A stretch of 64,000 nucleotides of DNA, taken from positions 62,001 to 126,000 of the IMG/VR virus record IMGVR_UViG_3300037010_003311, one strand, 5' to 3'. The notes beneath the pieces were generated by a model. That model ran no database searches. It was not told the DNA's origin and saw only the letters and a program-made list of their open reading frames with translations. Positions 1 to 64,000 of the stretch are shown piece after piece. Positions within the stretch are counted from its first letter, which is position 1, and the number at the start of each line of letters is the position of its first letter. A program made the position numbers and the translations under genes.

Positions 1-2
1 AC

Positions 3-629
3 GTTAGGGATAATGCTGAAGTATATGGTAATGCTCAAGTATACGGTTATGCTATGGTATATGGTAATGCTGAAGCATATCGTTTTGCCAAAGTATATGA
101 TTATACCGAAGTGTATGATAATGCAGAAGTATATGGTAATGCTGAAGTATATTGTGATGCTCGAGTTAGTGGTAATGCTAAGGTGCATGGTAATGCGATG
201 GTATATGGTAATACTCGAGTTAGTGGTAATGTTATGATACATGGTAATGCGATGGTATATGGTAATTCTGAGGTATATGATAGAGCTCAAGTATATGGGG
301 AGGCCCAAGTGTATGATAATGCCAAAGTGTATGGTGATACTTATATATATGATAAAGCCATTATATACGATGATGCTGAAGTGTATGATAATGCTAAAGT
401 ATATGATAATGCCCAAGTGTATGGTTTTGCTGAAGTATATGATAATGCTAAAGTATATGATAGGGCTCAGGTATCTGGTATTGCTGAAGTATATGGTAGG
501 GCTCAGGTATCTGGTATTGCTGAAGTATATGATAGGGCTCAGGTATATGGTATGGCTCAGGTATATGGTTGGGCCAAAGTATATAACGATACTCATGTAT
601 CTGGTTATGATGAAGTCTATAGTGTATGA
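3..629 (+). CDS. Hexapeptide-repeat left-handed beta-helix protein (YdcK-like), copy 1, 5' truncated by window edge
   Basis: Frame open from nt 3; continuous (A/S)xVY(G/D)x hexad repeats; C-terminus VYGMAQVYGWAKVYNDTHVSGYDEVYSV identical to copy 2. Confidence 0.85.
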   Translation, partial: VRDNAEVYGNAQVYGYAMVYGNAEAYRFAKVYDYTEVYDNAEVYGNAEVYCDARVSGNAKVHGNAMVYGNTRVSGNVMIHGNAMVYGNSEVYDRAQVYGEAQVYDNAKVYGDTYIYDKAIIYDDAEVYDNAKVYDNAQVYGFAEVYDNAKVYDRAQVSGIAEVYGRAQVSGIAEVYDRAQVYGMAQVYGWAKVYNDTHVSGYDEVYSV

Positions 630-714
630 TATCAAAGTAATACCATCATATAAACCAAAGTTGCCAATACCGGACCGAGGACATACTACTTCAGAACTTG
701 AAGCTAAGTTATGA
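630..714 (+). pseudogene. Internally deleted remnant of the small gene at 1358-1630
   Basis: Reads SYKPKLPI-PDRGHTTSELEAKL versus SYKPKLPI...PGRGCTTSKLEAKY in 1358-1630; the ATG overlapping the upstream stop is out of frame. Confidence 0.7.
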
Positions 715-725
715 AGATTGAAACG

Positions 726-770
726 AAAGAACTTACCGGATAACCAGGTAAGTTTCCCGGTCGCTAAAAT
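726..770 (+). terminator. Hairpin plus degenerate TCCTGTCG element
   Basis: AACTTACC/GGTAAGTT stem followed by TCCCGGTCGCTAAAA; homologous to 1604-1650. Confidence 0.5.
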
Positions 771-827
771 GTTACAGATTGAAATTTGATACAATATACT
801 AGCGGTCGATCATTAAAAGGAATATAA

Positions 828-1361
828 ATGGTGGAAAAAAAATATAAACTTGGTGAGTCAGAAGAGTTTCCATCTGGAACTCTTTTTAGAGTTATAGCAT
901 TAAAAGATTTTAACGATGTAACTGCTGGTGAAATCGGTGGTTGGATCGAAAAAGAAGATAACCTAGCGCAAGATGGTGACGCTTGGGTCTATGGTGACGC
1001 TATGGTATATGGTGATGCTCGAGTTAGTGATGATGCTCAGGTATATGGTAATGCCCGAGTTAGTGGTGAGGCTCGAGTATATGATAAGGCTCACGTTAAG
1101 GATAATGCTGAAGTATATGGTAATGCTCAAGTATATGGTTATGCTATGGTATATGGTAATGCTGAAGCATATCGTTTTGCCAAAGTATATGATTATGCCG
1201 AAGTATATGATTATGCCGAAGTGTATGATAATGCTCAAGTGTATGATTATGCTGAAGTATATGATAATGCTGAAGTATATGGTATGGCTCAGGTATACGG
1301 TTGGGCCAAAGTATATAACGATACTCATGTATCTGGTTATGATGAAGTATATAGTGTATGA
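828..1361 (+). CDS. Hexapeptide-repeat beta-helix protein (YdcK-like), copy 2
   Basis: N-terminal KYKL..E....LFRVIALKDF.DV..GEIGGWIEKEDNL head then AxVY(G/D) repeats; RBS AAAAGGA. Confidence 0.9.
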   Translation: MVEKKYKLGESEEFPSGTLFRVIALKDFNDVTAGEIGGWIEKEDNLAQDGDAWVYGDAMVYGDARVSDDAQVYGNARVSGEARVYDKAHVKDNAEVYGNAQVYGYAMVYGNAEAYRFAKVYDYAEVYDYAEVYDNAQVYDYAEVYDNAEVYGMAQVYGWAKVYNDTHVSGYDEVYSV

Positions 1362-1630
1362 TGACAAAGTATATGCTATCCTATAAACCAAAGTTACCAA
1401 TACAAGAACTCAGCGAAGAAACTTTTAAAAGGGAATACCTAAGCGAGGATATACTTTACGCTAAGTCATATAATATGTGCGGTGAATGTATTTTCTTTGA
1501 ACCGGGTCGTGGGTGTACTACTTCAAAACTTGAAGCTAAGTACGGGAATAGTCGTACACCAGCCTGCGAAGAATTTAAAATAAAAGGAATGAGCAATGAC
1601 AACGAAAGAGCTTACCGGGATATCCGGTAA
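1358..1630 (+). CDS. Small Cys-rich hypothetical protein
   Basis: ATGA overlap with upstream gene; CGECIFF...C...C motif, similar spacing to CKCCGYF...C...C in 34844-35185. Confidence 0.65.
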   Translation: MMTKYMLSYKPKLPIQELSEETFKREYLSEDILYAKSYNMCGECIFFEPGRGCTTSKLEAKYGNSRTPACEEFKIKGMSNDNERAYRDIR

Positions 1631-1650
1631 GCTCTCCTGTCGCGAAAAAG
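1604..1650 (+). terminator. Hairpin plus TCCTGTCG element
   Basis: Perfect 12-bp AGAGCTTACCGG/CCGGTAAGCTCT stem containing the stop codon, then CTCCTGTCGCGAAAAAG. Confidence 0.6.
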
Positions 1651-1707
1651 AAGACATAATGAAATTGGATATACTATACTATCGTATGATCATTAAAAGG
1701 AATATAA

Positions 1708-2295
1708 ATGGTAGGAAAAAAATATAAACTTGGGGAGTCAGAAGAGTTCTTAGGAAGAACTATTTTTAGAATTATAGCACTAAGAACATTTAATGATGTA
1801 TCTATCGGAGACATTGGTGGATGGGTCGAAAGTGAAAATAACTTAGATCATAATGGTGGTGCCTGGATTTATGGTAATGCTATGGTATATGGTGATACTC
1901 GAGTTAGTTGTAATGCTATGGTATATGGTAATGCTATGGTATATGATAATGCTCAGGTATATGGTGATGCTCAAGTATACGGGGATGCCCAAGTATATGG
2001 TAATGCTCAAGTATATGGTGATTCTCATGTATATGATAAAGCTATTGTATATGATAATGCTGAAGTGTATGATAATGCTCAAGTATATGATTATGCGGAA
2101 GCATATGGTTTTGCGGAAGTATATGGTAATGCTCAAGTATATGGTTATGCTGAAGTATATGATAATGCTAAAGTATATGATAGGGCTGAAGTATACGGTT
2201 TTGTGGAAGTATATGATAGGGCTCAAGTATATGGTTATGCCGAAGTATATAGCGATACTCATGTATATGGTTATGAGGAAGTATATAGTGTATGA
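1708..2295 (+). CDS. Hexapeptide-repeat beta-helix protein (YdcK-like), copy 3
   Basis: Same head domain and repeats as copy 2; near-identical upstream GATCATTAAAAGGAATATAAATGG. Confidence 0.9.
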   Translation: MVGKKYKLGESEEFLGRTIFRIIALRTFNDVSIGDIGGWVESENNLDHNGGAWIYGNAMVYGDTRVSCNAMVYGNAMVYDNAQVYGDAQVYGDAQVYGNAQVYGDSHVYDKAIVYDNAEVYDNAQVYDYAEAYGFAEVYGNAQVYGYAEVYDNAKVYDRAEVYGFVEVYDRAQVYGYAEVYSDTHVYGYEEVYSV

Positions 2296-2445
2296 GTCAG
2301 AGATAGTATAACTAGTTTAGATTGGTCTGCTAGTTCTATCAATTCAATGAATTGGCCAGAGGCCGTAAATTATGCTAAAAGTTTAGTTGCCCCAGTGTAT
2401 TATAAAGGGCAAGGAATAATAAAATTAAAAAAGGATATCAAATGA
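2296..2445 (+). pseudogene. DUF1566 (Lcl C-terminal)-like remnant, in frame after the copy 3 TGA
   Basis: VRDSITSLDW...MNWPEAVNYAKSL resembles the D..TGL.W...MTW.EA..YC..L start of DUF1566; no in-frame start before the motif; ends in ATGA overlap with the next gene. Confidence 0.55.
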
Positions 2446-2741
2446 GTTTATACCAAGAATTACTACAAAATCCTCCAGCTATAAAAATAAAAGATAATGC
2501 TAAAGAAGTCGTTTTTACAACAATATCGTGTATGTGTGATAATATACATTATCTTAATTTTAAAAAGAATGAAGCCGGGGAATTTAAAGTATCTGGTCGC
2601 AAATTTGCTTTAAGCAATTGGCAAATGAAAGATGACTACCTAACTGATTTAGGTTGGGCAGCAGATGATGAGGACTGGGATGAAGTTATCAGAATTATTA
2701 ATTCTGGTACAGAATTAGTACAATCTGCGAAATGTAGATAA
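2442..2741 (+). CDS. Hypothetical protein
   Basis: RBS AAAGGA, 99 aa ORF, coupled to the next gene. Confidence 0.75.
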   Translation: MSLYQELLQNPPAIKIKDNAKEVVFTTISCMCDNIHYLNFKKNEAGEFKVSGRKFALSNWQMKDDYLTDLGWAADDEDWDEVIRIINSGTELVQSAKCR

Positions 2742-2959
2742 TGAAAAATCATAAAATGAAGAATACAATTTATTTAATTAAATGCGAAGCTTCCAATCAA
2801 TATTATAATGGAAAAAGTTTGGATGGAGAAGTCATTACTGATAAGCATTTTGGTGGTATACTTGATGCGATGCAATTTATGTCTTATGATAGTGCTCTTG
2901 AAGTTATATCTAACACAAGTGTAAGTTTTTTAACGATTATACAAACTTATGAGGATTAG
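2741..2959 (+). CDS. Hypothetical protein
   Basis: 72 aa ORF, TAATG stop/start overlap. Confidence 0.65.
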   Translation: MKNHKMKNTIYLIKCEASNQYYNGKSLDGEVITDKHFGGILDAMQFMSYDSALEVISNTSVSFLTIIQTYED

Positions 2960-3019
2960 AAATGGAGAAACCATCAAAAATTATTGGCGATAATTTTATT
3001 AAATTACAGGAGAATCAAA

Positions 3020-3271
3020 ATGAAAAATGATATTAGACCATTAACTAGAACTGAGATATTTAATCATTTAGTTGTCGAGTACCAATTAAGATTTAGTCTT
3101 CAAAGTATGAATCCGGATAGCCCGGATAAGGTAATGGCAATGGCTCAACGTAAAGCAATAACTAGAGCAGTAAGAGAAACTTGGTACTGGTTTAATAATC
3201 AGGAAAAGTTTTTAAAGGCTTTAAAGTTTATTGTTCCAGAAACTGATTTAAAAATCAAAACTAACGACTAA
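3020..3271 (+). CDS. Hypothetical protein
   Basis: Start moved from 2984 to ATG 3020 because AGGAG lies just upstream. Confidence 0.7.
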   Translation: MKNDIRPLTRTEIFNHLVVEYQLRFSLQSMNPDSPDKVMAMAQRKAITRAVRETWYWFNNQEKFLKALKFIVPETDLKIKTND

Positions 3272-3281
3272 AGAGTTAACG

Positions 3282-3512
3282 ATGAATGAGACTGATATAA
3301 TCCCAACCACTATTGCATTATCAGTTAAACTGATAGATGACAAGGAATTACAAATTAGTACTTTAATAGGCGATCGTACTATATCGATTCAAAAATATAT
3401 AGTTGATCAAATGGATAAAATAATTTTGGATGCTATATCTACTAATCAATTGATATTATTGCAGGCGCGGATATCTGAAGAATTATTATCTCGAGAATAT
3501 AAAAAGGAATAA
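3282..3512 (+). CDS. Hypothetical protein
   Basis: 76 aa ORF in a tightly packed run. Confidence 0.6.
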   Translation: MNETDIIPTTIALSVKLIDDKELQISTLIGDRTISIQKYIVDQMDKIILDAISTNQLILLQARISEELLSREYKKE

Positions 3513-3513
3513 T

Positions 3514-3885
3514 ATGGAATATATCTATAAATATAATACCGAAGATAATAGGTTTAGTAAAGAACCAGTAGTTGTATCAGATAAGCGAGAACTAGATAAA
3601 GGAACTGAAATCCCTCTCACAGTTTTACCATTTGATAACTATGACTTTGATTCATATTCAATGACTAATACTGAACTAAAAAAAGCAATACTTGAAAATT
3701 TCAAGCGAAGTGATCCAGCCTTCCCAACCCAAATACCGTGGAATAATTATGAGACTTTAATTGGTCTTATTGTTGCCGCTGGTGATTTATGTCGATCTAA
3801 TGATTATATCTTGGATATTAGTAGTCAGACTATTGAGCATTTGGCTGAACTTTTAAGACGTCAGATAGTTAATTTGGTTAGTTAG
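3514..3885 (+). CDS. Hypothetical protein
   Basis: RBS AAGGA, 123 aa ORF. Confidence 0.7.
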   Translation: MEYIYKYNTEDNRFSKEPVVVSDKRELDKGTEIPLTVLPFDNYDFDSYSMTNTELKKAILENFKRSDPAFPTQIPWNNYETLIGLIVAAGDLCRSNDYILDISSQTIEHLAELLRRQIVNLVS

Positions 3886-3960
3886 ACCACAAGTTTAAAA
3901 TAGGTACCCCATGTCGGGGCGAACAATATAAAACAAAAACATTAAAATAAAGGTTAAAGA

Positions 3961-6900
3961 ATGATAATCCCAGAAGTAAAATCAAGTACAATAACAAACT
4001 CAGTTGCACTTAAAAGTGTCGAATTTAGTATTACTAATAATGAGGAAGAGATTAAAAAATTGATGGGGATCTTAACATACGATCTCTACAAAAATAAACC
4101 AGGTGCTGTAATCAGAGAGCTTAGTACTAACTGTATTGATGCTCATAAGCTTGTGGCTAATGAATTAAAGTCCGGGCATATTGGATCAAAAACACCATTT
4201 GCTATCATACTCCCAAGTGATTATAATAATAACTTTTTAACTATCCGCGATTTTGGACCAGGGTTAACAGAAGAAGAAATGTTTACTATTTATCCAACAT
4301 ATGGGAGCAGTACGAAAGAGAATACTAATGATTATACTGGTTGTTTAGGACTAGGTAGTAAATCGCCGCTAGCAATCAGTCCAGACTTCTTAGTTACAAG
4401 TTATAATAACAATAAGGTTGCCGTATATAAAACTCAGATGAACGATGGTAAAACAAACTTAGATCTTCGTTGGACGGATTCGGTAATTAATGCGGAAATT
4501 GTAGATGATGTTACAATTGTAGATGATGTTACAATTGAACCAGAAGAGAATAAGCTTATTTTTAAAAATGATTATGCTCAATACTTCTGGTATAAAAATC
4601 ATATCCAGATGAATATAACACATAATAATTTTTTAATGATTGCTATCAATCTTAAAAATTTTTATAATATTGGGAACACTTTATCATATATCTTTATTTT
4701 AAGAACTGCTGATACTATTAACCATTATAAATTGGTCTTTAATATTAATAAATTAAATGAAGATGATTTAGATCAGAATAAAACATTTAATTATTATATA
4801 ACCGACCAGGATGATAATAAAATATTTTCTGGTGCCGAATCTAATATTTTAGATTACGATGATCTATCAGTTGTTGAGCAAAAAAATTATCATAATAATT
4901 TTAGTTTCTTTGGTATTAATCTTTTAGATATTTTACCAGAATTATCGGATAATAATTTAACTGGTTATATCTTCGAAGAAATATTTAAACCAGACGAAAC
5001 CAAGTTCCGAATTTTAAACGACGAAGAAATAAATGCGTTGGATATTACCGAACGTAGGGAATACAAACATAAATTAAAAGAATACGAGCTAAAGGAAGAT
5101 GCTCGTATAAAGAATGCTTTATTATATAGTTCTAGTTTTAATTCTGGTCTTAAAATTGAAGTACCAATTAGTGAACAATATAAGTCACAATTACTGAATG
5201 AAATTGAAAGACAATTATTATTCTTTGAGACTAAACCATATATAATTGAGTATACTAATTTTGGACCAATGGTTCATGAGTTGGTGGCCTACCAAGAGGT
5301 ATTACAACAATATTTTATTGAGTTTGTTCCAAACTTTTACCTTTCTGAAAAAAAAATATTAGATGGTAATATTTGGTGGATGGATAAAAAATATTCTGAT
5401 TTTATAAGTGCATATTCTAAAGTTACAAATCGTGGAGAAAATCTTTTATTAGTACAAGGTAATGTGACTTACCCGATTGATCTCCAAGCTATGATAGATA
5501 CACTTAAATCGGCTAGTCGGGATCCAAGATTTGAGATTGAAAGCGAATACTTACCGATAGTAGAAGCTTTAAGAACTGGTTACTACAATAGTATAGATGT
5601 AACATCTTTCCGCAACTTTTTCTGTGGAGTAATGTTTTTTGATATTGGTGAGATAAATTTTCATCCATCTCGCGAAAGCTTAAATTATGATATAACTACT
5701 AGTTTAAAAATATTTGATAAAATTGTACAAGTAATAAAACTAGTAGGAACCAAAATGATGGATACATTAAATGCGTGCATAGATGATATACATTTGGCTG
5801 GGGTAAAATATAACATTGGTAATCAAACTAATCTGATGTTTGAAAATGATAAGTATTTTGGGCCAACGAGATTAAATCTTATTGGTAATATTTTTCCAAA
5901 AATTTTACTAAATATTACTCCGGAAAAAACGGTTCTTGAAAAATTAAAAGAATTATATAAACCAGGCGAAAAATTAGTACAACTTACTACTACGAAGCGA
6001 GACCCCGGTAGTGAAAATCCAGAAATTGGTAAAGTGACTTCTAATAGGGCCAGTAACTATAAGGTTGCGACAGGTTATAATTTTGAGAACGCTTTATTAA
6101 CCGCTCCATTATCCACAGTATTAGTATTTGTCGATTCTTGGAAGAGTCGAAAAAATTTTATGGAACACTATATCGACATTATAAATTATTATATTGGTAA
6201 AGCTAAAACCGAAGACCAGGAAGCAGTAGCGGACTATCACGAAAAGAATCCAGATACTCTATATGAAGACGCACCCAGAAAGCATTGTAAAGTAATAGGT
6301 TCATCTAGCATTCAATTGGTAGAATGTAAAGTGCAAGGGCTACCAACCCTAACATCTATTGATAATCCTAATTATGGTTTATTCCAACCTATTTTTATTA
6401 ACCGCGAGCACCTAAAAGATGAAAACATTAGTCCAGAAGATTTTATGAAAGCACTTGGTATGGCATCATATAATGATATATATCCTCGCGCATTTAATTT
6501 AAAAGATGAAATAGCTAATCTTATTAAAATTGGTAAAGCTTCTTTACCAGAAAAAACTAGATCTTCAACTGCTGGGATACAAAAGGCTATTGGTACTATT
6601 AAAATAGACACGATTGGAAAATCTTCGTTATCCTTCTCAGAGTCTAATCTTTATTATAAGAAAAAACTAAGGGATGAGCAATTGGTTGAGATATTTGATA
6701 AAATTTTGGCCGCAAATAGTAATCCAGATTTAACTTCTATCAATAAAACAATAATAATTCTACCTTTAAATAAACGTGGAGAACGTACCAAAATTAATCA
6801 CCAATTCTTTAATTTGTATAATCATGAGAATCATAGTAGCGAAATTTATAACTTAATGTTAGTAAGTAAGTTTGATTCTTTCGCTACTAGACCAGATGGC

Positions 6901-8022
6901 GCTAATAATAATCATTATGTAATTAGCATTAATGAAAATATGTTTGAACAGGTGCGTGATGAATTAAATGTTCTAGCTAATAATACAAAGTATCTGGCTG
7001 GAGGTATTAAGATTTTAGATATTAATGCACCGGAAACGATTGATGTATTTTTTGATCATATCGTTAAAACATATAGCAAAAAGGTTATTGATATTACTCA
7101 AGTTGGTGAAATCATGATTGATCCACGTTATATTTATAATAGGTTAAATACTCATTTAAATAAAATATTTACTAATATCACGGAATATGAAAATTTTAAA
7201 CATAATCCATATCCTAGGCTGATAAAAGAATTTTACTTTTCTTGGTATGTATTGCATAATACTGTTTTAAATAACGAACAATCGCAGTTAAATAGACATA
7301 CGACTCTAATTCTGAAAATTTTCTTATATAAAGCTTCGGATATTGCTTTACCTCAAGAAATAATAAATAATATCACATTTGATATATATACTAAATCTAT
7401 ATATGGTTCTAATAAAAACAGAACATTAATTTTAGAACATATATTAAAAAAGTATAATGAAATCAAACCAAAATTTATTCAAATCTCGAATAATAATATA
7501 TTTGATTTAAATCGTTTGGAATATAATAGTTCCGGTATTAATAAAAATGAGTATAAGTACCCATTATTGAATAATATTCTACATGTTATTAGTAATAAAT
7601 CAATACTTGACCTTAAAAAGAATAATACAAATTTTGATAAATTGGTCAATCGGTTTGAAAAAATTAACCCGAATATTTATCGTAACGTAGAAAATGTTTT
7701 AACTAACTATCTAAAAGTATATGTTGAGGATTTCATGAATATCGAACACAATATAAATTTTTTAGATTTTGATAAAACCGGAACATTACTAAGTAATGGG
7801 GAAATGCAATATAAAATACTAGCTAGTACTTCGATTAACCGATTACAGAATCAAGAGACTAAAAATAAAAAATTGAAGAGTTTAATCTTTGGGAAGGAAT
7901 ATAAAAAGCAAAAACAACTAGCAATGAAAGTAATTGCCGACATGTATGAAGAAGTTGTTGAACAAACCGATCAAGAATGTAGTATCCAAAGCGGGGACAG
8001 TTGCAGCACATCTGCTGCATAA
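3961..8022 (+). CDS. rIIA: rIIA-like protein with N-terminal GHKL (HSP90-like) ATPase
   Basis: LYKNKPGAVIRELSTNCIDAH, IRDFGPGL, YGSSTKENTNDYTGCLGLGSKSP; later YPID and GEINFHPSRESLNY motifs. Confidence 0.85.
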   Translation: MIIPEVKSSTITNSVALKSVEFSITNNEEEIKKLMGILTYDLYKNKPGAVIRELSTNCIDAHKLVANELKSGHIGSKTPFAIILPSDYNNNFLTIRDFGPGLTEEEMFTIYPTYGSSTKENTNDYTGCLGLGSKSPLAISPDFLVTSYNNNKVAVYKTQMNDGKTNLDLRWTDSVINAEIVDDVTIVDDVTIEPEENKLIFKNDYAQYFWYKNHIQMNITHNNFLMIAINLKNFYNIGNTLSYIFILRTADTINHYKLVFNINKLNEDDLDQNKTFNYYITDQDDNKIFSGAESNILDYDDLSVVEQKNYHNNFSFFGINLLDILPELSDNNLTGYIFEEIFKPDETKFRILNDEEINALDITERREYKHKLKEYELKEDARIKNALLYSSSFNSGLKIEVPISEQYKSQLLNEIERQLLFFETKPYIIEYTNFGPMVHELVAYQEVLQQYFIEFVPNFYLSEKKILDGNIWWMDKKYSDFISAYSKVTNRGENLLLVQGNVTYPIDLQAMIDTLKSASRDPRFEIESEYLPIVEALRTGYYNSIDVTSFRNFFCGVMFFDIGEINFHPSRESLNYDITTSLKIFDKIVQVIKLVGTKMMDTLNACIDDIHLAGVKYNIGNQTNLMFENDKYFGPTRLNLIGNIFPKILLNITPEKTVLEKLKELYKPGEKLVQLTTTKRDPGSENPEIGKVTSNRASNYKVATGYNFENALLTAPLSTVLVFVDSWKSRKNFMEHYIDIINYYIGKAKTEDQEAVADYHEKNPDTLYEDAPRKHCKVIGSSSIQLVECKVQGLPTLTSIDNPNYGLFQPIFINREHLKDENISPEDFMKALGMASYNDIYPRAFNLKDEIANLIKIGKASLPEKTRSSTAGIQKAIGTIKIDTIGKSSLSFSESNLYYKKKLRDEQLVEIFDKILAANSNPDLTSINKTIIILPLNKRGERTKINHQFFNLYNHENHSSEIYNLMLVSKFDSFATRPDGANNNHYVISINENMFEQVRDELNVLANNTKYLAGGIKILDINAPETIDVFFDHIVKTYSKKVIDITQVGEIMIDPRYIYNRLNTHLNKIFTNITEYENFKHNPYPRLIKEFYFSWYVLHNTVLNNEQSQLNRHTTLILKIFLYKASDIALPQEIINNITFDIYTKSIYGSNKNRTLILEHILKKYNEIKPKFIQISNNNIFDLNRLEYNSSGINKNEYKYPLLNNILHVISNKSILDLKKNNTNFDKLVNRFEKINPNIYRNVENVLTNYLKVYVEDFMNIEHNINFLDFDKTGTLLSNGEMQYKILASTSINRLQNQETKNKKLKSLIFGKEYKKQKQLAMKVIADMYEEVVEQTDQECSIQSGDSCSTSAA
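4498..4537 (+). repeat. 18-bp perfect tandem duplication inside rIIA
   Basis: ATTGTAGATGATGTTACA x2 + ATTG, encoding IVDDVTIVDDVTI. Confidence 0.95.
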
Positions 8023-8025
8023 GGT

Positions 8026-8127
8026 ATGAAAAAAATCAATGAAGTTGAAAATTTAAGAATACGAATATATGTAACTAAAGTGGCCGAAATAGTAGGTATA
8101 GTAATCTTACTATTTCTTATAATATAG
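8026..8127 (+). CDS. 33-aa putative single-pass membrane peptide (not in ORF track)
   Basis: MKKINEVENLRIRIYVTKVAEIVGIVILLFLII*; basic N-terminus, hydrophobic C-terminus; fills the gap after rIIA. Confidence 0.5.
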   Translation: MKKINEVENLRIRIYVTKVAEIVGIVILLFLII

Positions 8128-8131
8128 AAAT
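8121..8131 (+). promoter_or_regulatory. AATATAGAAAT motif (putative phage promoter)
   Basis: Exact 11-mer about 80 nt upstream of the thyX/queD operon; recurs at other operon starts. Confidence 0.6.
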
Positions 8132-8212
8132 CAATTAGTATCTTAGGAAGCAGAAAATTATTTCAGTATTTTAAGATGCTAAAAATAAAGAAAAGAGTAA
8201 AGGAGAAAACGA

Positions 8213-8815
8213 ATGGCCATAGATTCCAGGAAACAAACTGAAGCGGTACCAACAACAATACTAAAACCGGTAAAGTTGATAACTAGTACTCCATTAGATA
8301 TTTGCTCAAGAGCGATTAGAACTTGTTGGCAAAGTCATGAAAAATCTGATTCTGAACAAGTAATGTATTGTGAAAAGTGTAATCACTACTATACTGATTT
8401 AGATACTAAAAAGTGCAACTGTGGTAATACGATTTTAATCAAGCAAACATATTGTGGTGAAAAAGATAAAGAACTCATCGATCGGATTGGTAATAAATTT
8501 AAGCATGCTAGTACTTTAGAACACTTGATTATGACATTTAGTATTGATTTTGATTTAATGGCATATATGCAGATGAATGAAAATAAATACATAGTATATA
8601 ACTTTCCAGTATTAACTTTAAATTTACGATCGTTTATAGATATGCTAGAACTTGGGTTAAAACATCCTAGTGTATATGAGGCTAGAAATAAAAGCTTGCT
8701 ACAAATGTATAACGTTTTTCCAAAAGACTATAAATATTTGGTCGAGGAACGGATTTCACATTTAATAGGGCTTCTAGCTTTTAATACTAAACCAGAAGGG
8801 GTTACAAATGCCTAA
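8213..8815 (+). CDS. ThyX-like protein, part A (N-terminal motifs, Zn-ribbon insertion)
   Basis: TPLDICSRAIRTCWQSHEKSD and GEKDKELIDRIGNKFKHASTLEHL closely match the Campylobacter-type ThyX N-terminus; CEKC...CNC insertion; lacks RHR motif. Confidence 0.75.
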   Translation: MAIDSRKQTEAVPTTILKPVKLITSTPLDICSRAIRTCWQSHEKSDSEQVMYCEKCNHYYTDLDTKKCNCGNTILIKQTYCGEKDKELIDRIGNKFKHASTLEHLIMTFSIDFDLMAYMQMNENKYIVYNFPVLTLNLRSFIDMLELGLKHPSVYEARNKSLLQMYNVFPKDYKYLVEERISHLIGLLAFNTKPEGVTNA

Positions 8816-9428
8816 TCAAATTGAAAGAGTTGAGTTAGAGTATTCTAATTTTGATAAAGTTGAACCAGTAGTTCAAGATTTCTTACCTCATATAGCAGGC
8901 GAACATATTTTTTATACATTTCGTATATTTAATATAAGTAGAGCGCTATTGCAGGAAGTGGTAAGGCACCAACATCTTATTTCATACTCAGTTAAAAGTT
9001 CTAGATATACACTTAAAGAAGTAAAAGCCCATCCCGGGTTCGAGAAACTGTTTACTACTTATCTAGAAGATGGTAAAAAAGAATTTGATATAGATTCTGC
9101 TAGAGAAGCAGCCAAAGAGTTCCTGTTATTTGATGGGGATGATTTAGTTGATAAGTACAGCATTTATGCTTTAGAGAATCTACGAAAAGCACTTGTAGCT
9201 GGTATTTCAAATGATCATGCTAAATATTGTTTACCAGAAAACTATAAAACTGAAGTTCGTATGACAATTAATGTTAATGCTTTAAATAATTTTATCACTC
9301 TTCGTAGTAATACCGCAGCATTATGGGAAGCACAATTACTAGCAAAAGATCTTTTGGCAGCAATACCAGAACACCATTTGCATCGGTTTACGGCTTGTCA
9401 CTCAAATCCAGAAATGTCTAAAAAATAA
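8808..9428 (+). CDS. thyX: Flavin-dependent thymidylate synthase, part B (catalytic motifs)
   Basis: ISRALLQEVVRHQHLISYSVKSSRYT, AKYCLPENYKTE, TINVNALNNFITLRS, ALWEAQ. Confidence 0.85.
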   Translation: MPNQIERVELEYSNFDKVEPVVQDFLPHIAGEHIFYTFRIFNISRALLQEVVRHQHLISYSVKSSRYTLKEVKAHPGFEKLFTTYLEDGKKEFDIDSAREAAKEFLLFDGDDLVDKYSIYALENLRKALVAGISNDHAKYCLPENYKTEVRMTINVNALNNFITLRSNTAALWEAQLLAKDLLAAIPEHHLHRFTACHSNPEMSKK

Positions 9429-9443
9429 ATCAAAAGGAAAAGA

Positions 9444-10064
9444 ATGAAATGGATAATTGATAAAAGTTTTAGTTTTTGTTACGGTCATCGGGTTCATAAC
9501 CAAAGACTGGATACTAAGTTTACTGAGTCAGGAGATGCGTGTTTAGCATGTAGACACCTGCATGGCCATGAGGGTCTAGTAAAAGTATTTTTAACTGGAC
9601 CATCGAGTAATGTTAAAACTACAGGAATGGTTACAGATTTTAAACATCTAGGCTGGTTTAAAAATTTTATTGATGATACGCTTGATCATAAATTCATTAT
9701 GGATTTACGAGATCCATTATTCCCATCAGAATTTCCGCTAGTTTGTACACCAACTGGCAAATTAGTACTTGACCGGGTGCATATAATGGACCAAGGGTTT
9801 ATGATTCCAGATCTAACATATATTAAAAATATTATTAATAATGATGAAGTTCTAAAATCGCAAGCGGAAATTGATGCTATTTTTGAAAAATATGAGGGTG
9901 CAGTATTTGTCGATTTCGTACCAACTTCCGAAAATCTTGCAGCCTGGTTATTAAAAGTATGTCAGGAAAAAATGAAAGGTTTAACCGATGTTCAAGTAGT
10001 AGCGGTTGAGTATTGGGAAACTCCAAAATCACATTGTCGGGTACAAGCCACGGACTTAATCTAA
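9444..10064 (+). CDS. queD: 6-carboxy-tetrahydropterin synthase (QueD/PTPS family)
   Basis: FCYGHRV, CRHLHGHEG, MVTDF, LDHKF, PTSENLA, YWETPKSHC. Confidence 0.92.
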   Translation: MKWIIDKSFSFCYGHRVHNQRLDTKFTESGDACLACRHLHGHEGLVKVFLTGPSSNVKTTGMVTDFKHLGWFKNFIDDTLDHKFIMDLRDPLFPSEFPLVCTPTGKLVLDRVHIMDQGFMIPDLTYIKNIINNDEVLKSQAEIDAIFEKYEGAVFVDFVPTSENLAAWLLKVCQEKMKGLTDVQVVAVEYWETPKSHCRVQATDLI

Positions 10065-10082
10065 TAAATCAAAGGAATAACA

Positions 10083-10331
10083 ATGTCACAAATTACAGAA
10101 ACTCAGATCAAAGAGTATGAAGCAAAGAAAGCAAATATCGAAGCACAAATTCAGGCACAGACTAGAGATAAAATTATCTACGAAGAGCAACTTAATCAGT
10201 TAAATGCCCAGTTACTCCAAAACTTTAATACTACTGATCCAGACGAGTTAGATAAAATTGCAGATAGTTACCAACTAGAAATTACTAAACTTGAAACCGA
10301 GTTACAGCAATTAGAATTAGCTAGTGAATAA
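10083..10331 (+). CDS. Small coiled-coil protein
   Basis: 82 aa, heptad-rich Q/E/L sequence, RBS AAGGA, immediately upstream of sbcD. Confidence 0.8.
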   Translation: MSQITETQIKEYEAKKANIEAQIQAQTRDKIIYEEQLNQLNAQLLQNFNTTDPDELDKIADSYQLEITKLETELQQLELASE

Positions 10332-10339
10332 GGATTATT

Positions 10340-11332
10340 ATGCTAAAGTTTATTAGTATAAAAGATCCCCATTTAAGTTTAGGTTTTCAGAATCGGCTTC
10401 GATACGATTACCAAAGTGATATTATGAATAAATTAAATTTTATTCGTAATTATGTAGCAGAGAATCAGGTTGACGCCATTTTATTAACTGGTGATATAAC
10501 TGATTCCAATTATGAACGAAAATGGTCATTTAAACAGTATGTAAAAAATAAGAGAGCATTCCAAGCTTTAAAAGGTAATGGATCTGATGATCATGTACAG
10601 CTATTAAGCTGTATTGGGAACCACGATATGTTTTTTGGTCTCGAAGATGGAAATGATACAGTGTTTGATGAACTGGTACGGGAAAATGTAATTCATAACA
10701 TTACTAATTACCCGAAAGGGTTTACGACACCAAATTCTAATAAAGTGGTAAAAGTATATGGTGTAGATTATTCAAGTAATAAAGAAACTATATTTGAAAA
10801 ACTAAATGTTATAAATAATGATAGTTTTATTAATACTCAATATTTTAAAATTGTAGTTATGCATAACAACCTTACACCGTTACCGGAAAGATTAACTGAA
10901 TTCACTTATGATGAGTTACAGGCTAAGTTTCCAAATATCAATATTTTTATTGGTGGTCACTATCATATAGGTTTTCCCTCGGTTCAAGTAAAAGGTACCT
11001 GGTTTATAAACAATTGGAACCTCACCAGAGTAGTTCGAGATTATGACGTCACTTTAGATCAGCATACGCCAGAGTTTGAAGAAATCACATTCGATGATAA
11101 TTTAAACTTGGTATCAGTAAAGACCATAAAATTGCCGTTTAAGACGTTTGAAGAAACTTTCGTCCCAAACGCAATTAACATTATCAAAAAATCTAAACAG
11201 GAAATTTTTGAATTTTTCCAAATAGATTTTGAAGAGATTGTTACAAAACAAACTGACTTAGAAATTCTAGAGCAGTTTGATTACGAACCAGAAATTATAC
11301 AACTAGCCTTACAATATCTAAATGGTGATTAA
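10340..11332 (+). CDS. sbcD: Mre11/SbcD-like metallophosphoesterase nuclease
   Basis: DPH, LTGDITD, GNHD, VMHN, GHYH motifs. Confidence 0.85.
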   Translation: MLKFISIKDPHLSLGFQNRLRYDYQSDIMNKLNFIRNYVAENQVDAILLTGDITDSNYERKWSFKQYVKNKRAFQALKGNGSDDHVQLLSCIGNHDMFFGLEDGNDTVFDELVRENVIHNITNYPKGFTTPNSNKVVKVYGVDYSSNKETIFEKLNVINNDSFINTQYFKIVVMHNNLTPLPERLTEFTYDELQAKFPNINIFIGGHYHIGFPSVQVKGTWFINNWNLTRVVRDYDVTLDQHTPEFEEITFDDNLNLVSVKTIKLPFKTFEETFVPNAINIIKKSKQEIFEFFQIDFEEIVTKQTDLEILEQFDYEPEIIQLALQYLNGD

Positions 11333-11388
11333 GTTGATAACAAAAAGGGCCATCACTGGTACAAAAGAATATATGGAACGAGGTAAAC

Positions 11389-13017
11389 ATGAAACTTATT
11401 AAAAGCTTCGATGAGGTGCTTTCTAAGGATGATATAATTAAATACCTTAGTGAGCGGGAAGACAATAGCATAACTAGCTGGGATCAAATACCTAGCCCAT
11501 TTATGTTTAAAGACATGCCTAAAGCGATTGCACTTTTTCAAAATGCTTTAGCAACTAACCAAAAAATTAAAATAGTTCACGATAGTGACGCTGATGGTTT
11601 AGGGACCTACCTTGAAAGTTGGCATTTCTTTTCCGCTTTCTATTATCGAAATTTTGAATTTGTAATAGTTGATCGGTCAGAGGGATACGGCCTATTACCT
11701 AAACATATAGAAGAGAATTGTTTGATTATAACTTCTGATAATGGAATAACTGCAAATCCTGCTTGCCAGCATGCAAAAACTGTAACTAACTGTCAGGTAA
11801 TTATAACTGACCATCACCAGGTGGATATGTTTTATGGTGTACCAGAAGCTGACGCTATAATTAACCCATGGGTACCAGGCGAAACATTTCCATTTAAAGA
11901 AATTAATGGGGCGTTTGTTTACTGGTTCTTTTTAAAAGCTATTCAAGAAACCTTCAATTCACAATTTGATATGAAGTCTTTTCTACCGGAATTGACACTT
12001 ACTACTATTTCCGACGTTATGCCACTTATACATATTAATCGATTTATAGTTAAGCAGGGGTTAAAGTATATGCTTACGTCTAACCGACGATGGGTACAAA
12101 CATTTATTAATACTCATAAGCTAACAGAAGTCCTAGCCGATGATCTAGCATTTAAAATAATCCCGAGTATTAACGTAACTAACCGATTAACGAAAGCTGA
12201 TGAATCGGCCCTCTTCTTAATACAGGAAGAATACATAGCTTCTAATCAATGGTTCGGGTATCTAAATAACTTAAATACCCAACGTAAAAAGATGCAGGAA
12301 TCATTACTTAAAACTATTGAAACTAAATATGCTAAATGGTTAGAGTTTGGTTTTATTATCATACCAGGAACTAAGGAAGATGGCTTTCATAAAGGTATAC
12401 TTGGTCCAACTGCTGGTAGATTAGCAGAACGTTATAATAAACCGGCATTGGTATTGATTAATAATGGTGACTATTATAGTGGCTCTGGTCGATCAGTAGG
12501 TGACGTTGATATATTATCTATAGTCAAGTCCAGTCCAAGTGTAGTACAGAATAAAACTGGTGGCCATAAAGTGGCATGTGGTGTAGCAGTAAATACCCAT
12601 GAACTTGGAAACTTTTGGAATCATTGCCAAATGGAAATTGCTAAAATTCCAGCCGAACAATTCGAAGAAACCGAAGCAGTTCTTGGTAAAATAAATATTC
12701 GAGATATTGATTTAGATCTTTATCACAAAATGAAAGAGTTTGAACCATTTGGTCAAAAATATGAAAGGCCGGAATTCTTAGTTCGGGGTAAAGTGAAAAA
12801 TGTGAAGAAGCTTGGTAAAGATGGAACTCATATGCGTTTCATTTTAGAAGATGGTTTGGGAGCTCAAATAAACTGCCTATTCTTTTTCGCTACCGAACCT
12901 ATTAAAGCCAATACAAACTATAGTTTAGTATGTACAATACAACATGATCTATTTAATGGAGCCGATGATGTATGTCTCTATGTTTCTTCAGTTGCTAAAT
13001 TTGAGGATGCCCTTTAG
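11389..13017 (+). CDS. recJ: RecJ-like ssDNA exonuclease (DHH/DHHA1)
   Basis: HDSDADG, TSDNG, TDHH, TISDVMPL, GSGRS, GGHKVACG, EPFGQ. Confidence 0.92.
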   Translation: MKLIKSFDEVLSKDDIIKYLSEREDNSITSWDQIPSPFMFKDMPKAIALFQNALATNQKIKIVHDSDADGLGTYLESWHFFSAFYYRNFEFVIVDRSEGYGLLPKHIEENCLIITSDNGITANPACQHAKTVTNCQVIITDHHQVDMFYGVPEADAIINPWVPGETFPFKEINGAFVYWFFLKAIQETFNSQFDMKSFLPELTLTTISDVMPLIHINRFIVKQGLKYMLTSNRRWVQTFINTHKLTEVLADDLAFKIIPSINVTNRLTKADESALFLIQEEYIASNQWFGYLNNLNTQRKKMQESLLKTIETKYAKWLEFGFIIIPGTKEDGFHKGILGPTAGRLAERYNKPALVLINNGDYYSGSGRSVGDVDILSIVKSSPSVVQNKTGGHKVACGVAVNTHELGNFWNHCQMEIAKIPAEQFEETEAVLGKINIRDIDLDLYHKMKEFEPFGQKYERPEFLVRGKVKNVKKLGKDGTHMRFILEDGLGAQINCLFFFATEPIKANTNYSLVCTIQHDLFNGADDVCLYVSSVAKFEDAL

Positions 13018-13060
13018 ATATTACTAAAATACCGATTTTAGTAATATAGCGATAACTAGT

Positions 13061-13071
13061 AATATAGAAAT
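13061..13071 (+). promoter_or_regulatory. AATATAGAAAT motif
   Basis: Exact 11-mer 44 nt upstream of the RNase H start. Confidence 0.6.
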
Positions 13072-13114
13072 ACTAATTAGAAGCACGCAGTAATTTTAAT
13101 ACAAGTGAGGATAA

Positions 13115-13606
13115 ATGTTTAAAATTTATACGGATGGTAGTTGTATTCATAATGCTAATATTACAAAGATAGCTATTGGGCCAGGTGGTTGGGCATATGC
13201 CCTATATAATAATGATACCTTAGTATTTAAGCATTCTGGTTCAGTCAGGAATACTACTAATGGTAGAATGGAGGTTATGGCAGTACATGAGGCTATTAGA
13301 TTTATCGCTAGTAACCAACAATTGGCTAACCCAAATAGTATTGGTCATCCCGGAGGCTTTGAAATCCTAAGTGATAGTAAATATGCTATTGATGGATTAA
13401 ATATCTGGTTAGATGGTTGGGCAAAGAAAAATTTTTCTGGAATTAAACATCCGGATTTATGGAAAAATATATACCATCTTATTCATAACGATCTAAAATC
13501 GTTGAAAATTACTGGGGTCTGGGTAAAAGGCCATAATGGTGACGAAGGGAACGAAGTTGTAAATGCTTTGGCCCAAGAAGCAGCTTACTCAATTAAAGGA
13601 TTATAA
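13115..13606 (+). CDS. rnhA: Ribonuclease HI
   Basis: YTDGSC, TTNGRMEVMAV, SDSKY, WVKGHNGDEGNEVVNALA (last catalytic Asp appears as Asn). Confidence 0.92.
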   Translation: MFKIYTDGSCIHNANITKIAIGPGGWAYALYNNDTLVFKHSGSVRNTTNGRMEVMAVHEAIRFIASNQQLANPNSIGHPGGFEILSDSKYAIDGLNIWLDGWAKKNFSGIKHPDLWKNIYHLIHNDLKSLKITGVWVKGHNGDEGNEVVNALAQEAAYSIKGL

Positions 13607-14005
13607 ATGGAAATAATAGATGATGATTTAATTAATCAGTTTGATATAAAACAAGAGACTAAACCAAGCAGTTTAGAGAATAAAATTATAACTCGGGAGG
13701 AAATGCCTCAAGTTATAAATAGTTGGTTCAAAATGCTTGAAAATATAATGGTTAATGATATACCATTGATACAAGACGCAAATATCCGGGATTATTCTTT
13801 TACAATAGATCCATCATTAAATATTGAAATATTGCAACGAGTTCTTGGAGTTAAAGAGCAAACGCTTTTTAGTTTCATAAATACACTGTATTTTTATTCA
13901 TTAGATAAAATACTAATTGAACAATTTGGGTCTTATAAATTTATAGGTATTCCAACCGTTATATTTACACCACTGTCCGCTAATAGATTTAGCATTGATT
14001 TTTAA
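13607..14005 (+). CDS. Hypothetical protein
   Basis: 132 aa ORF abutting rnhA. Confidence 0.75.
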   Translation: MEIIDDDLINQFDIKQETKPSSLENKIITREEMPQVINSWFKMLENIMVNDIPLIQDANIRDYSFTIDPSLNIEILQRVLGVKEQTLFSFINTLYFYSLDKILIEQFGSYKFIGIPTVIFTPLSANRFSIDF

Positions 14006-14025
14006 AAATAAAAAAAGGAATTTAA

Positions 14026-14961
14026 ATGGAAATTACAGGAATCGAAATAAACTTAGATAATATACAAGATGTTGAAATGCCAATGGTTGCTCCAGTATTA
14101 GAAATGCCAACTATGCCAATGGTAGCACCAGAGGTAGCAGAAATGCAGATGATTAAACAAGAGATTATCCAAGAAGTTGCTGCACCTACACAAGTAGTAC
14201 CAGTTGCACATAATGATACCAATATCACTATTATTGGTGAGATGAAATCTGCTTACTATGGTGGGTTTGTTAAAATCCTAGAATTCTTAAGTGACAATAT
14301 GGGTTCACAAGATGTTATCTACATTGAAGATGGTAAACTAAGTACTCTAAAAGGTTCTGGTTTTATTTATTGTGATCTAGAATCATTGTTTGGTAAAAAT
14401 AATTTTGAAATTATTGATCCAAAAAATGCAATCAAAAAACTTAAACTCTGCCGAGGTGGAGATTTAGTATCCATTATGGATGTTAAAGATGATAATAAAT
14501 ATCGTGTCGTTAGTTCATTTAAGGGTGAAGCAAACGATATCATTAATATCTTTAAACCACAAACCAAAGATAGTCAATCGGTAAAGGCTCCAACACTAGA
14601 TACTAAAAAATATAGCGTAGAGTTAGAACTTGATATCATTGCCAAATTGATTGAAGCTAAAAAAGCATATGATGCTACATACTATACTTTAGTACTTGAA
14701 AAAGATACATATCGTTTAATCAGTATTGAACTTACTGATAACTATCGCCATAACTTTTCAACTACAACTGCTGAAACAGTAAGTTATAAAGTGTTTGACC
14801 CATTTCCAATTACTAAAGCAGAAGGTATTATTTTTGAGATTTATTCAAATGATGCTGCACAAAAAGTTTATATCCAAACAATTGCTGATGTTAGTATCAC
14901 TAGCATTCGTTATACAGAAATTGCGTCCATTAAAACAGATTTCGATGCTTTCACCATCTAA
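14026..14961 (+). CDS. Probable DNA sliding clamp (T4 gp45/PCNA-like) with acidic, Pro/Met-rich N-terminal extension
   Basis: After about 75 low-complexity aa, a roughly 235-aa region whose pattern (IIDPKNAIKKLKL; KAPT...LELDIIAKLIEA) parallels gp45; clamp loader present at 55477. Confidence 0.5.
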   Translation: MEITGIEINLDNIQDVEMPMVAPVLEMPTMPMVAPEVAEMQMIKQEIIQEVAAPTQVVPVAHNDTNITIIGEMKSAYYGGFVKILEFLSDNMGSQDVIYIEDGKLSTLKGSGFIYCDLESLFGKNNFEIIDPKNAIKKLKLCRGGDLVSIMDVKDDNKYRVVSSFKGEANDIINIFKPQTKDSQSVKAPTLDTKKYSVELELDIIAKLIEAKKAYDATYYTLVLEKDTYRLISIELTDNYRHNFSTTTAETVSYKVFDPFPITKAEGIIFEIYSNDAAQKVYIQTIADVSITSIRYTEIASIKTDFDAFTI

Positions 14962-15006
14962 CTTTTAAATATTAAGATGGGATTAAATCCTAAGAGTGTA
15001 TAATCC

Positions 15007-15036
15007 AGAAGTTTAAGACTACGGTCTTAGCTTCTT
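15007..15036 (+). terminator. Hairpin with cUACGg tetraloop
   Basis: TAAGAC-TACG-GTCTTA plus outer AGAAG/CTTCT, between clamp-like and SWIM genes. Confidence 0.55.
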
Positions 15037-15064
15037 AACCATAAAAAATATTTAAAGGATTAAG

Positions 15065-15460
15065 ATGATACCAGTTTCAAAATTACTTGGCCCTATTAAG
15101 GATGAAAAAACTATGGAAATTAGGGAAACCTATGATCCAGAATGTGCTCACTATATAGTTGTGAATAAAAAATCAAATCATGGTTATAATGTAAAATTTA
15201 TTACCGATAAACCAAACAATAGTATTACCCCAACCTGTAATGTTAAGGTTTCGTGTAATTGTGATAATTTTCAATTTATGTATGCGTATGTATTATATAA
15301 AAATGATGGTTTATATAATCCCCATCGTTTAGTACTGACACCACCAGTTGAGAAAAATCCAAATATGATTATTGGAGCGTGTAAGCATGTAAAATTAGCC
15401 CTCTATAGAAAAATGACTAATAATGTACAAAAACTTGCAACTACGGATGGGGATATCTAA
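15065..15460 (+). CDS. SWIM zinc-finger protein
   Basis: VSCNCDNF...ACKHV (CxC...CxH). Confidence 0.75.
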   Translation: MIPVSKLLGPIKDEKTMEIRETYDPECAHYIVVNKKSNHGYNVKFITDKPNNSITPTCNVKVSCNCDNFQFMYAYVLYKNDGLYNPHRLVLTPPVEKNPNMIIGACKHVKLALYRKMTNNVQKLATTDGDI

Positions 15461-16782
15461 TGGCAATAAAAATAGATTTTACTGAATTTACTTTGGATCT
15501 ACCAGAAGTCAAAGATGCTTCTATTTATAAAACTGGTACTACTAATCACCAGTTTTCGGAAACCGGATTATATTCCGAACAGATTTTTGGTCCATTAAAA
15601 AATTATAAGTGTAGTTGTGGAAACGTAGTATCTAAAATAAATGCTGGTATACGGTGTGAAATATGTAATGTACTTTGTGAATCAGATAAATTACGAAATA
15701 CCCAATTTGCTAGAATAGAATTACCAAAAGGTATTTTTATTATTCTACCTACACTTATAAAAAATTTACATGATATCTTTGGACAGAATCCAATTAAAAG
15801 TATTATGGATAAAGCGCAGTATCAACATAATTGTGACAGACCTTATTATTTTTTAAATAACTTTTCTAAATTAGTAAAGATTCCAGAAAAGGATAAAGAT
15901 AAAGATAACTATCTAAAAGATTATCCAGTTTATGATATATCTTCTTTACATAGATTATTTCAATATCTTAGAGATGAGACTGATGCTTTAGATTCTAGAA
16001 TTTCAAAAAAATATCTAGATTATGTTTTTGTAGATTATGTTTTAGTGCTACCAGTTAATAGTAGACCGATTGTAAAGATTACAAATGAAAAAAGTAATGT
16101 TCATCCAATTACAGAAAAGTATGCGGAAATATTAAAAAATAAGAGCAATAGTCTTGTTGATGACTTTCATGAAATCAATGAAGAGATGTTTGGTGCAACT
16201 GTTTATAAATATCAAAATAGTGTTAATCAGTTATACGATATAATTTTGCAGAAAAACTTTCAGCAGAAAGAAAGCGTGAGTCGTGATTACATGATGGGTA
16301 AAATTATTGAACATTCCGGCCGTTTTGTTATTGTGCCAAATCCAATTCTAAAACCATATCAAATAGGTTTACAATCTCACGCTATCAAAGAGATAAATGT
16401 CCCGGAAATTAAACGATTCATTTATCAAAAATATGCTCAAAACTCAAGTGATGAAAAGATTATGGATTATCTAATAAATATAGATTCTCATAATTCATTT
16501 AGTTCAGTATTTAATATATCTGATGATTTACTAAAAGAATTTTTGGCAGAACAAGCCAAGAATTTAATTTATGTTTGTGAACGCCCACCTGTGTTATGGA
16601 AGTATAACGTTACCGCCTTTTTTCTAGGTTTAGTAAATTGGTCTGAAAAAGATGTTACTAGAGTTATGGTACCATTTACTTCAGTTGTAAAGAAAATAAT
16701 ATCTAAATTCACTAAACCAGACGCGAAGAAAATGAATTATAGAAAATCAATTAAAAGTGTTTCTGTAAATTTTGGTAAGTAG
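15460..16782 (+). CDS. rpoC: Multisubunit RNA polymerase beta' N-terminal piece
   Basis: GLYSEQIFGP, CSCG/CEIC zinc site, VLPVNSRP, MGKIIEHSGRFVI, ERPPVLW. Confidence 0.92.
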   Translation: MAIKIDFTEFTLDLPEVKDASIYKTGTTNHQFSETGLYSEQIFGPLKNYKCSCGNVVSKINAGIRCEICNVLCESDKLRNTQFARIELPKGIFIILPTLIKNLHDIFGQNPIKSIMDKAQYQHNCDRPYYFLNNFSKLVKIPEKDKDKDNYLKDYPVYDISSLHRLFQYLRDETDALDSRISKKYLDYVFVDYVLVLPVNSRPIVKITNEKSNVHPITEKYAEILKNKSNSLVDDFHEINEEMFGATVYKYQNSVNQLYDIILQKNFQQKESVSRDYMMGKIIEHSGRFVIVPNPILKPYQIGLQSHAIKEINVPEIKRFIYQKYAQNSSDEKIMDYLINIDSHNSFSSVFNISDDLLKEFLAEQAKNLIYVCERPPVLWKYNVTAFFLGLVNWSEKDVTRVMVPFTSVVKKIISKFTKPDAKKMNYRKSIKSVSVNFGK

Positions 16783-16863
16783 ATTACAATATTGTATCTA
16801 AGTAGTTAAACGGCTCCAAGAGCTAAACCAAAAACCTATAAAGGCATTAAATGGAAATTTTAA
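16690..16863 (+). pseudogene. Decayed NUMOD1/IENR1-type homing-endonuclease tail at the beta' split
   Basis: The beta'N frame reads KKIISKF...RKSIKSVSVNFGK*ITILYLSS*TAPRAKPKTYKGIKWKF*, resembling NUMOD1 (SI.EA...G....KT.KG..WK) with two internal stops. Confidence 0.5.
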
Positions 16864-18740
16864 ACAATATGGTCATGCATTTAAATAGTTTAAATGCAAA
16901 ACGCTTTAACAGTGACTATGATGGTGATGGTCTTGGGTGTTACTCTTTACATAGTACCCAAGCTAAAAAAGAAGCAAGGCGATATATGACGCCTATATCA
17001 AATATCCAACATGAACACAATCTCGAAATGGTGGATACGCTAGAGCATGAAAGTATTCAAGCGGCATACATGCTTTCGCTTAAGGGATGGAAAAATTTCG
17101 ATTCAAATAAAATCGAATTAACTTTACAAAACATAAGCGAATTCCAAGCAGATATAAATACAGTAATTAAAACTCCAAATATAGCAGTAAGGCTTATAGA
17201 TGAAGATATAGTATTACCATATAATTCTGTTCTAATTAACGCATCATTCGATATAGAAGAGTTAATATATACTGATAGTAGATTATTGTATAAAAAGAAT
17301 TTACTAGAACTGATTAAGCTTTTATACGACTTTGTAGAGAATGCTAAATTTCATGATAAATTACATAACTTCAATAAAGTACTACTTGAATGTAGTACAG
17401 TTGTTAGTTATTGTAATACAAGTTTTGAACTGAATCACTTTGCGGTGAATCATAAAGCAATTGAGGATTTCAAAAAAACACTTATAAATGAACCATTTAC
17501 TGGTTTCCATCAAAACCAAATGCTATTTGATACACATGTTAAAAATCTTATTTGTCATGATGAAGATAATATTCTAACGAATGTATTCAATTCTGGAGCA
17601 AGGATCAAAAATGTACAGTTGTTAAAAGCTGCTAGTAATAATGGTATCCCAACTGATATTAATGGTAGAGCATTTAAGCATAATATTAAAAACTCATTAC
17701 TTGATGGATTAACCGAAGAAGAGTTCTTTATGACTGGGGATAGTGCAAGACTAGCCTTAGCTCAAAGGCAAGATTCTATTCCAAAGGGTGGTGAACTTCA
17801 ACGGAAGATATATTTTACAACTGGATTCTTGCAACTCAATAATATTGCAGATTGTGGATCAGAAAAATATTTTACAATAGTGGTTAGTGATAGACATCAT
17901 TTAGCTTCCTTATATGGAAGATGGTATATTACTGATGATAATCCAAAACTACGTTTCGTTCGTTTAGATGATACTAAATTAATTGGTACGGAAATTAAAG
18001 TTCGTTCCCCAATTTATTGTAAGTCTGGTGATTATGCTATTTGTGATAGATGCTTTGGTTCTAAAAAACCAGATTCAGATAACATTGGTGCAGCTATTGG
18101 ATCATATATTGCGGAAAGTATCATTCAGTCAATTCTTAGAACTCACCACTTTAGTGGAGCTTTCATTACTGAGATTAAAAAAGAATTCAATGAAATTATT
18201 GAATCGTTACAATTCGAATCACCTAACATTATAAAAGGTAGTCCAGAAAATATTGATCGGTATAAACAATATCTTTTAGATAATTACTATAAGGAAGAAG
18301 ATTTTACTATAACCAAAACTAGTAAAAACTGCTACGAAATTGATGTTATTAATTTACCATTAAATGATGACTCTGTTAAAAAACTACAGGTTATTACTTC
18401 ATATATTGATAAGAATCGAGATAGTGATAATTTGATTTCACCAGAAGAGATATATAAATTTCTTAAAAATGAAATCATTATGCCTAATGATATTTTGAGT
18501 ATATATGTTGAATTAATTATTGGTATTCTATTTTACGATGAAGATGGTATTATGATTAGATATTCTGATAAAGAGATTAACTTCCAGTTGGCTTTAAAGA
18601 ATGTTATTTCGCATATTGATCCAAGAATGTCTTTCTTCTATGGATTCAACGATGGTAAGATTAGTGATTGTTATGATGCCGAAACCGAGGGAACGGTCCT
18701 AAAACATATGTATCAGGATTTAACTGATATCTATTATTAA
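16851..18740 (+). CDS. rpoC: Multisubunit RNA polymerase beta' C-terminal piece (catalytic)
   Basis: RFNSDYDGD (NADFDGD equivalent), bridge helix GELQRKI, DCGS, RSPIYC...CDRCFG, trigger loop IAESIIQSILRTHH. Confidence 0.95.
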   Translation: MEILNNMVMHLNSLNAKRFNSDYDGDGLGCYSLHSTQAKKEARRYMTPISNIQHEHNLEMVDTLEHESIQAAYMLSLKGWKNFDSNKIELTLQNISEFQADINTVIKTPNIAVRLIDEDIVLPYNSVLINASFDIEELIYTDSRLLYKKNLLELIKLLYDFVENAKFHDKLHNFNKVLLECSTVVSYCNTSFELNHFAVNHKAIEDFKKTLINEPFTGFHQNQMLFDTHVKNLICHDEDNILTNVFNSGARIKNVQLLKAASNNGIPTDINGRAFKHNIKNSLLDGLTEEEFFMTGDSARLALAQRQDSIPKGGELQRKIYFTTGFLQLNNIADCGSEKYFTIVVSDRHHLASLYGRWYITDDNPKLRFVRLDDTKLIGTEIKVRSPIYCKSGDYAICDRCFGSKKPDSDNIGAAIGSYIAESIIQSILRTHHFSGAFITEIKKEFNEIIESLQFESPNIIKGSPENIDRYKQYLLDNYYKEEDFTITKTSKNCYEIDVINLPLNDDSVKKLQVITSYIDKNRDSDNLISPEEIYKFLKNEIIMPNDILSIYVELIIGILFYDEDGIMIRYSDKEINFQLALKNVISHIDPRMSFFYGFNDGKISDCYDAETEGTVLKHMYQDLTDIYY

Positions 18741-18749
18741 GGGTATCTA

Positions 18750-19013
18750 ATGAATAATAATCTAGATAAAATTGCATCTAAGAACCAAACTAAACGATTG
18801 GTGCTTATTAATGGTTTAGGAGATACCGAAGTAGATTATATTTTGGAAGATGATAACATCGATAATGCAATCTATTATCTTTTATGCGCGAGGAACCATT
18901 TAATTGAACATAGTGATTTTCCATTAACCGCTTTAACTAGATTAGAGATTGCAGCAGCTGCAATCAGCCAAGCAATAATGGAAGTGGAAGCTAAAACAAT
19001 TTTCAGGACATGA
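18750..19013 (+). CDS. Hypothetical protein within RNAP cluster
   Basis: 87 aa, RBS AAGGG. Confidence 0.7.
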   Translation: MNNNLDKIASKNQTKRLVLINGLGDTEVDYILEDDNIDNAIYYLLCARNHLIEHSDFPLTALTRLEIAAAAISQAIMEVEAKTIFRT

Positions 19014-19025
19014 GGGAGATAAAGA

Positions 19026-20300
19026 ATGAATTTAATACCAACTAAAGTGAGAACCGTATCCAATTCGGAATGGTACGCTATCCCAGATTTTAGAAAGGAT
19101 GATCATTATAAAGTACTAGATATATTAAACGATATGTTTAAAAAGTTATCTAATTATTTTAACATCACTTATAAAATTGATTTTATAAATAAACTTGATG
19201 ATGATAAAACTTACTTGAGCGAGTATGCTACATATATGAACTTGATAGTAATAAATCTTGCAGTAAATGGTGTACCAGAGAAACCTATAAAAATCCGTTA
19301 TCCAGCTTTAGTGAATGATAACTTCTTTATTATGAATGGTAGTATCTATGTACCACTTATGTTTTTAGAAAGAAGTCCGATCGATAGAATAAATGAAATA
19401 GATGAAACAACTGGTAAAAATATTGGCCGTATATTATTAAATATTTTACCATCATTTAATATTACATTTGATTTCGTGAATGAACGTATTCTTTATCGTG
19501 GTAAAAAAGCTATTACGACTAATATGTTTTTTAGTCTTATTTATAATAGGCCCGAAGATCAGGAGTATGTTAAATACCTCATTGATAATGGTATTATGAC
19601 AGATTTCTTTGATTCTGTTTCGGAAGAGGATATGAAAACATTTATTAAATCCTTCGATCTTAAATCACTAAACATTTTAAAAAATGAAGAACCAATCAGC
19701 ATTGTAGATTTCTTCGATGAGTTATTATTACTTGATTACTTTAAAGGAATGTTTGAAAAAATCTATGGTGTTAGTACCATTCGGGAGATCTTAAAAATTA
19801 TAGTCAATTACTATTTGAATGATACATTTATTGATATGTCTGATCTTAGAAATAGGCGTATAGTTGTTAATGAATATCTTATTAATCCTATATTTGAATA
19901 CTATTTAAGATTCCTGAGAAATATTACGGAGAAACATGACCCAGATGCGAAAAAAGTTTTTAGTCCTACTATGAATCCACAAGTTGTTATAACTAGTGGT
20001 TTTAGAGGTATGATGCATGGTGGTTCACATTATAATATTTCATTACCATATCCAACACCATTACTTTATAAGGTGTCTCAAAGCATTTATATTGTTGGGG
20101 AAAAGGTACCAAGAAGTTGGACGAGTAATCATCCAAGTGCTTATGGTAAAATATGCCCAATTTCGGTATCTGCTCAAAACATGGGAGAAAACCTAGTATT
20201 TACTAGTGATGTTCGTTTAGATAAATATGGCCTAATAGAAGGTACTAAAGCTATTTTAGTTGAGCGACAAGAGGATGATGTAGATGCACCCAAAACTTAA
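19026..20300 (+). CDS. rpoB: Multisubunit RNA polymerase beta N-terminal piece
   Basis: FFIMNGSIYVPLMFLERSP and HPSAYGKICPI match FIINGTERV..QLHRSP and HPTHYGRICPI. Confidence 0.85.
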   Translation: MNLIPTKVRTVSNSEWYAIPDFRKDDHYKVLDILNDMFKKLSNYFNITYKIDFINKLDDDKTYLSEYATYMNLIVINLAVNGVPEKPIKIRYPALVNDNFFIMNGSIYVPLMFLERSPIDRINEIDETTGKNIGRILLNILPSFNITFDFVNERILYRGKKAITTNMFFSLIYNRPEDQEYVKYLIDNGIMTDFFDSVSEEDMKTFIKSFDLKSLNILKNEEPISIVDFFDELLLLDYFKGMFEKIYGVSTIREILKIIVNYYLNDTFIDMSDLRNRRIVVNEYLINPIFEYYLRFLRNITEKHDPDAKKVFSPTMNPQVVITSGFRGMMHGGSHYNISLPYPTPLLYKVSQSIYIVGEKVPRSWTSNHPSAYGKICPISVSAQNMGENLVFTSDVRLDKYGLIEGTKAILVERQEDDVDAPKT

Positions 20301-21165
20301 AAATATTTTAGAATTTAGTTATAAGTATAGTAATATTTATGACTGTTCTACGCCAAGTTTTGGCCCTTATGATTATCAGCTTTTAGAAAAAAAATTATCT
20401 GAAAATATGGATAACTATCGCGATGTGTATACTATGATGGCAAATACACTTTTTGGTGATGGCGAAAATATAAATATTTTAGAAGTTTTAAATTATGCTG
20501 TTATGCATAGTGCTCTCCAATATAATTTTTGGTATGGTTCTCCAGATTATAAACCATTTAATAGTGGTATAATAACCGAGTATATAATTGGAAAAGATTA
20601 CCAGAAACTAGAGGATATTATAAAAAATAGTGTTATTGGTTTTATACCAGATCGATTAGAAACCTTAAATAATTTAAGAACTTTATTGAGCAATGGTTAT
20701 TTAGAATCGCGGTTTTTCGCAAAAAATTTTAATCTCCACGATTTTATAGATTTTTTATTAGAACAAAAATGTTTTAATAATGATCCACTGTTTAAAAAAG
20801 GTATCTTAGTTATAATGGAGGTTAGACGTATACTTGACCATTGGCCAAATAAGGATGATAGTATTTATCGAAAGCTGGATAAAACTTTCGACACCGTAGA
20901 AATATCGACTTATCCAATCCCGGCCGATTACCGAATCCCGGAATACTTAGCAAGCGTCGGAGCTCAAACCGAGACTCTAAATAAATATGTAATCGAAAAT
21001 AGTATTGAAGAAATAGGCATTCGAACAACTTCAATACGTTTAATAAACGAATTACATCAAATAAGTAAACTTCCAACCTATGTCCTAGATTCATTAATCT
21101 TTATAGATCATAAAGTTAATAAATCAGAATCCAAACATCATCTTTGTATGACAACTAACTATTAA
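20284..21165 (+). CDS. Queuosine-salvage Qng1/DUF2419-like N-glycosylase/hydrolase
   Basis: ALQYNFW, DPLFKKGIL, PADYRIPEYL, EEIGIRTTSI, VLDSLIF and C-terminal HHLCMTTNY follow the order and spacing of the DUF2419 motifs (NFcFW, KRAQ, ADYrvP, EveIR, iD..lW, hHrtr..yY). Confidence 0.75.
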   Translation: MHPKLKNILEFSYKYSNIYDCSTPSFGPYDYQLLEKKLSENMDNYRDVYTMMANTLFGDGENINILEVLNYAVMHSALQYNFWYGSPDYKPFNSGIITEYIIGKDYQKLEDIIKNSVIGFIPDRLETLNNLRTLLSNGYLESRFFAKNFNLHDFIDFLLEQKCFNNDPLFKKGILVIMEVRRILDHWPNKDDSIYRKLDKTFDTVEISTYPIPADYRIPEYLASVGAQTETLNKYVIENSIEEIGIRTTSIRLINELHQISKLPTYVLDSLIFIDHKVNKSESKHHLCMTTNY

Positions 21166-21179
21166 AAAGGAAAATAATT

Positions 21180-21851
21180 ATGGAAAACACACAAGCATCA
21201 CAACAATTCACAGGAACATTTCGTTATGGTTTAGTAGCAATTTCAAAAGCTGGAAAAGAATATTTTACAGGAGTTGTAGGCTTTACTAATGCCTCAGGTG
21301 GTCAAGATCAATACAAAGTTACAAGCTTTGATAAAAATACAGTTGCTTATGCTAAACAGTATGGAGCATATAATGAAAATAAAATGGCTCTTAGTGGTAA
21401 AAATGTTACACTAACAAGTAAATCTGGTTTCGCTTTAAGTTCTTATTCTAATAAATATGAACTACTTTTTGAAACCATGGATATTGAGGGTTGCCCATTC
21501 CAAGCTCCAGCTGAAGCACCACAAGGTTATTCTGCTCCAACAATGGGTATCCAAGCTCCAACTGTAGGTATGGGATTGCCACAGCCAGGCATGATGGCCG
21601 CTCCACAAATGGCTGCTCCACAAATGGCTGGGATGGCTGCTCCACAAATGCCAGGTATGATGGCTGCTCCACAAATGCCAGGTATGATGGCTACGCCAGG
21701 TATGATGACTGCACCAGTTGAAATGCAACAACCGGCTCCTATGCAACAACCTGCGGCAATGACTGCTCCAGTTGAAATGCAACAACCTGCGGCAATGACT
21801 GCTCCAGCTGTACCAGGTATGATGCCTGCACCACAAATTCCAGGGATGTAA
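21180..21851 (+). CDS. Putative ssDNA-binding (OB-fold-like) protein with M/A/P/Q-rich repeat tail
   Basis: About 105-aa beta-rich aromatic N-domain then low-complexity tail; strong RBS. Confidence 0.45.
   Translation: MENTQASQQFTGTFRYGLVAISKAGKEYFTGVVGFTNASGGQDQYKVTSFDKNTVAYAKQYGAYNENKMALSGKNVTLTSKSGFALSSYSNKYELLFETMDIEGCPFQAPAEAPQGYSAPTMGIQAPTVGMGLPQPGMMAAPQMAAPQMAGMAAPQMPGMMAAPQMPGMMATPGMMTAPVEMQQPAPMQQPAAMTAPVEMQQPAAMTAPAVPGMMPAPQIPGM
21591..21810 (+). repeat. Coding tandem repeats (MAAPQ x4; MTAPVEMQQPA x2)
   Basis: GCTCCACAAATG repeated four times; GCACCAGTTGAAATGCAACAACC-type unit twice. Confidence 0.9.
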
Positions 21852-21863
21852 ATAACTTATTTA

Positions 21864-21893
21864 GGGGGGGGTACAGTTATTGTACCTCTTTTT
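21864..21893 (+). terminator. Intrinsic terminator
   Basis: GGGGGTACA-GTTAT-TGTACCTC stem followed by TTTTT. Confidence 0.8.
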
Positions 21894-21930
21894 ATACCTA
21901 AAAATATAAATTAAAGTTTAAAGGAAATAA

Positions 21931-23907
21931 ATGAGTATTGTTAGTCCCCAAATTGAGGTATTTGAACCATTTTCCTCTAACACTGATGCTAGTAGAACAA
22001 ACATGAGTTCAAAGCAGTTACTACAGGTTATTGTTGCTGAAGGTACCGAGATACCATACATTCTAAATAAAAACTATAAAGTTATGACGACCGTTAATTC
22101 ACCATTTGTAAAAATTGCTGAAGAAGATGGAGTAGTAATCTACAACAATAATAATCTTATTGGATATGTATATAAAGAAACAAAACGAATTACCTTTGAC
22201 CATTTACCAGATACTAAGAAAATGGTAAACAATAGCCTAACGCTGAAATATATAACCAAAGAGCCTAGATTTAAAAAGGGTGACGTCCTTTGGGATTATA
22301 CTAATCAAGATCCTGAAACGAATATGCCAAGAACTGGATATAGAGCAAACATTATGTATTCTAGCTTCTTTGGTTTTAATGCGGATGATGCAATGGTTAT
22401 ATCTGAAAGTTTTGCTGAGAGATGCCGCATAGATTATTCGGAAAAAATATTTATGCCTATAACACCGGAAATTAAATACATTATGAATGAAGGTAGGAAT
22501 AAGTATTTAACTGGACCAGATGAAATTACACCAAATAGTTTTTATATTCAATACAATAAAATCGATACATCTAAACATTTTTTAACCGAATTAATAAATG
22601 TAAATAATTCTGTTTCAAAATCAGCTAGTAAAATGGTTGAAGCGATTGCTGGTGGAAAAATTTTATCTTTAAAAATTCATAAGCTTTCAGATTTATCTTT
22701 CAATGAATTAAAAGCTAGATATGTTTATACTCCAACGTTAATTGATGAGATTGAGGTATTGTATAATGATCAAGCTGGAATTCATAAACATATTCTGGAT
22801 TCATTGCGGTTGTATATGCAAGAAGATGACGCTGAAGCTATTCATTCAAAACTGATTAAAAACTATTATTCAGTAACTGAGTTCAATGATATATTTATGA
22901 CGGATTTAGCGGATAATTATAAGATTGATAAAGACTCGATTGATATAGTTATCGAACTTGAAATTCATAAAGATCTACCAACTTGTACGGGTGATAAATT
23001 TACCAATCTATTTGCTGGTAAAGGAGTTGTCTCATTAATCATTCCTGACGAATTAATGCCGAGAGATGAAGCTAATGATCCAGCTGATATCATCTTTAAT
23101 CCACTTGGATTATTTGGTCGTAATAACTGGGGAACAGTTTTTGAAATGGCTTTAGCTAAGATAATAGAAGATGTTGAAGAAAACATTAATAATCGAACTC
23201 AAACCCTTAGACGATTAAAGTTTATTAATAAGCATTTTATTCGTCTATACGATGAAGACTACTATCATAACGTAGAACAACTTATCGAAAACTTTGATGA
23301 GCGGTTTGATGAGTTTAAACATCAAGTACAAACCAAAGGGTTTTTTCTATATGTTGAAAATTTTCCAAAAATAGCATATAATGATTTCATTAATGATTTT
23401 GTAAATCCATATGAGGCAACATTTAATGTCAATATAACTAAGAAAGAGAAAACTATCTTTTCAAAAGAGTTGATGCAATTTATGCGAGATAAAGGATTTA
23501 AAACAACTTTGTTTAACTCAGCTCAGGATATTGAACAAGATGTTTATTTTGGTCGTAATTATTATATGAAACTTTTCCATACTGCCTGGTCAAAATATAA
23601 TGCCGTTGGTTTTAGTTCAAGCTACTCACGTATAACTGGACAACCAGCACGGGGTCGTAAAAACAAAGGTGGTTTACATATCAGTTGGCAAACTTTTGCG
23701 GCATTACTTGGTTATAAAACTAAGAATGCAGTTCTAAAAGAATTCTACTCTATTAAAGCGGATGTTGCTATAGCTGATAAAAAGATTTTCATTAATAGTT
23801 TTATAAACAGTGGTGAATACATACTAAAAAACAAGTATTTCTCACAAACTAAGCAAACTTTGACTAATGCTTTGAAAATGATAGGGATGATTTTTAAGAG
23901 TGATTGA
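21931..23907 (+). CDS. rpoB: Multisubunit RNA polymerase beta C-terminal piece
   Basis: PFSSNTDASRTNMSSKQ, GFNADDAMVISES, GDKFTNLFAGKGVVS, DIIFNPLG, YMKLFH, YSRITGQP.RGR..KGG. Confidence 0.93.
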   Translation: MSIVSPQIEVFEPFSSNTDASRTNMSSKQLLQVIVAEGTEIPYILNKNYKVMTTVNSPFVKIAEEDGVVIYNNNNLIGYVYKETKRITFDHLPDTKKMVNNSLTLKYITKEPRFKKGDVLWDYTNQDPETNMPRTGYRANIMYSSFFGFNADDAMVISESFAERCRIDYSEKIFMPITPEIKYIMNEGRNKYLTGPDEITPNSFYIQYNKIDTSKHFLTELINVNNSVSKSASKMVEAIAGGKILSLKIHKLSDLSFNELKARYVYTPTLIDEIEVLYNDQAGIHKHILDSLRLYMQEDDAEAIHSKLIKNYYSVTEFNDIFMTDLADNYKIDKDSIDIVIELEIHKDLPTCTGDKFTNLFAGKGVVSLIIPDELMPRDEANDPADIIFNPLGLFGRNNWGTVFEMALAKIIEDVEENINNRTQTLRRLKFINKHFIRLYDEDYYHNVEQLIENFDERFDEFKHQVQTKGFFLYVENFPKIAYNDFINDFVNPYEATFNVNITKKEKTIFSKELMQFMRDKGFKTTLFNSAQDIEQDVYFGRNYYMKLFHTAWSKYNAVGFSSSYSRITGQPARGRKNKGGLHISWQTFAALLGYKTKNAVLKEFYSIKADVAIADKKIFINSFINSGEYILKNKYFSQTKQTLTNALKMIGMIFKSD

Positions 23908-25039
23908 TTTAACTGGGTTGAAATTGTTATACCCCGAAGCTGAACCGCGGCAAATTAAAGCCGCGGTTAAATACCAAGAAAAATTTTCTTTAACTTTGGA
24001 AAATTTAAAATGCTTAAACCCAGATTGTAACAGAATGCGAAAATGGGGAGATACAGTTTCTGGTTTTTATTACACTTGCTCAAAAGAATGTTTTAATAAA
24101 ACTAAATCGATTAGAGAAAATAAAAAGTTAGAAGCCAGAATCAAAACTAGTTTATCAAAATATGGAATTAAGAATGCGGCCAGTTTACAAACTATTAAAG
24201 AACTTAAAATCAAAAATAGTAGATTAAATTATAATTGTGATAGTCCAAATACCCTAGAATCTAAAATTTTAAAAACTAAAAAAACTTGTATTGATAAATA
24301 TGGTACAAGTTGTACGGCTCAGAGAATAGAAATTAAAACGATCATTATGAAAAATAATGTTAAACATAATGTTGACTTTTCGGCTCAACGGCATATTACT
24401 AATTTAAAATATTGGGGGAATAAAAACTTTTGGATTGATAATTTTATAACAAACGATAATCATTTTGATTATATAAAATGTATGTTATATTTTAATTGTA
24501 AACAACCAACTGTTCATAATCAAATTAAAAAACTTGGTATAAAATATACCAAGACCGCAGCAACTAGTTTACAAGAACAAGCTATAATACCATATTTAGA
24601 AAGCTTAGGTGTATCGGCGGTAGCAAATGAACGGGCCATAATACCAAATCAGGAACTAGATATTTGGATACCTAGCTTAAAACTTGCAATAGAATGGAAT
24701 GGTAGCTATTGGCATAGTTATCATGAAACCATAGGGACAGGACCTAAGCAGCTAGATTATGACTTTTGTAAGTACCGGCACCAACGAAAGGCTTTAGCCT
24801 GCTTGGAGGTGGGTATTCGGTTGCTTCAGTTATATGAAGATATGAACTTAAGCAATTGGAAAGAGCAAATAGATAAATTTATAGTTTATGATCCAGACAC
24901 TGGGATAGATATATATGACTTGGATTCTGGTTGCTATCCACTTAACCCAGATTTCGAAACACTAGAACCCGAAAGCCGAATGGTGCTCAAAAACCGCACT
25001 TTATGGAACGCAGGTAAAATTAAAATTAAAAGGAAATAA
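23900..25039 (+). mobile_element. Free-standing Hef-like (PD-(D/E)xK-type) homing endonuclease gene
   Basis: ELDIWIPSLKLAIEWNGSYWHS; shares WxNKNFWI...C..YF.C.Q.T.H.Q.KKL.I with 58525-59928; overlaps the rpoB C-piece stop. Confidence 0.75.
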
Positions 25040-25041
25040 AA

Positions 25042-26319
25042 ATGCAAGATATATTTGATACAAAAAATGAAATATATGCTATGAAACGTAAAGCTCTGGG
25101 TGGAGCAATTAACCAGCTTTTCAATACTGCTAAAACAGATAGTAAAATTGTAGGGCCTTTAGTAAAGTTAGTCGCACCACTTGGTTTAAATCTTTCGGTA
25201 TACGAGGATGAAGATCCAACTAAAACACTTTGGGAAAACATTGCTAAAAACCCATCGCTCAAGAATCTAAATAAGGTTATGAAAGATCTTCCATTAATCA
25301 ATGTTGTTAAAATTGGTAATATTATTTCTGAACTTTTAGTTGGTAAAAGAGATGCTACTAAAGCATTAGCCAATCGTACAGTTGCAGTAAACTACTTTAT
25401 TGCTGCAGTTACTGAGTTAAATGAATACTTCGCAGCTATTGGGGTTGATTATATTTTACCATTGCCGAATTTAACTAAGCGATATAAACGCCCAGTTGGT
25501 GTGGATGAAGCAATACGTGTAAAACCAAAAAGGAAAAAGAAAAGCTTACTTGGTGAAGCAGTACCAAATGATACAGTTACTTTAGAAACTACAATTGATC
25601 CGATTGTTGAAGCTAACCCAGAAGTTGTTATCCCAAAAATTAGTAGTCGCAACAGGGTTACAAATAATAAAAAACGTGAGCCGATAACTATAAAACAAAA
25701 AGTTCAAGTTGAAAAAATAAATATAGACCCAGTAATGGTTATCACAGATGAACCTTTACCAGAGATAGTGAAAGAAGAGACTATTTCGAAATCTATAGAT
25801 AATGGTAAGATAATAGAGGAACCACAAAGCAATAGAATTATTTTATTGAATTCATTTTTAGTTGGTAAAAAAGAGACTGGTGAACCAGCTAGAACAATGA
25901 GTTCATTAGCTAAAAAATGTGAATCAGATGAAGAGTTCTTTAATAAAATTACGACAACCAGTTACCGTAAACATATTACTAAAAAGTTCTTTGATTTACA
26001 TAAAGATTTATTTTTATCTTATAACCCAAATTCCGAGGAAATAATCTTTAGGAAATCTAAGAAAGATAAAACTGAATCAAAGGAAATGATTCATCCAAAT
26101 CAGGGTAGTTTTGAATTTGAACCAGATGATGAAACCAAAAAAATGATCGATCAATTGAAACCATTAAATGCTGAATATATGGCACCATTAGTAAATAAGG
26201 TAAGAGGAACCTATGATTTATTATATATAATAGATGACTACCCATTCATCATAGAAGAACCAGTAACCTTTAAAGAAAAAGTAAAAACTGTTTTTTCTAA
26301 AATTTTTAGATTAAAGTAG
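25042..26319 (+). CDS. Hypothetical protein
   Basis: 425 aa, RBS AAAGGA. Confidence 0.8.
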   Translation: MQDIFDTKNEIYAMKRKALGGAINQLFNTAKTDSKIVGPLVKLVAPLGLNLSVYEDEDPTKTLWENIAKNPSLKNLNKVMKDLPLINVVKIGNIISELLVGKRDATKALANRTVAVNYFIAAVTELNEYFAAIGVDYILPLPNLTKRYKRPVGVDEAIRVKPKRKKKSLLGEAVPNDTVTLETTIDPIVEANPEVVIPKISSRNRVTNNKKREPITIKQKVQVEKINIDPVMVITDEPLPEIVKEETISKSIDNGKIIEEPQSNRIILLNSFLVGKKETGEPARTMSSLAKKCESDEEFFNKITTTSYRKHITKKFFDLHKDLFLSYNPNSEEIIFRKSKKDKTESKEMIHPNQGSFEFEPDDETKKMIDQLKPLNAEYMAPLVNKVRGTYDLLYIIDDYPFIIEEPVTFKEKVKTVFSKIFRLK

Positions 26320-26327
26320 GAAAGTTT

Positions 26328-26672
26328 ATGAAATTAGATGAACAATATTCAATTACCAATGACGAAAATAATTTTAAGTTAATCGAGCATAAAATTAAGG
26401 GCGAAAAAGCTAAAAATATTGGGGAAGGTAGAGAAGTAGTTCAAGGGTATTATGGTACACTTGAAGCAGCTTTGACTGGGTATTTAAAACATTCTACGCG
26501 TTCTGATTTACCAGAAGATATCCAAGCATTAAGTGATAAGTTAGATTTAATTAATACTAATATAAAACGTTTTTGTAAAAGCATTGCAGTTTATAAAGGT
26601 AGAGATATTGATCTAGATAGTATTGAGCCAGAAGATATAACGGAAGTGGCACCCGTTATAGAAGATGATTGA
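26328..26672 (+). CDS. DUF5405-like phage protein
   Basis: YSITNDENNFKL...GYYGTLEAAL pattern. Confidence 0.5.
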   Translation: MKLDEQYSITNDENNFKLIEHKIKGEKAKNIGEGREVVQGYYGTLEAALTGYLKHSTRSDLPEDIQALSDKLDLINTNIKRFCKSIAVYKGRDIDLDSIEPEDITEVAPVIEDD

Positions 26673-26922
26673 TCTCCCAATAATAGGTGGTATTCTACTA
26701 ATTATTGGTGCGGTGCTTATTAGTGAAAAAGGTGATATGTATTTAGGAAGCATTATGTATATTTTAGCAGATATCTGCTGGATATTTATTGCTTATCAAA
26801 ACGAAGGTTTTAAACTTGGCACCGTTCTAGTAATAGTTGGTTCGATTTTTGGAATCAGAACTTTTTATAAGTTACACTATAATAAGTTTCATAGAAATCT
26901 TAATCGGGACATAAAGGAGTAA
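26665..26922 (+). CDS. Small 3-TM membrane protein (PnuC/SemiSWEET-like half transporter?)
   Basis: Three hydrophobic segments; ADICWIFIAY motif. Confidence 0.5.
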   Translation: MIDLPIIGGILLIIGAVLISEKGDMYLGSIMYILADICWIFIAYQNEGFKLGTVLVIVGSIFGIRTFYKLHYNKFHRNLNRDIKE

Positions 26923-26923
26923 A

Positions 26924-28168
26924 ATGGTACTTTCGCAGGATAATATAAAAACATTTTCATGCCATCTTAAAACAATGGGGGCTTATGTTCAGCAGCCTAA
27001 CCCAGCAATTGTTGGGTTAAGTGATTTCCAGGTTATTGGTAGTCAGGATGCAAGATCGCTATATCCAACGATTATGATTTTATGCAACATTGGTTACGAA
27101 ACATTATATGCAAGATTGTATGATACAAATATTGTTGGTAAGATGATTGGTTATATAAAACATTCATTTAACGACAAAAAGAACGTTGACCCAGCAGTGG
27201 CAGGTTTCAAGAATGCTTTACAGATATTAGTGAAAAACTATACAAACCGTAACGATATCCTAAAGAAAAAAGAATTCCAAGAGTTTACAGTTGATTATTA
27301 TTGTAAACTTTTTAAAACGATAATTTCATATCCTGGAAAAATAGAAGATATTTTTTCTCCCAAAGATGATGAAACATACTTTCTATTAAAGAGCTGCCTA
27401 TTTCCAATACTGGAAGCTATTACTTGGCTTCATGAAAATAATCGTGGTTATAATGCAACTTGTATTGATTGGGTATTTTATAATTCTGGATTTGCGAATA
27501 AATACAAGGGGCAAACATTTTATGTCTTTGAACATATAAATTCGGTTAAAACTAAGTTAGTTGAATATAGTATAGATACCATCAGTAGTTTATTAAATAC
27601 ATATCTGGTTAACCCATACGGTACTCTGTTTTATAGACACAATGATAAAAAATCATTCGAGGTTGATCTAATTATCAAAGGTATGGGTGACCGCGGTTTT
27701 ATTAAAGATCAAGGGTTGATTCTAAAAGCGATTAAATCTAAATGGAATTCTGTACCAGAATCATTAAAACGTGGTTTAAGTATTGCTGGCCATATAGATG
27801 AAACGGTTGCTAATGACCTAGTTAGTTTGGTTGGTGACTCGGATGAAAAAATGAGAGTTAAGCAACTTAATAACTTATTGTCTATTATTATGGGTACAGA
27901 TGGTATTAATGATTTAGATATTCTAGCCAAAAAAATTGAAGTAATTATCTCACAGAAAAACAATGCTAGTAATGGGGTTAAAACAACTTTGAATACCGGA
28001 TATGGTATATATGCTATGACTATTTGGGAATATGGAAATGCACTTATTGCAAACAGTATTACCAACGCTGGTAAGATTTATGGTATTAAGTTATTCCAGC
28101 AGATAGCGAGTAACATATTAACTGAAGAGCAGAACAACATTTCAAAAACGGTTGGCAATGTTGCGTAG
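26924..28168 (+). CDS. Family B DNA polymerase, central fragment (motifs A and B only)
   Basis: GAYV..P...SQDARSLYPTIM..NIGYET (motif A) and KTTLNTGYG...NSITNAG (motif B); no exonuclease domain and no YGDTDS motif C. Confidence 0.88.
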   Translation: MVLSQDNIKTFSCHLKTMGAYVQQPNPAIVGLSDFQVIGSQDARSLYPTIMILCNIGYETLYARLYDTNIVGKMIGYIKHSFNDKKNVDPAVAGFKNALQILVKNYTNRNDILKKKEFQEFTVDYYCKLFKTIISYPGKIEDIFSPKDDETYFLLKSCLFPILEAITWLHENNRGYNATCIDWVFYNSGFANKYKGQTFYVFEHINSVKTKLVEYSIDTISSLLNTYLVNPYGTLFYRHNDKKSFEVDLIIKGMGDRGFIKDQGLILKAIKSKWNSVPESLKRGLSIAGHIDETVANDLVSLVGDSDEKMRVKQLNNLLSIIMGTDGINDLDILAKKIEVIISQKNNASNGVKTTLNTGYGIYAMTIWEYGNALIANSITNAGKIYGIKLFQQIASNILTEEQNNISKTVGNVA

Positions 28169-28181
28169 GGATTTCAATGGG

Positions 28182-28233
28182 TTATTTCTATAGTAAAATT
28201 CTAAATAAATATTTAGAGTTAACATAGAAATAA
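28182..28233. repeat. Imperfect palindrome carrying two ATAGAAAT-type motifs in opposite orientation
   Basis: TTATTTCTAT...AATTCTAAATA-AA-TATTTAGAGTT...ATAGAAATAA. Confidence 0.7.
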
Positions 28234-28287
28234 TTATATTGAAATTAAATTAAAAGGCGGTGTATCGTGTATGATACAATAATAGTA

Positions 28288-28324
28288 ATTAATGATGGTA
28301 AGTGGTAACACTACCGTCATTAAT
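28288..28324 (+). terminator. Long hairpin with GUAA tetraloop
   Basis: ATTAATGATGGTA(A)GTG-GTAA-CAC-TACCGTCATTAAT, 16 bp including one wobble pair; no U-tract. Confidence 0.45.
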
Positions 28325-28357
28325 CTTATATTTAATTTAAAAAATAAAGGATAAAGA

Positions 28358-28834
28358 ATGGAAAAATTAGTAGTTGAAGCGGAAGTAAAACTTCCAGCAA
28401 AAGTTAGAAAACCTCGAGTACCGAAAGTAAAGAAAGTACCGAGCGTGGAAAAAGTAGAAAAAGTAGAAATTGGTACAAGAATTGAAAAACCTTCAACTGA
28501 AATTAAATCTATGTCGGTTGAATTAACCTCACCTAAAATAGATGAATTGATTTTCAGATTGGAAAGAGCTGGTACAAAGTTTGATAGATATCAGCATAAA
28601 TCAATTCGGTTGACTAAAGACTATGCAAGCGAAGAATTCGAAGCAAGACTTATTATTATAAAAGATTTAATAGCAATGAAATCTTTGGCTTTAATTTCAA
28701 AGGATGTAATTGGTATTGCATTAGATCATGAAATTGATGAGATTGCCATTTATGAGATCCTAATTGAAGAATTTGTACCAAAGTGGTATGATCCAGTCTT
28801 AGGGGTGTTTAAAAATTTTTTTGGGAGAAAGTAA
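28358..28834 (+). CDS. Hypothetical protein, basic low-complexity N-terminus
   Basis: 158 aa, RBS AAAGGA. Confidence 0.75.
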   Translation: MEKLVVEAEVKLPAKVRKPRVPKVKKVPSVEKVEKVEIGTRIEKPSTEIKSMSVELTSPKIDELIFRLERAGTKFDRYQHKSIRLTKDYASEEFEARLIIIKDLIAMKSLALISKDVIGIALDHEIDEIAIYEILIEEFVPKWYDPVLGVFKNFFGRK

Positions 28835-30271
28835 ATGTGTAGTTTTATGGTAATAAATGGTCCAATTGAAAAGGTAGTAAAATTTACTCCAGATCATATT
28901 AGCTTCGATGATGTTATCCAAGCATTACGTGTTAAAGGCAACCTGAATGATGATATTGATTTATTTATGTATAATCATAATCTGGGGGAATTACTACAAC
29001 TTACTGCTGCAGAATTACGAGCCACCAATGAACCAAAATTTGAATATATGGGTTCGGCTTATGAAAAGTTTACTAGAACACCAGAAGATTACGAACCGGA
29101 TGATATAGTTACTTTAGTAGCATTTAGTCGGTTGGCACCAGAGATGGAAGTTGATGCGAAACAAAACACCTTGTCACAACCATATTTAAATACCAAGTAT
29201 AAAACAATTACTATGGTACATGGGACTATCCCGAAAGCCGAAGAGTTCGTACCAGAGGTACAGGTGGATACCGATATTTTTATGCACCGTAGTTTTCAGG
29301 ATTGTATCAATTATACTGAACAGGTTGGTGGTAAGATTTCAGCGGTGCAAATACCTATGACTAAACTTAGTACTATATTATGGTATGATAATGGCTTAGG
29401 TAGATTCGAATATAAATCAATGGATGGAAAAGTTTGGATTGGTACAAACATTAATTTATTTAATCATTTTTATTATTGGGCTAAATCTTTTATGCTACAA
29501 CCTGCCCCTTATATACAACTAGTTTTTCCAAAAACTTTAATTCTTGCCAAGTCGCGTATAATTTCACTTTTTAGTGGTGGGTTAGATATAACTTGTAGTA
29601 CACTAAATGTAATAGAAACTAAACTTAAACAACGCTCACAATTAAAAAGTGTGGACTTATGGTACTTTGATTGGGGCACAAGAGCTTCAGCCGAAGAACA
29701 AGCAGCTGGGCAACGCTTTAAAGATAAATTGGAGAAAGATTTCGCTACCAACGGTAGCACAGCTACCGTTAATTATGAAGTTATCCCAACAGAAGGTATG
29801 TTTAGGAATATATTACAAGCATGTGATACAACAGTTCGGTTAACCGATAAAGATGCAACCGGGGCTGGACATCATGAAGCGGAAGCTGCAATTTCATATG
29901 TACCATACCGCAACCAGTTCCTATTAACTCTTGCGGCAGCTAAAGCCGAACAACTTTATCCAGGGGAAAATGTAACTATAGTTATAGGTGCAAATCTTAG
30001 TGAAGGAATGGTTTATTTAGATAATAGTGAATCATTTGTAGATGCTATTAATAAAACTATTAAGGTTGGTGGACAAAGAACTTATAATTTCGAAGTAGTT
30101 GCCCCATTCGTAAATAGAACTAAAACCGATATGGTAGCTGAATGCTTAAAACGTGGGTATGACCTTAGTACAGCGTTTAGTTGTTATTTTCCGGTTGATG
30201 GTAAAGAATGTGGTGTATGTGGTAGCTGTTTACTTAAACAAAGGGCGTTAGAAAGAGGAGGAAATAAATAA
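28835..30271 (+). CDS. queC: Class II glutamine amidotransferase-QueC fusion (GAT-QueC)
   Basis: N-terminal Met-Cys (Ntn nucleophile); LFSGGLD, SYVPYRN, PFVNRTK, TAFSCY...CGVCGSCLLK. Confidence 0.9.
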   Translation: MCSFMVINGPIEKVVKFTPDHISFDDVIQALRVKGNLNDDIDLFMYNHNLGELLQLTAAELRATNEPKFEYMGSAYEKFTRTPEDYEPDDIVTLVAFSRLAPEMEVDAKQNTLSQPYLNTKYKTITMVHGTIPKAEEFVPEVQVDTDIFMHRSFQDCINYTEQVGGKISAVQIPMTKLSTILWYDNGLGRFEYKSMDGKVWIGTNINLFNHFYYWAKSFMLQPAPYIQLVFPKTLILAKSRIISLFSGGLDITCSTLNVIETKLKQRSQLKSVDLWYFDWGTRASAEEQAAGQRFKDKLEKDFATNGSTATVNYEVIPTEGMFRNILQACDTTVRLTDKDATGAGHHEAEAAISYVPYRNQFLLTLAAAKAEQLYPGENVTIVIGANLSEGMVYLDNSESFVDAINKTIKVGGQRTYNFEVVAPFVNRTKTDMVAECLKRGYDLSTAFSCYFPVDGKECGVCGSCLLKQRALERGGNK

Positions 30272-31026
30272 TGAGTGCATCCGGAGGAGCGGATTTGGAT
30301 AAAATAAAAGATAAGATTGAGAAACTTCTTAATCTTAGTCTTAGTGATAATGAACATGAAGCTAGTTTAGCTATGGAAAGAGCTCTTAAGCTTATGAATG
30401 AACATAATCTTTCACGAGATGAAATTTATAAACAGGCTATGGAATCAAAAACCGTTTATTTAGATAAATATATTGCACATGAATGGATACTTAAACTAGC
30501 TGGAGCAATTGCTAAAATATCTGGTTGTTATATGGTGTATGGTCAAGGAAGTAAGAAATATAATACTTTTGCTAAACTAGTTCTTGTTGGTCGGGAAACC
30601 GATATATTAAATACTGAATACTTAATTCTATTTCTAATTAGGAATATAGAATTAAAAACCATGAAGTACAAACTACACCTTAGAAAAGAGTTAGGTAGTA
30701 CTACCCAAGAGAAAAACCATAAAGAGCTGAAGTCTTATAGACTTGGATTAATCCATGCAATAGTTACTAGAATTAAAAAACAGCAATCTAAATTCTTTGG
30801 TGAACAAGAATTAGAAGGGTGTTTGATCGTACCAGTTGATATTCGAGCCCAAGAAGCGGAACAACATTTTAAGGATATTTGTAAAATTGAAATCCAAGCA
30901 AAAGCATTTGAGACTACTATAGATAAAGTTTTTTATGAAGCTGGTAGAAAAGCAGCAAATGAAATTCAATTAAACTCAGGCATAAAAGATTATGGTATAA
31001 CGCCAGAGCAAAAACTTTTAAATTAA
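30271..31026 (+). CDS. DUF2786-domain protein
   Basis: KIKDKIEKLLNLS.S.NEHEA.LAMERA.KLM.EHNL; SYRLG; GRKAANEIQL. Confidence 0.85.
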   Translation: MSASGGADLDKIKDKIEKLLNLSLSDNEHEASLAMERALKLMNEHNLSRDEIYKQAMESKTVYLDKYIAHEWILKLAGAIAKISGCYMVYGQGSKKYNTFAKLVLVGRETDILNTEYLILFLIRNIELKTMKYKLHLRKELGSTTQEKNHKELKSYRLGLIHAIVTRIKKQQSKFFGEQELEGCLIVPVDIRAQEAEQHFKDICKIEIQAKAFETTIDKVFYEAGRKAANEIQLNSGIKDYGITPEQKLLN

Positions 31027-31035
31027 GGATTAAGA

Positions 31036-31893
31036 ATGTATAAAAAAAGAATTATGGAAGAAATTTCAATTATGGACGAGGAGTTCGAACCATTTGATAT
31101 TGCTAATTATAATGAACAACAATTAATCGATGAAGATAAAAGATCTTTTATAATTAAGATACCAGAAAAAGTAATTAATCTTATTCTTAAAAATAAAGAG
31201 ATTGATGCCATCGAATATAATGGTGTAATATGGGTTCGGGATATAGTTGAAACTTTATATCAAGTTACATTCAATCATTATCTGGTTAGAGGTTTAATTA
31301 CTAGTAACCCAGAATTTAAACCTTATATTTTTGAGGTTAAAATTTTATCGACCGAAAATAAAAAAAATACTTTAGTAAAACTATTTACTGATGCTGCGAA
31401 CAATAATCAAAATGTTATTTATCAGATCTCTAATACTTTTGGAACCGAGTTTTCTTTAGTTCAATTATCTGGAGATAATTATGTGCAACATATGTCAGCT
31501 AATCTACCTGAGAGTGAACAATTGAAAAAACATAGTTTTTTAGAGATCACTACTACTAAGGTAAATGGTTTTAATCTGGCAAATGATTTAGTACAAAATA
31601 TAAATGACATAGCCGAATATTTAGTAAATACTGGGTATAACGAATTTAATGATATTATATATCTTGGTGATGATATAGCGGATTTTGATTTGGTATTTGA
31701 ATTACGAACTAAGTTCGTTACTGGTAAGTACAATTCTTTAAATCAGTTTCGGTCAAATAGTATGGTACAGTTGACTGGATATTTAACTCAAGAACAAGTA
31801 GAAGAACTAAAAGGATCAAATCTTTGGTCAAGGCCGGTATATTCAACCTATGTATTGAAATCAGATTATTATAAGGGTAAGCATGCAAAATGA
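31036..31893 (+). CDS. Hypothetical protein
   Basis: 285 aa ORF overlapping the next gene. Confidence 0.75.
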   Translation: MYKKRIMEEISIMDEEFEPFDIANYNEQQLIDEDKRSFIIKIPEKVINLILKNKEIDAIEYNGVIWVRDIVETLYQVTFNHYLVRGLITSNPEFKPYIFEVKILSTENKKNTLVKLFTDAANNNQNVIYQISNTFGTEFSLVQLSGDNYVQHMSANLPESEQLKKHSFLEITTTKVNGFNLANDLVQNINDIAEYLVNTGYNEFNDIIYLGDDIADFDLVFELRTKFVTGKYNSLNQFRSNSMVQLTGYLTQEQVEELKGSNLWSRPVYSTYVLKSDYYKGKHAK

Positions 31894-33934
31894 TCAAATA
31901 CGAGATAGCCGAGAACTAAATATACCATCATTACAATCGGAATTAAGTACTTACCAAATTAAATACCAAGTAAGTACGAATCAGATTAATACATATAATA
32001 CAAGAATTGATCAAGATAGTAAAAAGTTAGTGGAACTAGAACTCTTTCTTAAAAAATTGGAAAGTACCCATGAATTACTTACTAAATTGAAGCAATTCAA
32101 AATGGATAGTAAAAAAGAATTTATTCTTAGGACTATTAATACAGCTCTAAAAGATATTTTTCAAAAAGATATTCGTATTGATATAGAAGCTAATTCAAAT
32201 CTCGAAAACGGCAAGATGAATATGAAGTATGATATTATCCTATTTCAAAACGATATCGAAATAGCTAGAAATGAAAAGCTTATTGAAAGTAATGGTGGTG
32301 GAGTACTTAGTGTAATCTCCATTCTATTTAAAATGTTAGTTGGCTTTATTTATAGTGAAAATAAGTTTTATATGTTCGATGAAAGTTTAAGTCAAGTATC
32401 TGAAGAGTATCGGCCAAGACTTAGTAAATTTATTCACGAATTCTGTTCTAAACAAGGTTTCACTATAGTTATGGTATCTCATACTAAAGACTTGGATGAG
32501 TACGCGGATACAATTTATTCTTTATCTGGCACATTCGATAAGAATCTAGTGCCAGTATTAAAGATAGATGAAGTTCTTGGTCACCAACCAGAGAATGATT
32601 ATATCTATGCGAAAATAAAAAATTTTCAAAGTATCGTTGATTTAGAATTCCGGTTTAAAGGCTTTACAATTATACGTGGAGAAAATAATATTGGAAAGAG
32701 TGCCTCACTAAGAGCAATCAATTCCGTAATATTTAATGACTTCGATAAAAGTCATCAGCGTATAACCAAAGATCGATCAATTGAAACGAGCATTGAATTT
32801 GGTTACTATCATAAAGATGAAGAGACCGGAGCAATAGATGATACTAAAAAAATTAGAGTCTCTTATAAAAGCCAAAAAATAAACTATGAATTCGATGGTA
32901 TGACATTTGCTGGAAAAAATCTAGCTTTTGATAAGGTTAAAGAAAAAATTGAAAGTATAGGATTCAAGTATATTAATCTGAAAGAGACTTATAAAAACTT
33001 TAAAGGTAATCTCAAGGACCAAACGGAGCGAATAAGTCTAACGACGCAACATGATGGTCTGTTTTTGATTGGTGCTAAGAATTCTGATTCTAGTAAAGTT
33101 TTTGATTTCTTATTTGATTCATATCATATTGCAAACGCTATATCTAAAATAAAAATAGATATCAATAATAATCTGAATGAATTTAACGATATTTCAGTTC
33201 GGATACTAAATGATAAGCGTATGCTAAATAAAGAGCTTATACACCAGCAAATACACTTATACAAGTACTATATTATTATGATCAAAATAAATAGATTACT
33301 TTATCATAAAGTATGGAATAAACAAAACATTCTCACAAATTTGATTTCTACAAAAACAGCTATTGAAATGGTTCTCTATATTGAACAGATGAAAGCTTCA
33401 ATCGGTATAGTTAATGCTAAATTATTAACATTTGGAATTGAAAAACTAGAAGCAAAATTAGCTACAGTAACTTCGATCATTAAATACTCAACGAGTTTAT
33501 TAGTTGTAAATAAATTGATTAGTACTAGAAATGATATTAATCGGATAATCACAAATCTAAATATTGAAAAATTAGACGCTCGATTACAAGTGGTTACTAA
33601 AATCATTAATCTTAAATATTGGAAAAATTTTATTTTAAGCACATTGCAACAAAATGCAGTTTATACGGATATACAAAATAAAATTGCAAACAATATGACA
33701 AAGGTTAATAATTATGATTTGATTATAGCTAAGATGCGTAATATAGTTAGTTATCAAGTGTTTCGTGATAACATTTTAAGATTTATGCAAGAATCGATAA
33801 GATTATCTATCGCAATTGATACTAGTACAAGCCGGTTACAATATTTAGCCGAGGCATTTAATAATCTTAAAACCGAATTCAACCTGACCCCATGCCAAAA
33901 TTGTGGCGGTATAGGTTATTCACATGTGCATTAA
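31883..33934 (+). CDS. sbcC: SbcC/Rad50-like ABC ATPase, circularly permuted
   Basis: Order: coil, signature SNGGG, Walker B YMFDES, H-loop MVSH, then KNFQS, Walker A GENNIGKS, Q-loop TTQHD, long coil, C-terminal PCQNCG hook. Confidence 0.88.
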   Translation: MQNDQIRDSRELNIPSLQSELSTYQIKYQVSTNQINTYNTRIDQDSKKLVELELFLKKLESTHELLTKLKQFKMDSKKEFILRTINTALKDIFQKDIRIDIEANSNLENGKMNMKYDIILFQNDIEIARNEKLIESNGGGVLSVISILFKMLVGFIYSENKFYMFDESLSQVSEEYRPRLSKFIHEFCSKQGFTIVMVSHTKDLDEYADTIYSLSGTFDKNLVPVLKIDEVLGHQPENDYIYAKIKNFQSIVDLEFRFKGFTIIRGENNIGKSASLRAINSVIFNDFDKSHQRITKDRSIETSIEFGYYHKDEETGAIDDTKKIRVSYKSQKINYEFDGMTFAGKNLAFDKVKEKIESIGFKYINLKETYKNFKGNLKDQTERISLTTQHDGLFLIGAKNSDSSKVFDFLFDSYHIANAISKIKIDINNNLNEFNDISVRILNDKRMLNKELIHQQIHLYKYYIIMIKINRLLYHKVWNKQNILTNLISTKTAIEMVLYIEQMKASIGIVNAKLLTFGIEKLEAKLATVTSIIKYSTSLLVVNKLISTRNDINRIITNLNIEKLDARLQVVTKIINLKYWKNFILSTLQQNAVYTDIQNKIANNMTKVNNYDLIIAKMRNIVSYQVFRDNILRFMQESIRLSIAIDTSTSRLQYLAEAFNNLKTEFNLTPCQNCGGIGYSHVH

Positions 33935-33945
33935 GGGAGCAAACC

Positions 33946-34218
33946 ATGGCAACAGATGATAAAAAGCAGCAATCGGAAAATGAAAATTCCGGTTCGTATG
34001 CATCATACTATGATATCAATCCAGCTTGGGGATCATTACAAGATGTTATAGAAGATAGAAAATTAAACTACGCTCAAGGTAACATTTTAAAAGCGGCTTT
34101 TACATTTAATATTGGTCGTCATGATGGAACAGATGAAATTCGCGATTTAGAAAAAATAATCTATTTCGCACAAAGAGAATTAAATCGCATAAAAGGAGAG
34201 GGAAAATGCAAGGTATGA
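33946..34218 (+). CDS. DUF3310-like protein
   Basis: QDVIE...NYAQGNILK....GRH....RDLEKIIYFAQREL; start at ATG 33946 after GGGAG. Confidence 0.75.
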   Translation: MATDDKKQQSENENSGSYASYYDINPAWGSLQDVIEDRKLNYAQGNILKAAFTFNIGRHDGTDEIRDLEKIIYFAQRELNRIKGEGKCKV

Positions 34219-34778
34219 AACAAACCCTTTCACCGAACGAAGGGGTTGTTCAAGATTACAATGATAAAGAAATAGTACAAAATAAAGATGGGTTAGTCCC
34301 ATCTTTTCCTGCCGAAGTTTTACAAGATCTTCAGCAATATAGTACTTATTCAATTAAAAACATTTTGGTTGCATCTATTATTTTTCTATTTATATTTAAT
34401 ATGAAACAACCAAAGATACAGCGAGTACTTAAAAAAATTACTAGAAGAGCAAAATATTTTCTTACTCAATATAGAAGCTTAAATTATAATACATTTAACT
34501 TCTTAGTAACTGAAGCGAGCGCTTTAAGCCAAAAGGCTTTAATACAAACAGCAACTAAAACTAGGGAGCCATTCTATATCATTAATCCATCCATCTTTTT
34601 AGAATTGTTAACTAAAAGATTACCAGATGTAATGAACGAACTGGCGATTCTTGAACGTGACTTAAAAGATTTAAAATCTTTTTATGGTACTGAAAAATAT
34701 AGTTTTCAAACCTTGACATTCACTAATCGTTATCTAGATCAATTAGAGCATTTCTTGGTAAATCTTAATAAAAATTAA
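34206..34778 (+). CDS. Hypothetical protein
   Basis: 190 aa ORF, RBS GGAGAGG. Confidence 0.7.
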   Translation: MQGMKQTLSPNEGVVQDYNDKEIVQNKDGLVPSFPAEVLQDLQQYSTYSIKNILVASIIFLFIFNMKQPKIQRVLKKITRRAKYFLTQYRSLNYNTFNFLVTEASALSQKALIQTATKTREPFYIINPSIFLELLTKRLPDVMNELAILERDLKDLKSFYGTEKYSFQTLTFTNRYLDQLEHFLVNLNKN

Positions 34779-34843
34779 GTAAATTTTAATTATATTTAGA
34801 TACTTATAAATATAATTAAAAATAAAACTTTAGGTGGTAGCAA

Positions 34844-35185
34844 ATGGAGTTAAATTTAGTAAAACTGGTAACAGATTGGCTTAGTGAAAACGCGGCTTCT
34901 TTAGGTAAAGAGTTTGAGGTAGTGCCTCTATTAAATAAGATTGATGATAACGTTTATATGAGATACGAACAAGAACGGTATGATCAACCTATATACATAT
35001 TTGATCCTGAGTATAGTTATAGTGAACATGATTTTTGTAAATGTTGCGGTTATTTTGAACATAATGAATACGATAACAATCGTATTGGGTATTGCGCTAA
35101 GTATGGAGAGGATTTATCACCATTCACTAAAACGTGTAATAATCGAATTATTTTAAAATTATTAGATGATTCTAAGAATTATTAA
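34844..35185 (+). CDS. Hypothetical protein with Cys-rich metal-binding motif
   Basis: FCKCCGYF...GYC...KTC. Confidence 0.7.
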   Translation: MELNLVKLVTDWLSENAASLGKEFEVVPLLNKIDDNVYMRYEQERYDQPIYIFDPEYSYSEHDFCKCCGYFEHNEYDNNRIGYCAKYGEDLSPFTKTCNNRIILKLLDDSKNY

Positions 35186-35763
35186 TGAGCCAAAAAATCA
35201 ATAAAAATATTTTGGCACTCCACGAGATAAACACTAATATCTTACAAAAATTAAAGACTGATAAAATTAATGGTATTAGCTATCAGGTCATTACTTTCGA
35301 CGATGGTTTATATTCACAATACTATTATTACAATCAGTTGCGCGAAATTTTTCCCTACACTACATTTATATATTTCATTAGTACTGATATTATAAACCAG
35401 GATGCAGATAATACCATTGTAGATATCAATTGTCATATGGCTCATACTCGGTACTTTGATAAAGGTGATTGTTCGGCATATATGACAATCACCCAAATTA
35501 AAAATTTAGCAGGTAGTAGGAATTGTATTATTGGAGGACATGGACATAAACATTATTTTCCCTCAATTGGAAAACATGGGCTTAAAAAGGATTATCAGAA
35601 TTGGAAAGATGATTTCCATTCTATGGAAAGATGGTTTAAAGATAATAATTTAGAATTAGATTATTATTGTTGTCCATATAATATTAAAAAAGATCTCTAT
35701 CTATTAGGGATTGGATTCAAAGGAGTAGTTTTTGCAGGAAATAGAACAAAAATTGATTTATAA
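35185..35763 (+). CDS. Polysaccharide deacetylase (NodB homology) protein
   Basis: ITFDDGL, FISTD, YMTITQIKNL, IGGHGHKH, YCCPYN. Confidence 0.85.
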   Translation: MSQKINKNILALHEINTNILQKLKTDKINGISYQVITFDDGLYSQYYYYNQLREIFPYTTFIYFISTDIINQDADNTIVDINCHMAHTRYFDKGDCSAYMTITQIKNLAGSRNCIIGGHGHKHYFPSIGKHGLKKDYQNWKDDFHSMERWFKDNNLELDYYCCPYNIKKDLYLLGIGFKGVVFAGNRTKIDL

Positions 35764-35995
35764 GGATGATGATTTAGTAACTCAATACGCTTGGATGATG
35801 GAACAGTTGCAAGGTATTAGAACAAGTATAAGAGAAACGATTATTGATATTAGTGGAGCTGACAATATTAAACTTTGTATGACTCTTTTTGATGATAACG
35901 AATCCTTGGGTAATGTTATAGAGCTTCTGGAGCAATTAATCGATGACCAGGTAGTAGTCACCGATGATAAAATTGAGGAATCAAAATGCAACTAG
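35732..35995 (+). CDS. Hypothetical acidic protein (start uncertain)
   Basis: 87 aa ORF filling the gap; overlaps both neighbours. Confidence 0.55.
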   Translation: MQEIEQKLIYKDDDLVTQYAWMMEQLQGIRTSIRETIIDISGADNIKLCMTLFDDNESLGNVIELLEQLIDDQVVVTDDKIEESKCN

Positions 35996-36309
35996 ATATT
36001 CAGTTTTTTAATATTGAGGTAAATAAAAATAGTCTAACGTTTGAGTTATTAAAGCCGATACAGGAATTAAAGGAATATGAAGTCGATAATATCAATTTAG
36101 CAATAATGGAAGCATTATCACTATTAAATCCATTACTGGATATTCGGTTAGTACATAAAACTGAATTACCGATTGCGGTATGGTTATATTTAATTACTAT
36201 ACCAGACTATATGTCCAGATCTAAATTAATTATAACTACGCCAGAAAACTTAGACGATATTAAGCAAGTAGTTACTAATCGACCCAATCTTTTAATTATG
36301 AATCCGTAA
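35986..36309 (+). CDS. Hypothetical protein
   Basis: 107 aa, RBS GAGGA. Confidence 0.7.
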   Translation: MQLDIQFFNIEVNKNSLTFELLKPIQELKEYEVDNINLAIMEALSLLNPLLDIRLVHKTELPIAVWLYLITIPDYMSRSKLIITTPENLDDIKQVVTNRPNLLIMNP

Positions 36310-36324
36310 GATTTTTCTTACGGA
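36303..36324. terminator. Hairpin at end of + strand block
   Basis: TCCGTAAGA-TTTT-TCTTACGGA perfect 9 bp. Confidence 0.7.
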
Positions 36325-36339
36325 GGATTTTATATAGTT

Positions 36340-36350
36340 ATTTCTATATT
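36340..36350 (-). promoter_or_regulatory. AATATAGAAAT motif, antisense to the + block
   Basis: Exact 11-mer on - strand; no - strand gene downstream. Confidence 0.4.
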
Positions 36351-36358
36351 AACTATTT

Positions 36359-36414
36359 AAACTTTTAGTAGTTATCAGTGGTATAGATTACTAACTGGTA
36401 ACTACTAAAAGTTT
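36359..36414. terminator. 21-bp inverted repeat
   Basis: AAACTTTTAGTAGTTATCAGT vs ACTGGTAACTACTAAAAGTTT, one wobble, flanked by T-runs. Confidence 0.75.
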
Positions 36415-36449
36415 TTATTTGGAATTTTTTTTGTTTTTTTGGGCAGGAA

Positions 36450-36480
36450 AATAAATACGAGGCTTAGCCTCGTATTTATT
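36450..36480. terminator. 14-bp perfect inverted repeat at end of - strand block
   Basis: AATAAATACGAGGC-TTA-GCCTCGTATTTATT, 6 nt past the stop of 36487-38733. Confidence 0.8.
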
Positions 36481-36486
36481 ATATGC

Positions 36487-38733
36487 TTATGCTATGAATT
36501 TATGAATTCCAATTTCTCTAAAATAAAATGGTTCATCATCGGTTGTTCTATCTATAGTAAAAGTTAAAAATCCATTACTATTTGCAATTAAACTTGCTGG
36601 TAATCTAGCTGCCATATAATTACTATACCTTTGCGAATTATAATGTTTAGCGAATGGATTTATGTAAGTAGTTCTTAATCTTTCAATCGGTTGTCCATTA
36701 CATTTTAAACTTGTATGTGAACCATTTTGCCAGTTATCTTTATGTCCTATAATATAGATCAAACGATCTTCTGTTTCGTTTAAATAATCAATTACTGGAA
36801 TACGAAAATTACTAGCTGTTGATCCAACAAAATAAGCTAGGTTATCACTATTCCAATTATCACTATTCCAGCCAATAGAATGTTCACTATTATTAATTGC
36901 CCAATATATACCACGTGCGGATATACTAGTATGTTTGAATGGATTCTTACTAAATGCAATTCCTGATATCCAATTATCACCAGGAACAAAAGTACCAGCT
37001 GAATCTTTATAAGTGCCACCATAAAGCGTTAGAGCTAAACAAGTTACATTATTTAAAATTATAGTTTTCTGATTATTTGGATTATTTTTATCTATCGGAA
37101 TTGGCACCCACTTATGATAAAATTGAGATGAATCAGTCATACCACCATCTGGGGTAAAAGTTATTAGATTTCGATAGCCACCAGCGTAACGAGCATAGTA
37201 CTCAGCAGAGTCAGCCGATCCAGTTCCAGCAGAAGTAGAGTGAAAAGTACCATAAAGGTTCACTCTATCATTAGTAACACGTAGCCAAACTATATCATAT
37301 TCTATTGGCATATTTACCTTGAAATCATGAATTGCTGAAGAACCATACTTAATTAGCTTTCTTTTATTCCATAATGTTGTAGCATATGATGTTTCATCAT
37401 ATTCGCTAGTCATATCACCTTTGGTAATAACCTGCTGGGTTTTAGCCGTGAATATATCGTGATAAATAATGCAATCATTTGCATTATAGGTATTATGTTT
37501 ATTATTCAATAAAAAGTCTATAGTATCCTGATATTTCTGCCATTTATCTTCATCTGCTTTTTGAATTGCACTAAATACATATGAAAGATTCGCAATCTGT
37601 AAACTAGTTGAGTTCAAAGTCACTGGTGCAGTTGGCGCAGTTGGTAAACCAGTTAAAGTTGGACTAACTAAAGTAGCGTACTTAGATGGATCAAAATTAT
37701 GAGTACCATAAAGTTCGTAGAAGTTATTTAAAAAATTTACATGAATCTTACTCGTTATACCATTACTAGTTTGAATAGTATCAAATCTAAACCCATGATC
37801 ATACGTAGTATTATTTATATCCGACTTAATACCAAAATCTGAACTTTTTAAAGTTGTATATGGTAACGCGTTGGGCACCGAATTAAAATTAAAATGATAA
37901 TTGGAATTAGTATTAGAATTAATAGAAGCTGGAATAAAAGTATCATCTACTTTATTATTCCATACAGTTATATCATTATCAGATACAAATCTATTCTTTG
38001 GAGTACTAGTTAAAGCATCAGTGCTTATAGTTGACCATGCTCGTTTGATCCTAGCATCGGAAGTTAAAGTAAAAGCATAATAAACATCGGTTGGATCAAA
38101 TGGTATTTGGTTGGCATTAGTAGTAACGACCTCTTGATCTTTTAATGTTAATTTTACTGTAATATCTTCTGTACCATCTAAAGCAAATGAATCCATAATA
38201 ATATTATTAGAACTGTCACCAACTATATTAATTGGAGCTAATAATTTATTAGCGCTATTAGCATTAGCATTAACTTGAACCAGACTCGAATTATTATGGT
38301 TCGGTGTAAATAGTTCAATCTTATTCAAATTACCATCTACCATAAGATTTAATTTATAACTATCGCTTCTAAGGTTAGTTGTAGCCAGTGTATTTATATA
38401 AGATTCAGTAATATTATCAATAATAAGATTTTTAGTTAAAACCTGGTCATTATTGATATTGGCAATGAATTCAGCATTGCCGTCTAACATTAAAATCTTA
38501 TTTGGTGTTTTAGTAATTACGAATTGGGATTGTATATTTTCAACTAACGCTTTTAAATAGTTAACTCTAGATACTAACTGATAGCTCTGAATATTAGCAC
38601 TATTACATTTTGTTATATCAACCTGATCATTAACTATATCATTAACAAACGCCCCGATATATGAATCTTGGTACATATGACAAACAATGTTATCGATCCA
38701 AGTCGTAAGATTACTCTCGTTAATATAAGCCAT
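36487..38733 (-). CDS. Putative virion structural/tail-fibre-like protein
   Basis: N/T/S-rich; SPTLTGLPTAPTAP fibre-type repeat motif; distal end of structural gene block. Confidence 0.6.
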   Translation of the reverse strand: MAYINESNLTTWIDNIVCHMYQDSYIGAFVNDIVNDQVDITKCNSANIQSYQLVSRVNYLKALVENIQSQFVITKTPNKILMLDGNAEFIANINNDQVLTKNLIIDNITESYINTLATTNLRSDSYKLNLMVDGNLNKIELFTPNHNNSSLVQVNANANSANKLLAPINIVGDSSNNIIMDSFALDGTEDITVKLTLKDQEVVTTNANQIPFDPTDVYYAFTLTSDARIKRAWSTISTDALTSTPKNRFVSDNDITVWNNKVDDTFIPASINSNTNSNYHFNFNSVPNALPYTTLKSSDFGIKSDINNTTYDHGFRFDTIQTSNGITSKIHVNFLNNFYELYGTHNFDPSKYATLVSPTLTGLPTAPTAPVTLNSTSLQIANLSYVFSAIQKADEDKWQKYQDTIDFLLNNKHNTYNANDCIIYHDIFTAKTQQVITKGDMTSEYDETSYATTLWNKRKLIKYGSSAIHDFKVNMPIEYDIVWLRVTNDRVNLYGTFHSTSAGTGSADSAEYYARYAGGYRNLITFTPDGGMTDSSQFYHKWVPIPIDKNNPNNQKTIILNNVTCLALTLYGGTYKDSAGTFVPGDNWISGIAFSKNPFKHTSISARGIYWAINNSEHSIGWNSDNWNSDNLAYFVGSTASNFRIPVIDYLNETEDRLIYIIGHKDNWQNGSHTSLKCNGQPIERLRTTYINPFAKHYNSQRYSNYMAARLPASLIANSNGFLTFTIDRTTDDEPFYFREIGIHKFIA

Positions 38734-38743
38734 CTTTTACCCT

Positions 38744-39121
38744 TTAAAATTTAAGATATTGTTTTTTCCAAAAGGCCCAAAATTCTTTGTTTAATTCTAC
38801 TTCTGTATAATCGGTATCGAATATAACTTTTAACCAGATAGTACTTTTTTTACTCTCTTTAGTTAAATCTTCGGAGATTACTAAAATTCGATCTTGATTT
38901 ATAATAAGATTTGGGCCAAGTTTTATATACTTGTTTAATTTTTCATTTTTTAATGTTTCTAATAGTTTATCCGGTGTTATTTCAATTTTTAATTTTTTAA
39001 CTTTAATAATATTTCTAAATGTTATAAAAACTTCATTTTCTTTAATTTCGAAGAATGAAATATTATTTAAAAAAATATATTTACTTGAACCATCAACTTC
39101 GGTAACTTTTAATTGTTTCAT
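38744..39121 (-). CDS. Hypothetical basic protein, two internal beta-rich repeats (LytTR/FlbD-like?)
   Basis: Two KYI..L/N..I...I units; weak resemblance only. Confidence 0.6.
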   Translation of the reverse strand: MKQLKVTEVDGSSKYIFLNNISFFEIKENEVFITFRNIIKVKKLKIEITPDKLLETLKNEKLNKYIKLGPNLIINQDRILVISEDLTKESKKSTIWLKVIFDTDYTEVELNKEFWAFWKKQYLKF

Positions 39122-39151
39122 TGAACATTCCTTTTTAATATTTTAGTTTAT

Positions 39152-39679
39152 TTAACCAAAGGTTGCATTAACAAGAGGACCACTATTTTTAGCTATAGTT
39201 CCAATTGTATGTATGAAAGCTTTTTCGGCTTCAATAAGTTCTGGAGCAGTGTCAAAATGCTCCAATATTATAATCCAGGTCTTTTGGTACTCAGCCCATG
39301 AACTTGGTAGATTCGGGTTATTATTTTCCATTATATGTTTATCTAATTCTTGGAATTTTTTAGTTTTAATTTGATTACCTAATTCACTATATGGTTCTTC
39401 TGAATCTTTACCTTTTAAAAATTCGGCTATGTGTTGGTTATGTCTATAACCATGATTGCTGGATGCTTTACCTATATAGAGTGGTTCATAACCAAATGTA
39501 AAACGTTTACCAAGTACGGTATAAGTAGTTTGAACTGGTTTAAATGGATCCAAATAACAATAGATATAAAATCTATGAACTTTTAAATCATGATAATTAT
39601 CTTTTGGTATAACTTTTTGAAAAGATAAATATTTTAATTGATTCACCCCTATTGGTACTGGTTTAGGTTTTTGTTGCAT
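39152..39679 (-). CDS. GIY-YIG-family nuclease
   Basis: FYIYCYLDP...PLYIGKA...RHNQH; E..A...E..FI helix. Confidence 0.75.
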   Translation of the reverse strand: MQQKPKPVPIGVNQLKYLSFQKVIPKDNYHDLKVHRFYIYCYLDPFKPVQTTYTVLGKRFTFGYEPLYIGKASSNHGYRHNQHIAEFLKGKDSEEPYSELGNQIKTKKFQELDKHIMENNNPNLPSSWAEYQKTWIIILEHFDTAPELIEAEKAFIHTIGTIAKNSGPLVNATFG

Positions 39680-39701
39680 TATTTACCTTTCTTTTTTCGC
39701 A

Positions 39702-40244
39702 TTATTTTAGCATTTTTTCTAATTGAGCGCCCTCAAAGTTTTTCCCTAGATTTAGAAGTACTGTATGATCAGCAGCATTAATAGCCCAACAACGAATATA
39801 ATGCAACTGGTTAATAACTATATCTGTTATACATTTATATATATTTTGCATGTATATATCATTTTTCGAATTACCAGCTATACATATAGCTATGTAGTCT
39901 TCATAACCAGGTAGTGGAGTCTTGTAAGTGATTGGCCGACTCTGTATAGCAATATAATCCGTACCAACTAGTTCGATCCAATAATGCCACGGTGTAAAAT
40001 ACCCTTGCCAGTTTTTACGCTTTAATTCCATCTTAATATCATTAAATGTAAATTTAGCACTATCTAGGTTTATCAATTCCATTGGATAAAAAGGATTATT
40101 ATAACTATCAAATATAACTATTCCTTTTGGAGCAGTGGTAAGATTATTAGTTTTTTTAAAATCTTTTTCTACAGATAAATCATATTTAAAATGTTTAAAT
40201 GGGTCAAGTTGTAATTTTGTCATATTGTGGTATTCCTTGTTCAA
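39702..40244 (-). CDS. Amidase_2/PGRP-fold-like protein, probably non-catalytic
   Basis: GIVIFDS...PWHYWI...IQSRP...IAICIAG parallels the T7-lysozyme layout but lacks the first Zn-binding His. Confidence 0.45.
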   Translation of the reverse strand: MNKEYHNMTKLQLDPFKHFKYDLSVEKDFKKTNNLTTAPKGIVIFDSYNNPFYPMELINLDSAKFTFNDIKMELKRKNWQGYFTPWHYWIELVGTDYIAIQSRPITYKTPLPGYEDYIAICIAGNSKNDIYMQNIYKCITDIVINQLHYIRCWAINAADHTVLLNLGKNFEGAQLEKMLK

Positions 40245-41403
40245 ATACTAGATCTATAATATTTTCAAAAATATTATAATAATCAAAATGGTTTAAACTT
40301 TTTTTGGTTGCTATCATAAGACCAGTACCAGCTTGGTTTGCTGGATACATTTTCTTTGTATCTATTGCATTGTTATAAGCGAGTTGTACTAGTTCCGTAT
40401 CGGCTCCAGCAACTAAAGCATTCCCTGTTAATAAGGTTCGTTGTAAAGCATTCGTTTCCGTAGATGAATTATATACTATAGCCACAGTACTAATAATTTT
40501 AATTATTTTATCAAAATTATCAACTGCACTGGCGCAAGCATCTATAAGTTTAACCCGTGCCATAATATTATCATGAATTAATGCATTAAATGTTGCGCAT
40601 CCAGTTTTAAGACTTTCGTAACTAAATACGCTATCGGGATTAATTAAAAAATTATTTTTATCTTCTGCTGTAGCCGAGGCATTAAAAATACCAAGTTCTT
40701 TAATAAAGTTTTTTAGATAGTTATTATAATCTTCAAATAAACCATTTGGTTCGGTAAATAATGAAGTACTATCTTTTAATCCGGGGAAAATAATAATTGG
40801 CTCAACGAAAGTACTATTACCATCTATATCCGTACCCATATAACCTTGAGTAAATCTTGGCTTCAAAAATGTGCCATCATTAATGGTTAAATAAAGATTA
40901 CCAACCGATACCATCATATTATTAGCATTACATATGTACGTATTAATTAGGTTGGTTTTAGCCGTATAATCCATTCCAAATTTTAATATTTTATCTTGGA
41001 AGGCTATAGCTTTGGTTACTAGAGTATTGAAGTTATCTAGTATTTGACCAATATTTAAAATACTAGTTATTTCTGGAATCCAATTATTACCAGTCACGAC
41101 ATCCTGCATTTCTACAGTTTTAACTATAGTATCATTTACCAACGTATAATCGATCTTAGGTACTTCAATACAGGTTTGTGTTTTATTCGACCAGTTAAAA
41201 CCACATACCTGTTCCATAACTGGTAAGGATTCAATCACTTGTCTATCTTTAATCAGTTGTAATTGATAAAGAAAATGATTAGGATCTGGTTGCCCACTAC
41301 TATCAGTTACAGATAAAAAATTACTATCTGCCCCAATGAAATCAAAATCTAAAAATGCTTTAGCTTCATTGAATTGAGTATTTATATCATAATCTGTTGC
41401 CAT
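40204..41403 (-). CDS. Hypothetical (probably structural) protein
   Basis: 399 aa in baseplate block. Confidence 0.75.
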   Translation of the reverse strand: MATDYDINTQFNEAKAFLDFDFIGADSNFLSVTDSSGQPDPNHFLYQLQLIKDRQVIESLPVMEQVCGFNWSNKTQTCIEVPKIDYTLVNDTIVKTVEMQDVVTGNNWIPEITSILNIGQILDNFNTLVTKAIAFQDKILKFGMDYTAKTNLINTYICNANNMMVSVGNLYLTINDGTFLKPRFTQGYMGTDIDGNSTFVEPIIIFPGLKDSTSLFTEPNGLFEDYNNYLKNFIKELGIFNASATAEDKNNFLINPDSVFSYESLKTGCATFNALIHDNIMARVKLIDACASAVDNFDKIIKIISTVAIVYNSSTETNALQRTLLTGNALVAGADTELVQLAYNNAIDTKKMYPANQAGTGLMIATKKSLNHFDYYNIFENIIDLVFEQGIPQYDKITT

Positions 41404-41417
41404 TAAAAACCTTTTTA

Positions 41418-41708
41418 TTAATTAGTATATGATAATGGAGCAGTACCAAGAAGTATACCATTGCCACAACCAACTACTACAGAACCAGTTAATGCAACTG
41501 GTAATCCAGTGGAGAACTCCATAACTGAACCAGTAGTTATAACAGAAGAACCACAAGGAAATATTAGTACTGAACCAACAGTTGCAACCGGTAACCCGTT
41601 CTCCATATATAATGGAGACCCACTAATTACTAACCCAACCGCTGGATATGGATTTGGTGAACATACGCAAGTTCCAAATGCGGTCGAATTGACTAGCCCT
41701 AGATTCAT
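41418..41708 (-). CDS. PAAR-like baseplate spike tip protein
   Basis: 96 aa, repeated NG/TG-LPVA-xxGS motifs with Cys ligands. Confidence 0.85.
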   Translation of the reverse strand: MNLGLVNSTAFGTCVCSPNPYPAVGLVISGSPLYMENGLPVATVGSVLIFPCGSSVITTGSVMEFSTGLPVALTGSVVVGCGNGILLGTAPLSYTN

Positions 41709-41718
41709 AATTATTCCT

Positions 41719-44700
41719 TTAAAGTCCTTTAAAGCAAAGCTTTTGCATTAAGTACTGTTCATTCAAATTAGTTACCGGTAAAATTTTACTATCCATAATA
41801 AAATTACCAAGTAAAACTGGGAAAAAGTAAGAGAACTGTTTAGTCTCAAAATCGAACTCGGAAAGCATTGAAACGAAACTAAATATGAACTCATTTTCTA
41901 AAGTGTTTGACCAAAGCATATTGACGCTAGTTTGATTTTCATCTGTTGCAAACAACGTCAATTTATTTAAAAATTTATCATATTCAATTATTATATTGTA
42001 CCAAGTATCTATATTTAATATCATACTATGTTTTATAACTTGTTTCTTATTTGCTAATTCAAAAACAAGTTTTGAATCCTCTTGATTATAATACAAGTTG
42101 TTAAAATTTATGGTATCCGAAATAAGAGCTAATCGTGATGGCGTCTGTACGACATTACTAGCTATTGGTTTTATCCAAAACGACATTGTAAAGGTTGCTC
42201 GTTTTAAACTATCTTGGCAGAAAAAGTTAGTTATAAAACACTCTTTAATAGCACTTTTATAACTATTATTTATAACGGTTAAATTATTAGTCATTGAAGT
42301 AGCTGCAATATTTTTATTAAAAATATAATATGGGATACTTGTAGTTTGATGATCACGAACGTAATTATTTTCTATCCAACTTTTAACTTCTTGTGTAAGA
42401 GTTAGATTCTTGAAATCCTGTATCGGTAATTCACTATCTGAATAAAAATTATTAGAAATGTTTAATTCAAAATCTATGAATATCTCGGTCTTTGGTCTAA
42501 AATTCATCATCGAGAATTTAAAATAAACGTCTGGATTTATAACACTATTTGTAATACCTAGATCAAAAATTGTGCCACAAAACGTTTGATTCTTTAATAC
42601 TGGATTAGTAACTCTACCAAATCTAGATGGGAACAATATTGTACCATTGCTTAATTTTATGAGTTCAGCTTTAACTTTATTTTCATTAATTAAGGTAAAT
42701 GTATATTTTAACCCATCAAAAGTAATACTCATAAAGTAAAGAGTATTTGCTTTAATTGGCATCGGTATATTATTGGCATCCTGGATATTTAAAACGTTAG
42801 TTAAAAAAGTAAAGTTTGATATATTTATCATCGGCTGATAAATAGTATTACCACTCGCATCTTTAGATGAAGTTTCAACTATTTGAACAACTATTGTTTT
42901 TTCACTATTCAATTCTAAAAGTGGTAAACCATAAGTAGTGGTTTTTGTAGTAGTATTTACTAAACTATTGTATAAACTGGTATCAGTATTTTGAGTCCTT
43001 GCTATCTCCCAATCGGCTTTATCTTGTAACTGAGTAGTAAAACCTTTTAATAATGGAGTAATAATATCATTTATTACCGCAGCATTATTATCTAAAGTTT
43101 GTTTAGTATCAATTGGAAACGAACATGTATTATTTTGCCAGTTTTGAACAGCGTTAGCTTCTCTCGCAGCAATCTGCTCGGCAGTTGGGGCATATTGGGA
43201 TAATAAATCTTTTATACTATCAGCATGTTTCTTCAAAGCCTTTTCACATAGTTCCAAAATAGTATCACTATCAAGATAATTAAGTTTAGTATCAGGTAAT
43301 TGTGGAATATGGTAAATATCTTCGAAATCTCTATACCCAATCTCTATGTATGGGTAACGATTGAATAAAACATTTGGATCATACGTTGGTTTATTTATAT
43401 AGTTATCCATCGTATTCGAACCAGCTGGTAATAAATCAATTAATAAAATAACACTAACTTCATCATATTTATAATCATTGACTACATATATATCAGGATT
43501 AAGATCAAATATTTTTTGAACTTTAACTTTGATTGGGATATTATACTTTGGTGTTTCTGTTCCAAGATCTATTAATCTTATATCTAAACCATTTAAATCC
43601 GATACAAAAGTAACATACTTACTATTTATAGTACTATTTACTAATTCGGCACTAACTAGTTTTAAGCTAGAGTAACCACAATTTGCAACTCGGGTATCAG
43701 ATATAACTTCAGTTGGTGTACATTCTTTAGCTTTTTTATTATATTGAGCAGTTATATTAGTATTAGCCGCAGCAACTGAAGCCATGATTCCAGATATATC
43801 TAGATTATCGTATGGTAAGCTAATAGAGTCCAAAGGTATTTTTAGCTGCTCAACCATAATACTTTTGATTGCATTATCATGTGCTGGTATGGATTCAGAA
43901 AGTATTTGATTTTCTAAATTATTTAATCGAGTTTCATCAACTTGGAAAGAAAAATATATACTCCAGGTATTTGGTATAGTACCAGTAATTATATCAAAGG
44001 TTGGTAAATTATTAGTATCTATAATAGTAGAACAATCGAATTTTAATGTTGGAATATTTCGGAATTCATATTGTTCACCCGGTATAACATTATTAATTAC
44101 AAAATGATTTGCATTAGTACTATTTGTATCAATTGGAGTTACTTCACCAGAATTGTTAGGGTATGGATTAATTGGTGGATTAACTTGTGTATCTGGTACT
44201 TTTCCATTGGATGCAGCAAAGTTATTGGCTGTTATATTATAGTCGGTTATAGACTTTATAATCTCAGTATTGGTTTTAGGACCGATTGGTATAGTACTTG
44301 TCGTACCGCTTGATTTGGTTTCATCTAAATTACTACAAAATACTGGATCATTTGCATAATTCAAATAACCCTGTAATGAATCAATTAGTGAATTGGTTCG
44401 GTTTTTAATCTCGTTAAGGTTTTCAGATATAGCGAGTATATCCGCAGCACATTGTAACTTAGCTTTAATGAACCGGATTATATAGATCATATCTTTAGTT
44501 AATAAAGCATTAACTAACATCATAACTATTCTATCGAATATAACTTTAATAGCATCAATAATTAGATTCACTACATATTGTATTAGTGTACAGATAATGC
44601 TACAATCACAAGGTGGATTATCTTTACTCAATAGTGTTACCGACCGAGTATTAAATTTTAATAACTTTTGCCATGCTTCTATATCTGATTTATGTGATTC

Positions 44701-46611
44701 GCCAGTATCGAATAAGTTTTTAAATTGTGCTGGAAAAGGAATTCCAATTTCCTCGAATTTATCGGTATTATCTATCCAATATTGTGGATCTTGTAAAGTT
44801 AAAAGGTCGTCGATAATATAGATATTATTTTTAAGAAGAGTTAATTGTTCCCAACCAGCAGATCTTAGCCTAGTTAGGTACTCTATTTTTTTAGATTTTA
44901 GTTGTTGTACTAAAGCTGATACAAATAATGCTAACTCAGTATCAACACTAATTGCTAACTGAGTACTATATTTTGATTTCTGTAGAATACTATCTCCTAG
45001 TAATATAGCTTTGGTTAAAGTATCAGCATTATCTATTTCATTGAAGTATTCCCCAGCTGTAGTACCATTTTGGAATTTGTAATCATTCGCTAGCCCAACT
45101 ATTGGGGTAGTTCTGAATCCAGCATCCCAAGTTAAAGTTGGATGCCCTGGAAATTTTGTATCTAGATTTGTACGATTAATTAAAATGTATTTATTATTTT
45201 TATAATTTGAAGACTCACTGAATGGTAATCGGCCAAATAATTTATCACTAGCATCATTACTATTACTAATTGTTACGAATTCTGGAATTGGTATAAATAA
45301 ATTAAATACCGAAAATAAACAGCCACAGGAATTATCTAACTTATCCCCGATCAAGACATCAGTCATTAATAGACAATCTCGGTATTGGTTGATATTCTTT
45401 TGATTCTCAATCTTAGTCTCATTTAATTTTGCGGCTTCTACTAAAGCTAAACTTTTTTTAGCAGACTCTAACTCATCGTTTGAATTATCAAAATCAATTT
45501 GTAGTTTTTTACTGGTATCTTGATTTACAACTATAGCGTGATTTGTGCGGTCGATTTGAGTTCTTAAATCTTCCATATTAGACCGAGTATTTTCTATAAC
45601 CTTTTTTTGGTCGGTAGTGGGTGATGCAATATTATTTAAATCCTCATATATTAGTGAAGTTTTAATATATTGATTAGTATAATTGGCTAAATTATTTACT
45701 AATTTATCATATAATCTACTATTAATTAATAATCTGTCAAATTTCAAAAAAATATCTTCTTCTATAGCACTTATATTATTTTTTAATTTTTCTATACTAT
45801 CATCATTACTTGTGGTACTATTAGCTAATATTGTTCGATTCGACTCAATTATTGCAGCTCGTAGCCGAATATCATTATTTATATTGCTAACCACATCCGA
45901 AACAACTAGCTCATCCCTATTTTTACCAACACAATGTTTAAGTTTATGATCAACTTCTTTTAACGGATCAATTAATATATTTAGATAATCACCATTAAGT
46001 ATAGTGTTACTAATGTAATCGACTTCGGATATAAAGTTATAAACTGGTTTCATGAAATCTACTCCACCAGCTTTTAACCAAGGATTACCAGGTACCGGTC
46101 GAATTATACAAATTAGATTCTTGGTTACTTCATTAGCTTGGATCAAACCAGAAGCCACATCAATCATAATTGGTAATAAACCACTTGTTTTTCTGGAATT
46201 ATCAAATTGCTTTGGATGATTAACTTTATCTCCGCTATCACCAATAACCCACAGGAAGAGTGGTAGTATGCTTGAGTTATACATTTCTGCTAACTCACAA
46301 CACTTTAGATCTTCTATAATTTTAATAAAAGAATCATTGATACTAGAGATATATCCGGCACCAGTATTAATTTTATTAAAAAGATTATAATTTAATGGAG
46401 ACTTCTGGAAAAAATCATTAAAGAAATCAAAGTTTATAACATATGACCCAAAAGTAATGTTACAACTATTAATTGGGGTGCTAATAGTTGCTGAACCGGA
46501 CAGTGAAGTTTTTAAAGAAGCTATATACTCCTGACCACCTGGATATATATTAGATTGAGTATTTAATTGCGTGGAAAATGAACCATTATTGGTAATTCCA
46601 TTTAATCCCAT
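41719..46611 (-). CDS. Large virion/baseplate protein with C-terminal LamG/ConA-like domain
   Basis: 1630 aa; central coiled coils; FTMSFWIKP...WYNIIIEYD; lies between spike and PAAR genes. Confidence 0.7.
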   Translation of the reverse strand: MGLNGITNNGSFSTQLNTQSNIYPGGQEYIASLKTSLSGSATISTPINSCNITFGSYVINFDFFNDFFQKSPLNYNLFNKINTGAGYISSINDSFIKIIEDLKCCELAEMYNSSILPLFLWVIGDSGDKVNHPKQFDNSRKTSGLLPIMIDVASGLIQANEVTKNLICIIRPVPGNPWLKAGGVDFMKPVYNFISEVDYISNTILNGDYLNILIDPLKEVDHKLKHCVGKNRDELVVSDVVSNINNDIRLRAAIIESNRTILANSTTSNDDSIEKLKNNISAIEEDIFLKFDRLLINSRLYDKLVNNLANYTNQYIKTSLIYEDLNNIASPTTDQKKVIENTRSNMEDLRTQIDRTNHAIVVNQDTSKKLQIDFDNSNDELESAKKSLALVEAAKLNETKIENQKNINQYRDCLLMTDVLIGDKLDNSCGCLFSVFNLFIPIPEFVTISNSNDASDKLFGRLPFSESSNYKNNKYILINRTNLDTKFPGHPTLTWDAGFRTTPIVGLANDYKFQNGTTAGEYFNEIDNADTLTKAILLGDSILQKSKYSTQLAISVDTELALFVSALVQQLKSKKIEYLTRLRSAGWEQLTLLKNNIYIIDDLLTLQDPQYWIDNTDKFEEIGIPFPAQFKNLFDTGESHKSDIEAWQKLLKFNTRSVTLLSKDNPPCDCSIICTLIQYVVNLIIDAIKVIFDRIVMMLVNALLTKDMIYIIRFIKAKLQCAADILAISENLNEIKNRTNSLIDSLQGYLNYANDPVFCSNLDETKSSGTTSTIPIGPKTNTEIIKSITDYNITANNFAASNGKVPDTQVNPPINPYPNNSGEVTPIDTNSTNANHFVINNVIPGEQYEFRNIPTLKFDCSTIIDTNNLPTFDIITGTIPNTWSIYFSFQVDETRLNNLENQILSESIPAHDNAIKSIMVEQLKIPLDSISLPYDNLDISGIMASVAAANTNITAQYNKKAKECTPTEVISDTRVANCGYSSLKLVSAELVNSTINSKYVTFVSDLNGLDIRLIDLGTETPKYNIPIKVKVQKIFDLNPDIYVVNDYKYDEVSVILLIDLLPAGSNTMDNYINKPTYDPNVLFNRYPYIEIGYRDFEDIYHIPQLPDTKLNYLDSDTILELCEKALKKHADSIKDLLSQYAPTAEQIAAREANAVQNWQNNTCSFPIDTKQTLDNNAAVINDIITPLLKGFTTQLQDKADWEIARTQNTDTSLYNSLVNTTTKTTTYGLPLLELNSEKTIVVQIVETSSKDASGNTIYQPMINISNFTFLTNVLNIQDANNIPMPIKANTLYFMSITFDGLKYTFTLINENKVKAELIKLSNGTILFPSRFGRVTNPVLKNQTFCGTIFDLGITNSVINPDVYFKFSMMNFRPKTEIFIDFELNISNNFYSDSELPIQDFKNLTLTQEVKSWIENNYVRDHQTTSIPYYIFNKNIAATSMTNNLTVINNSYKSAIKECFITNFFCQDSLKRATFTMSFWIKPIASNVVQTPSRLALISDTINFNNLYYNQEDSKLVFELANKKQVIKHSMILNIDTWYNIIIEYDKFLNKLTLFATDENQTSVNMLWSNTLENEFIFSFVSMLSEFDFETKQFSYFFPVLLGNFIMDSKILPVTNLNEQYLMQKLCFKGL

Positions 46612-46636
46612 AATATTCCTTTAAATTTTATTTAAC

Positions 46637-47986
46637 TTATATAGTTATTGGTGTTGGTAGTGGAGGTAGAGTTACATTATTTCCGGCAACATTATATCCA
46701 TTAATATAACTTACTGACATATTTGCGCCATCTAATGTAATTGGTACTAGAGTTGGTAAAGAAATTAAATTATTAGCTGGATTAGCTGAACCAGTTAACG
46801 AACCATTTAAAATATTAGCAATTGAACCAGATACTGGATCGTTGGTACCCATTGCCGTAACCATGCTTGCTGCGGCAAGCTCCGTAGAAAGTGATAAACC
46901 TTTTTGAGTAAGGTTCATACTAGTTGCACTAGAACGTGCAAATTGCATATTAGATAGTATAACACCATCTTGTAATGTAGTAGCACTATTATTAACCGTT
47001 AATGGAGCATCGTTAGTTATAACACCAGATGTATTAGTATAATTCAGACTACTCATATAAAGATTAGCTAAAGCAGTAGTTTCCACCATAAGACTACTAA
47101 GACTTAATTTTAATAAAGCGTCTATTTTAATATGCCCACCTTTAATGTAAGTTTCTAGCATACTATCAATAGAAACAACATTACCGGTAAGATTCAGCAT
47201 TTGTGCACCAGATATTTTGGTATTAGTACTATATACATCTACCGTTTCTATTCCAGTAAGATAAGTATTGTTGCCAATAAGATTTAAATTTTTAGTGCTA
47301 TTTAAAGTGATATCACCGTTTGAACCATATTTAATACCATTTTCAGTTATTTGGATATAGGAAGCACTTTTAGTTCCAGCACTTAATATTATACCACTAG
47401 CATCCATACGAATGAAGTTATCTAGGTATTTAAAAATCATACCAGAATCTGATATCTCAGCTATACATTCATCAGTAATACCATCAGTTCCACCATTTTT
47501 TAATTCCCCTACATGAAGAACTATTTTATCAGAATCAAGTAATACATTGGTCTTACCACCAGCATTCATCATATGAATAATTTCGCGATTATCATCTATA
47601 TAAATATACGAATTGTTTACTGACTTACAAAGCAAATAAAAATCATTTTTTAATTTATCATTTAATGGTAATAAACCCTGGGCATTTAAAATTTTAGATA
47701 CATAACCATCTGATATATCGGTAGTACGAAATATTACTTCAACTATCATTCCAATAGCTAATGGGAAATATGAACCAGCAGACCGCTTTGCACTAGCTTG
47801 TGAGGCATGCTGTCTTGGATCTATCCATCTGGAAAAATTATTACCAGCTATTTCATTAGTTGCCCAAAAAATATTTTTTTGACCAGGCGAAGAAAGACTT
47901 CTTATATAAATTGGAAATTTATTATGCTTTTCTAAATCTATTCCATCAAGTACTATACCAATATATGGTTTGCCTTTTTCAATCAT
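46637..47986 (-). CDS. Baseplate central spike (gp5/VgrG-like)
   Basis: N-terminal OB-like YIGIV.D..D...GSYFP..IG..VEVIF followed by beta-helix I.L.S/G repeats; upstream of PAAR gene. Confidence 0.75.
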   Translation of the reverse strand: MIEKGKPYIGIVLDGIDLEKHNKFPIYIRSLSSPGQKNIFWATNEIAGNNFSRWIDPRQHASQASAKRSAGSYFPLAIGMIVEVIFRTTDISDGYVSKILNAQGLLPLNDKLKNDFYLLCKSVNNSYIYIDDNREIIHMMNAGGKTNVLLDSDKIVLHVGELKNGGTDGITDECIAEISDSGMIFKYLDNFIRMDASGIILSAGTKSASYIQITENGIKYGSNGDITLNSTKNLNLIGNNTYLTGIETVDVYSTNTKISGAQMLNLTGNVVSIDSMLETYIKGGHIKIDALLKLSLSSLMVETTALANLYMSSLNYTNTSGVITNDAPLTVNNSATTLQDGVILSNMQFARSSATSMNLTQKGLSLSTELAAASMVTAMGTNDPVSGSIANILNGSLTGSANPANNLISLPTLVPITLDGANMSVSYINGYNVAGNNVTLPPLPTPITI

Positions 47987-48033
47987 TATTGTTTCCTCTT
48001 CCTGTAAATTAATACCGGTTACTTATAACCTAT

Positions 48034-48075
48034 TTGTTTTTCGACGACAGGAAAACGGTCGAAAACCGACCGTTA
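48034..48075 (-). terminator. Hairpin plus TCCTGTCG element
   Basis: - strand: TAA overlapping AACGGTCG-GTTTT-CGACCGTT, then TTCCTGTCGTCGAAAAAC. Confidence 0.6.
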
Positions 48076-49503
48076 ACATATTAGCTTTTGCATATTTTTT
48101 ATACTAGCTTGGATCTGAGAATAATAAGTATCTAACCCAATTAATTCTCTATTGAATTCATCATTTATAAAATTATTAGGATTCAATTTATTAATGATTT
48201 CATCAGTTAAGATTTTGCATATCTCATCTACTGATTCTGGATCATCAATTAATTCCTTCAGCCTAACAGAAAGTTGTTGATTAACTATATCTTGTGTAAA
48301 TAGTTTTAAGGATTGATTACCTTTTTTAGTATAAAGATTATTTATTCTAAAAAGATTTACTAAAGGTTCTTCGCTATTATTAGTAGCTTTTAAAAACTTA
48401 CCATAATAGTGCATATAGTCGAGTATTGGGATCTTATTGTCATAAGTATGTAGGAAGTCATAATAATTTATATCGAAGAAATTATTACTGTATTCATCCA
48501 TTAAAAACTCATATCCATCTTTTAAGAATCTTTTATTCTCCATACAATAAGTTAGCATCATTGCATCCATAACCATTTGATTAGTATTAGATGAATAACT
48601 ATTTAAATCCTGAGCAAAGTTTTCCTCAAAGAGGGAATCTAGTTGTTTAAAATAACCAGCTTTAACCTTTGAAAGCTTCGCTCCATAAAAACTAAATAAG
48701 TTAGTATGAATTAATCCAGTATATGTTGCAAAAATTGCTCGGAGATAGATTGGATTCATATTTTTAATAGCAGTAAATGCTAAATATTTTAAAACTTTTT
48801 CAATGATTGTTTCTGTGGTAATCATAAGAATATTATAATAGAAAGATCCAATTTTGGTTCTGGCATTATATTTAATTAGGTTTTGTTCTATCATTGATTG
48901 GAGCGTTAAAACGAAAAATGAAAGCTGTTCATATTTTCCGAGCACTTGGATTAATTCATATCTAAATAGTTCAATTGGCATTTTATAACCACGAACATTT
49001 TTAATACTATGCTTTTCGAGAAATGCTTTTGCGCGAATTTCAAGATTTTTTATTAGATAGTGAAATGCAATAAGATCAATCTTATTAATAGATTTCCCCT
49101 CAAACATTGTGAACTGAATATCCGAATTTATATTATTAAGAATTTCGATATTGATATTATAAGAGGCTTCATCTTCGAAATCAGATATAGGTCTAGCTAA
49201 TTCAGCTTCTATACCACCAAGAATGCGTTCCCTGGAGACTTCAAGTATCTCTCTATATAATTCATCATTGAATAATACTTCGTGATGCTTTTCATGTCTT
49301 TTAAGATTTTTGAGCATATGCTCTTCGTTTAGAACATCATCTAAACGTTTATTTATAAAAAATTCAATTTCGACATCTATATTGTATTTATTGAGAAACT
49401 TTTTTACTTCGGCTTCTACTACTTTAGTGTCAACATTGATTTTATGTTCTCGTTTATCACCAATTACTTTACCTTCCGGTAACTCTTTTTTTCTTTTTGC
49501 CAT
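48073..49503 (-). CDS. Hypothetical helical protein
   Basis: 476 aa, no recognised motif. Confidence 0.8.
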   Translation of the reverse strand: MAKRKKELPEGKVIGDKREHKINVDTKVVEAEVKKFLNKYNIDVEIEFFINKRLDDVLNEEHMLKNLKRHEKHHEVLFNDELYREILEVSRERILGGIEAELARPISDFEDEASYNINIEILNNINSDIQFTMFEGKSINKIDLIAFHYLIKNLEIRAKAFLEKHSIKNVRGYKMPIELFRYELIQVLGKYEQLSFFVLTLQSMIEQNLIKYNARTKIGSFYYNILMITTETIIEKVLKYLAFTAIKNMNPIYLRAIFATYTGLIHTNLFSFYGAKLSKVKAGYFKQLDSLFEENFAQDLNSYSSNTNQMVMDAMMLTYCMENKRFLKDGYEFLMDEYSNNFFDINYYDFLHTYDNKIPILDYMHYYGKFLKATNNSEEPLVNLFRINNLYTKKGNQSLKLFTQDIVNQQLSVRLKELIDDPESVDEICKILTDEIINKLNPNNFINDEFNRELIGLDTYYSQIQASIKNMQKLIC

Positions 49504-49530
49504 ATTTACCCAATTAACATATCAAGGTGA

Positions 49531-50241
49531 TTAAGCCTTGATATTTGAAATATTATCTATTGATTTCATTTTTACTTTACTATTGATTGGTACCACCACT
49601 TCTGGTTTAGCTAAACTCTCGACCGTAAAGTAATTTGGATTATTATCTTCCGATCTTTTTTCAAGATATTTTACTTCTAGTTTTCCAGAAGGATTCTCCA
49701 CACAGGTAGTGGTTTTCATATACTCTTGATACTCTTCATCCCAAGGGAATATAAGCCAATTATCATCAGATATGGTTTCAGATGAATAAAAAGTACCATT
49801 TAAAAAATCTGGTTCCCATGCCATTCCAGTCGGCTTATAAAAAACGGTATATGTATCAATTATTATCGTTTCTTTTAATACAGTTTTTAGATATTCGACT
49901 ACAGCTGTCAGAGTTGCACCAGTATCATAAATATCATCAACTACTAGAATTCGTCTAACATTATTTAATCTACTAATGTTTGATTTATCGAGATTTTGTA
50001 CAGTTACCTTATCCTTTACGCTATTCGTTTTCGGATTAAATAATTCAGCGTTTATTGGTATAAGCTTATTTATTTTCATTTTATATGAAATTAAAGTAGC
50101 TGGAATATTACCACCTCTTTGTATCGGTATGATATAATCATATTCAAATGCTGCATCAGAGCATTGTGTAATAAAATTATCAACATGCTCTATTATATCA
50201 CCAAATGAAATTATCGTTTTATCGTCTACGGCCCAACTCAT
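49531..50241 (-). CDS. Type I phosphoribosyltransferase (Gpt/Hpt-like)
   Basis: IIPIQRGG, ILVVDDIYDTGATL, WLIFPWD. Confidence 0.92.
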   Translation of the reverse strand: MSWAVDDKTIISFGDIIEHVDNFITQCSDAAFEYDYIIPIQRGGNIPATLISYKMKINKLIPINAELFNPKTNSVKDKVTVQNLDKSNISRLNNVRRILVVDDIYDTGATLTAVVEYLKTVLKETIIIDTYTVFYKPTGMAWEPDFLNGTFYSSETISDDNWLIFPWDEEYQEYMKTTTCVENPSGKLEVKYLEKRSEDNNPNYFTVESLAKPEVVVPINSKVKMKSIDNISNIKA

Positions 50242-50252
50242 AAATATCCTTT

Positions 50253-51332
50253 TTAAATATCGTTAAAACCCTTAAGAGCACTAACGTTTTTATAATTAAT
50301 TGAAGTAACTTCAAAATTATTTGAACGGTTACTTGATTCAGATTCAACTCCAGCAATCATCTCTAGGTGCTGGTATGGATTCTTTTCTATTTTTGGAAAT
50401 AAAGCTTTTTCTTTAATATCTTTCAATCTACGATTTCCGAGATAATATGAATAATCTTCAATACTTTGATCAGTTATACCAAGTATTCTATTATCCATGA
50501 TCGCTTTAGAAAAATCGATTTCCCATTGTACAGCTTCTTTAAACATCTGTATAGCTGTTGGTTGAAACAGTCCCCAGATATCTGGGTTCTCTTTTTTGAT
50601 CTCTAAAATAATATTTTTAAAGATATTACAATGTTGAATTTCATCTCTTTGAATATAACGAATCTGTGTATCGGTTGCTACCATTAAACCACGAGAATTA
50701 AGATTGTGGAAGAATTGGAATCCATTATAAAAGTAAATTCCTTCGAGTAGATAGTTTGCAACTATTGCACGCAATAGATTCATAATCGTTGGATTATCAA
50801 TCAATTCCTGATATATACCAGCGATATGAATAATGCGCGTCATTAAGACTTCATGTTTTTTCCAGTAATAAACAATATCTTCCGCTTCTTTTCTAGTAAA
50901 TATACTACTAAGAAGCCAACCATATGATTTACTATGAATTGCTTCATCAAAGGTTTGTCTAGCTAATACATATACAATATCTGGAGCAGTTATAAAGTTT
51001 GAAATATTACCAAGATTGTTTGTTTGAAGACTATCTAAGAATACTAGAAAAGAGACAATAATTTTATAAGATTCCTGCTCTTCTGTTGAAAGCTTATGAA
51101 AATTAAGTTTATCATCACCCATTGGTACTTTATGTGGTAACCAACCATTTTTATAAATTACATCAAATATATCATGTGCCCATTGGTACTTAATATAATT
51201 TAGATTTAATAGATTGGTGGTGATACCACCAATCACCCGAATGTCATCATCTGATACATTTGGATTAAATAATAGTTTTGATTTTATTGGAGCTTGTAGT
51301 TTGTTGGATGTCCATAGGTCGTTTTTTAGCAT
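50253..51332 (-). CDS. nrdB: Ribonucleotide reductase class I beta subunit
   Basis: FLDSLQ, DEAIHSKSY, LEGIYFYNGF, RDEIQH. Confidence 0.95.
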   Translation of the reverse strand: MLKNDLWTSNKLQAPIKSKLLFNPNVSDDDIRVIGGITTNLLNLNYIKYQWAHDIFDVIYKNGWLPHKVPMGDDKLNFHKLSTEEQESYKIIVSFLVFLDSLQTNNLGNISNFITAPDIVYVLARQTFDEAIHSKSYGWLLSSIFTRKEAEDIVYYWKKHEVLMTRIIHIAGIYQELIDNPTIMNLLRAIVANYLLEGIYFYNGFQFFHNLNSRGLMVATDTQIRYIQRDEIQHCNIFKNIILEIKKENPDIWGLFQPTAIQMFKEAVQWEIDFSKAIMDNRILGITDQSIEDYSYYLGNRRLKDIKEKALFPKIEKNPYQHLEMIAGVESESSNRSNNFEVTSINYKNVSALKGFNDI

Positions 51333-51343
51333 TTATTCCCTTT

Positions 51344-53617
51344 TTAATTTTTACAATCCGTACAGCCCTTATCTCCATCTACAGAGACGCTGTAATAAAT
51401 ACCTTTTAGTTCGTTTTTTATAAAACCATCTAAAAAGGCATCAGACATAGTTTTTCCATTAGCAATTTCAGTATTAATTGGTATTTCCATTGAAATACCA
51501 GTATCTACCCATCTTTGTAATCTTTTAGTGACCTCAATAATAGTAACTGGATCGTAATTGAATTTCGATTTATAATACCAGTTTCTAATTTTTAGATATT
51601 TAGGTATTACTGGTACTGATAGGTTTGATAATGTTTGTATATTAAACTTACTGTGTGGTGGTAAAAAACTTGCTACAGCATTCTGTACTAATCCACTACT
51701 TGTGTTTGGTGCAATAGCGATAAGTAAAAAGTTTCTAATACCATATTGCTTAATTCTTTTAATTACATCAGACCAACAAAAATTATTCAATGACATTTTA
51801 TCTAATTCTTCGCCAGTTTTACCAAATAAAGTATCATAATTTGCTTTTTCATAATAAGGGTATGAACCTTTTTCGATAGCCAAATCAATACTAGCATTAT
51901 AACAGTGATATGAAATACGTTCTTGTAAAGCTTCTAATGCGAGTAAACCATCTTCCTTCTCATATGAATATTTATTATACGCCATCCAATCCGCAACACC
52001 AACAGTACCTATTCCAATATTTCTTAAAAGTTTTGAACTATTAAGAGCTTCTAAAACTGGCATAACTCCAGTATCAATACTGTTATCTAAAGCTCGGACT
52101 GCTCCATAACATGCTCGCTTTAAAAGATTTTCTGCCTCTGGCCCAACACAGTTCGCAACATTAATTGAAATAAGATTACATGAGTGGTATAAACCATCAG
52201 TTTCCGTAGTTATGATACCATCTTTAGTTCCCTTAGATTCCCAATTTTCTGGAACCGTGTTTAAAGAAAAAGATTCGATACATAAATTTGCACAATTTGA
52301 GACTGCGAAATCTTTTAAGTAGTTACTGATATTTAAACCATCTTTACTTGTAATATAAAAGTCCCCAGTTTCAAACCAAACACGGAAAGCTTCTTTCCAA
52401 AGTTCTTTAGCATTAATCTTTTTATAATGTTTTAATTTACCGGTTTCTATTAATTCTTTTACTTTAAGATGTGCATTATATAACTCCTCTCCAATTAATG
52501 GAATAATATTAATACCAGTAAGTTCTTCTAATTCATAGTGATTAAATAAATAAACATCCATATTATGTTTAGCCGCTTCGAAGAAATAACGATCCCCAAC
52601 TAGTTGTGGAAAAAGATCAAAACATTTGTCTCTGAGATCCATTTGACCGGTTTCTGTTTTCATCTCGATGAAGTCTTCTATATCAAGATGCCACCAATCT
52701 AATGCCGGAGTAACTGCCCCTGGTCTTATACCACGTTGGTTAACAGCTATAGCTATATCATTAATAATTTTAACCCAACGATTAATTTTATTTGATTTAA
52801 CAACATTTTGAGTATAGGTATTACCTGGACGCAAGTAACCAAAATAGAGACCAATACCTCCACCAGCTTTTGAAATGGATGCGACATCTGTCCAAGATTT
52901 AGCAATTTGAGCTAAGCTATCACCAATTGGTAAAATAAAACAACTTGCTGTATTACCATTTAATAGTCTGAGATTAGCTTTAAATGGAGTGCCAAGACTT
53001 ATCAACTCTTCATTAATAAGAATAAAGAATTCTGCGGCTTGGTCCATACGGTTAACTTCTGGTTCTACTGTAGCTAAAATCATCGAACTAGCCATATCAC
53101 TAAATTGTGGATACTCAAGATATCCTTTTTTATTCCTAATCAAATACTTATCTTTTAATGATGATACTTGAGCAAGAGTAAATTTAAAATCTTTTTTAGG
53201 ATCAATATTTTCCGATAACTTATTAATTTGGACTGCGGTATAAAAACTTATAAAATCTGACCTATATAATTTTTTAGAAACTGCAAAATTTAAAAATTCT
53301 GGAAACTGGGTCCCTTCAAATTTAGTATTTTTATAAATTTCATTATGTAATAGCTTAGTAGCCAATCTACCAGCAACAATTGACCAATCCGGTTCTTCTA
53401 TACTTATTAATGAATTGGCTACACCAATTAAGTTCTGTTGTATATCACTTGTCGTCATTAAATTGCGGTAAGTTAATGAAATTTTACTTTCTAATAATAA
53501 TGGATTAACTTCTAAACCTTCGCAAGCAAAATTACTCATATTTTTAATTTTAGTTATATCAAATAACTCTTTCGTACCATTTTTCTTAATGACGTATATT
53601 GGTTTATTTTCCTGCAT
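51344..53617 (-). CDS. nrdA: Ribonucleotide reductase class I alpha subunit with ATP cone
   Basis: VIKKNGTKE ATP cone, TASCF, ANLCIE, IAPNTSSG, C-terminal CTDC. Confidence 0.95.
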   Translation of the reverse strand: MQENKPIYVIKKNGTKELFDITKIKNMSNFACEGLEVNPLLLESKISLTYRNLMTTSDIQQNLIGVANSLISIEEPDWSIVAGRLATKLLHNEIYKNTKFEGTQFPEFLNFAVSKKLYRSDFISFYTAVQINKLSENIDPKKDFKFTLAQVSSLKDKYLIRNKKGYLEYPQFSDMASSMILATVEPEVNRMDQAAEFFILINEELISLGTPFKANLRLLNGNTASCFILPIGDSLAQIAKSWTDVASISKAGGGIGLYFGYLRPGNTYTQNVVKSNKINRWVKIINDIAIAVNQRGIRPGAVTPALDWWHLDIEDFIEMKTETGQMDLRDKCFDLFPQLVGDRYFFEAAKHNMDVYLFNHYELEELTGINIIPLIGEELYNAHLKVKELIETGKLKHYKKINAKELWKEAFRVWFETGDFYITSKDGLNISNYLKDFAVSNCANLCIESFSLNTVPENWESKGTKDGIITTETDGLYHSCNLISINVANCVGPEAENLLKRACYGAVRALDNSIDTGVMPVLEALNSSKLLRNIGIGTVGVADWMAYNKYSYEKEDGLLALEALQERISYHCYNASIDLAIEKGSYPYYEKANYDTLFGKTGEELDKMSLNNFCWSDVIKRIKQYGIRNFLLIAIAPNTSSGLVQNAVASFLPPHSKFNIQTLSNLSVPVIPKYLKIRNWYYKSKFNYDPVTIIEVTKRLQRWVDTGISMEIPINTEIANGKTMSDAFLDGFIKNELKGIYYSVSVDGDKGCTDCKN

Positions 53618-53886
53618 ATATCTTTTTTACCTTTCGATTTAAATACATAAATATGTATTCATAAAAAATAAGTTATCGTATTTTCTTTTATGAAGACATG
53701 AATTGCCACTTAGTTTGCATTAGCTACTAAGTGGCAAGATTATTTAGGTCTCTTCATCCTCATAAAAGAGGCGGATTCTTCAACCATAGCCTTAAGTAGC
53801 TATTTCATGAAGTATTGGAGCCGGGTATCCCGCGGTCTCTTGCCGTATCGAGTTTATGTAACACCTGCTTACAAATACTAATTAAT

Positions 53887-53914
53887 TGGTGGAGTACAAT
53901 TATAAATGTACCCC
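53887..53914 (-). other. tRNA-Ala-like microhelix / hairpin
   Basis: - strand GGGGTAC-ATTTATAATT-GTACTCC-ACCA: 7-bp stem with G3:U70-type pair and ACCA end. Confidence 0.35.
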
Positions 53915-53924
53915 TCATAATCTT

Positions 53925-54371
53925 TTAGTTAGATACTGGTGTAGTATCTACTGGTGCAGTTGTAGCATCTTCGGCAGCACTAGCTGCTTCATTAGCCGCA
54001 ACTACCTCTTCTGAGACTGGTACATCCGAATCATATAGTACATCTTCAGCAGGCTGTTGTGCACTCTCAAACTCATTTTCTTTAATAAGATTAAGCTCTA
54101 ATAGGAATTCTAAAATTTCTTTAGATATTGCAGCACGAATCAATTCATCATCAAAATCAGCAGGTGAAAGATATGTTGTTTGGATAGTTGGAACTACTTC
54201 TTCACCCTCAACCGGTTCTTTTGGCACTTGAGAGATGATTTCAATATATAGATTACTTTGTTCAAGAGATTGTACTAGTTTATAATGGTATTGTAAACCA
54301 TTAGCTAGAAGGTTAGTTGGGTGAATCAATTTTGGAAATGCTATAATATTTGTACTAACAACTGCGCTCAT
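53925..54371 (-). CDS. Hypothetical protein with acidic tail
   Basis: 148 aa, TAATG coupling to upstream gene. Confidence 0.75.
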   Translation of the reverse strand: MSAVVSTNIIAFPKLIHPTNLLANGLQYHYKLVQSLEQSNLYIEIISQVPKEPVEGEEVVPTIQTTYLSPADFDDELIRAAISKEILEFLLELNLIKENEFESAQQPAEDVLYDSDVPVSEEVVAANEAASAAEDATTAPVDTTPVSN

Positions 54372-54577
54372 TATGCTTCCTTTTTAGTGCGTTTTGGATA
54401 TTCTGTCTCGCGAGCTTTTAGCGCCGCTTTCCAAGGTGCTGCAAGTTTACGGAATTTTGAAAGAGCAACTCTTGCTCTTTTACCAGCCGCTTTATTATTG
54501 GAATTTATTAATTCCAGTTCTTTTGTAAACTCATTAAGAGTATTTTTTATTTCTTCTGTAATAGCGCTATATGCCAT
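54371..54577 (-). CDS. Small basic histone H1/Hc1-like nucleoid protein
   Basis: NKAAGKRARVALSKFRKL matches the NKAAG.RARK.S.. motif. Confidence 0.65.
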   Translation of the reverse strand: MAYSAITEEIKNTLNEFTKELELINSNNKAAGKRARVALSKFRKLAAPWKAALKARETEYPKRTKKEA

Positions 54578-54611
54578 CGGTATTTCCTTTTAATTTTTTT
54601 ACTATTTTTAT

Positions 54612-54622
54612 ATTTCTATAAT
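54612..54622 (-). promoter_or_regulatory. ATTATAGAAAT motif variant
   Basis: One mismatch to consensus, 35 nt upstream of 54577. Confidence 0.5.
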
Positions 54623-54646
54623 ACTAATTTAATAGTTTTTAAACGA

Positions 54647-55480
54647 TTAACTCATAAAAAGTTCGTTATAGATACTCGTTAATTCCTTAGTTAGATCATC
54701 GCGAAATTGGATAGTATCATTGAATGGTAATTTATTTGCTATATTCCAACAAACTACATTATCTTCCTCTTCCCCCCATATTTTATGGTAAGTTTTATCT
54801 TTATATCCATTATCTTGGCGAAACTGATTTAAAATATTCTTTGCTCGATATAATTTAAGTAGATCGATTAATTTATAACCAAGAGAAAGCCATAGTTCCA
54901 TAAATTTTTGAAAAATGATTATACTATTAGAACCGATTAGAGTAAACTTGATAATATCTTCGCACCCAGCAAGAAATGCTTCTTGATCAAAAGGATGATT
55001 CGTATAATTTTGTTCTTGCGAATAGCATATCATAAAGGTTGCAGTCTTTATTGAACCATTGATCTCGTTATGGCTACCAGCTTTCGTTGATAGATCATTT
55101 TTATATTGTTCCATCATTGTAAGACTTAATAAGAAGTGGAATACATCTACTAATTCTACGGAAGCATTTAATAAATCGGGTTTACCATTTTTCTTCCACC
55201 ATTTCCAAGGGAATGATTCAATACCTTCGACCAGCTCGGCACGAATTGCTCTACCCCAGTTGTAATTACTTTTAATCCAATTAGCATCCACCGCTGCATT
55301 AAAACTAGATTGTAACTGGAAACACTCTTCCCAAAGTTTCATATTATTATGTAAAGCCGAATAATCATCATCCTTAATCTGTTCATATGACCCAATGGTA
55401 TTCCCGGAATTAATTTCCGCAATTTTATTAAGGCTATCAGCAATATTTGCTGTAACCTTATCTACTAAATTTTTATTCAT
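54647..55480 (-). CDS. dut: Dimeric all-alpha dUTPase (dUTPase_2)
   Basis: ELVEGIESFPWKWWK, VELVDVFHF, KNILNQFRQDNGYK..TY.K.W..EEDN. Confidence 0.92.
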   Translation of the reverse strand: MNKNLVDKVTANIADSLNKIAEINSGNTIGSYEQIKDDDYSALHNNMKLWEECFQLQSSFNAAVDANWIKSNYNWGRAIRAELVEGIESFPWKWWKKNGKPDLLNASVELVDVFHFLLSLTMMEQYKNDLSTKAGSHNEINGSIKTATFMICYSQEQNYTNHPFDQEAFLAGCEDIIKFTLIGSNSIIIFQKFMELWLSLGYKLIDLLKLYRAKNILNQFRQDNGYKDKTYHKIWGEEEDNVVCWNIANKLPFNDTIQFRDDLTKELTSIYNELFMS

Positions 55481-56475
55481 GATTTTACCTTAATCCAATA
55501 TTCAAAACATTCCCCAATACCGGCAATGAGATGTAAGTGTTTAAATTTTTTGTATTCCAAGTTTTGATAATAATTAATCAATATGTTTTTAATTGGTAAA
55601 TATAGATCATCGTTAATCAATTTTGTAAAGATATAGTCGTAATTGATAGTAGCATCATCCTGCATAATTTTTACAAGCCAATCATAGTATTGGGCTATAG
55701 CAGTTTTGGTTGGTTCTAATAAAAGTCTAGTACTTTCTAAATCTAAGTTAGTTGGGTAAGTTAAAAGATATTTAATTATACCAATCATAGAATCTTCCAC
55801 ACCAGAACTAGATAAGCCCACACCAACACTCTGCGGACGAAATGTATTAGACATACTTGCCAGTTGCAGATTATTAAGAATATCCCGAACACCTTTTGTT
55901 TTAAAAGCTAAAGCAAATTGTCGCAATTCCTCTAATTCATATTGAACGGCCTCTTGTTTTAAAATATATTCCAATCTTGGAATAAGACCTTCAATATTAA
56001 TTTCGGTAAAATTTAATTTGATATTAAATCTTTGTAGTAGAGCTGGATCAAGCTTTTGAATATTATTCGTCGTAGCTATGAATGCGACATTTGGTTGATA
56101 TTTTTCAAGAAATCCATCTTTAAGTACTGATAAGGCTTTCGCACTTAGATTATCGATCTCTTCACAAACGATAATTCTTTGCTTACTAGCTGTAGGAGCT
56201 CTTACAATCCAAGACGCTAGTTTATCAACATCATCAACTGAACGACCAAGAACAAAAACATCTTCGGCATGCTTAATAAAACTATTAATCAATACTTTAT
56301 TAATAGTAGTTTTTCCAACACCCCCTGGCCCATAAGATATAATATTACCTTGGATATAACCCTGCTCTACAAATTTCTTAATTGTGAATGCTTTTTCTTC
56401 ATCTGGAAATACAATCTCTTCTATAAATTTAGGCCTATACCGCTCGAACCAAGCTGCTTGCATAACATTGTGCAT
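55477..56475 (-). CDS. Clamp loader AAA+ subunit (T4 gp44/RFC-like)
   Basis: WFERYRPK..EE, GPGGVGKTT, CEEIDNL. Confidence 0.9.
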   Translation of the reverse strand: MHNVMQAAWFERYRPKFIEEIVFPDEEKAFTIKKFVEQGYIQGNIISYGPGGVGKTTINKVLINSFIKHAEDVFVLGRSVDDVDKLASWIVRAPTASKQRIIVCEEIDNLSAKALSVLKDGFLEKYQPNVAFIATTNNIQKLDPALLQRFNIKLNFTEINIEGLIPRLEYILKQEAVQYELEELRQFALAFKTKGVRDILNNLQLASMSNTFRPQSVGVGLSSSGVEDSMIGIIKYLLTYPTNLDLESTRLLLEPTKTAIAQYYDWLVKIMQDDATINYDYIFTKLINDDLYLPIKNILINYYQNLEYKKFKHLHLIAGIGECFEYWIKVKS

Positions 56476-56511
56476 TCTTTATCCTTTTTAATATTTTTAC
56501 CTCTCTATAAT

Positions 56512-56522
56512 ATTTCTATATT
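56512..56522 (-). promoter_or_regulatory. AATATAGAAAT motif inside a 12-bp inverted repeat
   Basis: Exact 11-mer 37 nt upstream of clamp loader; TCTCTATAATAT/ATATTATAGAGA at 56502-56529. Confidence 0.6.
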
Positions 56523-56550
56523 ATAGAGAATCGTTTTTCTAGTGTAAATT

Positions 56551-57597
56551 TTATATTCCTGGAAGAGTTGGATATTTACTGAAGTCTACACTTTCATTGG
56601 TATGGTACTCATTTTTAAGTAGCTTTTGTAAAGTATCTAAATCAATAGTTGCTCCACAAGCGTTACGATGGCCACCTCCACCAAATTTTTTAGCATAAAC
56701 CGAAGCATCACATAATGTATCTAAACTACGGAATGAAAGTACTACCTTTAAATCATCTGTTATAAAATACATCAACGCTGGTTTATTTGTAAGTTTACAG
56801 AGTTCATTCCCTACTTCTGAAATATTTTCGGTTAGATTCAAGCATACAAATTCTTCTGAATCAATAGTTATAGTTCTATATTTTTTAACTTTAGATGCAA
56901 CTGCTTGGTCTTTTACTCTTAATAGAGTTGCACCAATTTTAATGGCCTCATCCAGATCAAAGTTATCTACTAGATCTAAGAATGATTCTAAATTATTTGG
57001 AACAACTGAATATCTTAAATATTCAGAAACTTCTTTTGAATGAGCCAATGACCAGTTCCAAAGATCCCTATCCTGGATATAATCAGAAATAATATCCATA
57101 TTGCGCAGTCGTTTAACTTCATGTAATTTATTGGAAGTTGCAAAATAATCATAAGTAATTTTGGCACCCGAACGGTTCATATCAAATACTAATTCTAAAT
57201 TTTCAATCCCTGAATTTTCTAACTCTTTTAAATTGGCTTCCGCTGTTTTATGATGATCAAGAATGGTTACTGAGTTAAACTTAGTTGTGAGATCTTTTAT
57301 AATTTCGGGGGAAGCACTAAAATCTAAAAAGAGTAAATCAAAACTTTTGCTCATGTCATTTGCTAATACTTCATAGATATCTTCACCATACTGTATAGGT
57401 AAACATTTATATGATATTTCCATATCAATGAAATAGCTTTCTGCTATAAATGCCGCAGCTAATCCATCCATACAATTTTTATGATATAAGACTGTAACTT
57501 GTGGTGGGCATGGTAATGACTGCTCCAAACTATGAACATACCTCACAATATCACTGATTCTATTTACTGATAATTGTCTACCTTCATATGTACTCAT
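56551..57597 (-). CDS. DHH/DHHA1 phosphoesterase
   Basis: YHKNCMDG, FLDFS, LDHH, DRDLW, GGGHRNACG. Confidence 0.92.
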   Translation of the reverse strand: MSTYEGRQLSVNRISDIVRYVHSLEQSLPCPPQVTVLYHKNCMDGLAAAFIAESYFIDMEISYKCLPIQYGEDIYEVLANDMSKSFDLLFLDFSASPEIIKDLTTKFNSVTILDHHKTAEANLKELENSGIENLELVFDMNRSGAKITYDYFATSNKLHEVKRLRNMDIISDYIQDRDLWNWSLAHSKEVSEYLRYSVVPNNLESFLDLVDNFDLDEAIKIGATLLRVKDQAVASKVKKYRTITIDSEEFVCLNLTENISEVGNELCKLTNKPALMYFITDDLKVVLSFRSLDTLCDASVYAKKFGGGGHRNACGATIDLDTLQKLLKNEYHTNESVDFSKYPTLPGI

Positions 57598-58391
57598 TCA
57601 ACATCCTTTGATTTTTTAACACACTCAATTACTGCATCAACTTGACAAGTTATATATTCATGCGAGTCTTCGGTGTATGGTATGGTCATATTAATTAAAT
57701 AATCGAAACCAAAATATTCTAAAGCAAATTCTGATATATGATAACCATCTTCTTTCTCTTTATTAATAGCTGAGTTCAAAATTTTTACACAATAAACACT
57801 ATGAATACTTTCATCAACTAAACCACTGTACTCTTCCGGAAAGCGAAAATCGTTTACCAATATAAGTTTTTTAGTGCTTCTATTAACCGCGGTAATTACA
57901 AGTTGAGTCCATACTTCTTTAGTAAATACCAGTTTCCATATTTCACCAATTTGTCTAGTCAACTGTTTAATAGACATATGTAATTGTTCTGGAATCTCAT
58001 GCTCCAGTCTATAACCAGTTCCAAGGATATGGTTTAGAATAGCAAGTAGCCCCATTTTATTATATTCGAACCCTTTTTGACTAAGTCTTATAGCGGTATC
58101 GTTTATACAATCATTGATACGGTGCAGAATACCGGCACTATTAAAAGTATAAAGATCATTTAATTCTGTATCGGGGATATCCGTGATATCCATATTCATA
58201 AGTTGGGAAGCATAATTTTTTAGAAAAAATGCAAACTGTAGAGTTTCTAAATCATTTTTATCTTGTTCGAAGATTTTAGTTAAAAATAATCTTTCCTTTT
58301 TCTCACCACTTAATAAAATAATTTTTTTATATCGATCTTTAACTAGTGGTACTGGTGATACTGGTAGGGGGTCATTTAAATCATTATGCAT
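57594..58391 (-). CDS. Deoxynucleoside-monophosphate kinase-like protein, degenerate P-loop
   Basis: KIILLSGE.., FAFFLK, RQIGE..., LVNDFRFPEE, SEFAL; Walker A GKS/T/D absent. Confidence 0.65.
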   Translation of the reverse strand: MHNDLNDPLPVSPVPLVKDRYKKIILLSGEKKERLFLTKIFEQDKNDLETLQFAFFLKNYASQLMNMDITDIPDTELNDLYTFNSAGILHRINDCINDTAIRLSQKGFEYNKMGLLAILNHILGTGYRLEHEIPEQLHMSIKQLTRQIGEIWKLVFTKEVWTQLVITAVNRSTKKLILVNDFRFPEEYSGLVDESIHSVYCVKILNSAINKEKEDGYHISEFALEYFGFDYLINMTIPYTEDSHEYITCQVDAVIECVKKSKDVE

Positions 58392-58424
58392 CGTTTATCC
58401 TTTGTAAATTTAATTACCCTATAT

Positions 58425-58435
58425 ATTTCTATATT
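58425..58435 (-). promoter_or_regulatory. AATATAGAAAT motif
   Basis: Exact 11-mer 34 nt upstream of 58391. Confidence 0.6.
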
Positions 58436-58476
58436 ATATTAAATAGTAGGTTAACTATAATCACCATTTTAGAATG

Positions 58477-58525
58477 AATTCCTTTTTCTGCGACAGGAAA
58501 CCGATGGGTGGGATTATCTCCCACC
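58477..58525. repeat. 49-bp direct repeat, copy 1
   Basis: AATTCCTTTTTCTGCGACAGGAAACCGATGGGTGGGATTATCTCCCACC; 48/49 identical to 59931-59979. Confidence 0.95.
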
Positions 58526-59928
58526 TATTCCAATTGAAATATATAATTCCCGGAATCCCAAATTATATTATATTGGCTCGGATTGCTATTATTTTGAAAT
58601 CCAGGTATTAATTTATAAGGATTTTTATTTTTCCAATAAAAAGAGTTGGGATAGCTTGTACCAATTTCTTGGAAACCAAGTCGTCGGTATAAGTTGCCAT
58701 TCGACCAGCGTCTATTTACATAGGTTTTAATGCTTCCCGTGTGATCAGCCCGAAATGCTTTAAGCAATCTGCTTGCTGCACCATGAACATTATAACCAAG
58801 CTTATTGCAAAAACGCATTAGCTCCCAATCTGCGCTTTTGTCAATTCCTTCTTTGCTGGAAGCAAAATTCATAATGCTAATGAGATCATCATTATAATAT
58901 AGACCATAAGCAATTGAACTTGAGCAGTAACCTTGTAAGTGATTAGCTTCTAGAAACGGTTTTATATCATATTTAGGTACCGGCTTAATAGTATGATCCT
59001 CGGCTTCTAGTTGTATGCTTCTACCAAGAGTGTTCTGGATTATCGATTTCCAAATATTTTGCTTGGTTTTATTTACCCATTCGTTTTCGAAGATATGAAA
59101 AAGTTGGATACCTTTAGTCTGGCATAATTTAGTTTTATGTAAATGTCTATTTTTGCAATAATTAAAATCATTCTGTTGTTTACAGGTATGTTTATTTTGT
59201 CCACAATAACTATGCCAATATATACCATTATATTCGATTGCTAAATTATAGTCAGGTATATAGATATCTAATTCTAATGGTTTTATAATAGATCTGGAAC
59301 CAAGTATTATCTTAGAATCAATTAAACTAGAAATATAATTATTTATCTCATCTTCTGCCAAACTTTGGTTATAATATTGTGAGACCCCAATATCTAATTT
59401 TTTTAATTGTTTATGTGCGGTACTCTGATTACATTTAAAATATTCGGTGCATTTAATTAAATGAAATCGGTCATTAATAATAAAATTCGATATCCAAAAA
59501 TTTTTATTGTTCCAATTTTTTTGAATGGTTATATCATTATTAAATTTTCTCAACTGTTTTTCATTTTTAATTTTTTTACTATTTGATGGATTAGAAGCTC
59601 CATATTTTATTAGACAAGTATCTTTAACTTTATCTTTAGTATTAGCTAGTTGTGAAATATATTCTACTCCATAATTTTTAGAACAGGTTTCTTTTCTTTT
59701 TTTAATCGATTCGATTTTTAAATCTTCTTTTATAATTTCTTTGCATTCAATAGAGCAATATTTTGTAAATCCATACCCAATCTTCCAAGATATAAAATGA
59801 TTACAGTTTGGGTTAGAGCATTTAGCTTGTTCAAAGCTTTTGCCACTTTTTAAAAATCTGGATATAAAAGTCCTATCCACTTTTTTATTAATATCTAGTT
59901 CTGGATAAAAATTTAAAAAATCTTGCAT
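58525..59928 (-). mobile_element. Hef-like homing endonuclease gene with C-terminal GNAT-like domain
   Basis: ELDIYIPDYNLAIEYNGIYWHS; FLEANHLQG; ELMRFC...GAASRLLK; flanked by 49-bp direct repeats. Confidence 0.85.
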
Positions 59929-59930
59929 CT

Positions 59931-59979
59931 AATTCCTTTTTCTGCGACAGGAAACCGATGAGTGGGATTATCTCCCACC
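59931..59979. repeat. 49-bp direct repeat, copy 2
   Basis: Contains the last codons and stop of 59968-60198, a hairpin, TCCTGTCG and the RBS of the endonuclease gene. Confidence 0.95.
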
Positions 59980-60198
59980 CATCGCTGAACCTAACGCTTT
60001 TGATTTTTCTTCTTTTATTGTGACTACTAATTTTTCGAACTCACGTTGTGCGAATATTGGTAGCGACATATATTCAGTAAACCCCATGTTAAAGTTTGCA
60101 TAAGCTTGCAACTCCTGGAAGTTTTTTATTGCTGACATCCAATGATTTTCGGATAAATTATAAGGCGTAAAAAGATGAGGCTTTACGAAAAAACTCAA
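59968..60198 (-). CDS. Baseplate hub assembly protein (T4 gp51-like)
   Basis: Small protein with FTEYMSLPIF..REF motif directly after the gp26-like gene. Confidence 0.6.
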   Translation of the reverse strand: MSFFVKPHLFTPYNLSENHWMSAIKNFQELQAYANFNMGFTEYMSLPIFAQREFEKLVVTIKEEKSKALGSAMGGR

Positions 60199-61129
60199 TT
60201 TCTGGGTTCACCGGCCACTTAAATTCCTTTCCACAGTTCACATTTTTACACATTTTGGATGCATAAAACTTTGGCTGATATTGAGCAAGACCCTCATAGC
60301 CGGAGATTGTTTCAATTAACTTTTCTAAAAGCACGATATTTTTAAGACCCATGATAAATGGATATATCTCTTCTTTAAGTTTTGTAAGTTTTATCACTAC
60401 ACCATCTTTATTTGAGATTGTTACAGATTTAATAAACATTATGAAAACAGAAAGTGTTTCAAATAGGTCATTATAATCTTCAAGATTTTGTCTTAATTCT
60501 TTATCATCTTTAATTGATAATACATCAAGTGAATCTTTTTCTGTTTGAAAACCCATCTCTATTTCAAAGCCTGGAGCAATAACTAAAGTTTCTTTAAAAT
60601 CGGTAAAGAGCATTTTCTTATCCCATTTCTTCGGTAGAGAATCTTTATGTAAGAGTTCATCCGGTCTAATGTTATGGATCTGTTTTTTATTGCAGTATGG
60701 GCACTCGAATTCTCGTTCACCTAAATCAGGATATGTTGCAAAAAGCAAGCCATAAGTTAGCATAGTTTTATCCGCTGAACCTAAATGCGCCATGAAATCA
60801 TTAATATCTTTAAATTTAATCTTGCCTTGAAAATCAGTATGGGCAAAAAGTATTTCATCAAATGCTTTAATAAATGTTTCACCACTCGCTTTTAAACTTT
60901 TGATATTGAGTTCTTCTAAACCTTTAATTGGTTTTACTAAAACCTTTGTTTTTAATAATGGTAAATCCACTTCGGTTTGGCGCCATTCACATAATGCATC
61001 TAATGCATTTAATGCGGTCATATATGCAGGAGCTGATACCGCTGGGGCGGTTTCCGAACCAGCTCCAGGGATACTACCAAGACCAGGTATCCCAAGATTA
61101 GCTAAGTCATTTTGTAGTTCTTCAATCAT
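60158..61129 (-). CDS. Baseplate hub protein (T4 gp26-like)
   Basis: V.LP..KTKV.VKP..G.EE, D...L.Y.L..ATY, CPYC and C-terminal CKNVNC. Confidence 0.7.
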   Translation of the reverse strand: MIEELQNDLANLGIPGLGSIPGAGSETAPAVSAPAYMTALNALDALCEWRQTEVDLPLLKTKVLVKPIKGLEELNIKSLKASGETFIKAFDEILFAHTDFQGKIKFKDINDFMAHLGSADKTMLTYGLLFATYPDLGEREFECPYCNKKQIHNIRPDELLHKDSLPKKWDKKMLFTDFKETLVIAPGFEIEMGFQTEKDSLDVLSIKDDKELRQNLEDYNDLFETLSVFIMFIKSVTISNKDGVVIKLTKLKEEIYPFIMGLKNIVLLEKLIETISGYEGLAQYQPKFYASKMCKNVNCGKEFKWPVNPEIEFFRKASSFYAL

Positions 61130-61180
61130 GATTTTCCTTTAAAATTTTAAATCTGTTTTTACAATTAGATACTAAAATGT

Positions 61181-61191
61181 ATTTCTATATT
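61181..61191 (-). promoter_or_regulatory. AATATAGAAAT motif
   Basis: Exact 11-mer 52 nt upstream of 61129. Confidence 0.6.
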
Positions 61192-61242
61192 TATTTTAGA
61201 TCGGCCTTTGGCTATTAGTTATTATAACGACAGTAGATGTCA

Positions 61243-63582
61243 TTATTGAGATGGTGCCATATTTCCATCTGGTTGAATTAAATTATCTTTTGCTTGCTCG
61301 ATAACATATTTCTTACCACCATCTTCTAATGAATCCCAATCTAATGTTGGAATGAATAATTCATACAATTGTTTAGGATTAATCATCATACCGCTAGATT
61401 TTAATAAGCCAATAATGTTGGTAATACTTGTTATAAGGGCTTCATTGCTTTGGACCTGTAATACAAGTGGTGGCGTCAGTTTCGTTTCTAAGTAACTACT
61501 TATATTAAAAGTATTTTTTGACTTACCATTCGCCTTTAAAAGCTCTGTAAATATAATAGATTGTAGTCTATTAATTCCTTCCTCGATATTCGATTGCCAA
61601 TTTAGAATATTATTTGCGAAACCAGTATTCATATTCACTAACTGTTCCCTCATATCAGCCTGGTCAGCTAAGCCTAGGAAAATTGATGGTACTCCAGTTG
61701 CTGCAACTAAATCTGCTTTAAGGTCGTTAGCATCATTTAACGGTAACGATCTGTCACCCATTGGTAAAATTTCCATATCAATAAAACTTTGACCATCGAT
61801 CTTAATTGTAGCGATGTCGCGGAAGTCGGTAAGCACATTACTTATATTTTTGATGTTGCTTAAGTTATCGAACGAAATACTTTTATTTTTAAGATCTTTC
61901 TTAACCGATTCAACTATCTCAGCATGATTCTTTTTAGAACCTGCTTCGATATTCCATTTACGTACAACTGAGGCTCTGCTTAAGCGTGATATAATCGAAC
62001 TTATGAGGGCTAATGTATATAATTTAACTGGTTGTACAATAGGGTCAAATATACTTGTTCCATACGGTGCATATTTATTAATTGGTGCTGAAAAGTTTAC
62101 TAAGTGGTTACTAGATAAGAATCTAAATTTTAATTTAGATTTCTCTTTAATTTTATTATAAAGAATAGATTTAATACTATATAGAGAATCATCTGGTAAT
62201 TTTAACTCATCAAAGTTAAAATTTTTATTCATTGTCTTAGAACGGCTTACTCGGATAATTTCTAAAATATTATCAGTAATAAACTTTGTCATTTTATCAA
62301 TGGCTTCTTTGGTATTCTCTCTTCCATCTTTAGTTGCGTTAGTTTTACCATCAGATAGGAAACGTTTATAGACATCGATTTCATTAGATTCTTTAGAAGT
62401 ACCATTATCTTCAATAATGATATAGCCATAAAGAATTGATTCGTCTTCAACTATAATAACTTTAGATGGATCAATACCGCGGAGCTGAATATCTTTTAGT
62501 TTATCTATATCTAAATCTTCTAGATCTTCAAAATTGTAATCTTCATCCTCTGGGTTGGCATTGTTATCTGTACGGTATTGGTCATTCAAGAATGAAAATA
62601 TATTATTCTCTTCTAGTAATACTTTTGGTTGGTTAGTTTTTAAAAAGGATTTTAATTTTAAACTGAAATCTGTTTCCGTAACGGCGCCACCATTCATACC
62701 AACGAAAGCGTTTTCGAGCAGCATAGGTTCATCCCCACCATCAACATTAAAACCAATAGCTTCAAATTCAAAAAGATCTTTATAATATGCATGCTCTTTT
62801 TTCAACTTTTCTGGAAAACTAGATTCCTGCAATAATTTGCTAGTATTAATAAAATTTTCTAGATTAGAAAAATTTACAATTTCCATAAAATAATTACCAT
62901 ACTTTAATGTTTTGGGGATAATAAAATTCTTTAACTTGTTTTCTAATTCATAATAAGAAAACATGGTTTTTAAAAGATTTTCATAATGTTTTTTAATCTG
63001 AGTTTGTTCATCGCGAAAAACCATATTTGGATTATCACCAATAAATAAAAATCTTTTGGTCTGAATATTCTTCACGAAGATATTTTGGATATAAACATCC
63101 TGCATACGGAACGCTATATAATTCAAATCTGGAATTTCATCGTAAATCTGATAACGATCTTTTCTGTCACCACTTATAATGAAATCATTAAAATTACCAA
63201 GTAAGTTACTACTACTAGTGTTTAAAAATTCTCTAGTCTGATCTTCTTCTTTTGTAATATTTGCATTAGTAGTTAAACCATTGCTAGTGCGAATTTGTTG
63301 TATAGATTTACTAAAATCTTCTATTTCAAATCTCTGTACTTTATTAGCTACCGAGGAAAATGAACCATTATTCGATATGACATCTTCATAAACCGATTTT
63401 AACGACTTATCAATATTATCAATAAGTTTCATAGAGTTAAGGCTATTTAGTATAGTTTGATGGGTTGGTATTGGATTACCATTAGCATCAACACCACCAC
63501 CACCAACACCAACATCGCCCAAACTATCATCACTTCCCAAATCTCCAAAACCCATATCATCAGCTTCCCATAATCGCATCAA
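61243..63582 (-). CDS. Portal protein (T4 gp20-like)
   Basis: RYQIYDEI; YGTSIFDP..QP.K.Y.L...S.I.SRLSRA.V.RKW.IEAG parallels T4-type YG.S.L...IYRI.RAPERR.F.ID.G. Confidence 0.82.
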   Translation of the reverse strand: MMRLWEADDMGFGDLGSDDSLGDVGVGGGGVDANGNPIPTHQTILNSLNSMKLIDNIDKSLKSVYEDVISNNGSFSSVANKVQRFEIEDFSKSIQQIRTSNGLTTNANITKEEDQTREFLNTSSSNLLGNFNDFIISGDRKDRYQIYDEIPDLNYIAFRMQDVYIQNIFVKNIQTKRFLFIGDNPNMVFRDEQTQIKKHYENLLKTMFSYYELENKLKNFIIPKTLKYGNYFMEIVNFSNLENFINTSKLLQESSFPEKLKKEHAYYKDLFEFEAIGFNVDGGDEPMLLENAFVGMNGGAVTETDFSLKLKSFLKTNQPKVLLEENNIFSFLNDQYRTDNNANPEDEDYNFEDLEDLDIDKLKDIQLRGIDPSKVIIVEDESILYGYIIIEDNGTSKESNEIDVYKRFLSDGKTNATKDGRENTKEAIDKMTKFITDNILEIIRVSRSKTMNKNFNFDELKLPDDSLYSIKSILYNKIKEKSKLKFRFLSSNHLVNFSAPINKYAPYGTSIFDPIVQPVKLYTLALISSIISRLSRASVVRKWNIEAGSKKNHAEIVESVKKDLKNKSISFDNLSNIKNISNVLTDFRDIATIKIDGQSFIDMEILPMGDRSLPLNDANDLKADLVAATGVPSIFLGLADQADMREQLVNMNTGFANNILNWQSNIEEGINRLQSIIFTELLKANGKSKNTFNISSYLETKLTPPLVLQVQSNEALITSITNIIGLLKSSGMMINPKQLYELFIPTLDWDSLEDGGKKYVIEQAKDNLIQPDGNMAPSQ

Positions 63583-63988
63583 TCATCCTTCTATTTATTT
63601 TTGCACTAGCTGTACCATTTGTATTATCTTTAAAATGCTCCATACTTTTATTGAATAGAGTTAAAAAGGTTTGGTGTATATATAATTGTAAGCCAGCTTT
63701 CGTATATACTTGTGCTAGGTTATCGATCAGTCTTTCATTAAGACTTGTACTAACATCAACAAAAAACCGTTGTTTAATCTCACTTAATACATTCTGGCTG
63801 ATATCTCGATCCATAATAATATTGGCTAAAAAATCATTCAATAAATAAAATTCAAACTTAGTCTTTAAATATCTATCAAAAAACTGCAAACTATTTTGAA
63901 GACTGGTATCGAATATCATACCCTCATGATATGGTAGCGGTTGAGGTTTGGCTCGATTAGAACCCCAAATTTTTTTAAAAAATTCCAT
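63560..63988 (-). CDS. Hypothetical protein
   Basis: 142 aa complete ORF overlapping the portal start. Confidence 0.7.
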   Translation of the reverse strand: MEFFKKIWGSNRAKPQPLPYHEGMIFDTSLQNSLQFFDRYLKTKFEFYLLNDFLANIIMDRDISQNVLSEIKQRFFVDVSTSLNERLIDNLAQVYTKAGLQLYIHQTFLTLFNKSMEHFKDNTNGTASAKINRRMIDAIMGS

Positions 63989-64000
63989 TAAAATTACCTT

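What the first reader, a model, noticed from the sequence alone, without database searches (positions are those of the whole stretch)
726..59985. Recurrent gene-end element: GC-rich hairpin followed by TCCTGTCG(N1-3)GAAAAA
Seen at 726-770(+, degenerate), 1604-1650(+), 48034-48075(-), 58477-58525(-) and 59931-59985(-). Each lies at or just after a gene end, in the direction of transcription. The stems are three unrelated sequences, but the downstream box is conserved and there is no U-tract. The two + copies show a compensatory A-U to G-C change. Inference: a sequence-specific terminator, pause or RNA-processing signal for the phage RNA polymerase, analogous to T7 class II terminators. I know of no such signal described for phiKZ/AR9-type enzymes.
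Basis: partly seen in the sequence, partly recalled or inferred. Interest (0 to 1): 0.68.

Follow-up and report, generated by a model that had tools for sequence, protein, structure and literature searches.

The report
Hairpin terminators with a conserved box
An uncultured giant phage ends many genes with RNA hairpins of unrelated sequence, each followed by the same short box (TTTCCTGTCG); this is most likely its own type of transcription terminator, built on the same plan as terminators already mapped in phiKZ-type phages.

Summary
The window is part of a 226,657-bp metagenomic jumbo-phage contig. It encodes AR9/phiKZ-like split RNA polymerase subunits.

- **Counts:** exact TCCTGTCG occurs 4 times in the window (0.48 expected) and 16 times in the genome (1.4 expected).
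- **Position:** all 16 are intergenic, co-oriented with the genes, and directly preceded by a hairpin. With near-variants there are about 23 sites and 17 unrelated stem families.
- **Relatives:** phages whose capsid protein is 49-60% identical carry hairpin + TTCTTGT(C/G). Four of them have it at the orthologous position after the capsid gene.
- **Refined anatomy:** variable hairpin, 2-4 T, then CCTGTCG.
- **Not without precedent:** phiKZ and 201phi2-1 have a published conserved terminator motif (hairpin + TTATGYYGT). Six mapped 201phi2-1 3' ends fall 8 nt after the stem, inside that box.

Best reading: these are intrinsic-type terminators in which a fixed pyrimidine-rich box replaces the U-tract. 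This is a new variant of a known kind. No RNA data exist for this phage, so the function is inferred.

The parts
729..755 (+). Hairpin of copy 1 (CTTACC stem family; imperfect)
   Evidence: RNA fold -13 kcal/mol; sequence
753..763 (+). Degenerate box TTTCCCGGTCG of copy 1
   Evidence: Read directly; listed as a variant
1607..1635 (+). Hairpin of copy 2 (12-13 bp; paralogue of copy 1 with an A-T to G-C compensatory change). The stop codon of ORF 1358-1630 lies inside it.
   Evidence: Fold -22.5 kcal/mol, z -4.7; ORF list
1635..1642 (+). Box TCCTGTCG of copy 2. Predicted RNA 3' end at C1641, before G1642 (inferred by analogy with 201phi2-1).
   Evidence: Exact match; analogy
36450..36480 (-). 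Hairpin (14 bp) after the last gene of the minus-strand arm, at the point where the two gene arms converge.
36441..36449 (-). Variant box TTCCTGCCC following that hairpin. No co-oriented gene lies downstream.
   Evidence: gene arms
48054..48074 (-). Hairpin of copy 3 (8 bp, ACGGTCG stem). It overlaps the stop codon of gene 48073-49503.
48045..48053 (-). Box TTCCTGTCG of copy 3. Predicted 3' end at C48046.
48026..48038 (-). AACAAATAGGTTA, an AR9-type late-promoter-like motif. Not part of the terminator.
   Evidence: AR9 consensus AACA-N6-TA/G in PMC5312081. This copy fits only with a 7-nt spacer.
58507..58525 (-). Hairpin of copy 4 (7 bp). It is a 5'-truncated duplicate of copy 5 and starts at the stop codon of the homing-endonuclease gene.
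58491..58498 (-). Box TCCTGTCG of copy 4. Predicted 3' end at C58492.
59956..59984 (-). Hairpin of copy 5 (12 bp). The stop codon of ORF 59968-60198 lies in its loop.
59945..59952 (-). Box TCCTGTCG of copy 5. Predicted 3' end at C59946.
58525..59928 (-). HNH homing-endonuclease gene bracketed by copies 5 and 4 (49-nt direct repeat, 1 mismatch)
   Evidence: phrog_3339 E 2.6e-93; repeat read
15460..16782 (+). RNA polymerase beta'-like N-terminal piece; part of the presumed enzyme that reads the signal
   Evidence: PF04997 E 2.3e-6, below the curated cut-off
16851..18740 (+). RNA polymerase beta'-like piece
   Evidence: PF00623 E 6.3e-5, below cut-off; tblastn hits in AR9, phiKZ and phiR1-37
21931..23907 (+). 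RNA polymerase beta-like C-terminal subunit
   Evidence: PF00562 E 2.7e-25, above cut-off; best named match is AR9 gp089, the non-virion RNAP beta C-terminal subunit

Best explanation
These are the phage's transcription terminators, of the intrinsic (hairpin-driven) kind. The nascent RNA folds into a stable stem-loop of arbitrary sequence. The usual long U-tract is replaced by 2-4 U followed by a fixed CCUGUC. By analogy with mapped 201phi2-1 terminators, this stretch forms the last 8-9 nt of RNA-DNA hybrid, and release occurs at the C before the conserved G (UGUC|G). The polymerase being stopped is most likely the phage's own AR9/phiKZ-type multisubunit enzyme.

**Shown**
- The motif, its statistics, its position and orientation.
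- The covariation in the stems.
- Conservation in relatives.
- The architectural match to mapped phiKZ-type terminators.

**Inferred**
- That RNA 3' ends form here.
- The exact release point.
- Which polymerase reads the signal.
For: 1. **Position and orientation.** 16 of 16 exact boxes are intergenic and in the sense orientation, in a genome that is 6.3% intergenic. The box starts 4-70 nt after the upstream stop codon at most sites.
2. **Every box follows a hairpin.** All 23 sites fold.
3. **Stems are unrelated.** Seventeen stem families have 5' arms only 26% identical on average, which is the random level. They still form perfect 7-16 bp helices, with 4-6 pair types at each stem position. 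Structure, not stem sequence, is selected.
4. **The box was found without assuming it.** In a k-mer test of the 16 nt after hairpins, CCTGTC (15 observed, 0.38 expected) and CTGTCG (13 observed, 0.32 expected) come top.
5. **Relatives keep it.** Contigs with a capsid protein 49-60% identical carry hairpin + TTCTTGT(C/G). In 4 of 7 it follows the capsid gene as it does here, with unrelated stems. TTC.TGT is the only invariant block in the alignment.
6. **Relative contig G002.** It has about 15 such sites, intergenic and co-oriented. Two of them face each other where the gene arms converge and no downstream gene exists. The own genome has the same arrangement at window 36441-36480.
7. **Separate promoter-like motifs lie downstream at variable spacing.** These are TATAGAAATAT and AACAAAT.
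8. **Known parallel.** The phiKZ and 201phi2-1 terminator motif is hairpin + TTTATGYYGT. Six published 201phi2-1 termination sites all map to the 8th nt after the stem, TTTATGY[Y]|G. Without gaps, stem-TTCCTGTC|G aligns to stem-TTTATGYY|G with T1, T2, T5, G6, Y7, Y8 and G9 shared.
9. **Spacing fits.** The distance from stem to the predicted release point is 6-12 nt, mostly 8-9.
Against: - No RNA data exist. The only runs that hold this phage are DNA metagenomes.
- A CCUGUC hybrid is stronger than a U-tract, so canonical intrinsic release is not obviously favoured.
- At three sites the next gene's Shine-Dalgarno and ATG begin 5-6 nt after the box, with no room for a promoter. Those terminators must be leaky, or the element does something else there.
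- The closest named polymerase relatives, AR9 and phiR1-37, show plain T-rich tails and no box. The likeness to phiKZ may therefore be convergent or chance.
- The G after UGUC is not conserved in relative G002, which has CTTGT[CG][YG].
- No polymerase genes were detected in G002, a contig rated 65% complete. The link between box and phage polymerase is therefore untested.
Confidence: 0.7

Rival explanations
1. RNA processing or stability element. A phage or host endoribonuclease cuts in the single-stranded UUCCUGUCG just 3' of the hairpin. The hairpin then protects the upstream mRNA from 3' exonucleases, and the downstream cistron is released.
For: - A conserved single-stranded sequence next to a variable hairpin is what a sequence-specific RNase site looks like.
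- Three sites sit 5-6 nt before the next Shine-Dalgarno/ATG with no room for a promoter. This fits cleavage within a polycistronic RNA.
- 3'-end mapping in phiKZ-type phages cannot by itself tell processing from termination.
Against: - 201phi2-1 terminators stop transcription in a terminator trap in uninfected cells.
- The stem-to-box spacing of 8-9 nt and the proximal T-run are what a terminator needs; a nuclease site has no such requirement.
- Copies at convergent arm ends have nothing downstream to release.
Confidence: 0.12
2. Promoter, or combined terminator-promoter. The box (with or without the hairpin) directs initiation for the next gene, as hairpin promoters do for the N4 virion polymerase. 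The hairpin ends the previous transcript.
For: - Every site also lies upstream of a gene.
- Three sites have no other room for a promoter.
- In phiKZ the terminator box contains TATG, which one search's paper names as the phiKZ late-promoter core. Overlap of the two signals is therefore conceivable.
Against: - The box is locked to the hairpin (0-4 T between them), but lies 15-427 nt from the next start codon.
- Distinct promoter-like motifs, AACAAAT...TA and TATAGAAATAT, lie between box and gene at many sites.
- Box copies occur where no co-oriented gene follows: window 36441-36480 and both arm ends in G002.
- No box occurs without a hairpin.
Confidence: 0.08
3. DNA-level site. The box is a target or recombination site for the phage's HNH homing endonucleases, or for another DNA transaction such as nicking, replication or packaging.
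For: - Homing-endonuclease genes are bracketed by duplicated hairpin+box modules at three places.
- The strand of the box also follows GC skew, because all genes do.
Against: - Only 3 of about 17 independent sites have an endonuclease gene.
- Relatives have the box at orthologous gene ends without one.
- Placement right after stop codons and covarying stems point to a folded single strand made by transcription.
- Endonucleases targeting a conserved terminator would explain the association equally well.
Confidence: 0.05
4. No special signal. These are ordinary hairpin terminators and the box recurs only through recent duplication of one repeat.
For: Some copies are clearly duplicates: 58491 and 59945; genome 135088 and 136760; 224555 and 225034; and the three CTTACCGG copies.
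Against: - After collapsing duplicates, 17 stem families remain, and their arms are at random identity.
- The box is conserved, with one substitution, in contigs whose capsid protein is only 49-60% identical.
- 16 exact matches were observed against 1.4 expected.
Confidence: 0.03

Closest known systems
Conserved terminator motif of phiKZ and 201phi2-1 (Putzeys et al. 2024, PMC10914365; 201phi2-1 transcriptome paper, PMC11512511)
   Same: - A jumbo phage with its own split multisubunit RNA polymerase.
- A gene-end hairpin followed by a short T-run and then a conserved non-U box.
- The box core T-G-Y-Y-G sits at the same distance from the stem.
- In 201phi2-1, mapped 3' ends fall inside the box, 8 nt after the stem.
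   Different: - In phiKZ the stem sequence itself is conserved (CCCTCCC/GGGAGGG); here the stems are unrelated.
- The box is TTATGYYGT there and TTTCCTGTCG here.
- The phages share only 4 detectable genes by tblastn.
- AR9 and phiR1-37, which are nearer by polymerase, lack any box.
- No RNA mapping exists for this phage.
Canonical bacterial intrinsic (Rho-independent) terminators
   Same: - A stable stem-loop right after a gene, co-oriented with it.
- T residues directly after the stem.
- A simple terminator scan picks up two of the three copies in window 46-62 kb.
   Different: The U-tract is cut to 2-4 U and continued by an invariant CCUGUCG. Ordinary terminators show no such fixed sequence.
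AR9/PBS1 gene-end hairpins
   Same: - The closest named polymerase relative: beta subunit 24% identical.
- The same late-promoter type, AACA-N6-TA.
- Long hairpins at gene ends.
   Different: AR9 hairpins are followed by variable T-rich tails, with no enriched box. The only enriched post-hairpin words in AR9 come from a repeated structured element that looks like group I intron cores (the intron reading is my own).
T7 class II (sequence-specific) termination signal, ATCTGTT (recalled from the literature, not retrieved here)
   Same: It is sequence-specific, contains CTGT, and acts with a phage-encoded polymerase.
   Different: It needs no hairpin and is read by a single-subunit polymerase. No such polymerase was found here (the control did not ring, so absence is not shown).

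Membership tests
Intrinsic (hairpin-dependent) transcription terminator | Stable RNA stem-loop immediately downstream of a gene, in the direction of transcription | tested here: met
   23 of 23 sites fold, -10 to -28 kcal/mol. All exact copies are intergenic and sense.
Intrinsic (hairpin-dependent) transcription terminator | U-tract of about 7-9 nt directly after the stem | tested here: inconclusive
   Only 2-4 T, then CCTGTCG. The tail is U-rich (5 of 8) but not a U-tract. The simple scan accepts some copies.
Intrinsic (hairpin-dependent) transcription terminator | RNA 3' ends form 7-9 nt after the stem, without a factor | not testable with these tools
   No RNA run holds this phage.
phiKZ-type conserved terminator motif | Hairpin followed by TTAT and KYYGT | tested here: inconclusive
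   T1, T2, T5, G6, Y7, Y8 and G9 are shared in an ungapped register, but TTAT is replaced by TTCC.
phiKZ-type conserved terminator motif | Conserved G/C-rich stem sequence (CCYCCCC...GGGRRGG) | tested here: not met
   Stems are unrelated to each other and to phiKZ.
phiKZ-type conserved terminator motif | Phage encodes phiKZ/AR9-like split multisubunit RNA polymerase | tested here: met
   PF00562 at window 21931-23907; best named hit is AR9 gp089; weak beta' pieces. Other domains were not detected.
T7 class II terminator | ATCTGTT box read by a T7-like single-subunit polymerase, independent of a hairpin | tested here: not met
   The box is CCTGTCG and always comes with a hairpin. No PF00940 match, although that search's control did not ring.
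Known RNA families (Rfam 15) | Match at gathering score | tested here: not met
   0 matches in the window.
   17 intergenic sense AACAAAT, of which 13 fit the consensus. At 7 of 23 sites the motif starts 5-6 nt after the box. The window copy at 48038-48026 fits only with a 7-nt spacer.

The most novel reading that the evidence does not exclude
The box is a true sequence-specific termination code for AR9/phiKZ-type multisubunit phage RNA polymerases. These enzymes, or a subunit or factor travelling with them, would need a defined terminal hybrid and downstream sequence (pyrimidines, then T-G-Y, 5-7 nt after a hairpin) instead of a U-tract. That code would be shared in core between Pseudomonas phiKZ-like phages and this very distant uncultured clade, and would drift with the lineage (TTATGYYG, TTCCTGTCG, TTCTTGTS). 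Because the stems here are unrelated, this clade separates the contribution of the box from that of the hairpin, which phiKZ cannot do.
Probability: 0.3. Interest if true: 0.7.

Novelty: new variant of a known kind. Interest (0 to 1): 0.5.

Why it matters
Nothing I retrieved addresses how the non-canonical multisubunit polymerases of jumbo phages terminate. The papers I read describe the phiKZ motif as an intrinsic terminator. In phiKZ the stem and the tail are conserved together, so their roles cannot be told apart.

Here 17 unrelated stems share one tail, and the tail is kept with a single substitution in relatives. This suggests that the tail sequence itself is under selection. It gives a clean set of natural variants for testing whether these polymerases read a sequence-specific stop signal.

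It also provides terminator and promoter landmarks for annotating an uncultured phage clade: TTTCYTGTCG, AACAAAT...TA and TATAGAAATAT. It also shows homing endonuclease genes inserting at terminators.

Tried and rejected
1. **A second hairpin between the T-run and the downstream A-run.** Matched pairs are no more complementary than mismatched ones (permutation p 0.99 for the own genome, 0.45 for relatives). Rejected.
2. **GAAAAA as part of the element.** Rejected.
3. **Pattern scans of IMG/VR for the box**. The one large contig checked (L002/G001) has a single match.
4. **Finding relatives through the polymerase beta subunit**. None found. The capsid and terminase routes worked.
5. **The exact box in AR9, phiR1-37, Vibrio D69, Acinetobacter MD-2021a and 201phi2-1.** Counts equal the reversed-pattern control.
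6. **G003, the 210-kb contig with a terminase 26% identical.** No post-hairpin box.
7. **RNA evidence.** No RNA run holds the phage. One wastewater run is labelled as a guessed RNA run but holds only 5% of the sampled words.
8. **Supplementary tables with termination sites for phiKZ and 201phi2-1.** Not held. I used six positions given in the 201phi2-1 main text instead.
9. **Elemental-pause reading (Y-1 G+1).** It fits this genome and phiKZ-type phages, but the G is not kept in relative G002. I keep it only as a hypothesis.
10. **Further RNA polymerase domains, PF04998 and PF04565.** Not detected.


Full report
**1. What the window is**

The window is bases 62001-126000 of a single 226,657-bp IMG/VR virus contig. 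The contig is 31.9% G+C and rated 81% complete. A crude codon-usage gene call gives 252 genes in two arms: plus strand from 1 to 98.3 kb, minus strand from 98.5 to 226.6 kb. No near relative is in the phage collection.

The window encodes a beta-like RNA polymerase subunit at 21931-23907. It matches PF00562 at E 2.7e-25. Its best named match is AR9 gp089, the non-virion polymerase beta C-terminal subunit, at 24% identity. Two weak beta'-like pieces lie at 15460-16782 and 16851-18740. Only about 20 genes match AR9 or phiR1-37, and 4 match phiKZ. This is therefore a very distant AR9/phiKZ-type jumbo phage. It is known only from microbial-mat, sediment and hydrothermal-vent metagenomes.

**2. The observation**

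All five reported copies are present.

- Exact TCCTGTCG occurs 4 times in the window against 0.48 expected; none of 100 shuffles reached 4.
- It occurs 16 times in the genome against 1.4 expected from a first-order model.
- All 16 are intergenic and on the coding strand, though only 6.3% of the genome is intergenic.
- At most sites the box begins 4-70 nt after the upstream stop codon.
- Every copy is directly preceded by a hairpin.

Allowing one change in the box adds more sites with the same anatomy. One was missed inside the window: hairpin 36450-36480 (-) followed by TTCCTGCCC, after the last gene of the minus arm. In all there are about 23 sites.

Several are recent duplicates. After collapsing them, 17 stem families remain. 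Their 5' arms are 26% identical on average, which is the random level. They still form perfect 7-16 bp helices, with 4-6 different pair types at each stem position.

A test that does not assume the motif counted words in the 16 nt after every hairpin in the genome. It puts CCTGTC (15 observed, 0.38 expected) and CTGTCG (13 observed, 0.32 expected) far ahead of all others. No Rfam family matches.

**3. Refined anatomy**

The element is a variable hairpin, then 0-4 T (mostly 2-3), then CCTGTCG. So 'no U-tract' is only partly right: the tail is U-rich but not a U-tract.

- At 7 of 23 sites the A-run is the start of an AACAAA(T/A) motif beginning 5-6 nt after the box.
- At 3 sites it is the Shine-Dalgarno region of the next gene.
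- Relatives have a different sequence at those positions.

AACAAAT occurs 17 times in intergenic DNA, always in the sense orientation, all in the minus arm and 31-105 nt before start codons. Thirteen fit AACA-N6-T(A/G). That is the published AR9 late-promoter consensus (PMC5312081).

A second promoter-like word, TATAGAAATAT, lies 30-50 nt before many start codons and downstream of several boxes. Because these motifs sit at variable distances after the box, the box is not the promoter.

I also tested whether the T-run pairs with the A-run to form a second hairpin. It does not.

**4. Relatives**

A capsid-protein search found one IMG/VR contig (G002: 181.6 kb, 52% identity) and seven metagenome loci at 49-60% identity.

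- In four of the loci the capsid gene is followed by a hairpin of unrelated sequence plus TTCTTGTC or CTTGTG, as in this genome. Three others have a plain hairpin or a T-tract.
- In an alignment of seven such regions the only invariant block is TTC.TGT.
- Two relatives read TTTCTTGTCG, one substitution from this phage's box.
- G002 has about 15 such sites. CTTGTC occurs 10 times after hairpins against 0.47 expected. The sites are intergenic and co-oriented. Two of them face each other where its gene arms converge, so nothing lies downstream to be expressed.

This is the strongest argument that the element ends transcripts rather than starts them. One caveat: G002 shares 60 genes with this phage, but no polymerase genes were detected in it, and it is only 65% complete.

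**5. Comparison with known systems**

The statement that no such signal is described for these enzymes is out of date.

- ONT-cappable-seq of phiKZ gave 133 termination regions. Sixty-one share the motif BCCYCCCCHWWDGGGRRGGBYTTATKYYGT (PMC10914365).
- 201phi2-1 has a very similar motif at 59 sites. Eight of its terminators worked in a terminator trap in uninfected Pseudomonas (PMC11512511).

I fetched both genomes.

- The motif-free test returns TTATGT, TTATGC and TATGTC after their hairpins. The aligned consensus is TTATG-Y-Y-G-T.
- Six 201phi2-1 termination sites given in the paper's text all fall on the 8th nucleotide after the stem, stem-TTTATGY[Y]|GT.
- Aligned without gaps, stem-TTCCTGTC|G matches stem-TTTATGYY|G at T1, T2, T5, G6, Y7, Y8 and G9.
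- In this phage the distance from stem to that C is 6-12 nt, mostly 8-9.

By contrast, AR9, Listeria phage LPJP1 and phiR1-37 show variable T-rich tails. Vibrio phage D69 and contig G003 show nothing. The exact box is not enriched in any of the five named genomes searched.

The likeness to phiKZ is therefore a likeness of plan plus a short shared core. Common descent of the signal is not shown.

**6. Mechanism**

The best-supported reading (confidence about 0.7) is an intrinsic-type terminator. The hairpin does the mechanical work. UU(U)CCUGUC is the terminal hybrid, and release occurs before the G. The predicted 3' ends are window 1641, 48046, 58492 and 59946. These positions are inferred, not observed.

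Points against:

- The hybrid is stronger than a U-tract.
- Three sites lie 5-6 nt before the next Shine-Dalgarno region, so they must leak or serve another role.
- The G is not kept in G002.

Why the tail is fixed is unexplained. It may be a pause or translocation signal tuned to the phage polymerase, or a site for a factor.

The rivals are an RNase processing site (about 0.12), a promoter or dual element (about 0.08), a DNA-level site linked to the homing endonucleases (about 0.05), and mere duplication (about 0.03). The reasons are given in the rivals section.

**7. Side finding that bears on counting**

The HNH homing-endonuclease gene at window 58525-59928 (phrog_3339, E 2.6e-93) is bracketed by copies 59945 and 58491. 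These form a 49-nt direct repeat with one mismatch. The repeat runs from inside the 5' arm of the hairpin to the Shine-Dalgarno region, and the downstream copy has a truncated stem.

The same arrangement holds for the paralogue at genome 135121-136686. Two HNH genes also sit between boxes just after the capsid gene. Endonuclease cassettes have therefore inserted at terminators more than once.

**8. Verdict**

The element is a new variant of a known kind, the conserved terminator motifs of jumbo phages that have their own polymerase. Its useful peculiarity is that stem and box are uncoupled. Interest is moderate (0.5). It would rise to about 0.7 if the box proves to be a sequence-specific stop code for these polymerases.

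Noticed in passing
window 48026-48038 (-); genome-wide 17 sites in the minus arm (110-225 kb): The AACAAAT(N3)T[A/G] motif is intergenic, always in the sense orientation, and 31-105 nt before start codons. It fits the AR9 late-promoter consensus AACA-N6-TA/G, and so is likely the late promoter of this phage. It is also seen in relatives G002 and L234.
   Followed up: partly
window about 8125 (+), 13065 (+), 54612 (-), 56512 (-), 58425 (-), 61181 (-); bidirectional pairs at window 28184/28225 and genome 270-1400: A second promoter-like motif is TATAGAAATAT, with a longer form GTTAACATAGAAATAATATTATTGAATA in divergent pairs. The ATAGAAAT core is also present in relatives' intergenic regions. Its temporal class is unknown.
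   Followed up: partly
window 58525-59928 (-) with repeats at 58477-58525 and 59931-59985; genome 135121-136686 and 146294-148790: HNH homing-endonuclease genes (phrog_3339/559) are bracketed by duplicated terminator modules. The copy downstream of the gene has a truncated 5' stem arm. At least seven HNH paralogues are in the genome.
   Followed up: partly
window 828-1361, 1708-2295, and genome 61700-62629: Tandem paralogous genes encode short repeats (GDA.VYG-like). Each is followed by a small ORF and a copy of the same CTTACCGG-stem terminator. The region is locally G-rich and has high GC skew.
   Followed up: no
window 28835-30271 (+): A 478-aa protein has a QueC domain in its C-terminal half (E 3e-29). 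This hints at 7-deazaguanine DNA modification.
   Followed up: no
window 3961-8022 (+) and genome 60161-61615 (+): There is an unusually long rIIA-like protein (1353 aa; only the first ~170 residues match rIIA) and an rIIB-like protein. The rIIB gene is followed by a hairpin+box terminator.
   Followed up: no
window 36300-36480: This is the convergence point of the two gene arms. The minus arm ends with hairpin + TTCCTGCCC. The plus arm ends with a hairpin without a box. An ATAGAAATAA promoter-like word points antisense into the end of the plus arm.
   Followed up: partly
window 46000-62000: Sigma-70-like promoter matches are fewer than in shuffled sequence (65 against 93.5 +/- 8.5). This is consistent with little reliance on host-type promoters.
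   Followed up: no
L126 11411-11854 (genome about 166.4-166.9 kb, outside the window): There are three tRNA genes (Ala-TGC, Val-TAC, Gln-TTG) on the minus strand. A long imperfect hairpin + TTTTCCTGTCG follows them.
   Followed up: partly
AR9 genome (L181-L193), e.g. 63979, 95624, 118423, 151159: A conserved repeated hairpin element (CTCTATGGTAACATAGAG with fixed flanks) occurs on both strands. It is probably from group I intron cores. It is unrelated to terminators but dominates AR9's post-hairpin word statistics.
   Followed up: no
201phi2-1 genome positions 183876, 132419, 84756, 229201, 179552, 230027: All six published termination sites fall on the same nucleotide of the conserved box: the second Y of TTTATGYY|GT, 8 nt after the stem. 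In these six, G also sits at -10, so G-10 / Y-1 / G+1 resembles the bacterial elemental-pause consensus. That consensus is recalled from memory, not retrieved here.
   Followed up: partly

What the first reader, a model, noticed from the sequence alone, without database searches (positions are those of the whole stretch)
8121..61191. AATATAGAAAT: candidate promoter consensus for the phage-encoded RNA polymerase
Seen by eye: six exact copies (8121+, 13061+, 36340-, 56512-, 58425-, 61181-) and three one-mismatch copies (28221+, 28184-, 54612-), all in or at the edge of intergenic gaps. Seven are co-oriented and 34-127 nt upstream of a start codon, mostly of replication or nucleotide genes. A rough composition estimate gives under one exact copy by chance. 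Several sit in palindromic context (13052-13078, 36331-36359, 56502-56529). It differs from sigma70 boxes and from the phiKZ and AR9 promoter motifs as I recall them.
Basis: partly seen in the sequence, partly recalled or inferred. Interest (0 to 1): 0.62.

Follow-up and report, generated by a model that had tools for sequence, protein, structure and literature searches.

The report
Early-gene promoter motif of jumbo phage
The repeated word AATATAGAAAT is a real signal, conserved in related phages, that sits just in front of the replication and nucleotide genes of an uncultivated giant phage; it is most likely its early promoter, read by a polymerase other than the one encoded in this window.

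Summary
There are six exact copies at the stated places against 0.5 expected. The real core is TA-N-Y-ATAGAAATA. In the whole 226.7-kb record, 26 of the 30 good matches lie in the 6.5% of non-coding DNA.

The core is invariant at the same intergenic positions in relatives whose proteins are only 39-76% identical. It is absent from the intergenic DNA of more distant relatives.

It behaves like a promoter:
- it faces genes, usually 27-36 nt before the start codon;
- it follows terminators;
- it occupies divergent gene junctions.

It precedes replication and nucleotide genes and the window's own RNA polymerase genes. That polymerase is closest to the AR9 non-virion enzyme. A second motif, AACAAAT-N3-TA, matches the AR9 late promoter and precedes the head, tail and lysis genes.

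Relatives carry a second polymerase set beside virion genes. That block lies beyond the end of this 81%-complete record.

Best reading: this is the early promoter of a two-polymerase jumbo phage, read by the virion-type enzyme. That makes it a new member of a known kind. No RNA data could be obtained, so start sites and the polymerase assignment are inferred.

The parts
8117..8132 (+). Motif A copy (exact 11-mer 8121-8131; core ATAGAAAT 8124-8131), 81 nt before the ThyX-like gene 8213-8815
   Evidence: (PWM 15.6 bits)
8086..8116 (+). Upstream inverted repeat (9-bp arms with ATAG / CTAT, 13-nt loop) ending 7 nt before the core
13057..13072 (+). Motif A copy (exact), 43 nt before RNase H (13115-13606). 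It heads the gene run that contains the polymerase genes
   Evidence: 17.2 bits
13018..13047 (+). Upstream inverted repeat, 13-bp arms, 4-nt loop
28184..28231 (.). Divergent pair of motif A copies (28184-28194 minus strand, 28221-28231 plus strand) around a palindromic centre at 28200-28217. The plus copy faces gene 28358-28834; the minus copy faces no gene
   Evidence: the same kind of pair occurs in relatives
36340..36350 (-). Exact motif A copy at the convergent junction of the two gene arms. It points against the plus-strand genes, so it is an orphan or antisense copy
54612..54622 (-). Motif A copy (one mismatch to the 11-mer, core intact), 34 nt before the Hc1-like gene 54371-54577. Conserved at the same position in L009, L010, L011 and L013
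   Evidence: (19.2 bits)
56512..56522 (-). Exact motif A copy, 36 nt before the clamp-loader gene 55477-56475. It sits inside a 28-nt near-palindrome (56502-56529). The position is conserved in seven related loci
58425..58435 (-). Exact motif A copy, 33 nt before the dNMP-kinase-like gene 57594-58391. It is preceded by a terminator-like element at 58492-58530
61181..61191 (-). Exact motif A copy, 51 nt before gene 60158-61129 (323 aa, unknown). The position is conserved in L009-L012
15460..23907 (+). Non-virion-type multisubunit RNA polymerase genes. These are beta' N-part 15460-16782, beta' C-part 16851-18740 (catalytic NSDYDGD near its N-terminus) and beta 21931-23907. 19026-20300 may be the beta N-part. 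All lie downstream of motif A at 13061
48032..48038 (-). Motif C (AACAAAT), the only copy in the window. It lies directly after a terminator-like element and 45 nt before gene 46637-47986. It is conserved at the same position in L009 and L010
48046..48080 (-). Element B: hairpin followed by TTTCCTGTCG (terminator-like)
58492..58530 (-). Element B copy, upstream of motif A at 58425
59946..59984 (-). Element B copy, nearly identical to the one at 58492
1608..1645 (+). Element B copy on the plus strand

Best explanation
AATATAGAAAT is the centre of a promoter of consensus TA-N-Y-ATAGAAATA. About half the copies also have a CTAT box starting 14-16 nt upstream of the core. It drives the early and replication-phase genes of an uncultivated jumbo phage that follows the two-polymerase plan of AR9 and phiKZ.

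Proposed mechanism:
1. A polymerase that is present before any phage protein is made binds this AT-rich, nearly invariant element. The best candidate is a second, virion-type multisubunit polymerase, which relatives encode next to virion genes.
2. It starts transcription a few bases downstream. The element would then lie at about -10.
3. This yields short leaders that reach the ribosome-binding site 17-25 nt after the core.
4. These transcripts include the genes of the window's non-virion-type polymerase.
5. That enzyme then reads a second promoter class, AACAAAT-N3-TA, in front of head, tail and lysis genes.

Shown: the motif, its placement, its conservation, the split of gene classes between the two motifs, and the existence of two polymerase sets in the lineage.

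Inferred: that the motif starts transcription, where the start lies, and which polymerase reads it.
For: Enrichment:
- 6 exact copies in the window against 0.5 expected; 14 in the genome against 3 for the reversed word.
- At PWM >=13 bits, 30 hits, of which 26 lie in the 6.5% non-coding DNA and 19 of those face the local genes.

Placement:
- The start codon lies 24-38 nt after the core at 19 of the 33 sites where a start could be assigned.
- The ribosome-binding site lies at +17 to +25, so any start site must be within about 16 nt of the core.

After terminators: the hairpin+TTTCCTGTCG element is usually followed by either motif A or motif C.

Divergent junctions: copies face both ways at L013 8877-9172 and L068 7719-7889.

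Footprint:
- The core is invariant while the flanks diverge at four orthologous gaps in relatives with 73-76% identical clamp loaders, and at the clamp-loader operon down to 45% identity.
- 38 of 84 core copies in relatives lie in about 5% non-coding DNA.
- 0 of 39 are intergenic in more distant relatives of similar composition.

Gene classes:
- A precedes ThyX, RNase H, clamp loader, a dNMP-kinase-like gene, Dda helicase, a radical-SAM gene and an epimerase.
- C precedes prohead protease, tail fibres, endolysin and terminase.

Polymerase genes lie behind A: window 13061, and directly at L014 11824, L015 11092 and L016 12014.

The window enzyme is nvRNAP-like: best solved hit is AR9 nvRNAP 7S00_D at E 5e-16, then phiKZ gp74.

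The lineage has two sets:
- Two beta genes in G001 (97% complete) and G002 (100% complete).
- The second beta (1039 aa) of the 291.6-kb close relative lies beside gp53- and gp13-like genes.
- That block has no counterpart in this record except at its right end.

Literature:
- Every RNAP-encoding jumbo phage studied has a roughly 10-nt AT-rich conserved motif near -10 before early operons, read by the virion enzyme (PMC7598289).
- AR9 early promoter AAATATATATTAT-N6-G, AR9 late promoter AACA-N6-TA/G (PMC5312081).

Sigma-70-like sites are fewer than in shuffles, and no sigma or T7-type polymerase gene was found.
Against:
- No second polymerase is present in the 226.7-kb record itself. Its presence is inferred from relatives and from the record being 81% complete.
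- That the second set is packaged in virions is inferred only from its neighbours.
- Seven good copies face no gene: partners in pairs, 4607, 36340 in the window, and two more.
- One window copy overlaps an 11/12 sigma-70-like site at 56548-56520.
- In phiKZ-type phages the non-virion enzyme also reads a 'middle' class, so the replication genes behind A could belong to such a class.
- My gene calls are simple longest-ORF calls.
Confidence: 0.58

Rival explanations
1. The motif is a promoter read by the polymerase encoded in the window. It would be a 'middle' class of the non-virion enzyme, perhaps with a separate specificity subunit.
For: - The genes behind it are replication and nucleotide genes, which are middle-class in phiKZ-type phages.
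- The phiKZ non-virion enzyme is thought to serve both middle and late classes (PMC7598289).
- No other conserved motif was found in 57 gaps lacking A and C, so no separate 'earlier' class is visible.
Against: - The enzyme's own genes lie behind the motif in four lineages, so something else must read it first.
- The paired copies at the far left of the genome head arrays of small unknown genes typical of the earliest class, and they share the same core.
- The enzyme's closest characterised relative reads AACA-N6-TA/G, and that motif is present before the late genes.
Confidence: 0.17
2. The motif is read by the host RNA polymerase, alone or redirected by a phage factor in the manner of the T4 middle mode. 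ATAGAAAT would then be an unusual -10 / discriminator and CTAT an activator box.
For: - The bases before the core (T, A, N, Y) resemble the end of a TATAAT box. Three exact copies read TATAAT immediately before ATAGAAAT.
- One copy has a full 11/12 sigma-70-like match.
- The record itself shows only one phage polymerase.
- There is a two-part layout with a box about 16 nt upstream.
Against: - An invariant 8-10-nt core over phages whose proteins are only 39-76% identical is unlike degenerate sigma-70 promoters.
- Positions -6 and -5 are not conserved.
- Sigma-70-like sites are under-represented.
- No sigma-like gene was found.
- A distant relative uses a wholly different core with the same layout. 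This fits a co-evolving phage enzyme better than a shared host enzyme.
Confidence: 0.13
3. The motif is not a start signal. It would be a site on RNA (processing or stability) or a binding site for a regulator or replication protein that merely sits in 5' regions.
For: - Orientation and a fixed distance to the ribosome-binding site would also fit a leader element.
- Inverted-repeat context and paired copies recall operators.
- A convergent pair around an AT-rich stretch (G000 210134/210425) recalls an origin.
Against: - Copies at divergent junctions and directly after terminators have no upstream transcript to act on.
- The core itself is asymmetric and strand-specific.
- Mutual exclusivity with motif C, by gene class, fits two promoter classes.
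Confidence: 0.08

Closest known systems
[quoted passage not shown]
   Same: - AT-rich, about 10-13 nt, almost invariant within a phage.
- Found by over-representation before early operons.
- Placement is compatible with a centre near -10.
- The non-virion polymerase genes lie behind it.
- It differs from phage to phage; here it is lost in relatives below about 46% beta' identity.
- It shares the stretch AATATA with the AR9 motif.
   Different: - The sequence is new: it has a fixed G and the AAAT tail.
- It has an upstream CTAT box, which is an inverted copy of the core's first four bases.
- It often occurs in divergent pairs 37 nt apart.
- The virion and replication genes are T4-like (clamp loader, RNase H, Dda, rIIA, gp13/gp53-like, weak gp23 match) rather than phiKZ-like.
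- The start site, the timing and the enzyme are all untested.
AR9 non-virion polymerase late promoter AACA-N6-TA/G (PMC5312081, PMC9209446)
   Same: This applies to motif C, not to the finding. AACAAAT-N3-TA occurs 10 times in gaps out of 12 in the genome. All copies face late genes, 24-98 nt before the start codon. The window enzyme's nearest solved relative is the AR9 enzyme.
   Different: - Motif A lacks AACA at the required spacing.
- AR9 needs uracil in the template strand. This phage encodes ThyX and so probably has thymine or another modification.
- Three further bases (AAT) are fixed here.
T7/SP6-type single-subunit polymerase promoters (recalled: SP6 ends in CACTATAGAAG with the start at G)
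   Same: TATAGAA is shared with the SP6 start region as I recall it. Both are long and invariant.
   Different: - No T7-type polymerase gene was found (the control genomes did not ring, so this is weak).
- There is no conserved 17-nt upstream specificity region.
- This is a resemblance recalled from memory only.
T4 late promoter TATAAATA with gp55 (recalled)
   Same: It is a short AT-rich box near -10 in a phage with T4-like replication genes.
   Different: - TATAGAAATA has an extra G and A.
- It precedes replication genes, not late genes.
- No sigma-like gene was found.

Membership tests
Jumbo-phage early promoter read by a virion multisubunit RNAP | AT-rich, about 10-nt, highly conserved motif over-represented upstream of early operons | tested here: met
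Jumbo-phage early promoter read by a virion multisubunit RNAP | The phage encodes a second (virion) RNAP set besides the non-virion one | tested here: inconclusive
   Not present in the 81%-complete record. Present in relatives G001, G002 and the 291.6-kb close relative, beside virion genes. Packaging in virions was not tested.
Jumbo-phage early promoter read by a virion multisubunit RNAP | Non-virion RNAP genes are transcribed from it | tested here: met
   By position only: window 13061 heads the gene run that contains 15460-23907. Copies lie directly before the beta' operon in L014, L015 and L016.
Jumbo-phage early promoter read by a virion multisubunit RNAP | Transcription start a few nt downstream (motif centred near -10) | not testable with these tools
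Spacing to the ribosome-binding site limits the start to within about 16 nt of the core.
Jumbo-phage early promoter read by a virion multisubunit RNAP | Activity without host RNAP and without new protein synthesis | not testable with these tools
   Needs an infected culture or in vitro transcription.
Sigma-70-type promoter | TTGACA, 16-18 nt spacer, TATAAT | tested here: not met
   Only 1 of 9 window copies overlaps such a site. Such sites are fewer than in shuffles (94 against 123; 95 against 118). Positions -6/-5 are unconserved.
AR9-type non-virion RNAP late promoter | AACA, six bases, then TA or TG at the start | tested here: not met
   Motif A lacks it. A separate motif C has it.
T7/SP6-type promoter | Single-subunit RNAP gene in the phage | tested here: inconclusive
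   No PF00940 match, but the family rang in no control genome.
N4-type hairpin promoter | Short hairpin (5-7 bp stem, 3-nt loop) centred on the promoter, with a giant virion single-subunit RNAP | tested here: not met
   Inverted repeats are common, but they lie upstream with loops of 3-16 nt (mostly 4-13). No such polymerase was recognised in the large ORFs.

The most novel reading that the evidence does not exclude
The promoter is recognised through an inverted repeat, not just a linear word. In this phage the core's ATAG is mirrored by a CTAT box 10-12 nt upstream (23 of 45 sites against 5.8 expected), and full copies often form 37-nt-spaced divergent pairs. In a distant relative with a completely different core, 16 of 21 copies again carry an inverted copy of the core's 5' part upstream. 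This would mean that the early polymerase of this lineage, or a dimeric factor, reads a symmetric or extruded (hairpin/cruciform) element and that the asymmetric tail sets direction. That would be a mode not described for multisubunit phage polymerases.
Probability: 0.12. Interest if true: 0.7.

Novelty: new member of a known kind. Interest (0 to 1): 0.45.

Why it matters
How the virion polymerases of jumbo phages find their promoters is unsolved: no specificity subunit is known for them. This motif adds a lineage far from phiKZ and AR9 in which:
- the virion and replication genes are T4-like;
- two polymerase sets are present;
- thymidylate synthase and 7-deazaguanine-pathway genes are present;
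- many 260-315-kb metagenomic genomes are available.

In this lineage both promoter classes and a terminator class can be read straight from the sequence. That gives defined templates for in vitro work with the two enzymes and a way to sort the genes of these uncultivated phages into early and late sets.

It also shows that an AR9-like late promoter exists in a phage that probably does not use uracil DNA.

Tried and rejected
Things that failed or found nothing:
I did not try to reach reads another way.
- Close relatives by single-protein scans of viral contigs: none.
- INPHARED phages: only about 25% identical polymerases, and no match for the 1630-aa ORF.
- Whole-record search of ENA/Logan relatives through their loci: not held.
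- A second polymerase in this record: PF00623, PF00562, phrog_3295, phrog_3015, a catalytic-motif scan, self-BLAST, and PHROGs and Pfam on the large ORFs all found one set only.
- Sigma factors and a T7-type polymerase: none.
- Literature search for the word itself: nothing relevant.
- Rfam and tRNA scans of the window: nothing.
- A third promoter class in the gaps lacking A and C: no convincing motif.

Ideas rejected:
- A palindrome centred on the motif as a general feature: true for one or two sites only.
- The terminase gene as an exception to the gene-class split: it has motif C 35 nt upstream, and A is 224 nt away.
- The one-mismatch copies in coding sequence are chance.
Full report
**What the window is.** The window is bases 62001-126000 of a 226,657-bp IMG/VR virus record. 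The record is about 30% G+C, classed as linear, and CheckV rates it 81% complete. Simple ORF calls give 93.5% coding. Two gene arms converge at window 36310-36486.

The window carries these genes:
- a long rIIA-like gene;
- ThyX, in two pieces;
- QueD- and QueC-like genes;
- RecJ, RNase H and a DNA-polymerase piece;
- ribonucleotide reductase (RNR), a clamp loader and a dNMP-kinase-like gene;
- two homing-endonuclease genes;
- a split multisubunit RNA polymerase: beta' N-part 15460-16782, beta' C-part 16851-18740, beta 21931-23907.

**The observation.** Exact copies number 6 against 0.50 expected. The one-mismatch class as a whole is at chance, 18 against 12.9, and its other nine members lie in coding sequence.

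The record holds 14 exact copies against 3 of the reversed word. Aligning the copies shows the real signal is TA-N-Y-ATAGAAATA. ATAGAAAT occurs 49 times, 31 of them in the 6.5% of non-coding DNA. With a weight matrix at 13 bits or more there are 30 hits: 26 in non-coding DNA, of which 19 face the local genes.

**Placement.**
- I pooled 45 gene-facing copies from this record and its relatives. A start codon could be assigned at 33 of them, and at 19 of those it lies 24-38 nt after the core.
- The ribosome-binding site lies 17-25 nt after the core. Any start site must therefore lie within about 16 nt of the core. This rules out a role as a distant (-30) activator box and fits a -10-type element.
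- About half the copies (23 of 45; shuffles 5.8 +/- 2.3; other four-letter words 1-6) have CTAT starting 14 or 16 nt before the core. CTAT is an inverted copy of the core's ATAG.
- Upstream inverted repeats are longer than in shuffles: mean stem 6.6 against 4.94 +/- 0.15.

**Two other signals complete the picture.**

*Element B* is a hairpin with a variable stem of 9-16 bp, followed by TTTCCTGTCG. It always runs with the genes. It looks like a terminator with a fixed tail. Conserved terminator motifs are known in phiKZ and 201phi2-1 (PMC11512511).

*Motif C* is AACAAAT-N3-TA.
- AACAAAT occurs 25 times. Fifteen copies are in gaps, and all fifteen face genes.
- It matches the AR9 late promoter AACA-N6-TA/G (PMC5312081).
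- B is usually followed by either A or C.

*Gene classes.* A precedes ThyX, RNase H, clamp loader, a dNMP-kinase-like gene, Dda-like helicase, a radical-SAM gene, an epimerase and several unknowns. C precedes the prohead protease, tail fibres, endolysin and terminase. No third conserved motif appears in the remaining gaps.

**Relatives.** The clamp loader has homologues at 73-76%, 55-58% and 38-50% identity, some on contigs of up to 296 kb. Seven loci were fetched.
- The four window copies at 54612, 56512, 58425 and 61181 have counterparts at the same gaps in the 73-76% relatives. There the core is invariant while the flanks have diverged. The copy before the clamp-loader operon persists down to 45% identity.
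- Counting all loci that carry the motif, 38 of 84 core copies lie in about 5% non-coding DNA.
- In nine loci of more distant relatives (beta' C-part 40-46% identical, similar composition), 0 of 39 are intergenic.
- One distant relative, G001, instead has 21 copies of a different long motif. It behaves the same way, including divergent pairs and an inverted copy of its own 5' part upstream.
- This pattern suits a signal that co-evolves with a phage enzyme.

**Promoter or something else?**
- At two true divergent junctions in relatives, copies face both ways towards genes: L013 8877-9172 and L068 7719-7889.
- Copies also sit directly after terminator-like elements. An RNA-level signal would have no transcript to act on at these places.
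- The divergent pairs 37 nt apart (window 28184/28221; G000 272/309, 540/577, 1360/1397) head small genes with a conserved leader, both here and in L068.
- In arrays of such genes, one copy of each pair faces no gene. It may instead serve as the other arm of a hairpin.

**Which polymerase?**
- Only one polymerase set is detectable in the record. Its beta' C-part is closest to AR9 non-virion RNAP (7S00_D, E 5e-16), then to phiKZ gp74. Among cultured phages, the closest is the 'non-virion' beta' of the Staphylococcus phage Madawaska.
- Its genes lie behind motif A at 13061. In L014, L015 and L016 a pair of A copies sits directly before the beta' operon. An enzyme cannot be needed for its own first synthesis.
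- The lineage has a second set. G001 (97% complete) and G002 (100% complete) each have two beta genes. The second clusters with beta'-like pieces in a block that has no counterpart in our record.
- The 291.6-kb close relative carries the second beta (P0244, 1039 aa; PHROG 'RNA polymerase beta subunit', E 1e-46) beside gp53- and gp13-like virion genes.
- Genes at L068 17762-18867 match our record's right end (224850-225542). Our left end starts inside a paired-copy array like the one at L068 6291-7889. The missing DNA, including the second polymerase, therefore most likely lies between the record's two ends.
- This is the AR9/phiKZ plan: a virion enzyme reads early promoters, which include those of the non-virion enzyme's genes, and the non-virion enzyme reads late promoters (PMC7598289, PMC5312081).

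**Host polymerase.** Sigma-70-like sites are fewer than in shuffles. Only one A copy overlaps a good one. No sigma-like gene or T7-type polymerase gene was found. Three exact copies do read TATAAT just before the core, so a host-enzyme reading cannot be excluded.

**Verdict.** It is very probably a promoter, about 0.85 by my estimate. That it serves the window's polymerase is unlikely. The best assignment is the early class read by a virion-type second polymerase (0.58). The rivals are the window enzyme (0.17), the host enzyme (0.13) and a non-promoter role (0.08). It is a new member of a known kind.

**Limits.**
- The gene calls are crude.
- The record is incomplete.
- The resemblances to SP6, T4 late and N4 promoters come from memory only.

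Noticed in passing
window 48032-48038 (-); G000 134696, 146185, 151619, 162035, 189559, 194132, 195818, 201558, 201927, 203555, 210091, 221882, 224542, 225021 (all -): Second promoter-like motif, AACAAAT-N3-TA. It matches the AR9 non-virion-polymerase late promoter AACA-N6-TA/G. All 15 intergenic copies face genes, among them prohead protease, tail fibres, endolysin and terminase. The phage encodes ThyX, so it probably lacks the uracil DNA that AR9 recognition needs.
   Followed up: partly
window 1608-1645 (+), 48046-48080 (-), 58492-58530 (-), 59946-59984 (-), variant near 36436-36482 (-); about 18 in G000: Terminator-like element: a hairpin with a freely varying 9-16-bp stem and a tetraloop, then 0-3 T and a fixed TCCTGT(C/G)G. 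It always runs with the genes and is usually followed by motif A or motif C. Variants occur in distant relatives (TTTTTGTCGTTAG in G001, TTTCCTGTG in G002).
   Followed up: partly
window 58492-59984: The HNH homing-endonuclease gene 58525-59928 is flanked by two nearly identical copies of the terminator element. It looks as if the gene was inserted with a duplication of that site.
   Followed up: no
window 23900-25039: A homing-endonuclease-like gene (phrog_3339) sits directly after the polymerase beta gene, inside the polymerase gene cluster. The flanking ORFs 19026-20300, 20284-21165, 21180-21851 and 25042-26319 have no family match; they may include the beta N-part and a fifth, specificity subunit.
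   Followed up: partly
window 8213-9428: ThyX appears split into two overlapping ORFs: 8213-8815 (Pfam Thy1 N-part) and 8808-9428 (phrog_85).
   Followed up: no
window 54371-54577 (-): A 68-aa ORF matches Pfam Hc1 (chlamydial histone H1-like protein, E 2e-8). It lies directly behind a motif A copy, and its position is conserved in relatives.
   Followed up: no
window 9444-10064 and 28835-30271: QueD-like and QueC-like genes suggest 7-deazaguanine modification of the phage DNA. This could affect the single fixed G of the motif.
   Followed up: no
G000 132630-132680 (+) and 134875-134925 (-): The terminase large-subunit gene is flanked by inverted repeats of about 50 bp, each made of a hairpin plus an exact motif A copy. 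One copy reads sense and the other antisense to the gene.
   Followed up: no
G000 210134-210432: Two motif A copies point towards each other across 290 bp that contain an AT-rich repeat, inside a 778-nt gap. This could be a small RNA locus or an origin-like region.
   Followed up: no
G000 309-360, 577-628, 1397-1434; L068 6640-6698, 7187-7243, 7720-7775: The paired copies are followed by a conserved leader (an AATATTATTGAATAAGG-like stretch, a small AAGG/CCTT hairpin, then AGTACNGGAGTACAAAATG) before small unknown genes. The leader is conserved between this phage and the 291.6-kb relative.
   Followed up: partly
G000 ends (1-1434 and 224850-226657) against L068: The record starts inside a paired-promoter array, and its right end matches L068 17762-18867. 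The assembly probably broke at these repeats, and the missing part holds the second polymerase set.
   Followed up: partly
G001 (IMG/VR, 272,602 bp), e.g. 4708, 76212/76256, 94757/94780, 258030/258062: A distant relative has 21 copies of a different conserved intergenic element of about 45 nt (core TTTTAGAACTCGTATATATC). It has the same habits: divergent pairs and an inverted copy of its 5' part upstream.
   Followed up: partly
window 53618-53924: A 307-nt gap before the ribonucleotide reductase large-subunit gene has several hairpins but no motif A, B or C and no Rfam match.
   Followed up: no

What the first reader, a model, noticed from the sequence alone, without database searches (positions are those of the whole stretch)
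8213..9428. ThyX divided between two overlapping paralogous genes, with a zinc ribbon and an altered RHR motif
Seen: gene A keeps the N-terminal ThyX motifs (RTCWQS, KHASTLEH), has a CxxC...CxC insertion and lacks RHR/SxRY. Gene B lacks that N-terminus but has RHQ-x8-SSRY (canonical RHR-x7-SxR) and the C-terminal motifs. Each retains a degenerate trace of the other's elements. They overlap by 8 nt in different frames and B has its own AAGGGG RBS. Established: ThyX is a homotetramer and fused two-domain forms exist. Inference: a heteromeric ThyX, possibly with changed substrate or regulation, co-transcribed with queD.
Basis: partly seen in the sequence, partly recalled or inferred. Interest (0 to 1): 0.7.

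Follow-up and report, generated by a model that had tools for sequence, protein, structure and literature searches.

The report
Split two-subunit phage thymidylate synthase ThyX
This phage's only thymidylate synthase gene (thyX) exists as two overlapping, conserved genes, each a ThyX copy missing what the other keeps, and they probably assemble into a mixed enzyme; in relatives a mobile HNH nuclease sits exactly between the two genes.

Summary
Gene A (8213-8815) and gene B (8808-9428) are both ThyX derivatives that overlap by 8 nt.

**Not an artefact.** Assemblies from two other samples cross the junction without indels. The pair recurs in at least five lineages. Both genes are under purifying selection (dN/dS 0.1-0.2).

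**What each gene is.**
- A is the ThyX N-terminus, plus a Zn-ribbon loop, plus a ThyX-like C-terminal tail. The RHR...SxRY motif and the helical domain are deleted.
- B is ThyX minus helices alpha1-alpha2. Its motif reads RHQ, with one extra residue.

**Complementary active-site residues.**
- A keeps the residues that one neighbouring subunit lends to a ThyX site: H. pylori S50 and R165.
- B keeps those of the other two subunits: R74/H75/R174 and R66/S84/R86/Y87.
- An A2B2 tetramer would therefore have two complete sites.

**Evidence that A and B work together.**
- A complex model scores 0.91 against 0.01 for the best control.
- Two relatives fuse A and B into one protein.

- In two lineages an HNH endonuclease is fused to A, between A and B.
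- A syntenic sister phage has an intact thyX at this locus.
- The distal part of B groups with different intact ThyX lineages, while the junction-proximal part is shared among split loci.

This looks like a gene in pieces made by a mobile cassette, with the nuclease lost in this window. Enzyme activity is untested. The neighbouring queD reflects synteny only.

The parts
8200..8205 (+). AAGGAG ribosome-binding site of gene A
   Evidence: Read directly from the sequence. It lies 7 nt before the ATG at 8213.
8213..8815 (+). Gene A: 200-aa degenerate ThyX pseudo-subunit (A-type)
   Evidence: ORF. Pfam Thy1 E 8e-8 over profile positions 2-74. AF2 model pLDDT 81, pTM 0.74; best PDB match is H. pylori ThyX, TM 0.55. 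dN/dS 0.13 against L020.
8270..8353 (+). A residues 20-47: ThyX strand beta1 and helix alpha1 (RTCWQS...KSDS)
   Evidence: phmmer alignment to H. pylori ThyX residues 9-30.
8354..8455 (+). A residues 48-81: putative Zn-ribbon loop insertion (CxxC...CxC)
   Evidence: Absent from other A-types. Present in intact ThyX P0004-6 and P0124 at the same loop. Modelled as beta-hairpins. dN/dS 0.15. Pfam hit sub-threshold.
8456..8545 (+). A residues 82-111: helix alpha2, KHASTLEH (H98, S100 = H. pylori H48, S50) and strand beta3
   Evidence: phmmer alignment to H. pylori ThyX residues 32-62. H98, S100 and H104 are invariant in A-types.
8546..8770 (+). A residues 112-186: ThyX-C-terminus-like tail (strand beta4, N137-x-R139 = H. 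pylori N163/R165, two helices). The RHR...SxRY motif and helical domain are deleted before it.
   Evidence: hhalign of the tail alone against a ThyX profile: probability 92.8%, E 4e-7. N137 and R139 invariant in all A-types. dN/dS 0.10. phmmer against 1.8e9 proteins finds only A-types.
8796..8801 (+). AAGGGG ribosome-binding site of gene B, inside gene A
   Evidence: Read directly from the sequence.
8808..8815 (+). 8-nt overlap of A stop and B start (translational-coupling type)
   Evidence: The same overlap occurs in L020. The overlap is 4 nt in L005, 1 nt in L014 and 11 nt in L016. Confirmed by contigs of other samples.
8808..9428 (+). Gene B: 206-aa catalytic ThyX subunit lacking helices alpha1-alpha2 (B-type)
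   Evidence: Pfam Thy1 E 1.5e-27, profile positions 55-185. H. pylori ThyX residues 51-207, E 5e-31. dN/dS 0.17.
8808..8900 (+). B residues 1-31: short replacement N-terminus (beta1-like strand plus linker), shared among split loci
   Evidence: Alignment of B-types. Residues 11-29 lie in the predicted A-B interface. dN/dS 0.06.
8901..9017 (+). B residues 32-70: junction-proximal block with derived states shared by B-types, including the altered ThyX motif R53-H54-Q55-H56...S64-S65-R66-Y67 (8964-9008)
   Evidence: 85-90% identical between window and the L005/L019/L015 B-types, against 61-71% to intact ThyX. RHQHLISYS is identical in six lineages.
9018..9425 (+). B residues 71-206: distal ThyX body (helical domain, strand beta4, R166 = H. 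pylori R174) of 'local allele' ancestry
   Evidence: 39-46% identical to other B-types but 55% to intact P0122/P0123/P0137. The tree places it inside an intact-ThyX clade (99/92). The AU test rejects B-type monophyly, p 0.013.
9444..10064 (+). queD-like 6-pyruvoyl-tetrahydropterin synthase. A neighbour, probably in the same transcript, not part of the enzyme.
   Evidence: Pfam PTPS E 4e-25. Lies 15 nt after B, with no terminator-like site. Adjacency is not conserved in L014, L016 or L020.

Best explanation
**What it is.** Genes A and B encode the two subunit types of a heteromeric flavin-dependent thymidylate synthase, a 'thyX in pieces'.
- B is the catalytic subunit. It carries the ThyX motif, the dUMP-binding residues and R174, but lacks helices alpha1-alpha2.
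- A is a slimmed pseudo-subunit. It has lost the motif and the helical domain. It keeps the ThyX core and the residues that a neighbouring subunit lends to the FAD site: H. pylori H48/S50 and N163/R165.

**How it would work.** In a ThyX-like tetramer of composition A2B2, each of two active sites would be built from B (RHR-type motif, R174), a second B (R66, S84, R86, Y87) and A (S50, R165). The other two sites would be dead. Translation is probably coupled through the 8-nt overlap.

**How it arose.** The arrangement belongs to a cassette whose junction carries an HNH homing-type endonuclease in relatives. The cassette has ended up in different thyX backgrounds. In this window the nuclease has been lost or was never present.

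**Shown.** Homology of both genes to ThyX, the residue pattern, conservation and purifying selection, fusion in relatives, the HNH at the junction, the intact allele at the same locus, and the mosaic ancestry of B.

**Inferred.** Physical assembly, stoichiometry, two-site catalysis, dTMP as the product, and homing as the means of spread.
For: 1. **Both genes are ThyX derivatives**.
2. **The residue roles are complementary.**
   - The roles come from the review PMC6514825. Subunit 'A' supplies RHR 74-76 and R174. Subunit 'B' supplies S50 and R165. Subunit 'C' supplies R66, V82, S84, R86 and Y87.
   - Mapping by the printed alignments gives, for gene B: R45, R53, H54, V62, S64, R66, Y67 and R166, with N157 in place of R165.
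   - For gene A it gives S100 and R139, with G148 in place of R174 and no motif.
   - Across the family, N-x-R and H-x-S are invariant in all 8 A-types. The R165 position is N, N, R, R, R, N, N, S in the B-types.
3. **The A/B pair recurs in five or more lineages and two kinds of phage genome**. dN/dS is 0.06-0.31 in every part.
4. **Rosetta-stone fusions exist.** P0240 (379 aa, in a syntenic phage) and P0242 (385 aa) join A and B in one chain.
5. **The complex model supports binding.** For A2B2 plus 2 FAD, ipSAE is 0.91/0.91/0.90 against a best control of 0.01. The mark was reached by 58 of 80 solved complexes and by 2 of 110 mismatched pairs. The runs agree in at least 91% of contacts and the partner pLDDT is 82. 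The interface joins A 100-104/137 to B 53-68.
6. **No other thymidylate synthase.** There is no ThyA and no further Thy1 hit in the 227-kb record.
7. **Mobile-cassette origin.**
   - HNH_3 is fused to A in L005/L019 and L014, exactly between A and B. That domain has dN/dS 0.16.
   - Sister phage L029 has an intact 312-aa thyX between the same rIIA-like and queD genes.
   - B residues 32-70 are shared among split loci, while B 71-198 nests in three different intact-ThyX clades. The AU test gives p 0.013.
Against: - No biochemical data exist.
- The complex score may partly be 'memory' of solved ThyX homotetramers, and my own alignments were used.
- The FAD ligands were not scored.
- The third Arg of RHR is Gln or Thr in all B-types, so flavin binding or chemistry may differ.
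- R165 is still present in three B-types.
- A tree of whole B sequences gave weak B-type monophyly (63/90). The mosaic therefore rests on the segment analysis.
- Third-codon-position identity does not show a recent transfer.
- The window tail shows no detectable HNH remnant, so nuclease loss here is inference.
- The record is only 81% complete, so another thymidylate synthase could lie in the missing part.
Confidence: 0.6

Rival explanations
1. Fragment complementation. The N-terminal part of A (helices alpha1-alpha2, HxSxxEH) simply replaces the piece missing from B. One A plus one B would rebuild one ThyX protomer, and (AB)4 would be a normal four-site enzyme. The A tail and the B N-terminus would act only as assembly tails, as in Aeh1 NrdA-a/NrdA-b.
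For: A 20-111 plus B 32-190 together tile a whole Campylobacter-phage ThyX. The precedent is the mobE-split NrdA (PMC3045599).
Against: - A keeps its own strands beta1, beta3 and beta4 and its C-terminal helices. It is modelled as a compact ThyX-like fold on its own, with pTM 0.74.
- The FAD-contact residues N137/R139 in the tail are invariant in all A-types while the same position drifts in B.
- Strand beta3 is present in both proteins.
- The A2B2 model places A as a separate pseudo-subunit.
Confidence: 0.15
2. B alone is the working thymidylate synthase, as a homotetramer. A is a decaying leftover of the disrupted gene, or a regulator, or in relatives just the N-terminal extension of the nuclease.
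For: B carries every dUMP-contacting residue and most of the Thy1 profile. A has no ThyX motif.
Against: - B lacks about 35 N-terminal residues, including the H48/S50 positions, and in this window also R165.
- A is retained next to B in every lineage, with or without the nuclease, with dN/dS about 0.1 including its tail.
- A and B are fused in P0240 and P0242.
- The binding model scores 0.91 against 0.01 for the best control.
Confidence: 0.12
3. The A/B enzyme has changed chemistry: another pyrimidine substrate, another one-carbon product or another flavin. This could be linked to DNA modification in a phage that also encodes 7-deazaguanine pathway genes.
For: The RHR third Arg is Gln (Thr in L016) with a one-residue insertion in all B-types. 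The phage encodes QueD, two QueC-like proteins and FolE. ThyX homologues with other substrates are known (my own knowledge, not checked here).
Against: All residues listed as dUMP contacts are kept in B. No other thymidylate synthase is found in the record. The queD adjacency is not conserved across split loci.
Confidence: 0.1
4. Assembly or sequencing artefact: a frameshift error splits one ORF. Alternatively, an intron or intein interrupts a single thyX.
For: The two ORFs abut in different frames.
Against: - Independent contigs from two other samples cross the junction without indels.
- The same two-gene layout occurs in L020, L005, L019, L014 and L016.
- There is no Rfam match, including group I/II introns, at E up to 1 in L001 and L005.
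- Even read through, the product would be two partial ThyX copies, not one ThyX.
- An intein would be in frame and without a stop.
Confidence: 0.01

Closest known systems
Canonical homotetrameric ThyX / FDTS (nearest solved: Helicobacter pylori ThyX, PDB 3AH5 and 3N3Y)
   Same: Same fold and family for both genes. The active-site logic is the same: a site built from three subunits (PMC6514825). All dUMP-contact residues are present in B.
   Different: - There are two different chains instead of four identical ones.
- A lacks the ThyX motif and the helical domain.
- B lacks helices alpha1-alpha2 and, in this window, R165.
- The motif reads RHQ plus one extra residue.
- Only two of four sites could be complete.
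- A carries a Zn-ribbon loop.
Aeromonas phage Aeh1 nrdA split by the mobE homing endonuclease ('genes in pieces'; Crona et al. 2010, PMC3045599)
   Same: In both cases an essential nucleotide-metabolism gene of a large phage is cut into two ORFs at the site of a free-standing endonuclease. Both also have extra tails at the break, and reassembly into a hetero-oligomer (predicted here, shown there).
   Different: - Here the inner 'tails' are themselves ThyX-like, so A is a pseudo-subunit and not just a fragment.
- About 20 residues around strand beta3 are present in both products.
- The nuclease is HNH_3 and fused in frame to A in relatives. It is absent from this window.
- Some relatives have re-fused the pieces.
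Two-domain (internally duplicated) ThyX proteins, e.g. of Chloroflexi, and long viral Thy1 proteins
   Same: Two ThyX-derived modules act in one unit. P0240 and P0242 are such fusions within this very family. The literature notes duplicated ThyX as uncharacterised (PMC3224940). ESM Atlas holds viral Thy1 clusters of 331-468 aa.
   Different: I could not obtain those sequences. Whether they show the same reciprocal deletions and residue complementation is unknown. In this window the modules are separate genes.
Intact ThyX of syntenic sister phages (P0246 in L029) and of Campylobacter phages (Eucampyvirinae: PC5, CP220)
   Same: L029 has the same locus, between the rIIA-like gene and queD. These proteins are 40-74% identical to the matching parts of A and B.
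   Different: They are single genes of 212-312 aa with canonical RHR and N-x-R.

Membership tests
ThyX / flavin-dependent thymidylate synthase (Pfam PF02511 Thy1) | Thy1 domain above Pfam's gathering score | tested here: met
   A scores 32.8 bits and B 97.1 bits against a cut-off of 24.8. Each covers only part of the profile: positions 2-74 for A and 55-185 for B.
ThyX / flavin-dependent thymidylate synthase (Pfam PF02511 Thy1) | ThyX motif RHR-x7-S-x-R(Y) | tested here: not met
   A has no motif. B reads RHQ-x8-SSRY, with the third Arg as Gln and one extra residue. The same holds in all B-types, with Thr in L016.
ThyX / flavin-dependent thymidylate synthase (Pfam PF02511 Thy1) | Complete set of FAD and dUMP contact residues within one polypeptide type (H. 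pylori S50, R66, R74, H75, R76, S84, R86, Y87, R165, R174) | tested here: not met
   The set is divided. A has S50 and R165. B has R66, R74, H75, S84, R86, Y87 and R174. R76 is in neither. The set is complete only for A and B together, apart from R76.
ThyX / flavin-dependent thymidylate synthase (Pfam PF02511 Thy1) | Homotetramer with four active sites | not testable with these tools
   Only a model exists. A binds B in an A2B2 prediction, 0.91 against 0.01 for the best control. The homotetramer of B was not modelled.
ThyX / flavin-dependent thymidylate synthase (Pfam PF02511 Thy1) | dUMP to dTMP with CH2H4folate, NADPH and FAD | not testable with these tools
Indirect support: this is the only thymidylate synthase candidate in the record.
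Homing-endonuclease-split phage gene ('gene in pieces', Aeh1 nrdA/mobE type) | Endonuclease gene located at the break between the two pieces | tested here: inconclusive
   Met in relatives: HNH_3 is fused to A in L005/L019 and L014. Not met in this window: no HNH_3 in the whole record and no remnant detectable in the A tail.
Homing-endonuclease-split phage gene ('gene in pieces', Aeh1 nrdA/mobE type) | Uninterrupted allele at the same locus in related genomes | tested here: met
   L029 has the order rIIA-like gene, intact 312-aa thyX, queD, RecJ-like gene, RNase H gene. This is the same order as in the window, L005 and L015.
Homing-endonuclease-split phage gene ('gene in pieces', Aeh1 nrdA/mobE type) | Element-proximal sequence shared between occupied loci while distal gene sequence follows the local allele (co-conversion-like mosaic) | tested here: met
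   B 32-70 is 85-90% identical among split loci. B 71-195 is 39-46% identical among them but 55-74% identical to different intact ThyX. The AU test rejects monophyly of the distal parts, p 0.013. On the A side (residues 20-111) the identities are uninformative.
Homing-endonuclease-split phage gene ('gene in pieces', Aeh1 nrdA/mobE type) | Endonuclease cuts the uninterrupted allele and spares its own | not testable with these tools
   No assay is possible. The idea that the shared RHQ-plus-one-residue variant is the immune target site is speculation.
Group I/II intron or intein within thyX | Intron RNA structure, or an in-frame intein without a stop | tested here: not met
   No Rfam match at E up to 1 in L001 and L005. 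A ends at a stop and B starts in another frame.

The most novel reading that the evidence does not exclude
A mobile HNH cassette carries its own ThyX-derived 'spare parts': a C-terminus-like tail that turns the orphaned N-terminal piece into a pseudo-subunit, and a new N-terminus for the catalytic piece. The cassette can therefore invade the essential thyX of different phages without killing them. It converts a homotetrameric enzyme into an obligate A2B2 enzyme with half the active sites. The shared RHQ-plus-one-residue motif would be the nuclease-immune version of its target site. After the nuclease decays, the split (as in this window) or a re-fused two-domain gene (P0240) stays frozen in place.
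Probability: 0.3. Interest if true: 0.8.

Novelty: new variant of a known kind. Interest (0 to 1): 0.66.

Why it matters
ThyX is treated as a strictly homotetrameric enzyme whose sites are built from three identical chains.

**If the split form is functional, it would give three things.**
- A natural version in which the three roles are divided between two genes. This would be a ready-made dissection of which subunit contributes what.
- A case of subfunctionalisation at the level of interface roles.
- A test of whether half-of-sites ThyX is sufficient for a 227-kb phage.

**It would also be a second type of 'gene in pieces'.** The first is the Aeh1 ribonucleotide reductase. It would show how a selfish nuclease can permanently remodel an essential enzyme's quaternary structure, and how the scar persists after the nuclease is gone.

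**Practical point.** Automatic annotation calls such pairs 'thymidylate synthase' plus 'hypothetical protein', or treats them as broken genes.

Tried and rejected
- **Frameshift or assembly error:** rejected by contigs of other samples and by conserved layout.
- **Group I intron:** no Rfam match.
- **Intein:** rejected on frames and the stop codon.
- **Simple two-fragment split with nothing duplicated:** rejected. The A tail is ThyX-C-terminus-like, and both products carry the EH-beta3 segment.
- **Direct BLASTP of A against B:** nothing significant, E 1.8. Paralogy is visible only through profiles.
- **phmmer of the A tail against 1.84e9 representatives:** only A-types found, no intact ThyX.
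- **Scans of IMG/VR:**
  - With A alone: nothing.
  - With the A-type profile: only intact ThyX.
  - With the B motif: nothing.
  - With the tail profile: only intact ThyX whose C-termini share the LNLR / PxxYxYLxE signature.
- **Functional coupling to queD:** not supported.
- **Promoter and terminator scan:** fewer promoter-like sites than in shuffles and no terminator, so uninformative.
- **HNH remnants:**
  - Fused-protein linker against the HNH part of P0003: weak but colinear, E 0.034 and 0.40.
  - Window tail against the same: nothing.
- **Recent transfer:** third-position identity in B 53-70 is only modestly raised, at 50-67% over 18 sites, so no claim of recency is made.
- **Whole-length B tree:** gave weak monophyly. 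This is superseded by the segment analysis with closer intact sequences added.
- I removed those rows and resent the jobs.
Full report
**1. The observation**

The window is part of a 226,657-bp IMG/VR virus record, 81% complete. It comes from microbial-mat, sediment and vent metagenomes. The record is distantly related to Campylobacter phages.

- ORF A (8213-8815, 200 aa) and ORF B (8808-9428, 206 aa) lie on the + strand in different frames and overlap by 8 nt.
- AAGGGG lies 6 nt before the B start, and AAGGAG lies before the A start.
- Pfam Thy1 matches A residues 22-121 to profile positions 2-74 (E 8e-8). It matches B residues 32-186 to positions 55-185 (E 1.5e-27).

The junction is real.
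- Logan contigs from two other samples cover 8594-9295 with no difference and 8486-8861 with two substitutions and no gap. No indel is reported between 8200 and 9367.
- Near-identical A and B proteins occur in other assemblies (P0001, P0121).
- The closest relative, L020, repeats the 8-nt overlap.

**2. What each gene is**

The nearest solved structure for both is Helicobacter pylori ThyX (3AH5/3N3Y).

*Gene B.* Residues 30-199 align to H. pylori residues 51-207 (E 5e-31). B is therefore a ThyX lacking roughly the first 50 residues (helices alpha1-alpha2 and the HxS part of HxSxxEH). A short strand-like N-terminus stands in their place.

*Gene A.*
- Residues 26-47 and 82-112 align to H. pylori residues 9-30 and 32-62.
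- The 34 residues between them are a CxxC...CxC loop.
- A weak third segment aligns A 134-184 to H. pylori residues about 160-209.
- I tested that third segment separately. A profile of only the last ~70 residues of six A-type proteins aligns to the C-terminal columns of a 63-sequence ThyX profile, with probability 92.8% and E 4e-7.
- An AlphaFold2 model of A (pLDDT 81, pTM 0.74) has H. pylori ThyX as its best PDB match (TM 0.55, E 8e-8).
- A is therefore a full-length-derived ThyX from which the ThyX motif and the helical domain have been deleted. It is not merely an N-terminal fragment.

*The Zn-ribbon loop is not specific to the split form.*
- Intact phage ThyX proteins carry similar CxxC...CxxC inserts in the same loop (P0004-6, P0124, L021).
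- Other intact ones carry unrelated inserts there.
- Other A-types lack it.

**3. Conservation**

The pair is not unique to this window.

| Locus | Genome context | Form of A | Form of B |
|---|---|---|---|
| window, L020 | syntenic large phage | A with Zn ribbon (200-201 aa) | 205-206 aa, 8-nt overlap |
| L005/L006/L007, L019 | syntenic large phages | A domain plus C-terminal HNH_3 endonuclease (322 aa) | 193-207 aa |
| L014 | a 113-kb contig with different neighbours | A plus HNH_3 (319 aa) | 205 aa |
| L015 (P0240), and P0242 | L015 syntenic; P0242 context not examined | A and B fused in one chain (379 and 385 aa), no HNH | fused with A |
| L016-L018 | a ~42-kb phage with P22-type antirepressor, SSB and DnaJ genes | 143-aa A-type | 186-aa B-type, 11-nt overlap |

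- Nei-Gojobori dN/dS, window against L020: 0.13 for A (0.10 for the tail, 0.15 for the Zn ribbon) and 0.17 for B.
- L005 against L019: 0.06 for A' N-terminal part, 0.31 for A' tail, 0.16 for the HNH domain and 0.08 for B'.
- All parts are therefore maintained by selection.
- Among cultured phages in INPHARED, the A and B queries hit only single, intact ThyX genes.

**4. Complementary active-site residues**

A review of ThyX structures (PMC6514825) states that each site is formed by three subunits.
- One subunit gives the RHR motif (H. pylori 74-76) and R174.
- A second gives S50 and R165, which hydrogen-bond the FAD.
- A third gives R66, V82, S84, R86 and the lid Y87 for dUMP.

I mapped these positions using the residue-by-residue alignments printed.

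| H. pylori residue | Gene A | Gene B |
|---|---|---|
| S50 (and H48) | S100 (H98) | region absent |
| R66 | lost | R45 |
| R74, H75 | motif absent | R53, H54 |
| R76 | motif absent | Q55 |
| V82, S84, R86, Y87 | motif absent | V62, S64, R66, Y67 |
| N163, R165 | N137, R139 | N155, N157 (R165 lost) |
| R174 | G148 (lost) | R166 |

Across the family:
- H-x-S and N-x-R are invariant in all eight A-types.
- The R165 position in B-types reads N, N, R, R, R, N, N, S.
- R174 and the SxRY block are invariant in B-types.

In a D2 tetramer the three roles of a site fall on three different chains. Placing B at two diagonal positions and A at the other two gives two complete sites (B, A, B) and two dead ones. 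This step is my inference from the symmetry.

The pattern of which residues are frozen and which drift is what that model predicts. It is hard to explain if A were a relic.

**5. Binding model**

An A2B2 + 2 FAD prediction scored ipSAE 0.91, 0.91 and 0.90, against 0.01 for the best of three controls.
- The tool's mark was reached by 58 of 80 solved complexes and by 2 of 110 mismatched pairs.
- The runs agree in at least 91% of contacts, and the partner pLDDT is 82.
- The interface joins A 23-40, 100-110 and 123-137 with B 11-39, 53-68 and 149-155. The HxSxxEH and NxR regions of A thus sit against the motif loop of B.

The tool warns that solved homologous complexes can be recalled from memory and that my own alignments were used. 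This supports assembly and does not prove it. The two natural fusions are independent support.

**6. Origin: a mobile cassette**

- *A nuclease at the junction.* The HNH_3 nuclease sits exactly between the A domain and B in two lineages.
- *An intact allele at the same locus.* Sister phage L029 has the same gene order: rIIA-like gene, thyX, queD, an 82-aa gene, a 329-aa gene in the phosphoesterase position, RecJ-like gene, RNase H gene. Its thyX is intact at 312 aa.
- *B is a mosaic.*
  - Residues 32-70 are 85-90% identical between the window and the L005/L019/L015 B-types, against 61-71% to any intact ThyX. They share R-to-Q and a one-residue insertion (RHQHLISYS).
  - Residues 71-195 are only 39-46% identical between those B-types. 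They are 55% (window) or 68-74% (L005 group) identical to different intact ThyX proteins.
  - A tree of residues 71-198 places B-types in three well-supported positions among intact ThyX. An AU test rejects their monophyly (p 0.013, delta lnL 51).
  - The window's nearest intact relative by path, P0124, also has the Zn ribbon found in the window's A.
- *A short duplication.* About 20 residues (EH, strand beta3, start of the next helix) occur in both A and B when aligned to an intact relative.

Together these indicate a shared inner cassette: ThyX-C-like tail, HNH, new B N-terminus, proximal block. It is embedded in different thyX backgrounds. That is what nuclease-driven spread with co-conversion, or recombination with intact alleles, would produce.

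The closest precedent is the mobE-split nrdA of phage Aeh1, whose pieces reassemble by tails created at insertion (PMC3045599).

Limits:
- Third-position identities show no sign of recent transfer.
- Whether this window lost the HNH or never had it is unresolved.
- The linker of the fused P0240 has weak colinear similarity to both ends of the HNH part (E 0.034 and 0.40), hinting that the fusion arose by nuclease decay.

**7. Context and function**

The record has no ThyA and no other Thy1 match, so A/B is its only candidate thymidylate synthase.

queD follows 15 nt after B with no terminator-like site, so co-transcription is plausible. The adjacency is lineage synteny only. queD fits a scattered 7-deazaguanine gene set: two QueC-like genes and FolE, with no TGT hit.

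No evidence bears on a changed substrate. The loss of the third motif Arg leaves that open.

**8. Comparison and novelty**

- The genes belong to the ThyX superfamily by homology.
- Neither is a canonical ThyX. The defining motif is absent (A) or altered (B), and the residue set is split between them.
- Functionally I expect a ThyX-like enzyme.
- Searches of the paper library for ThyX with 'heterotetramer', 'homing endonuclease' or 'domain duplication' returned no description of a split or heteromeric ThyX. The only related note is that duplicated two-domain ThyX of Chloroflexi is uncharacterised.
- The ESM Atlas holds viral Thy1 clusters of 331-468 aa, and one with LAGLIDADG domains. Longer viral forms and mobile-element invasion of thyX therefore exist. 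I could not inspect them.

I rate this a new variant of known kinds (ThyX, and nuclease-split phage genes).

**Verdict**

- The heteromer interpretation is supported computationally.
- The origin is better explained by a mobile HNH cassette.
- Enzymology is untested.

Noticed in passing
window 3961-8022 (+): A 1353-aa ORF in which only the first ~165 residues match rIIA (PHROG 612, E 3e-53). The orthologue in L029 carries HATPase_c_3. The remaining ~1200 residues have no assignment. Orthologues of 1342-1390 aa precede thyX in all syntenic relatives.
   Followed up: partly
window 9444-10064 (+): The queD-like PTPS is 206 aa against a 121-position profile. It therefore carries about 80 residues of insertions. 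Orthologues of 200-209 aa occur in relatives.
   Followed up: no
window about 29558-30256 (+) (G000:91558-92256); also G000:3819-4499 and G000:47812-48366, both outside the window: Two QueC-like genes are present, one of them inside a 478-aa open frame. There is also a GTP cyclohydrolase I gene. PF01702 gives no TGT/DpdA match. This suggests a 7-deazaguanine pathway scattered over the genome, as in Campylobacter phages of the CP220 group.
   Followed up: partly
L020:2118-2774: The closest relative has an extra 218-aa ORF, with no Pfam hit, inserted between gene B and queD.
   Followed up: partly
A residues 48-81 (window 8354-8455); L008:4995-5768, L011:4995-5762, L021:759-1496: The loop after the CWQSxxKSD helix of phage and Campylobacterota-type ThyX is an insertion hot spot. 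Some intact proteins carry Zn ribbons there and others carry unrelated 20-40-residue inserts.
   Followed up: partly
window 10340-13017 (+): A calcineurin-like phosphoesterase (330 aa) is followed by a RecJ-like DHH/DHHA1/OB protein (542 aa). The order is conserved, with RNase H following, in all syntenic relatives.
   Followed up: no
L014:1-775 and L014:9623-10618: The third split-thyX locus lies in a 113-kb contig. Its neighbours include a HipA-like kinase gene and an Eco57I-type gene. This is a different genomic setting from the window.
   Followed up: no
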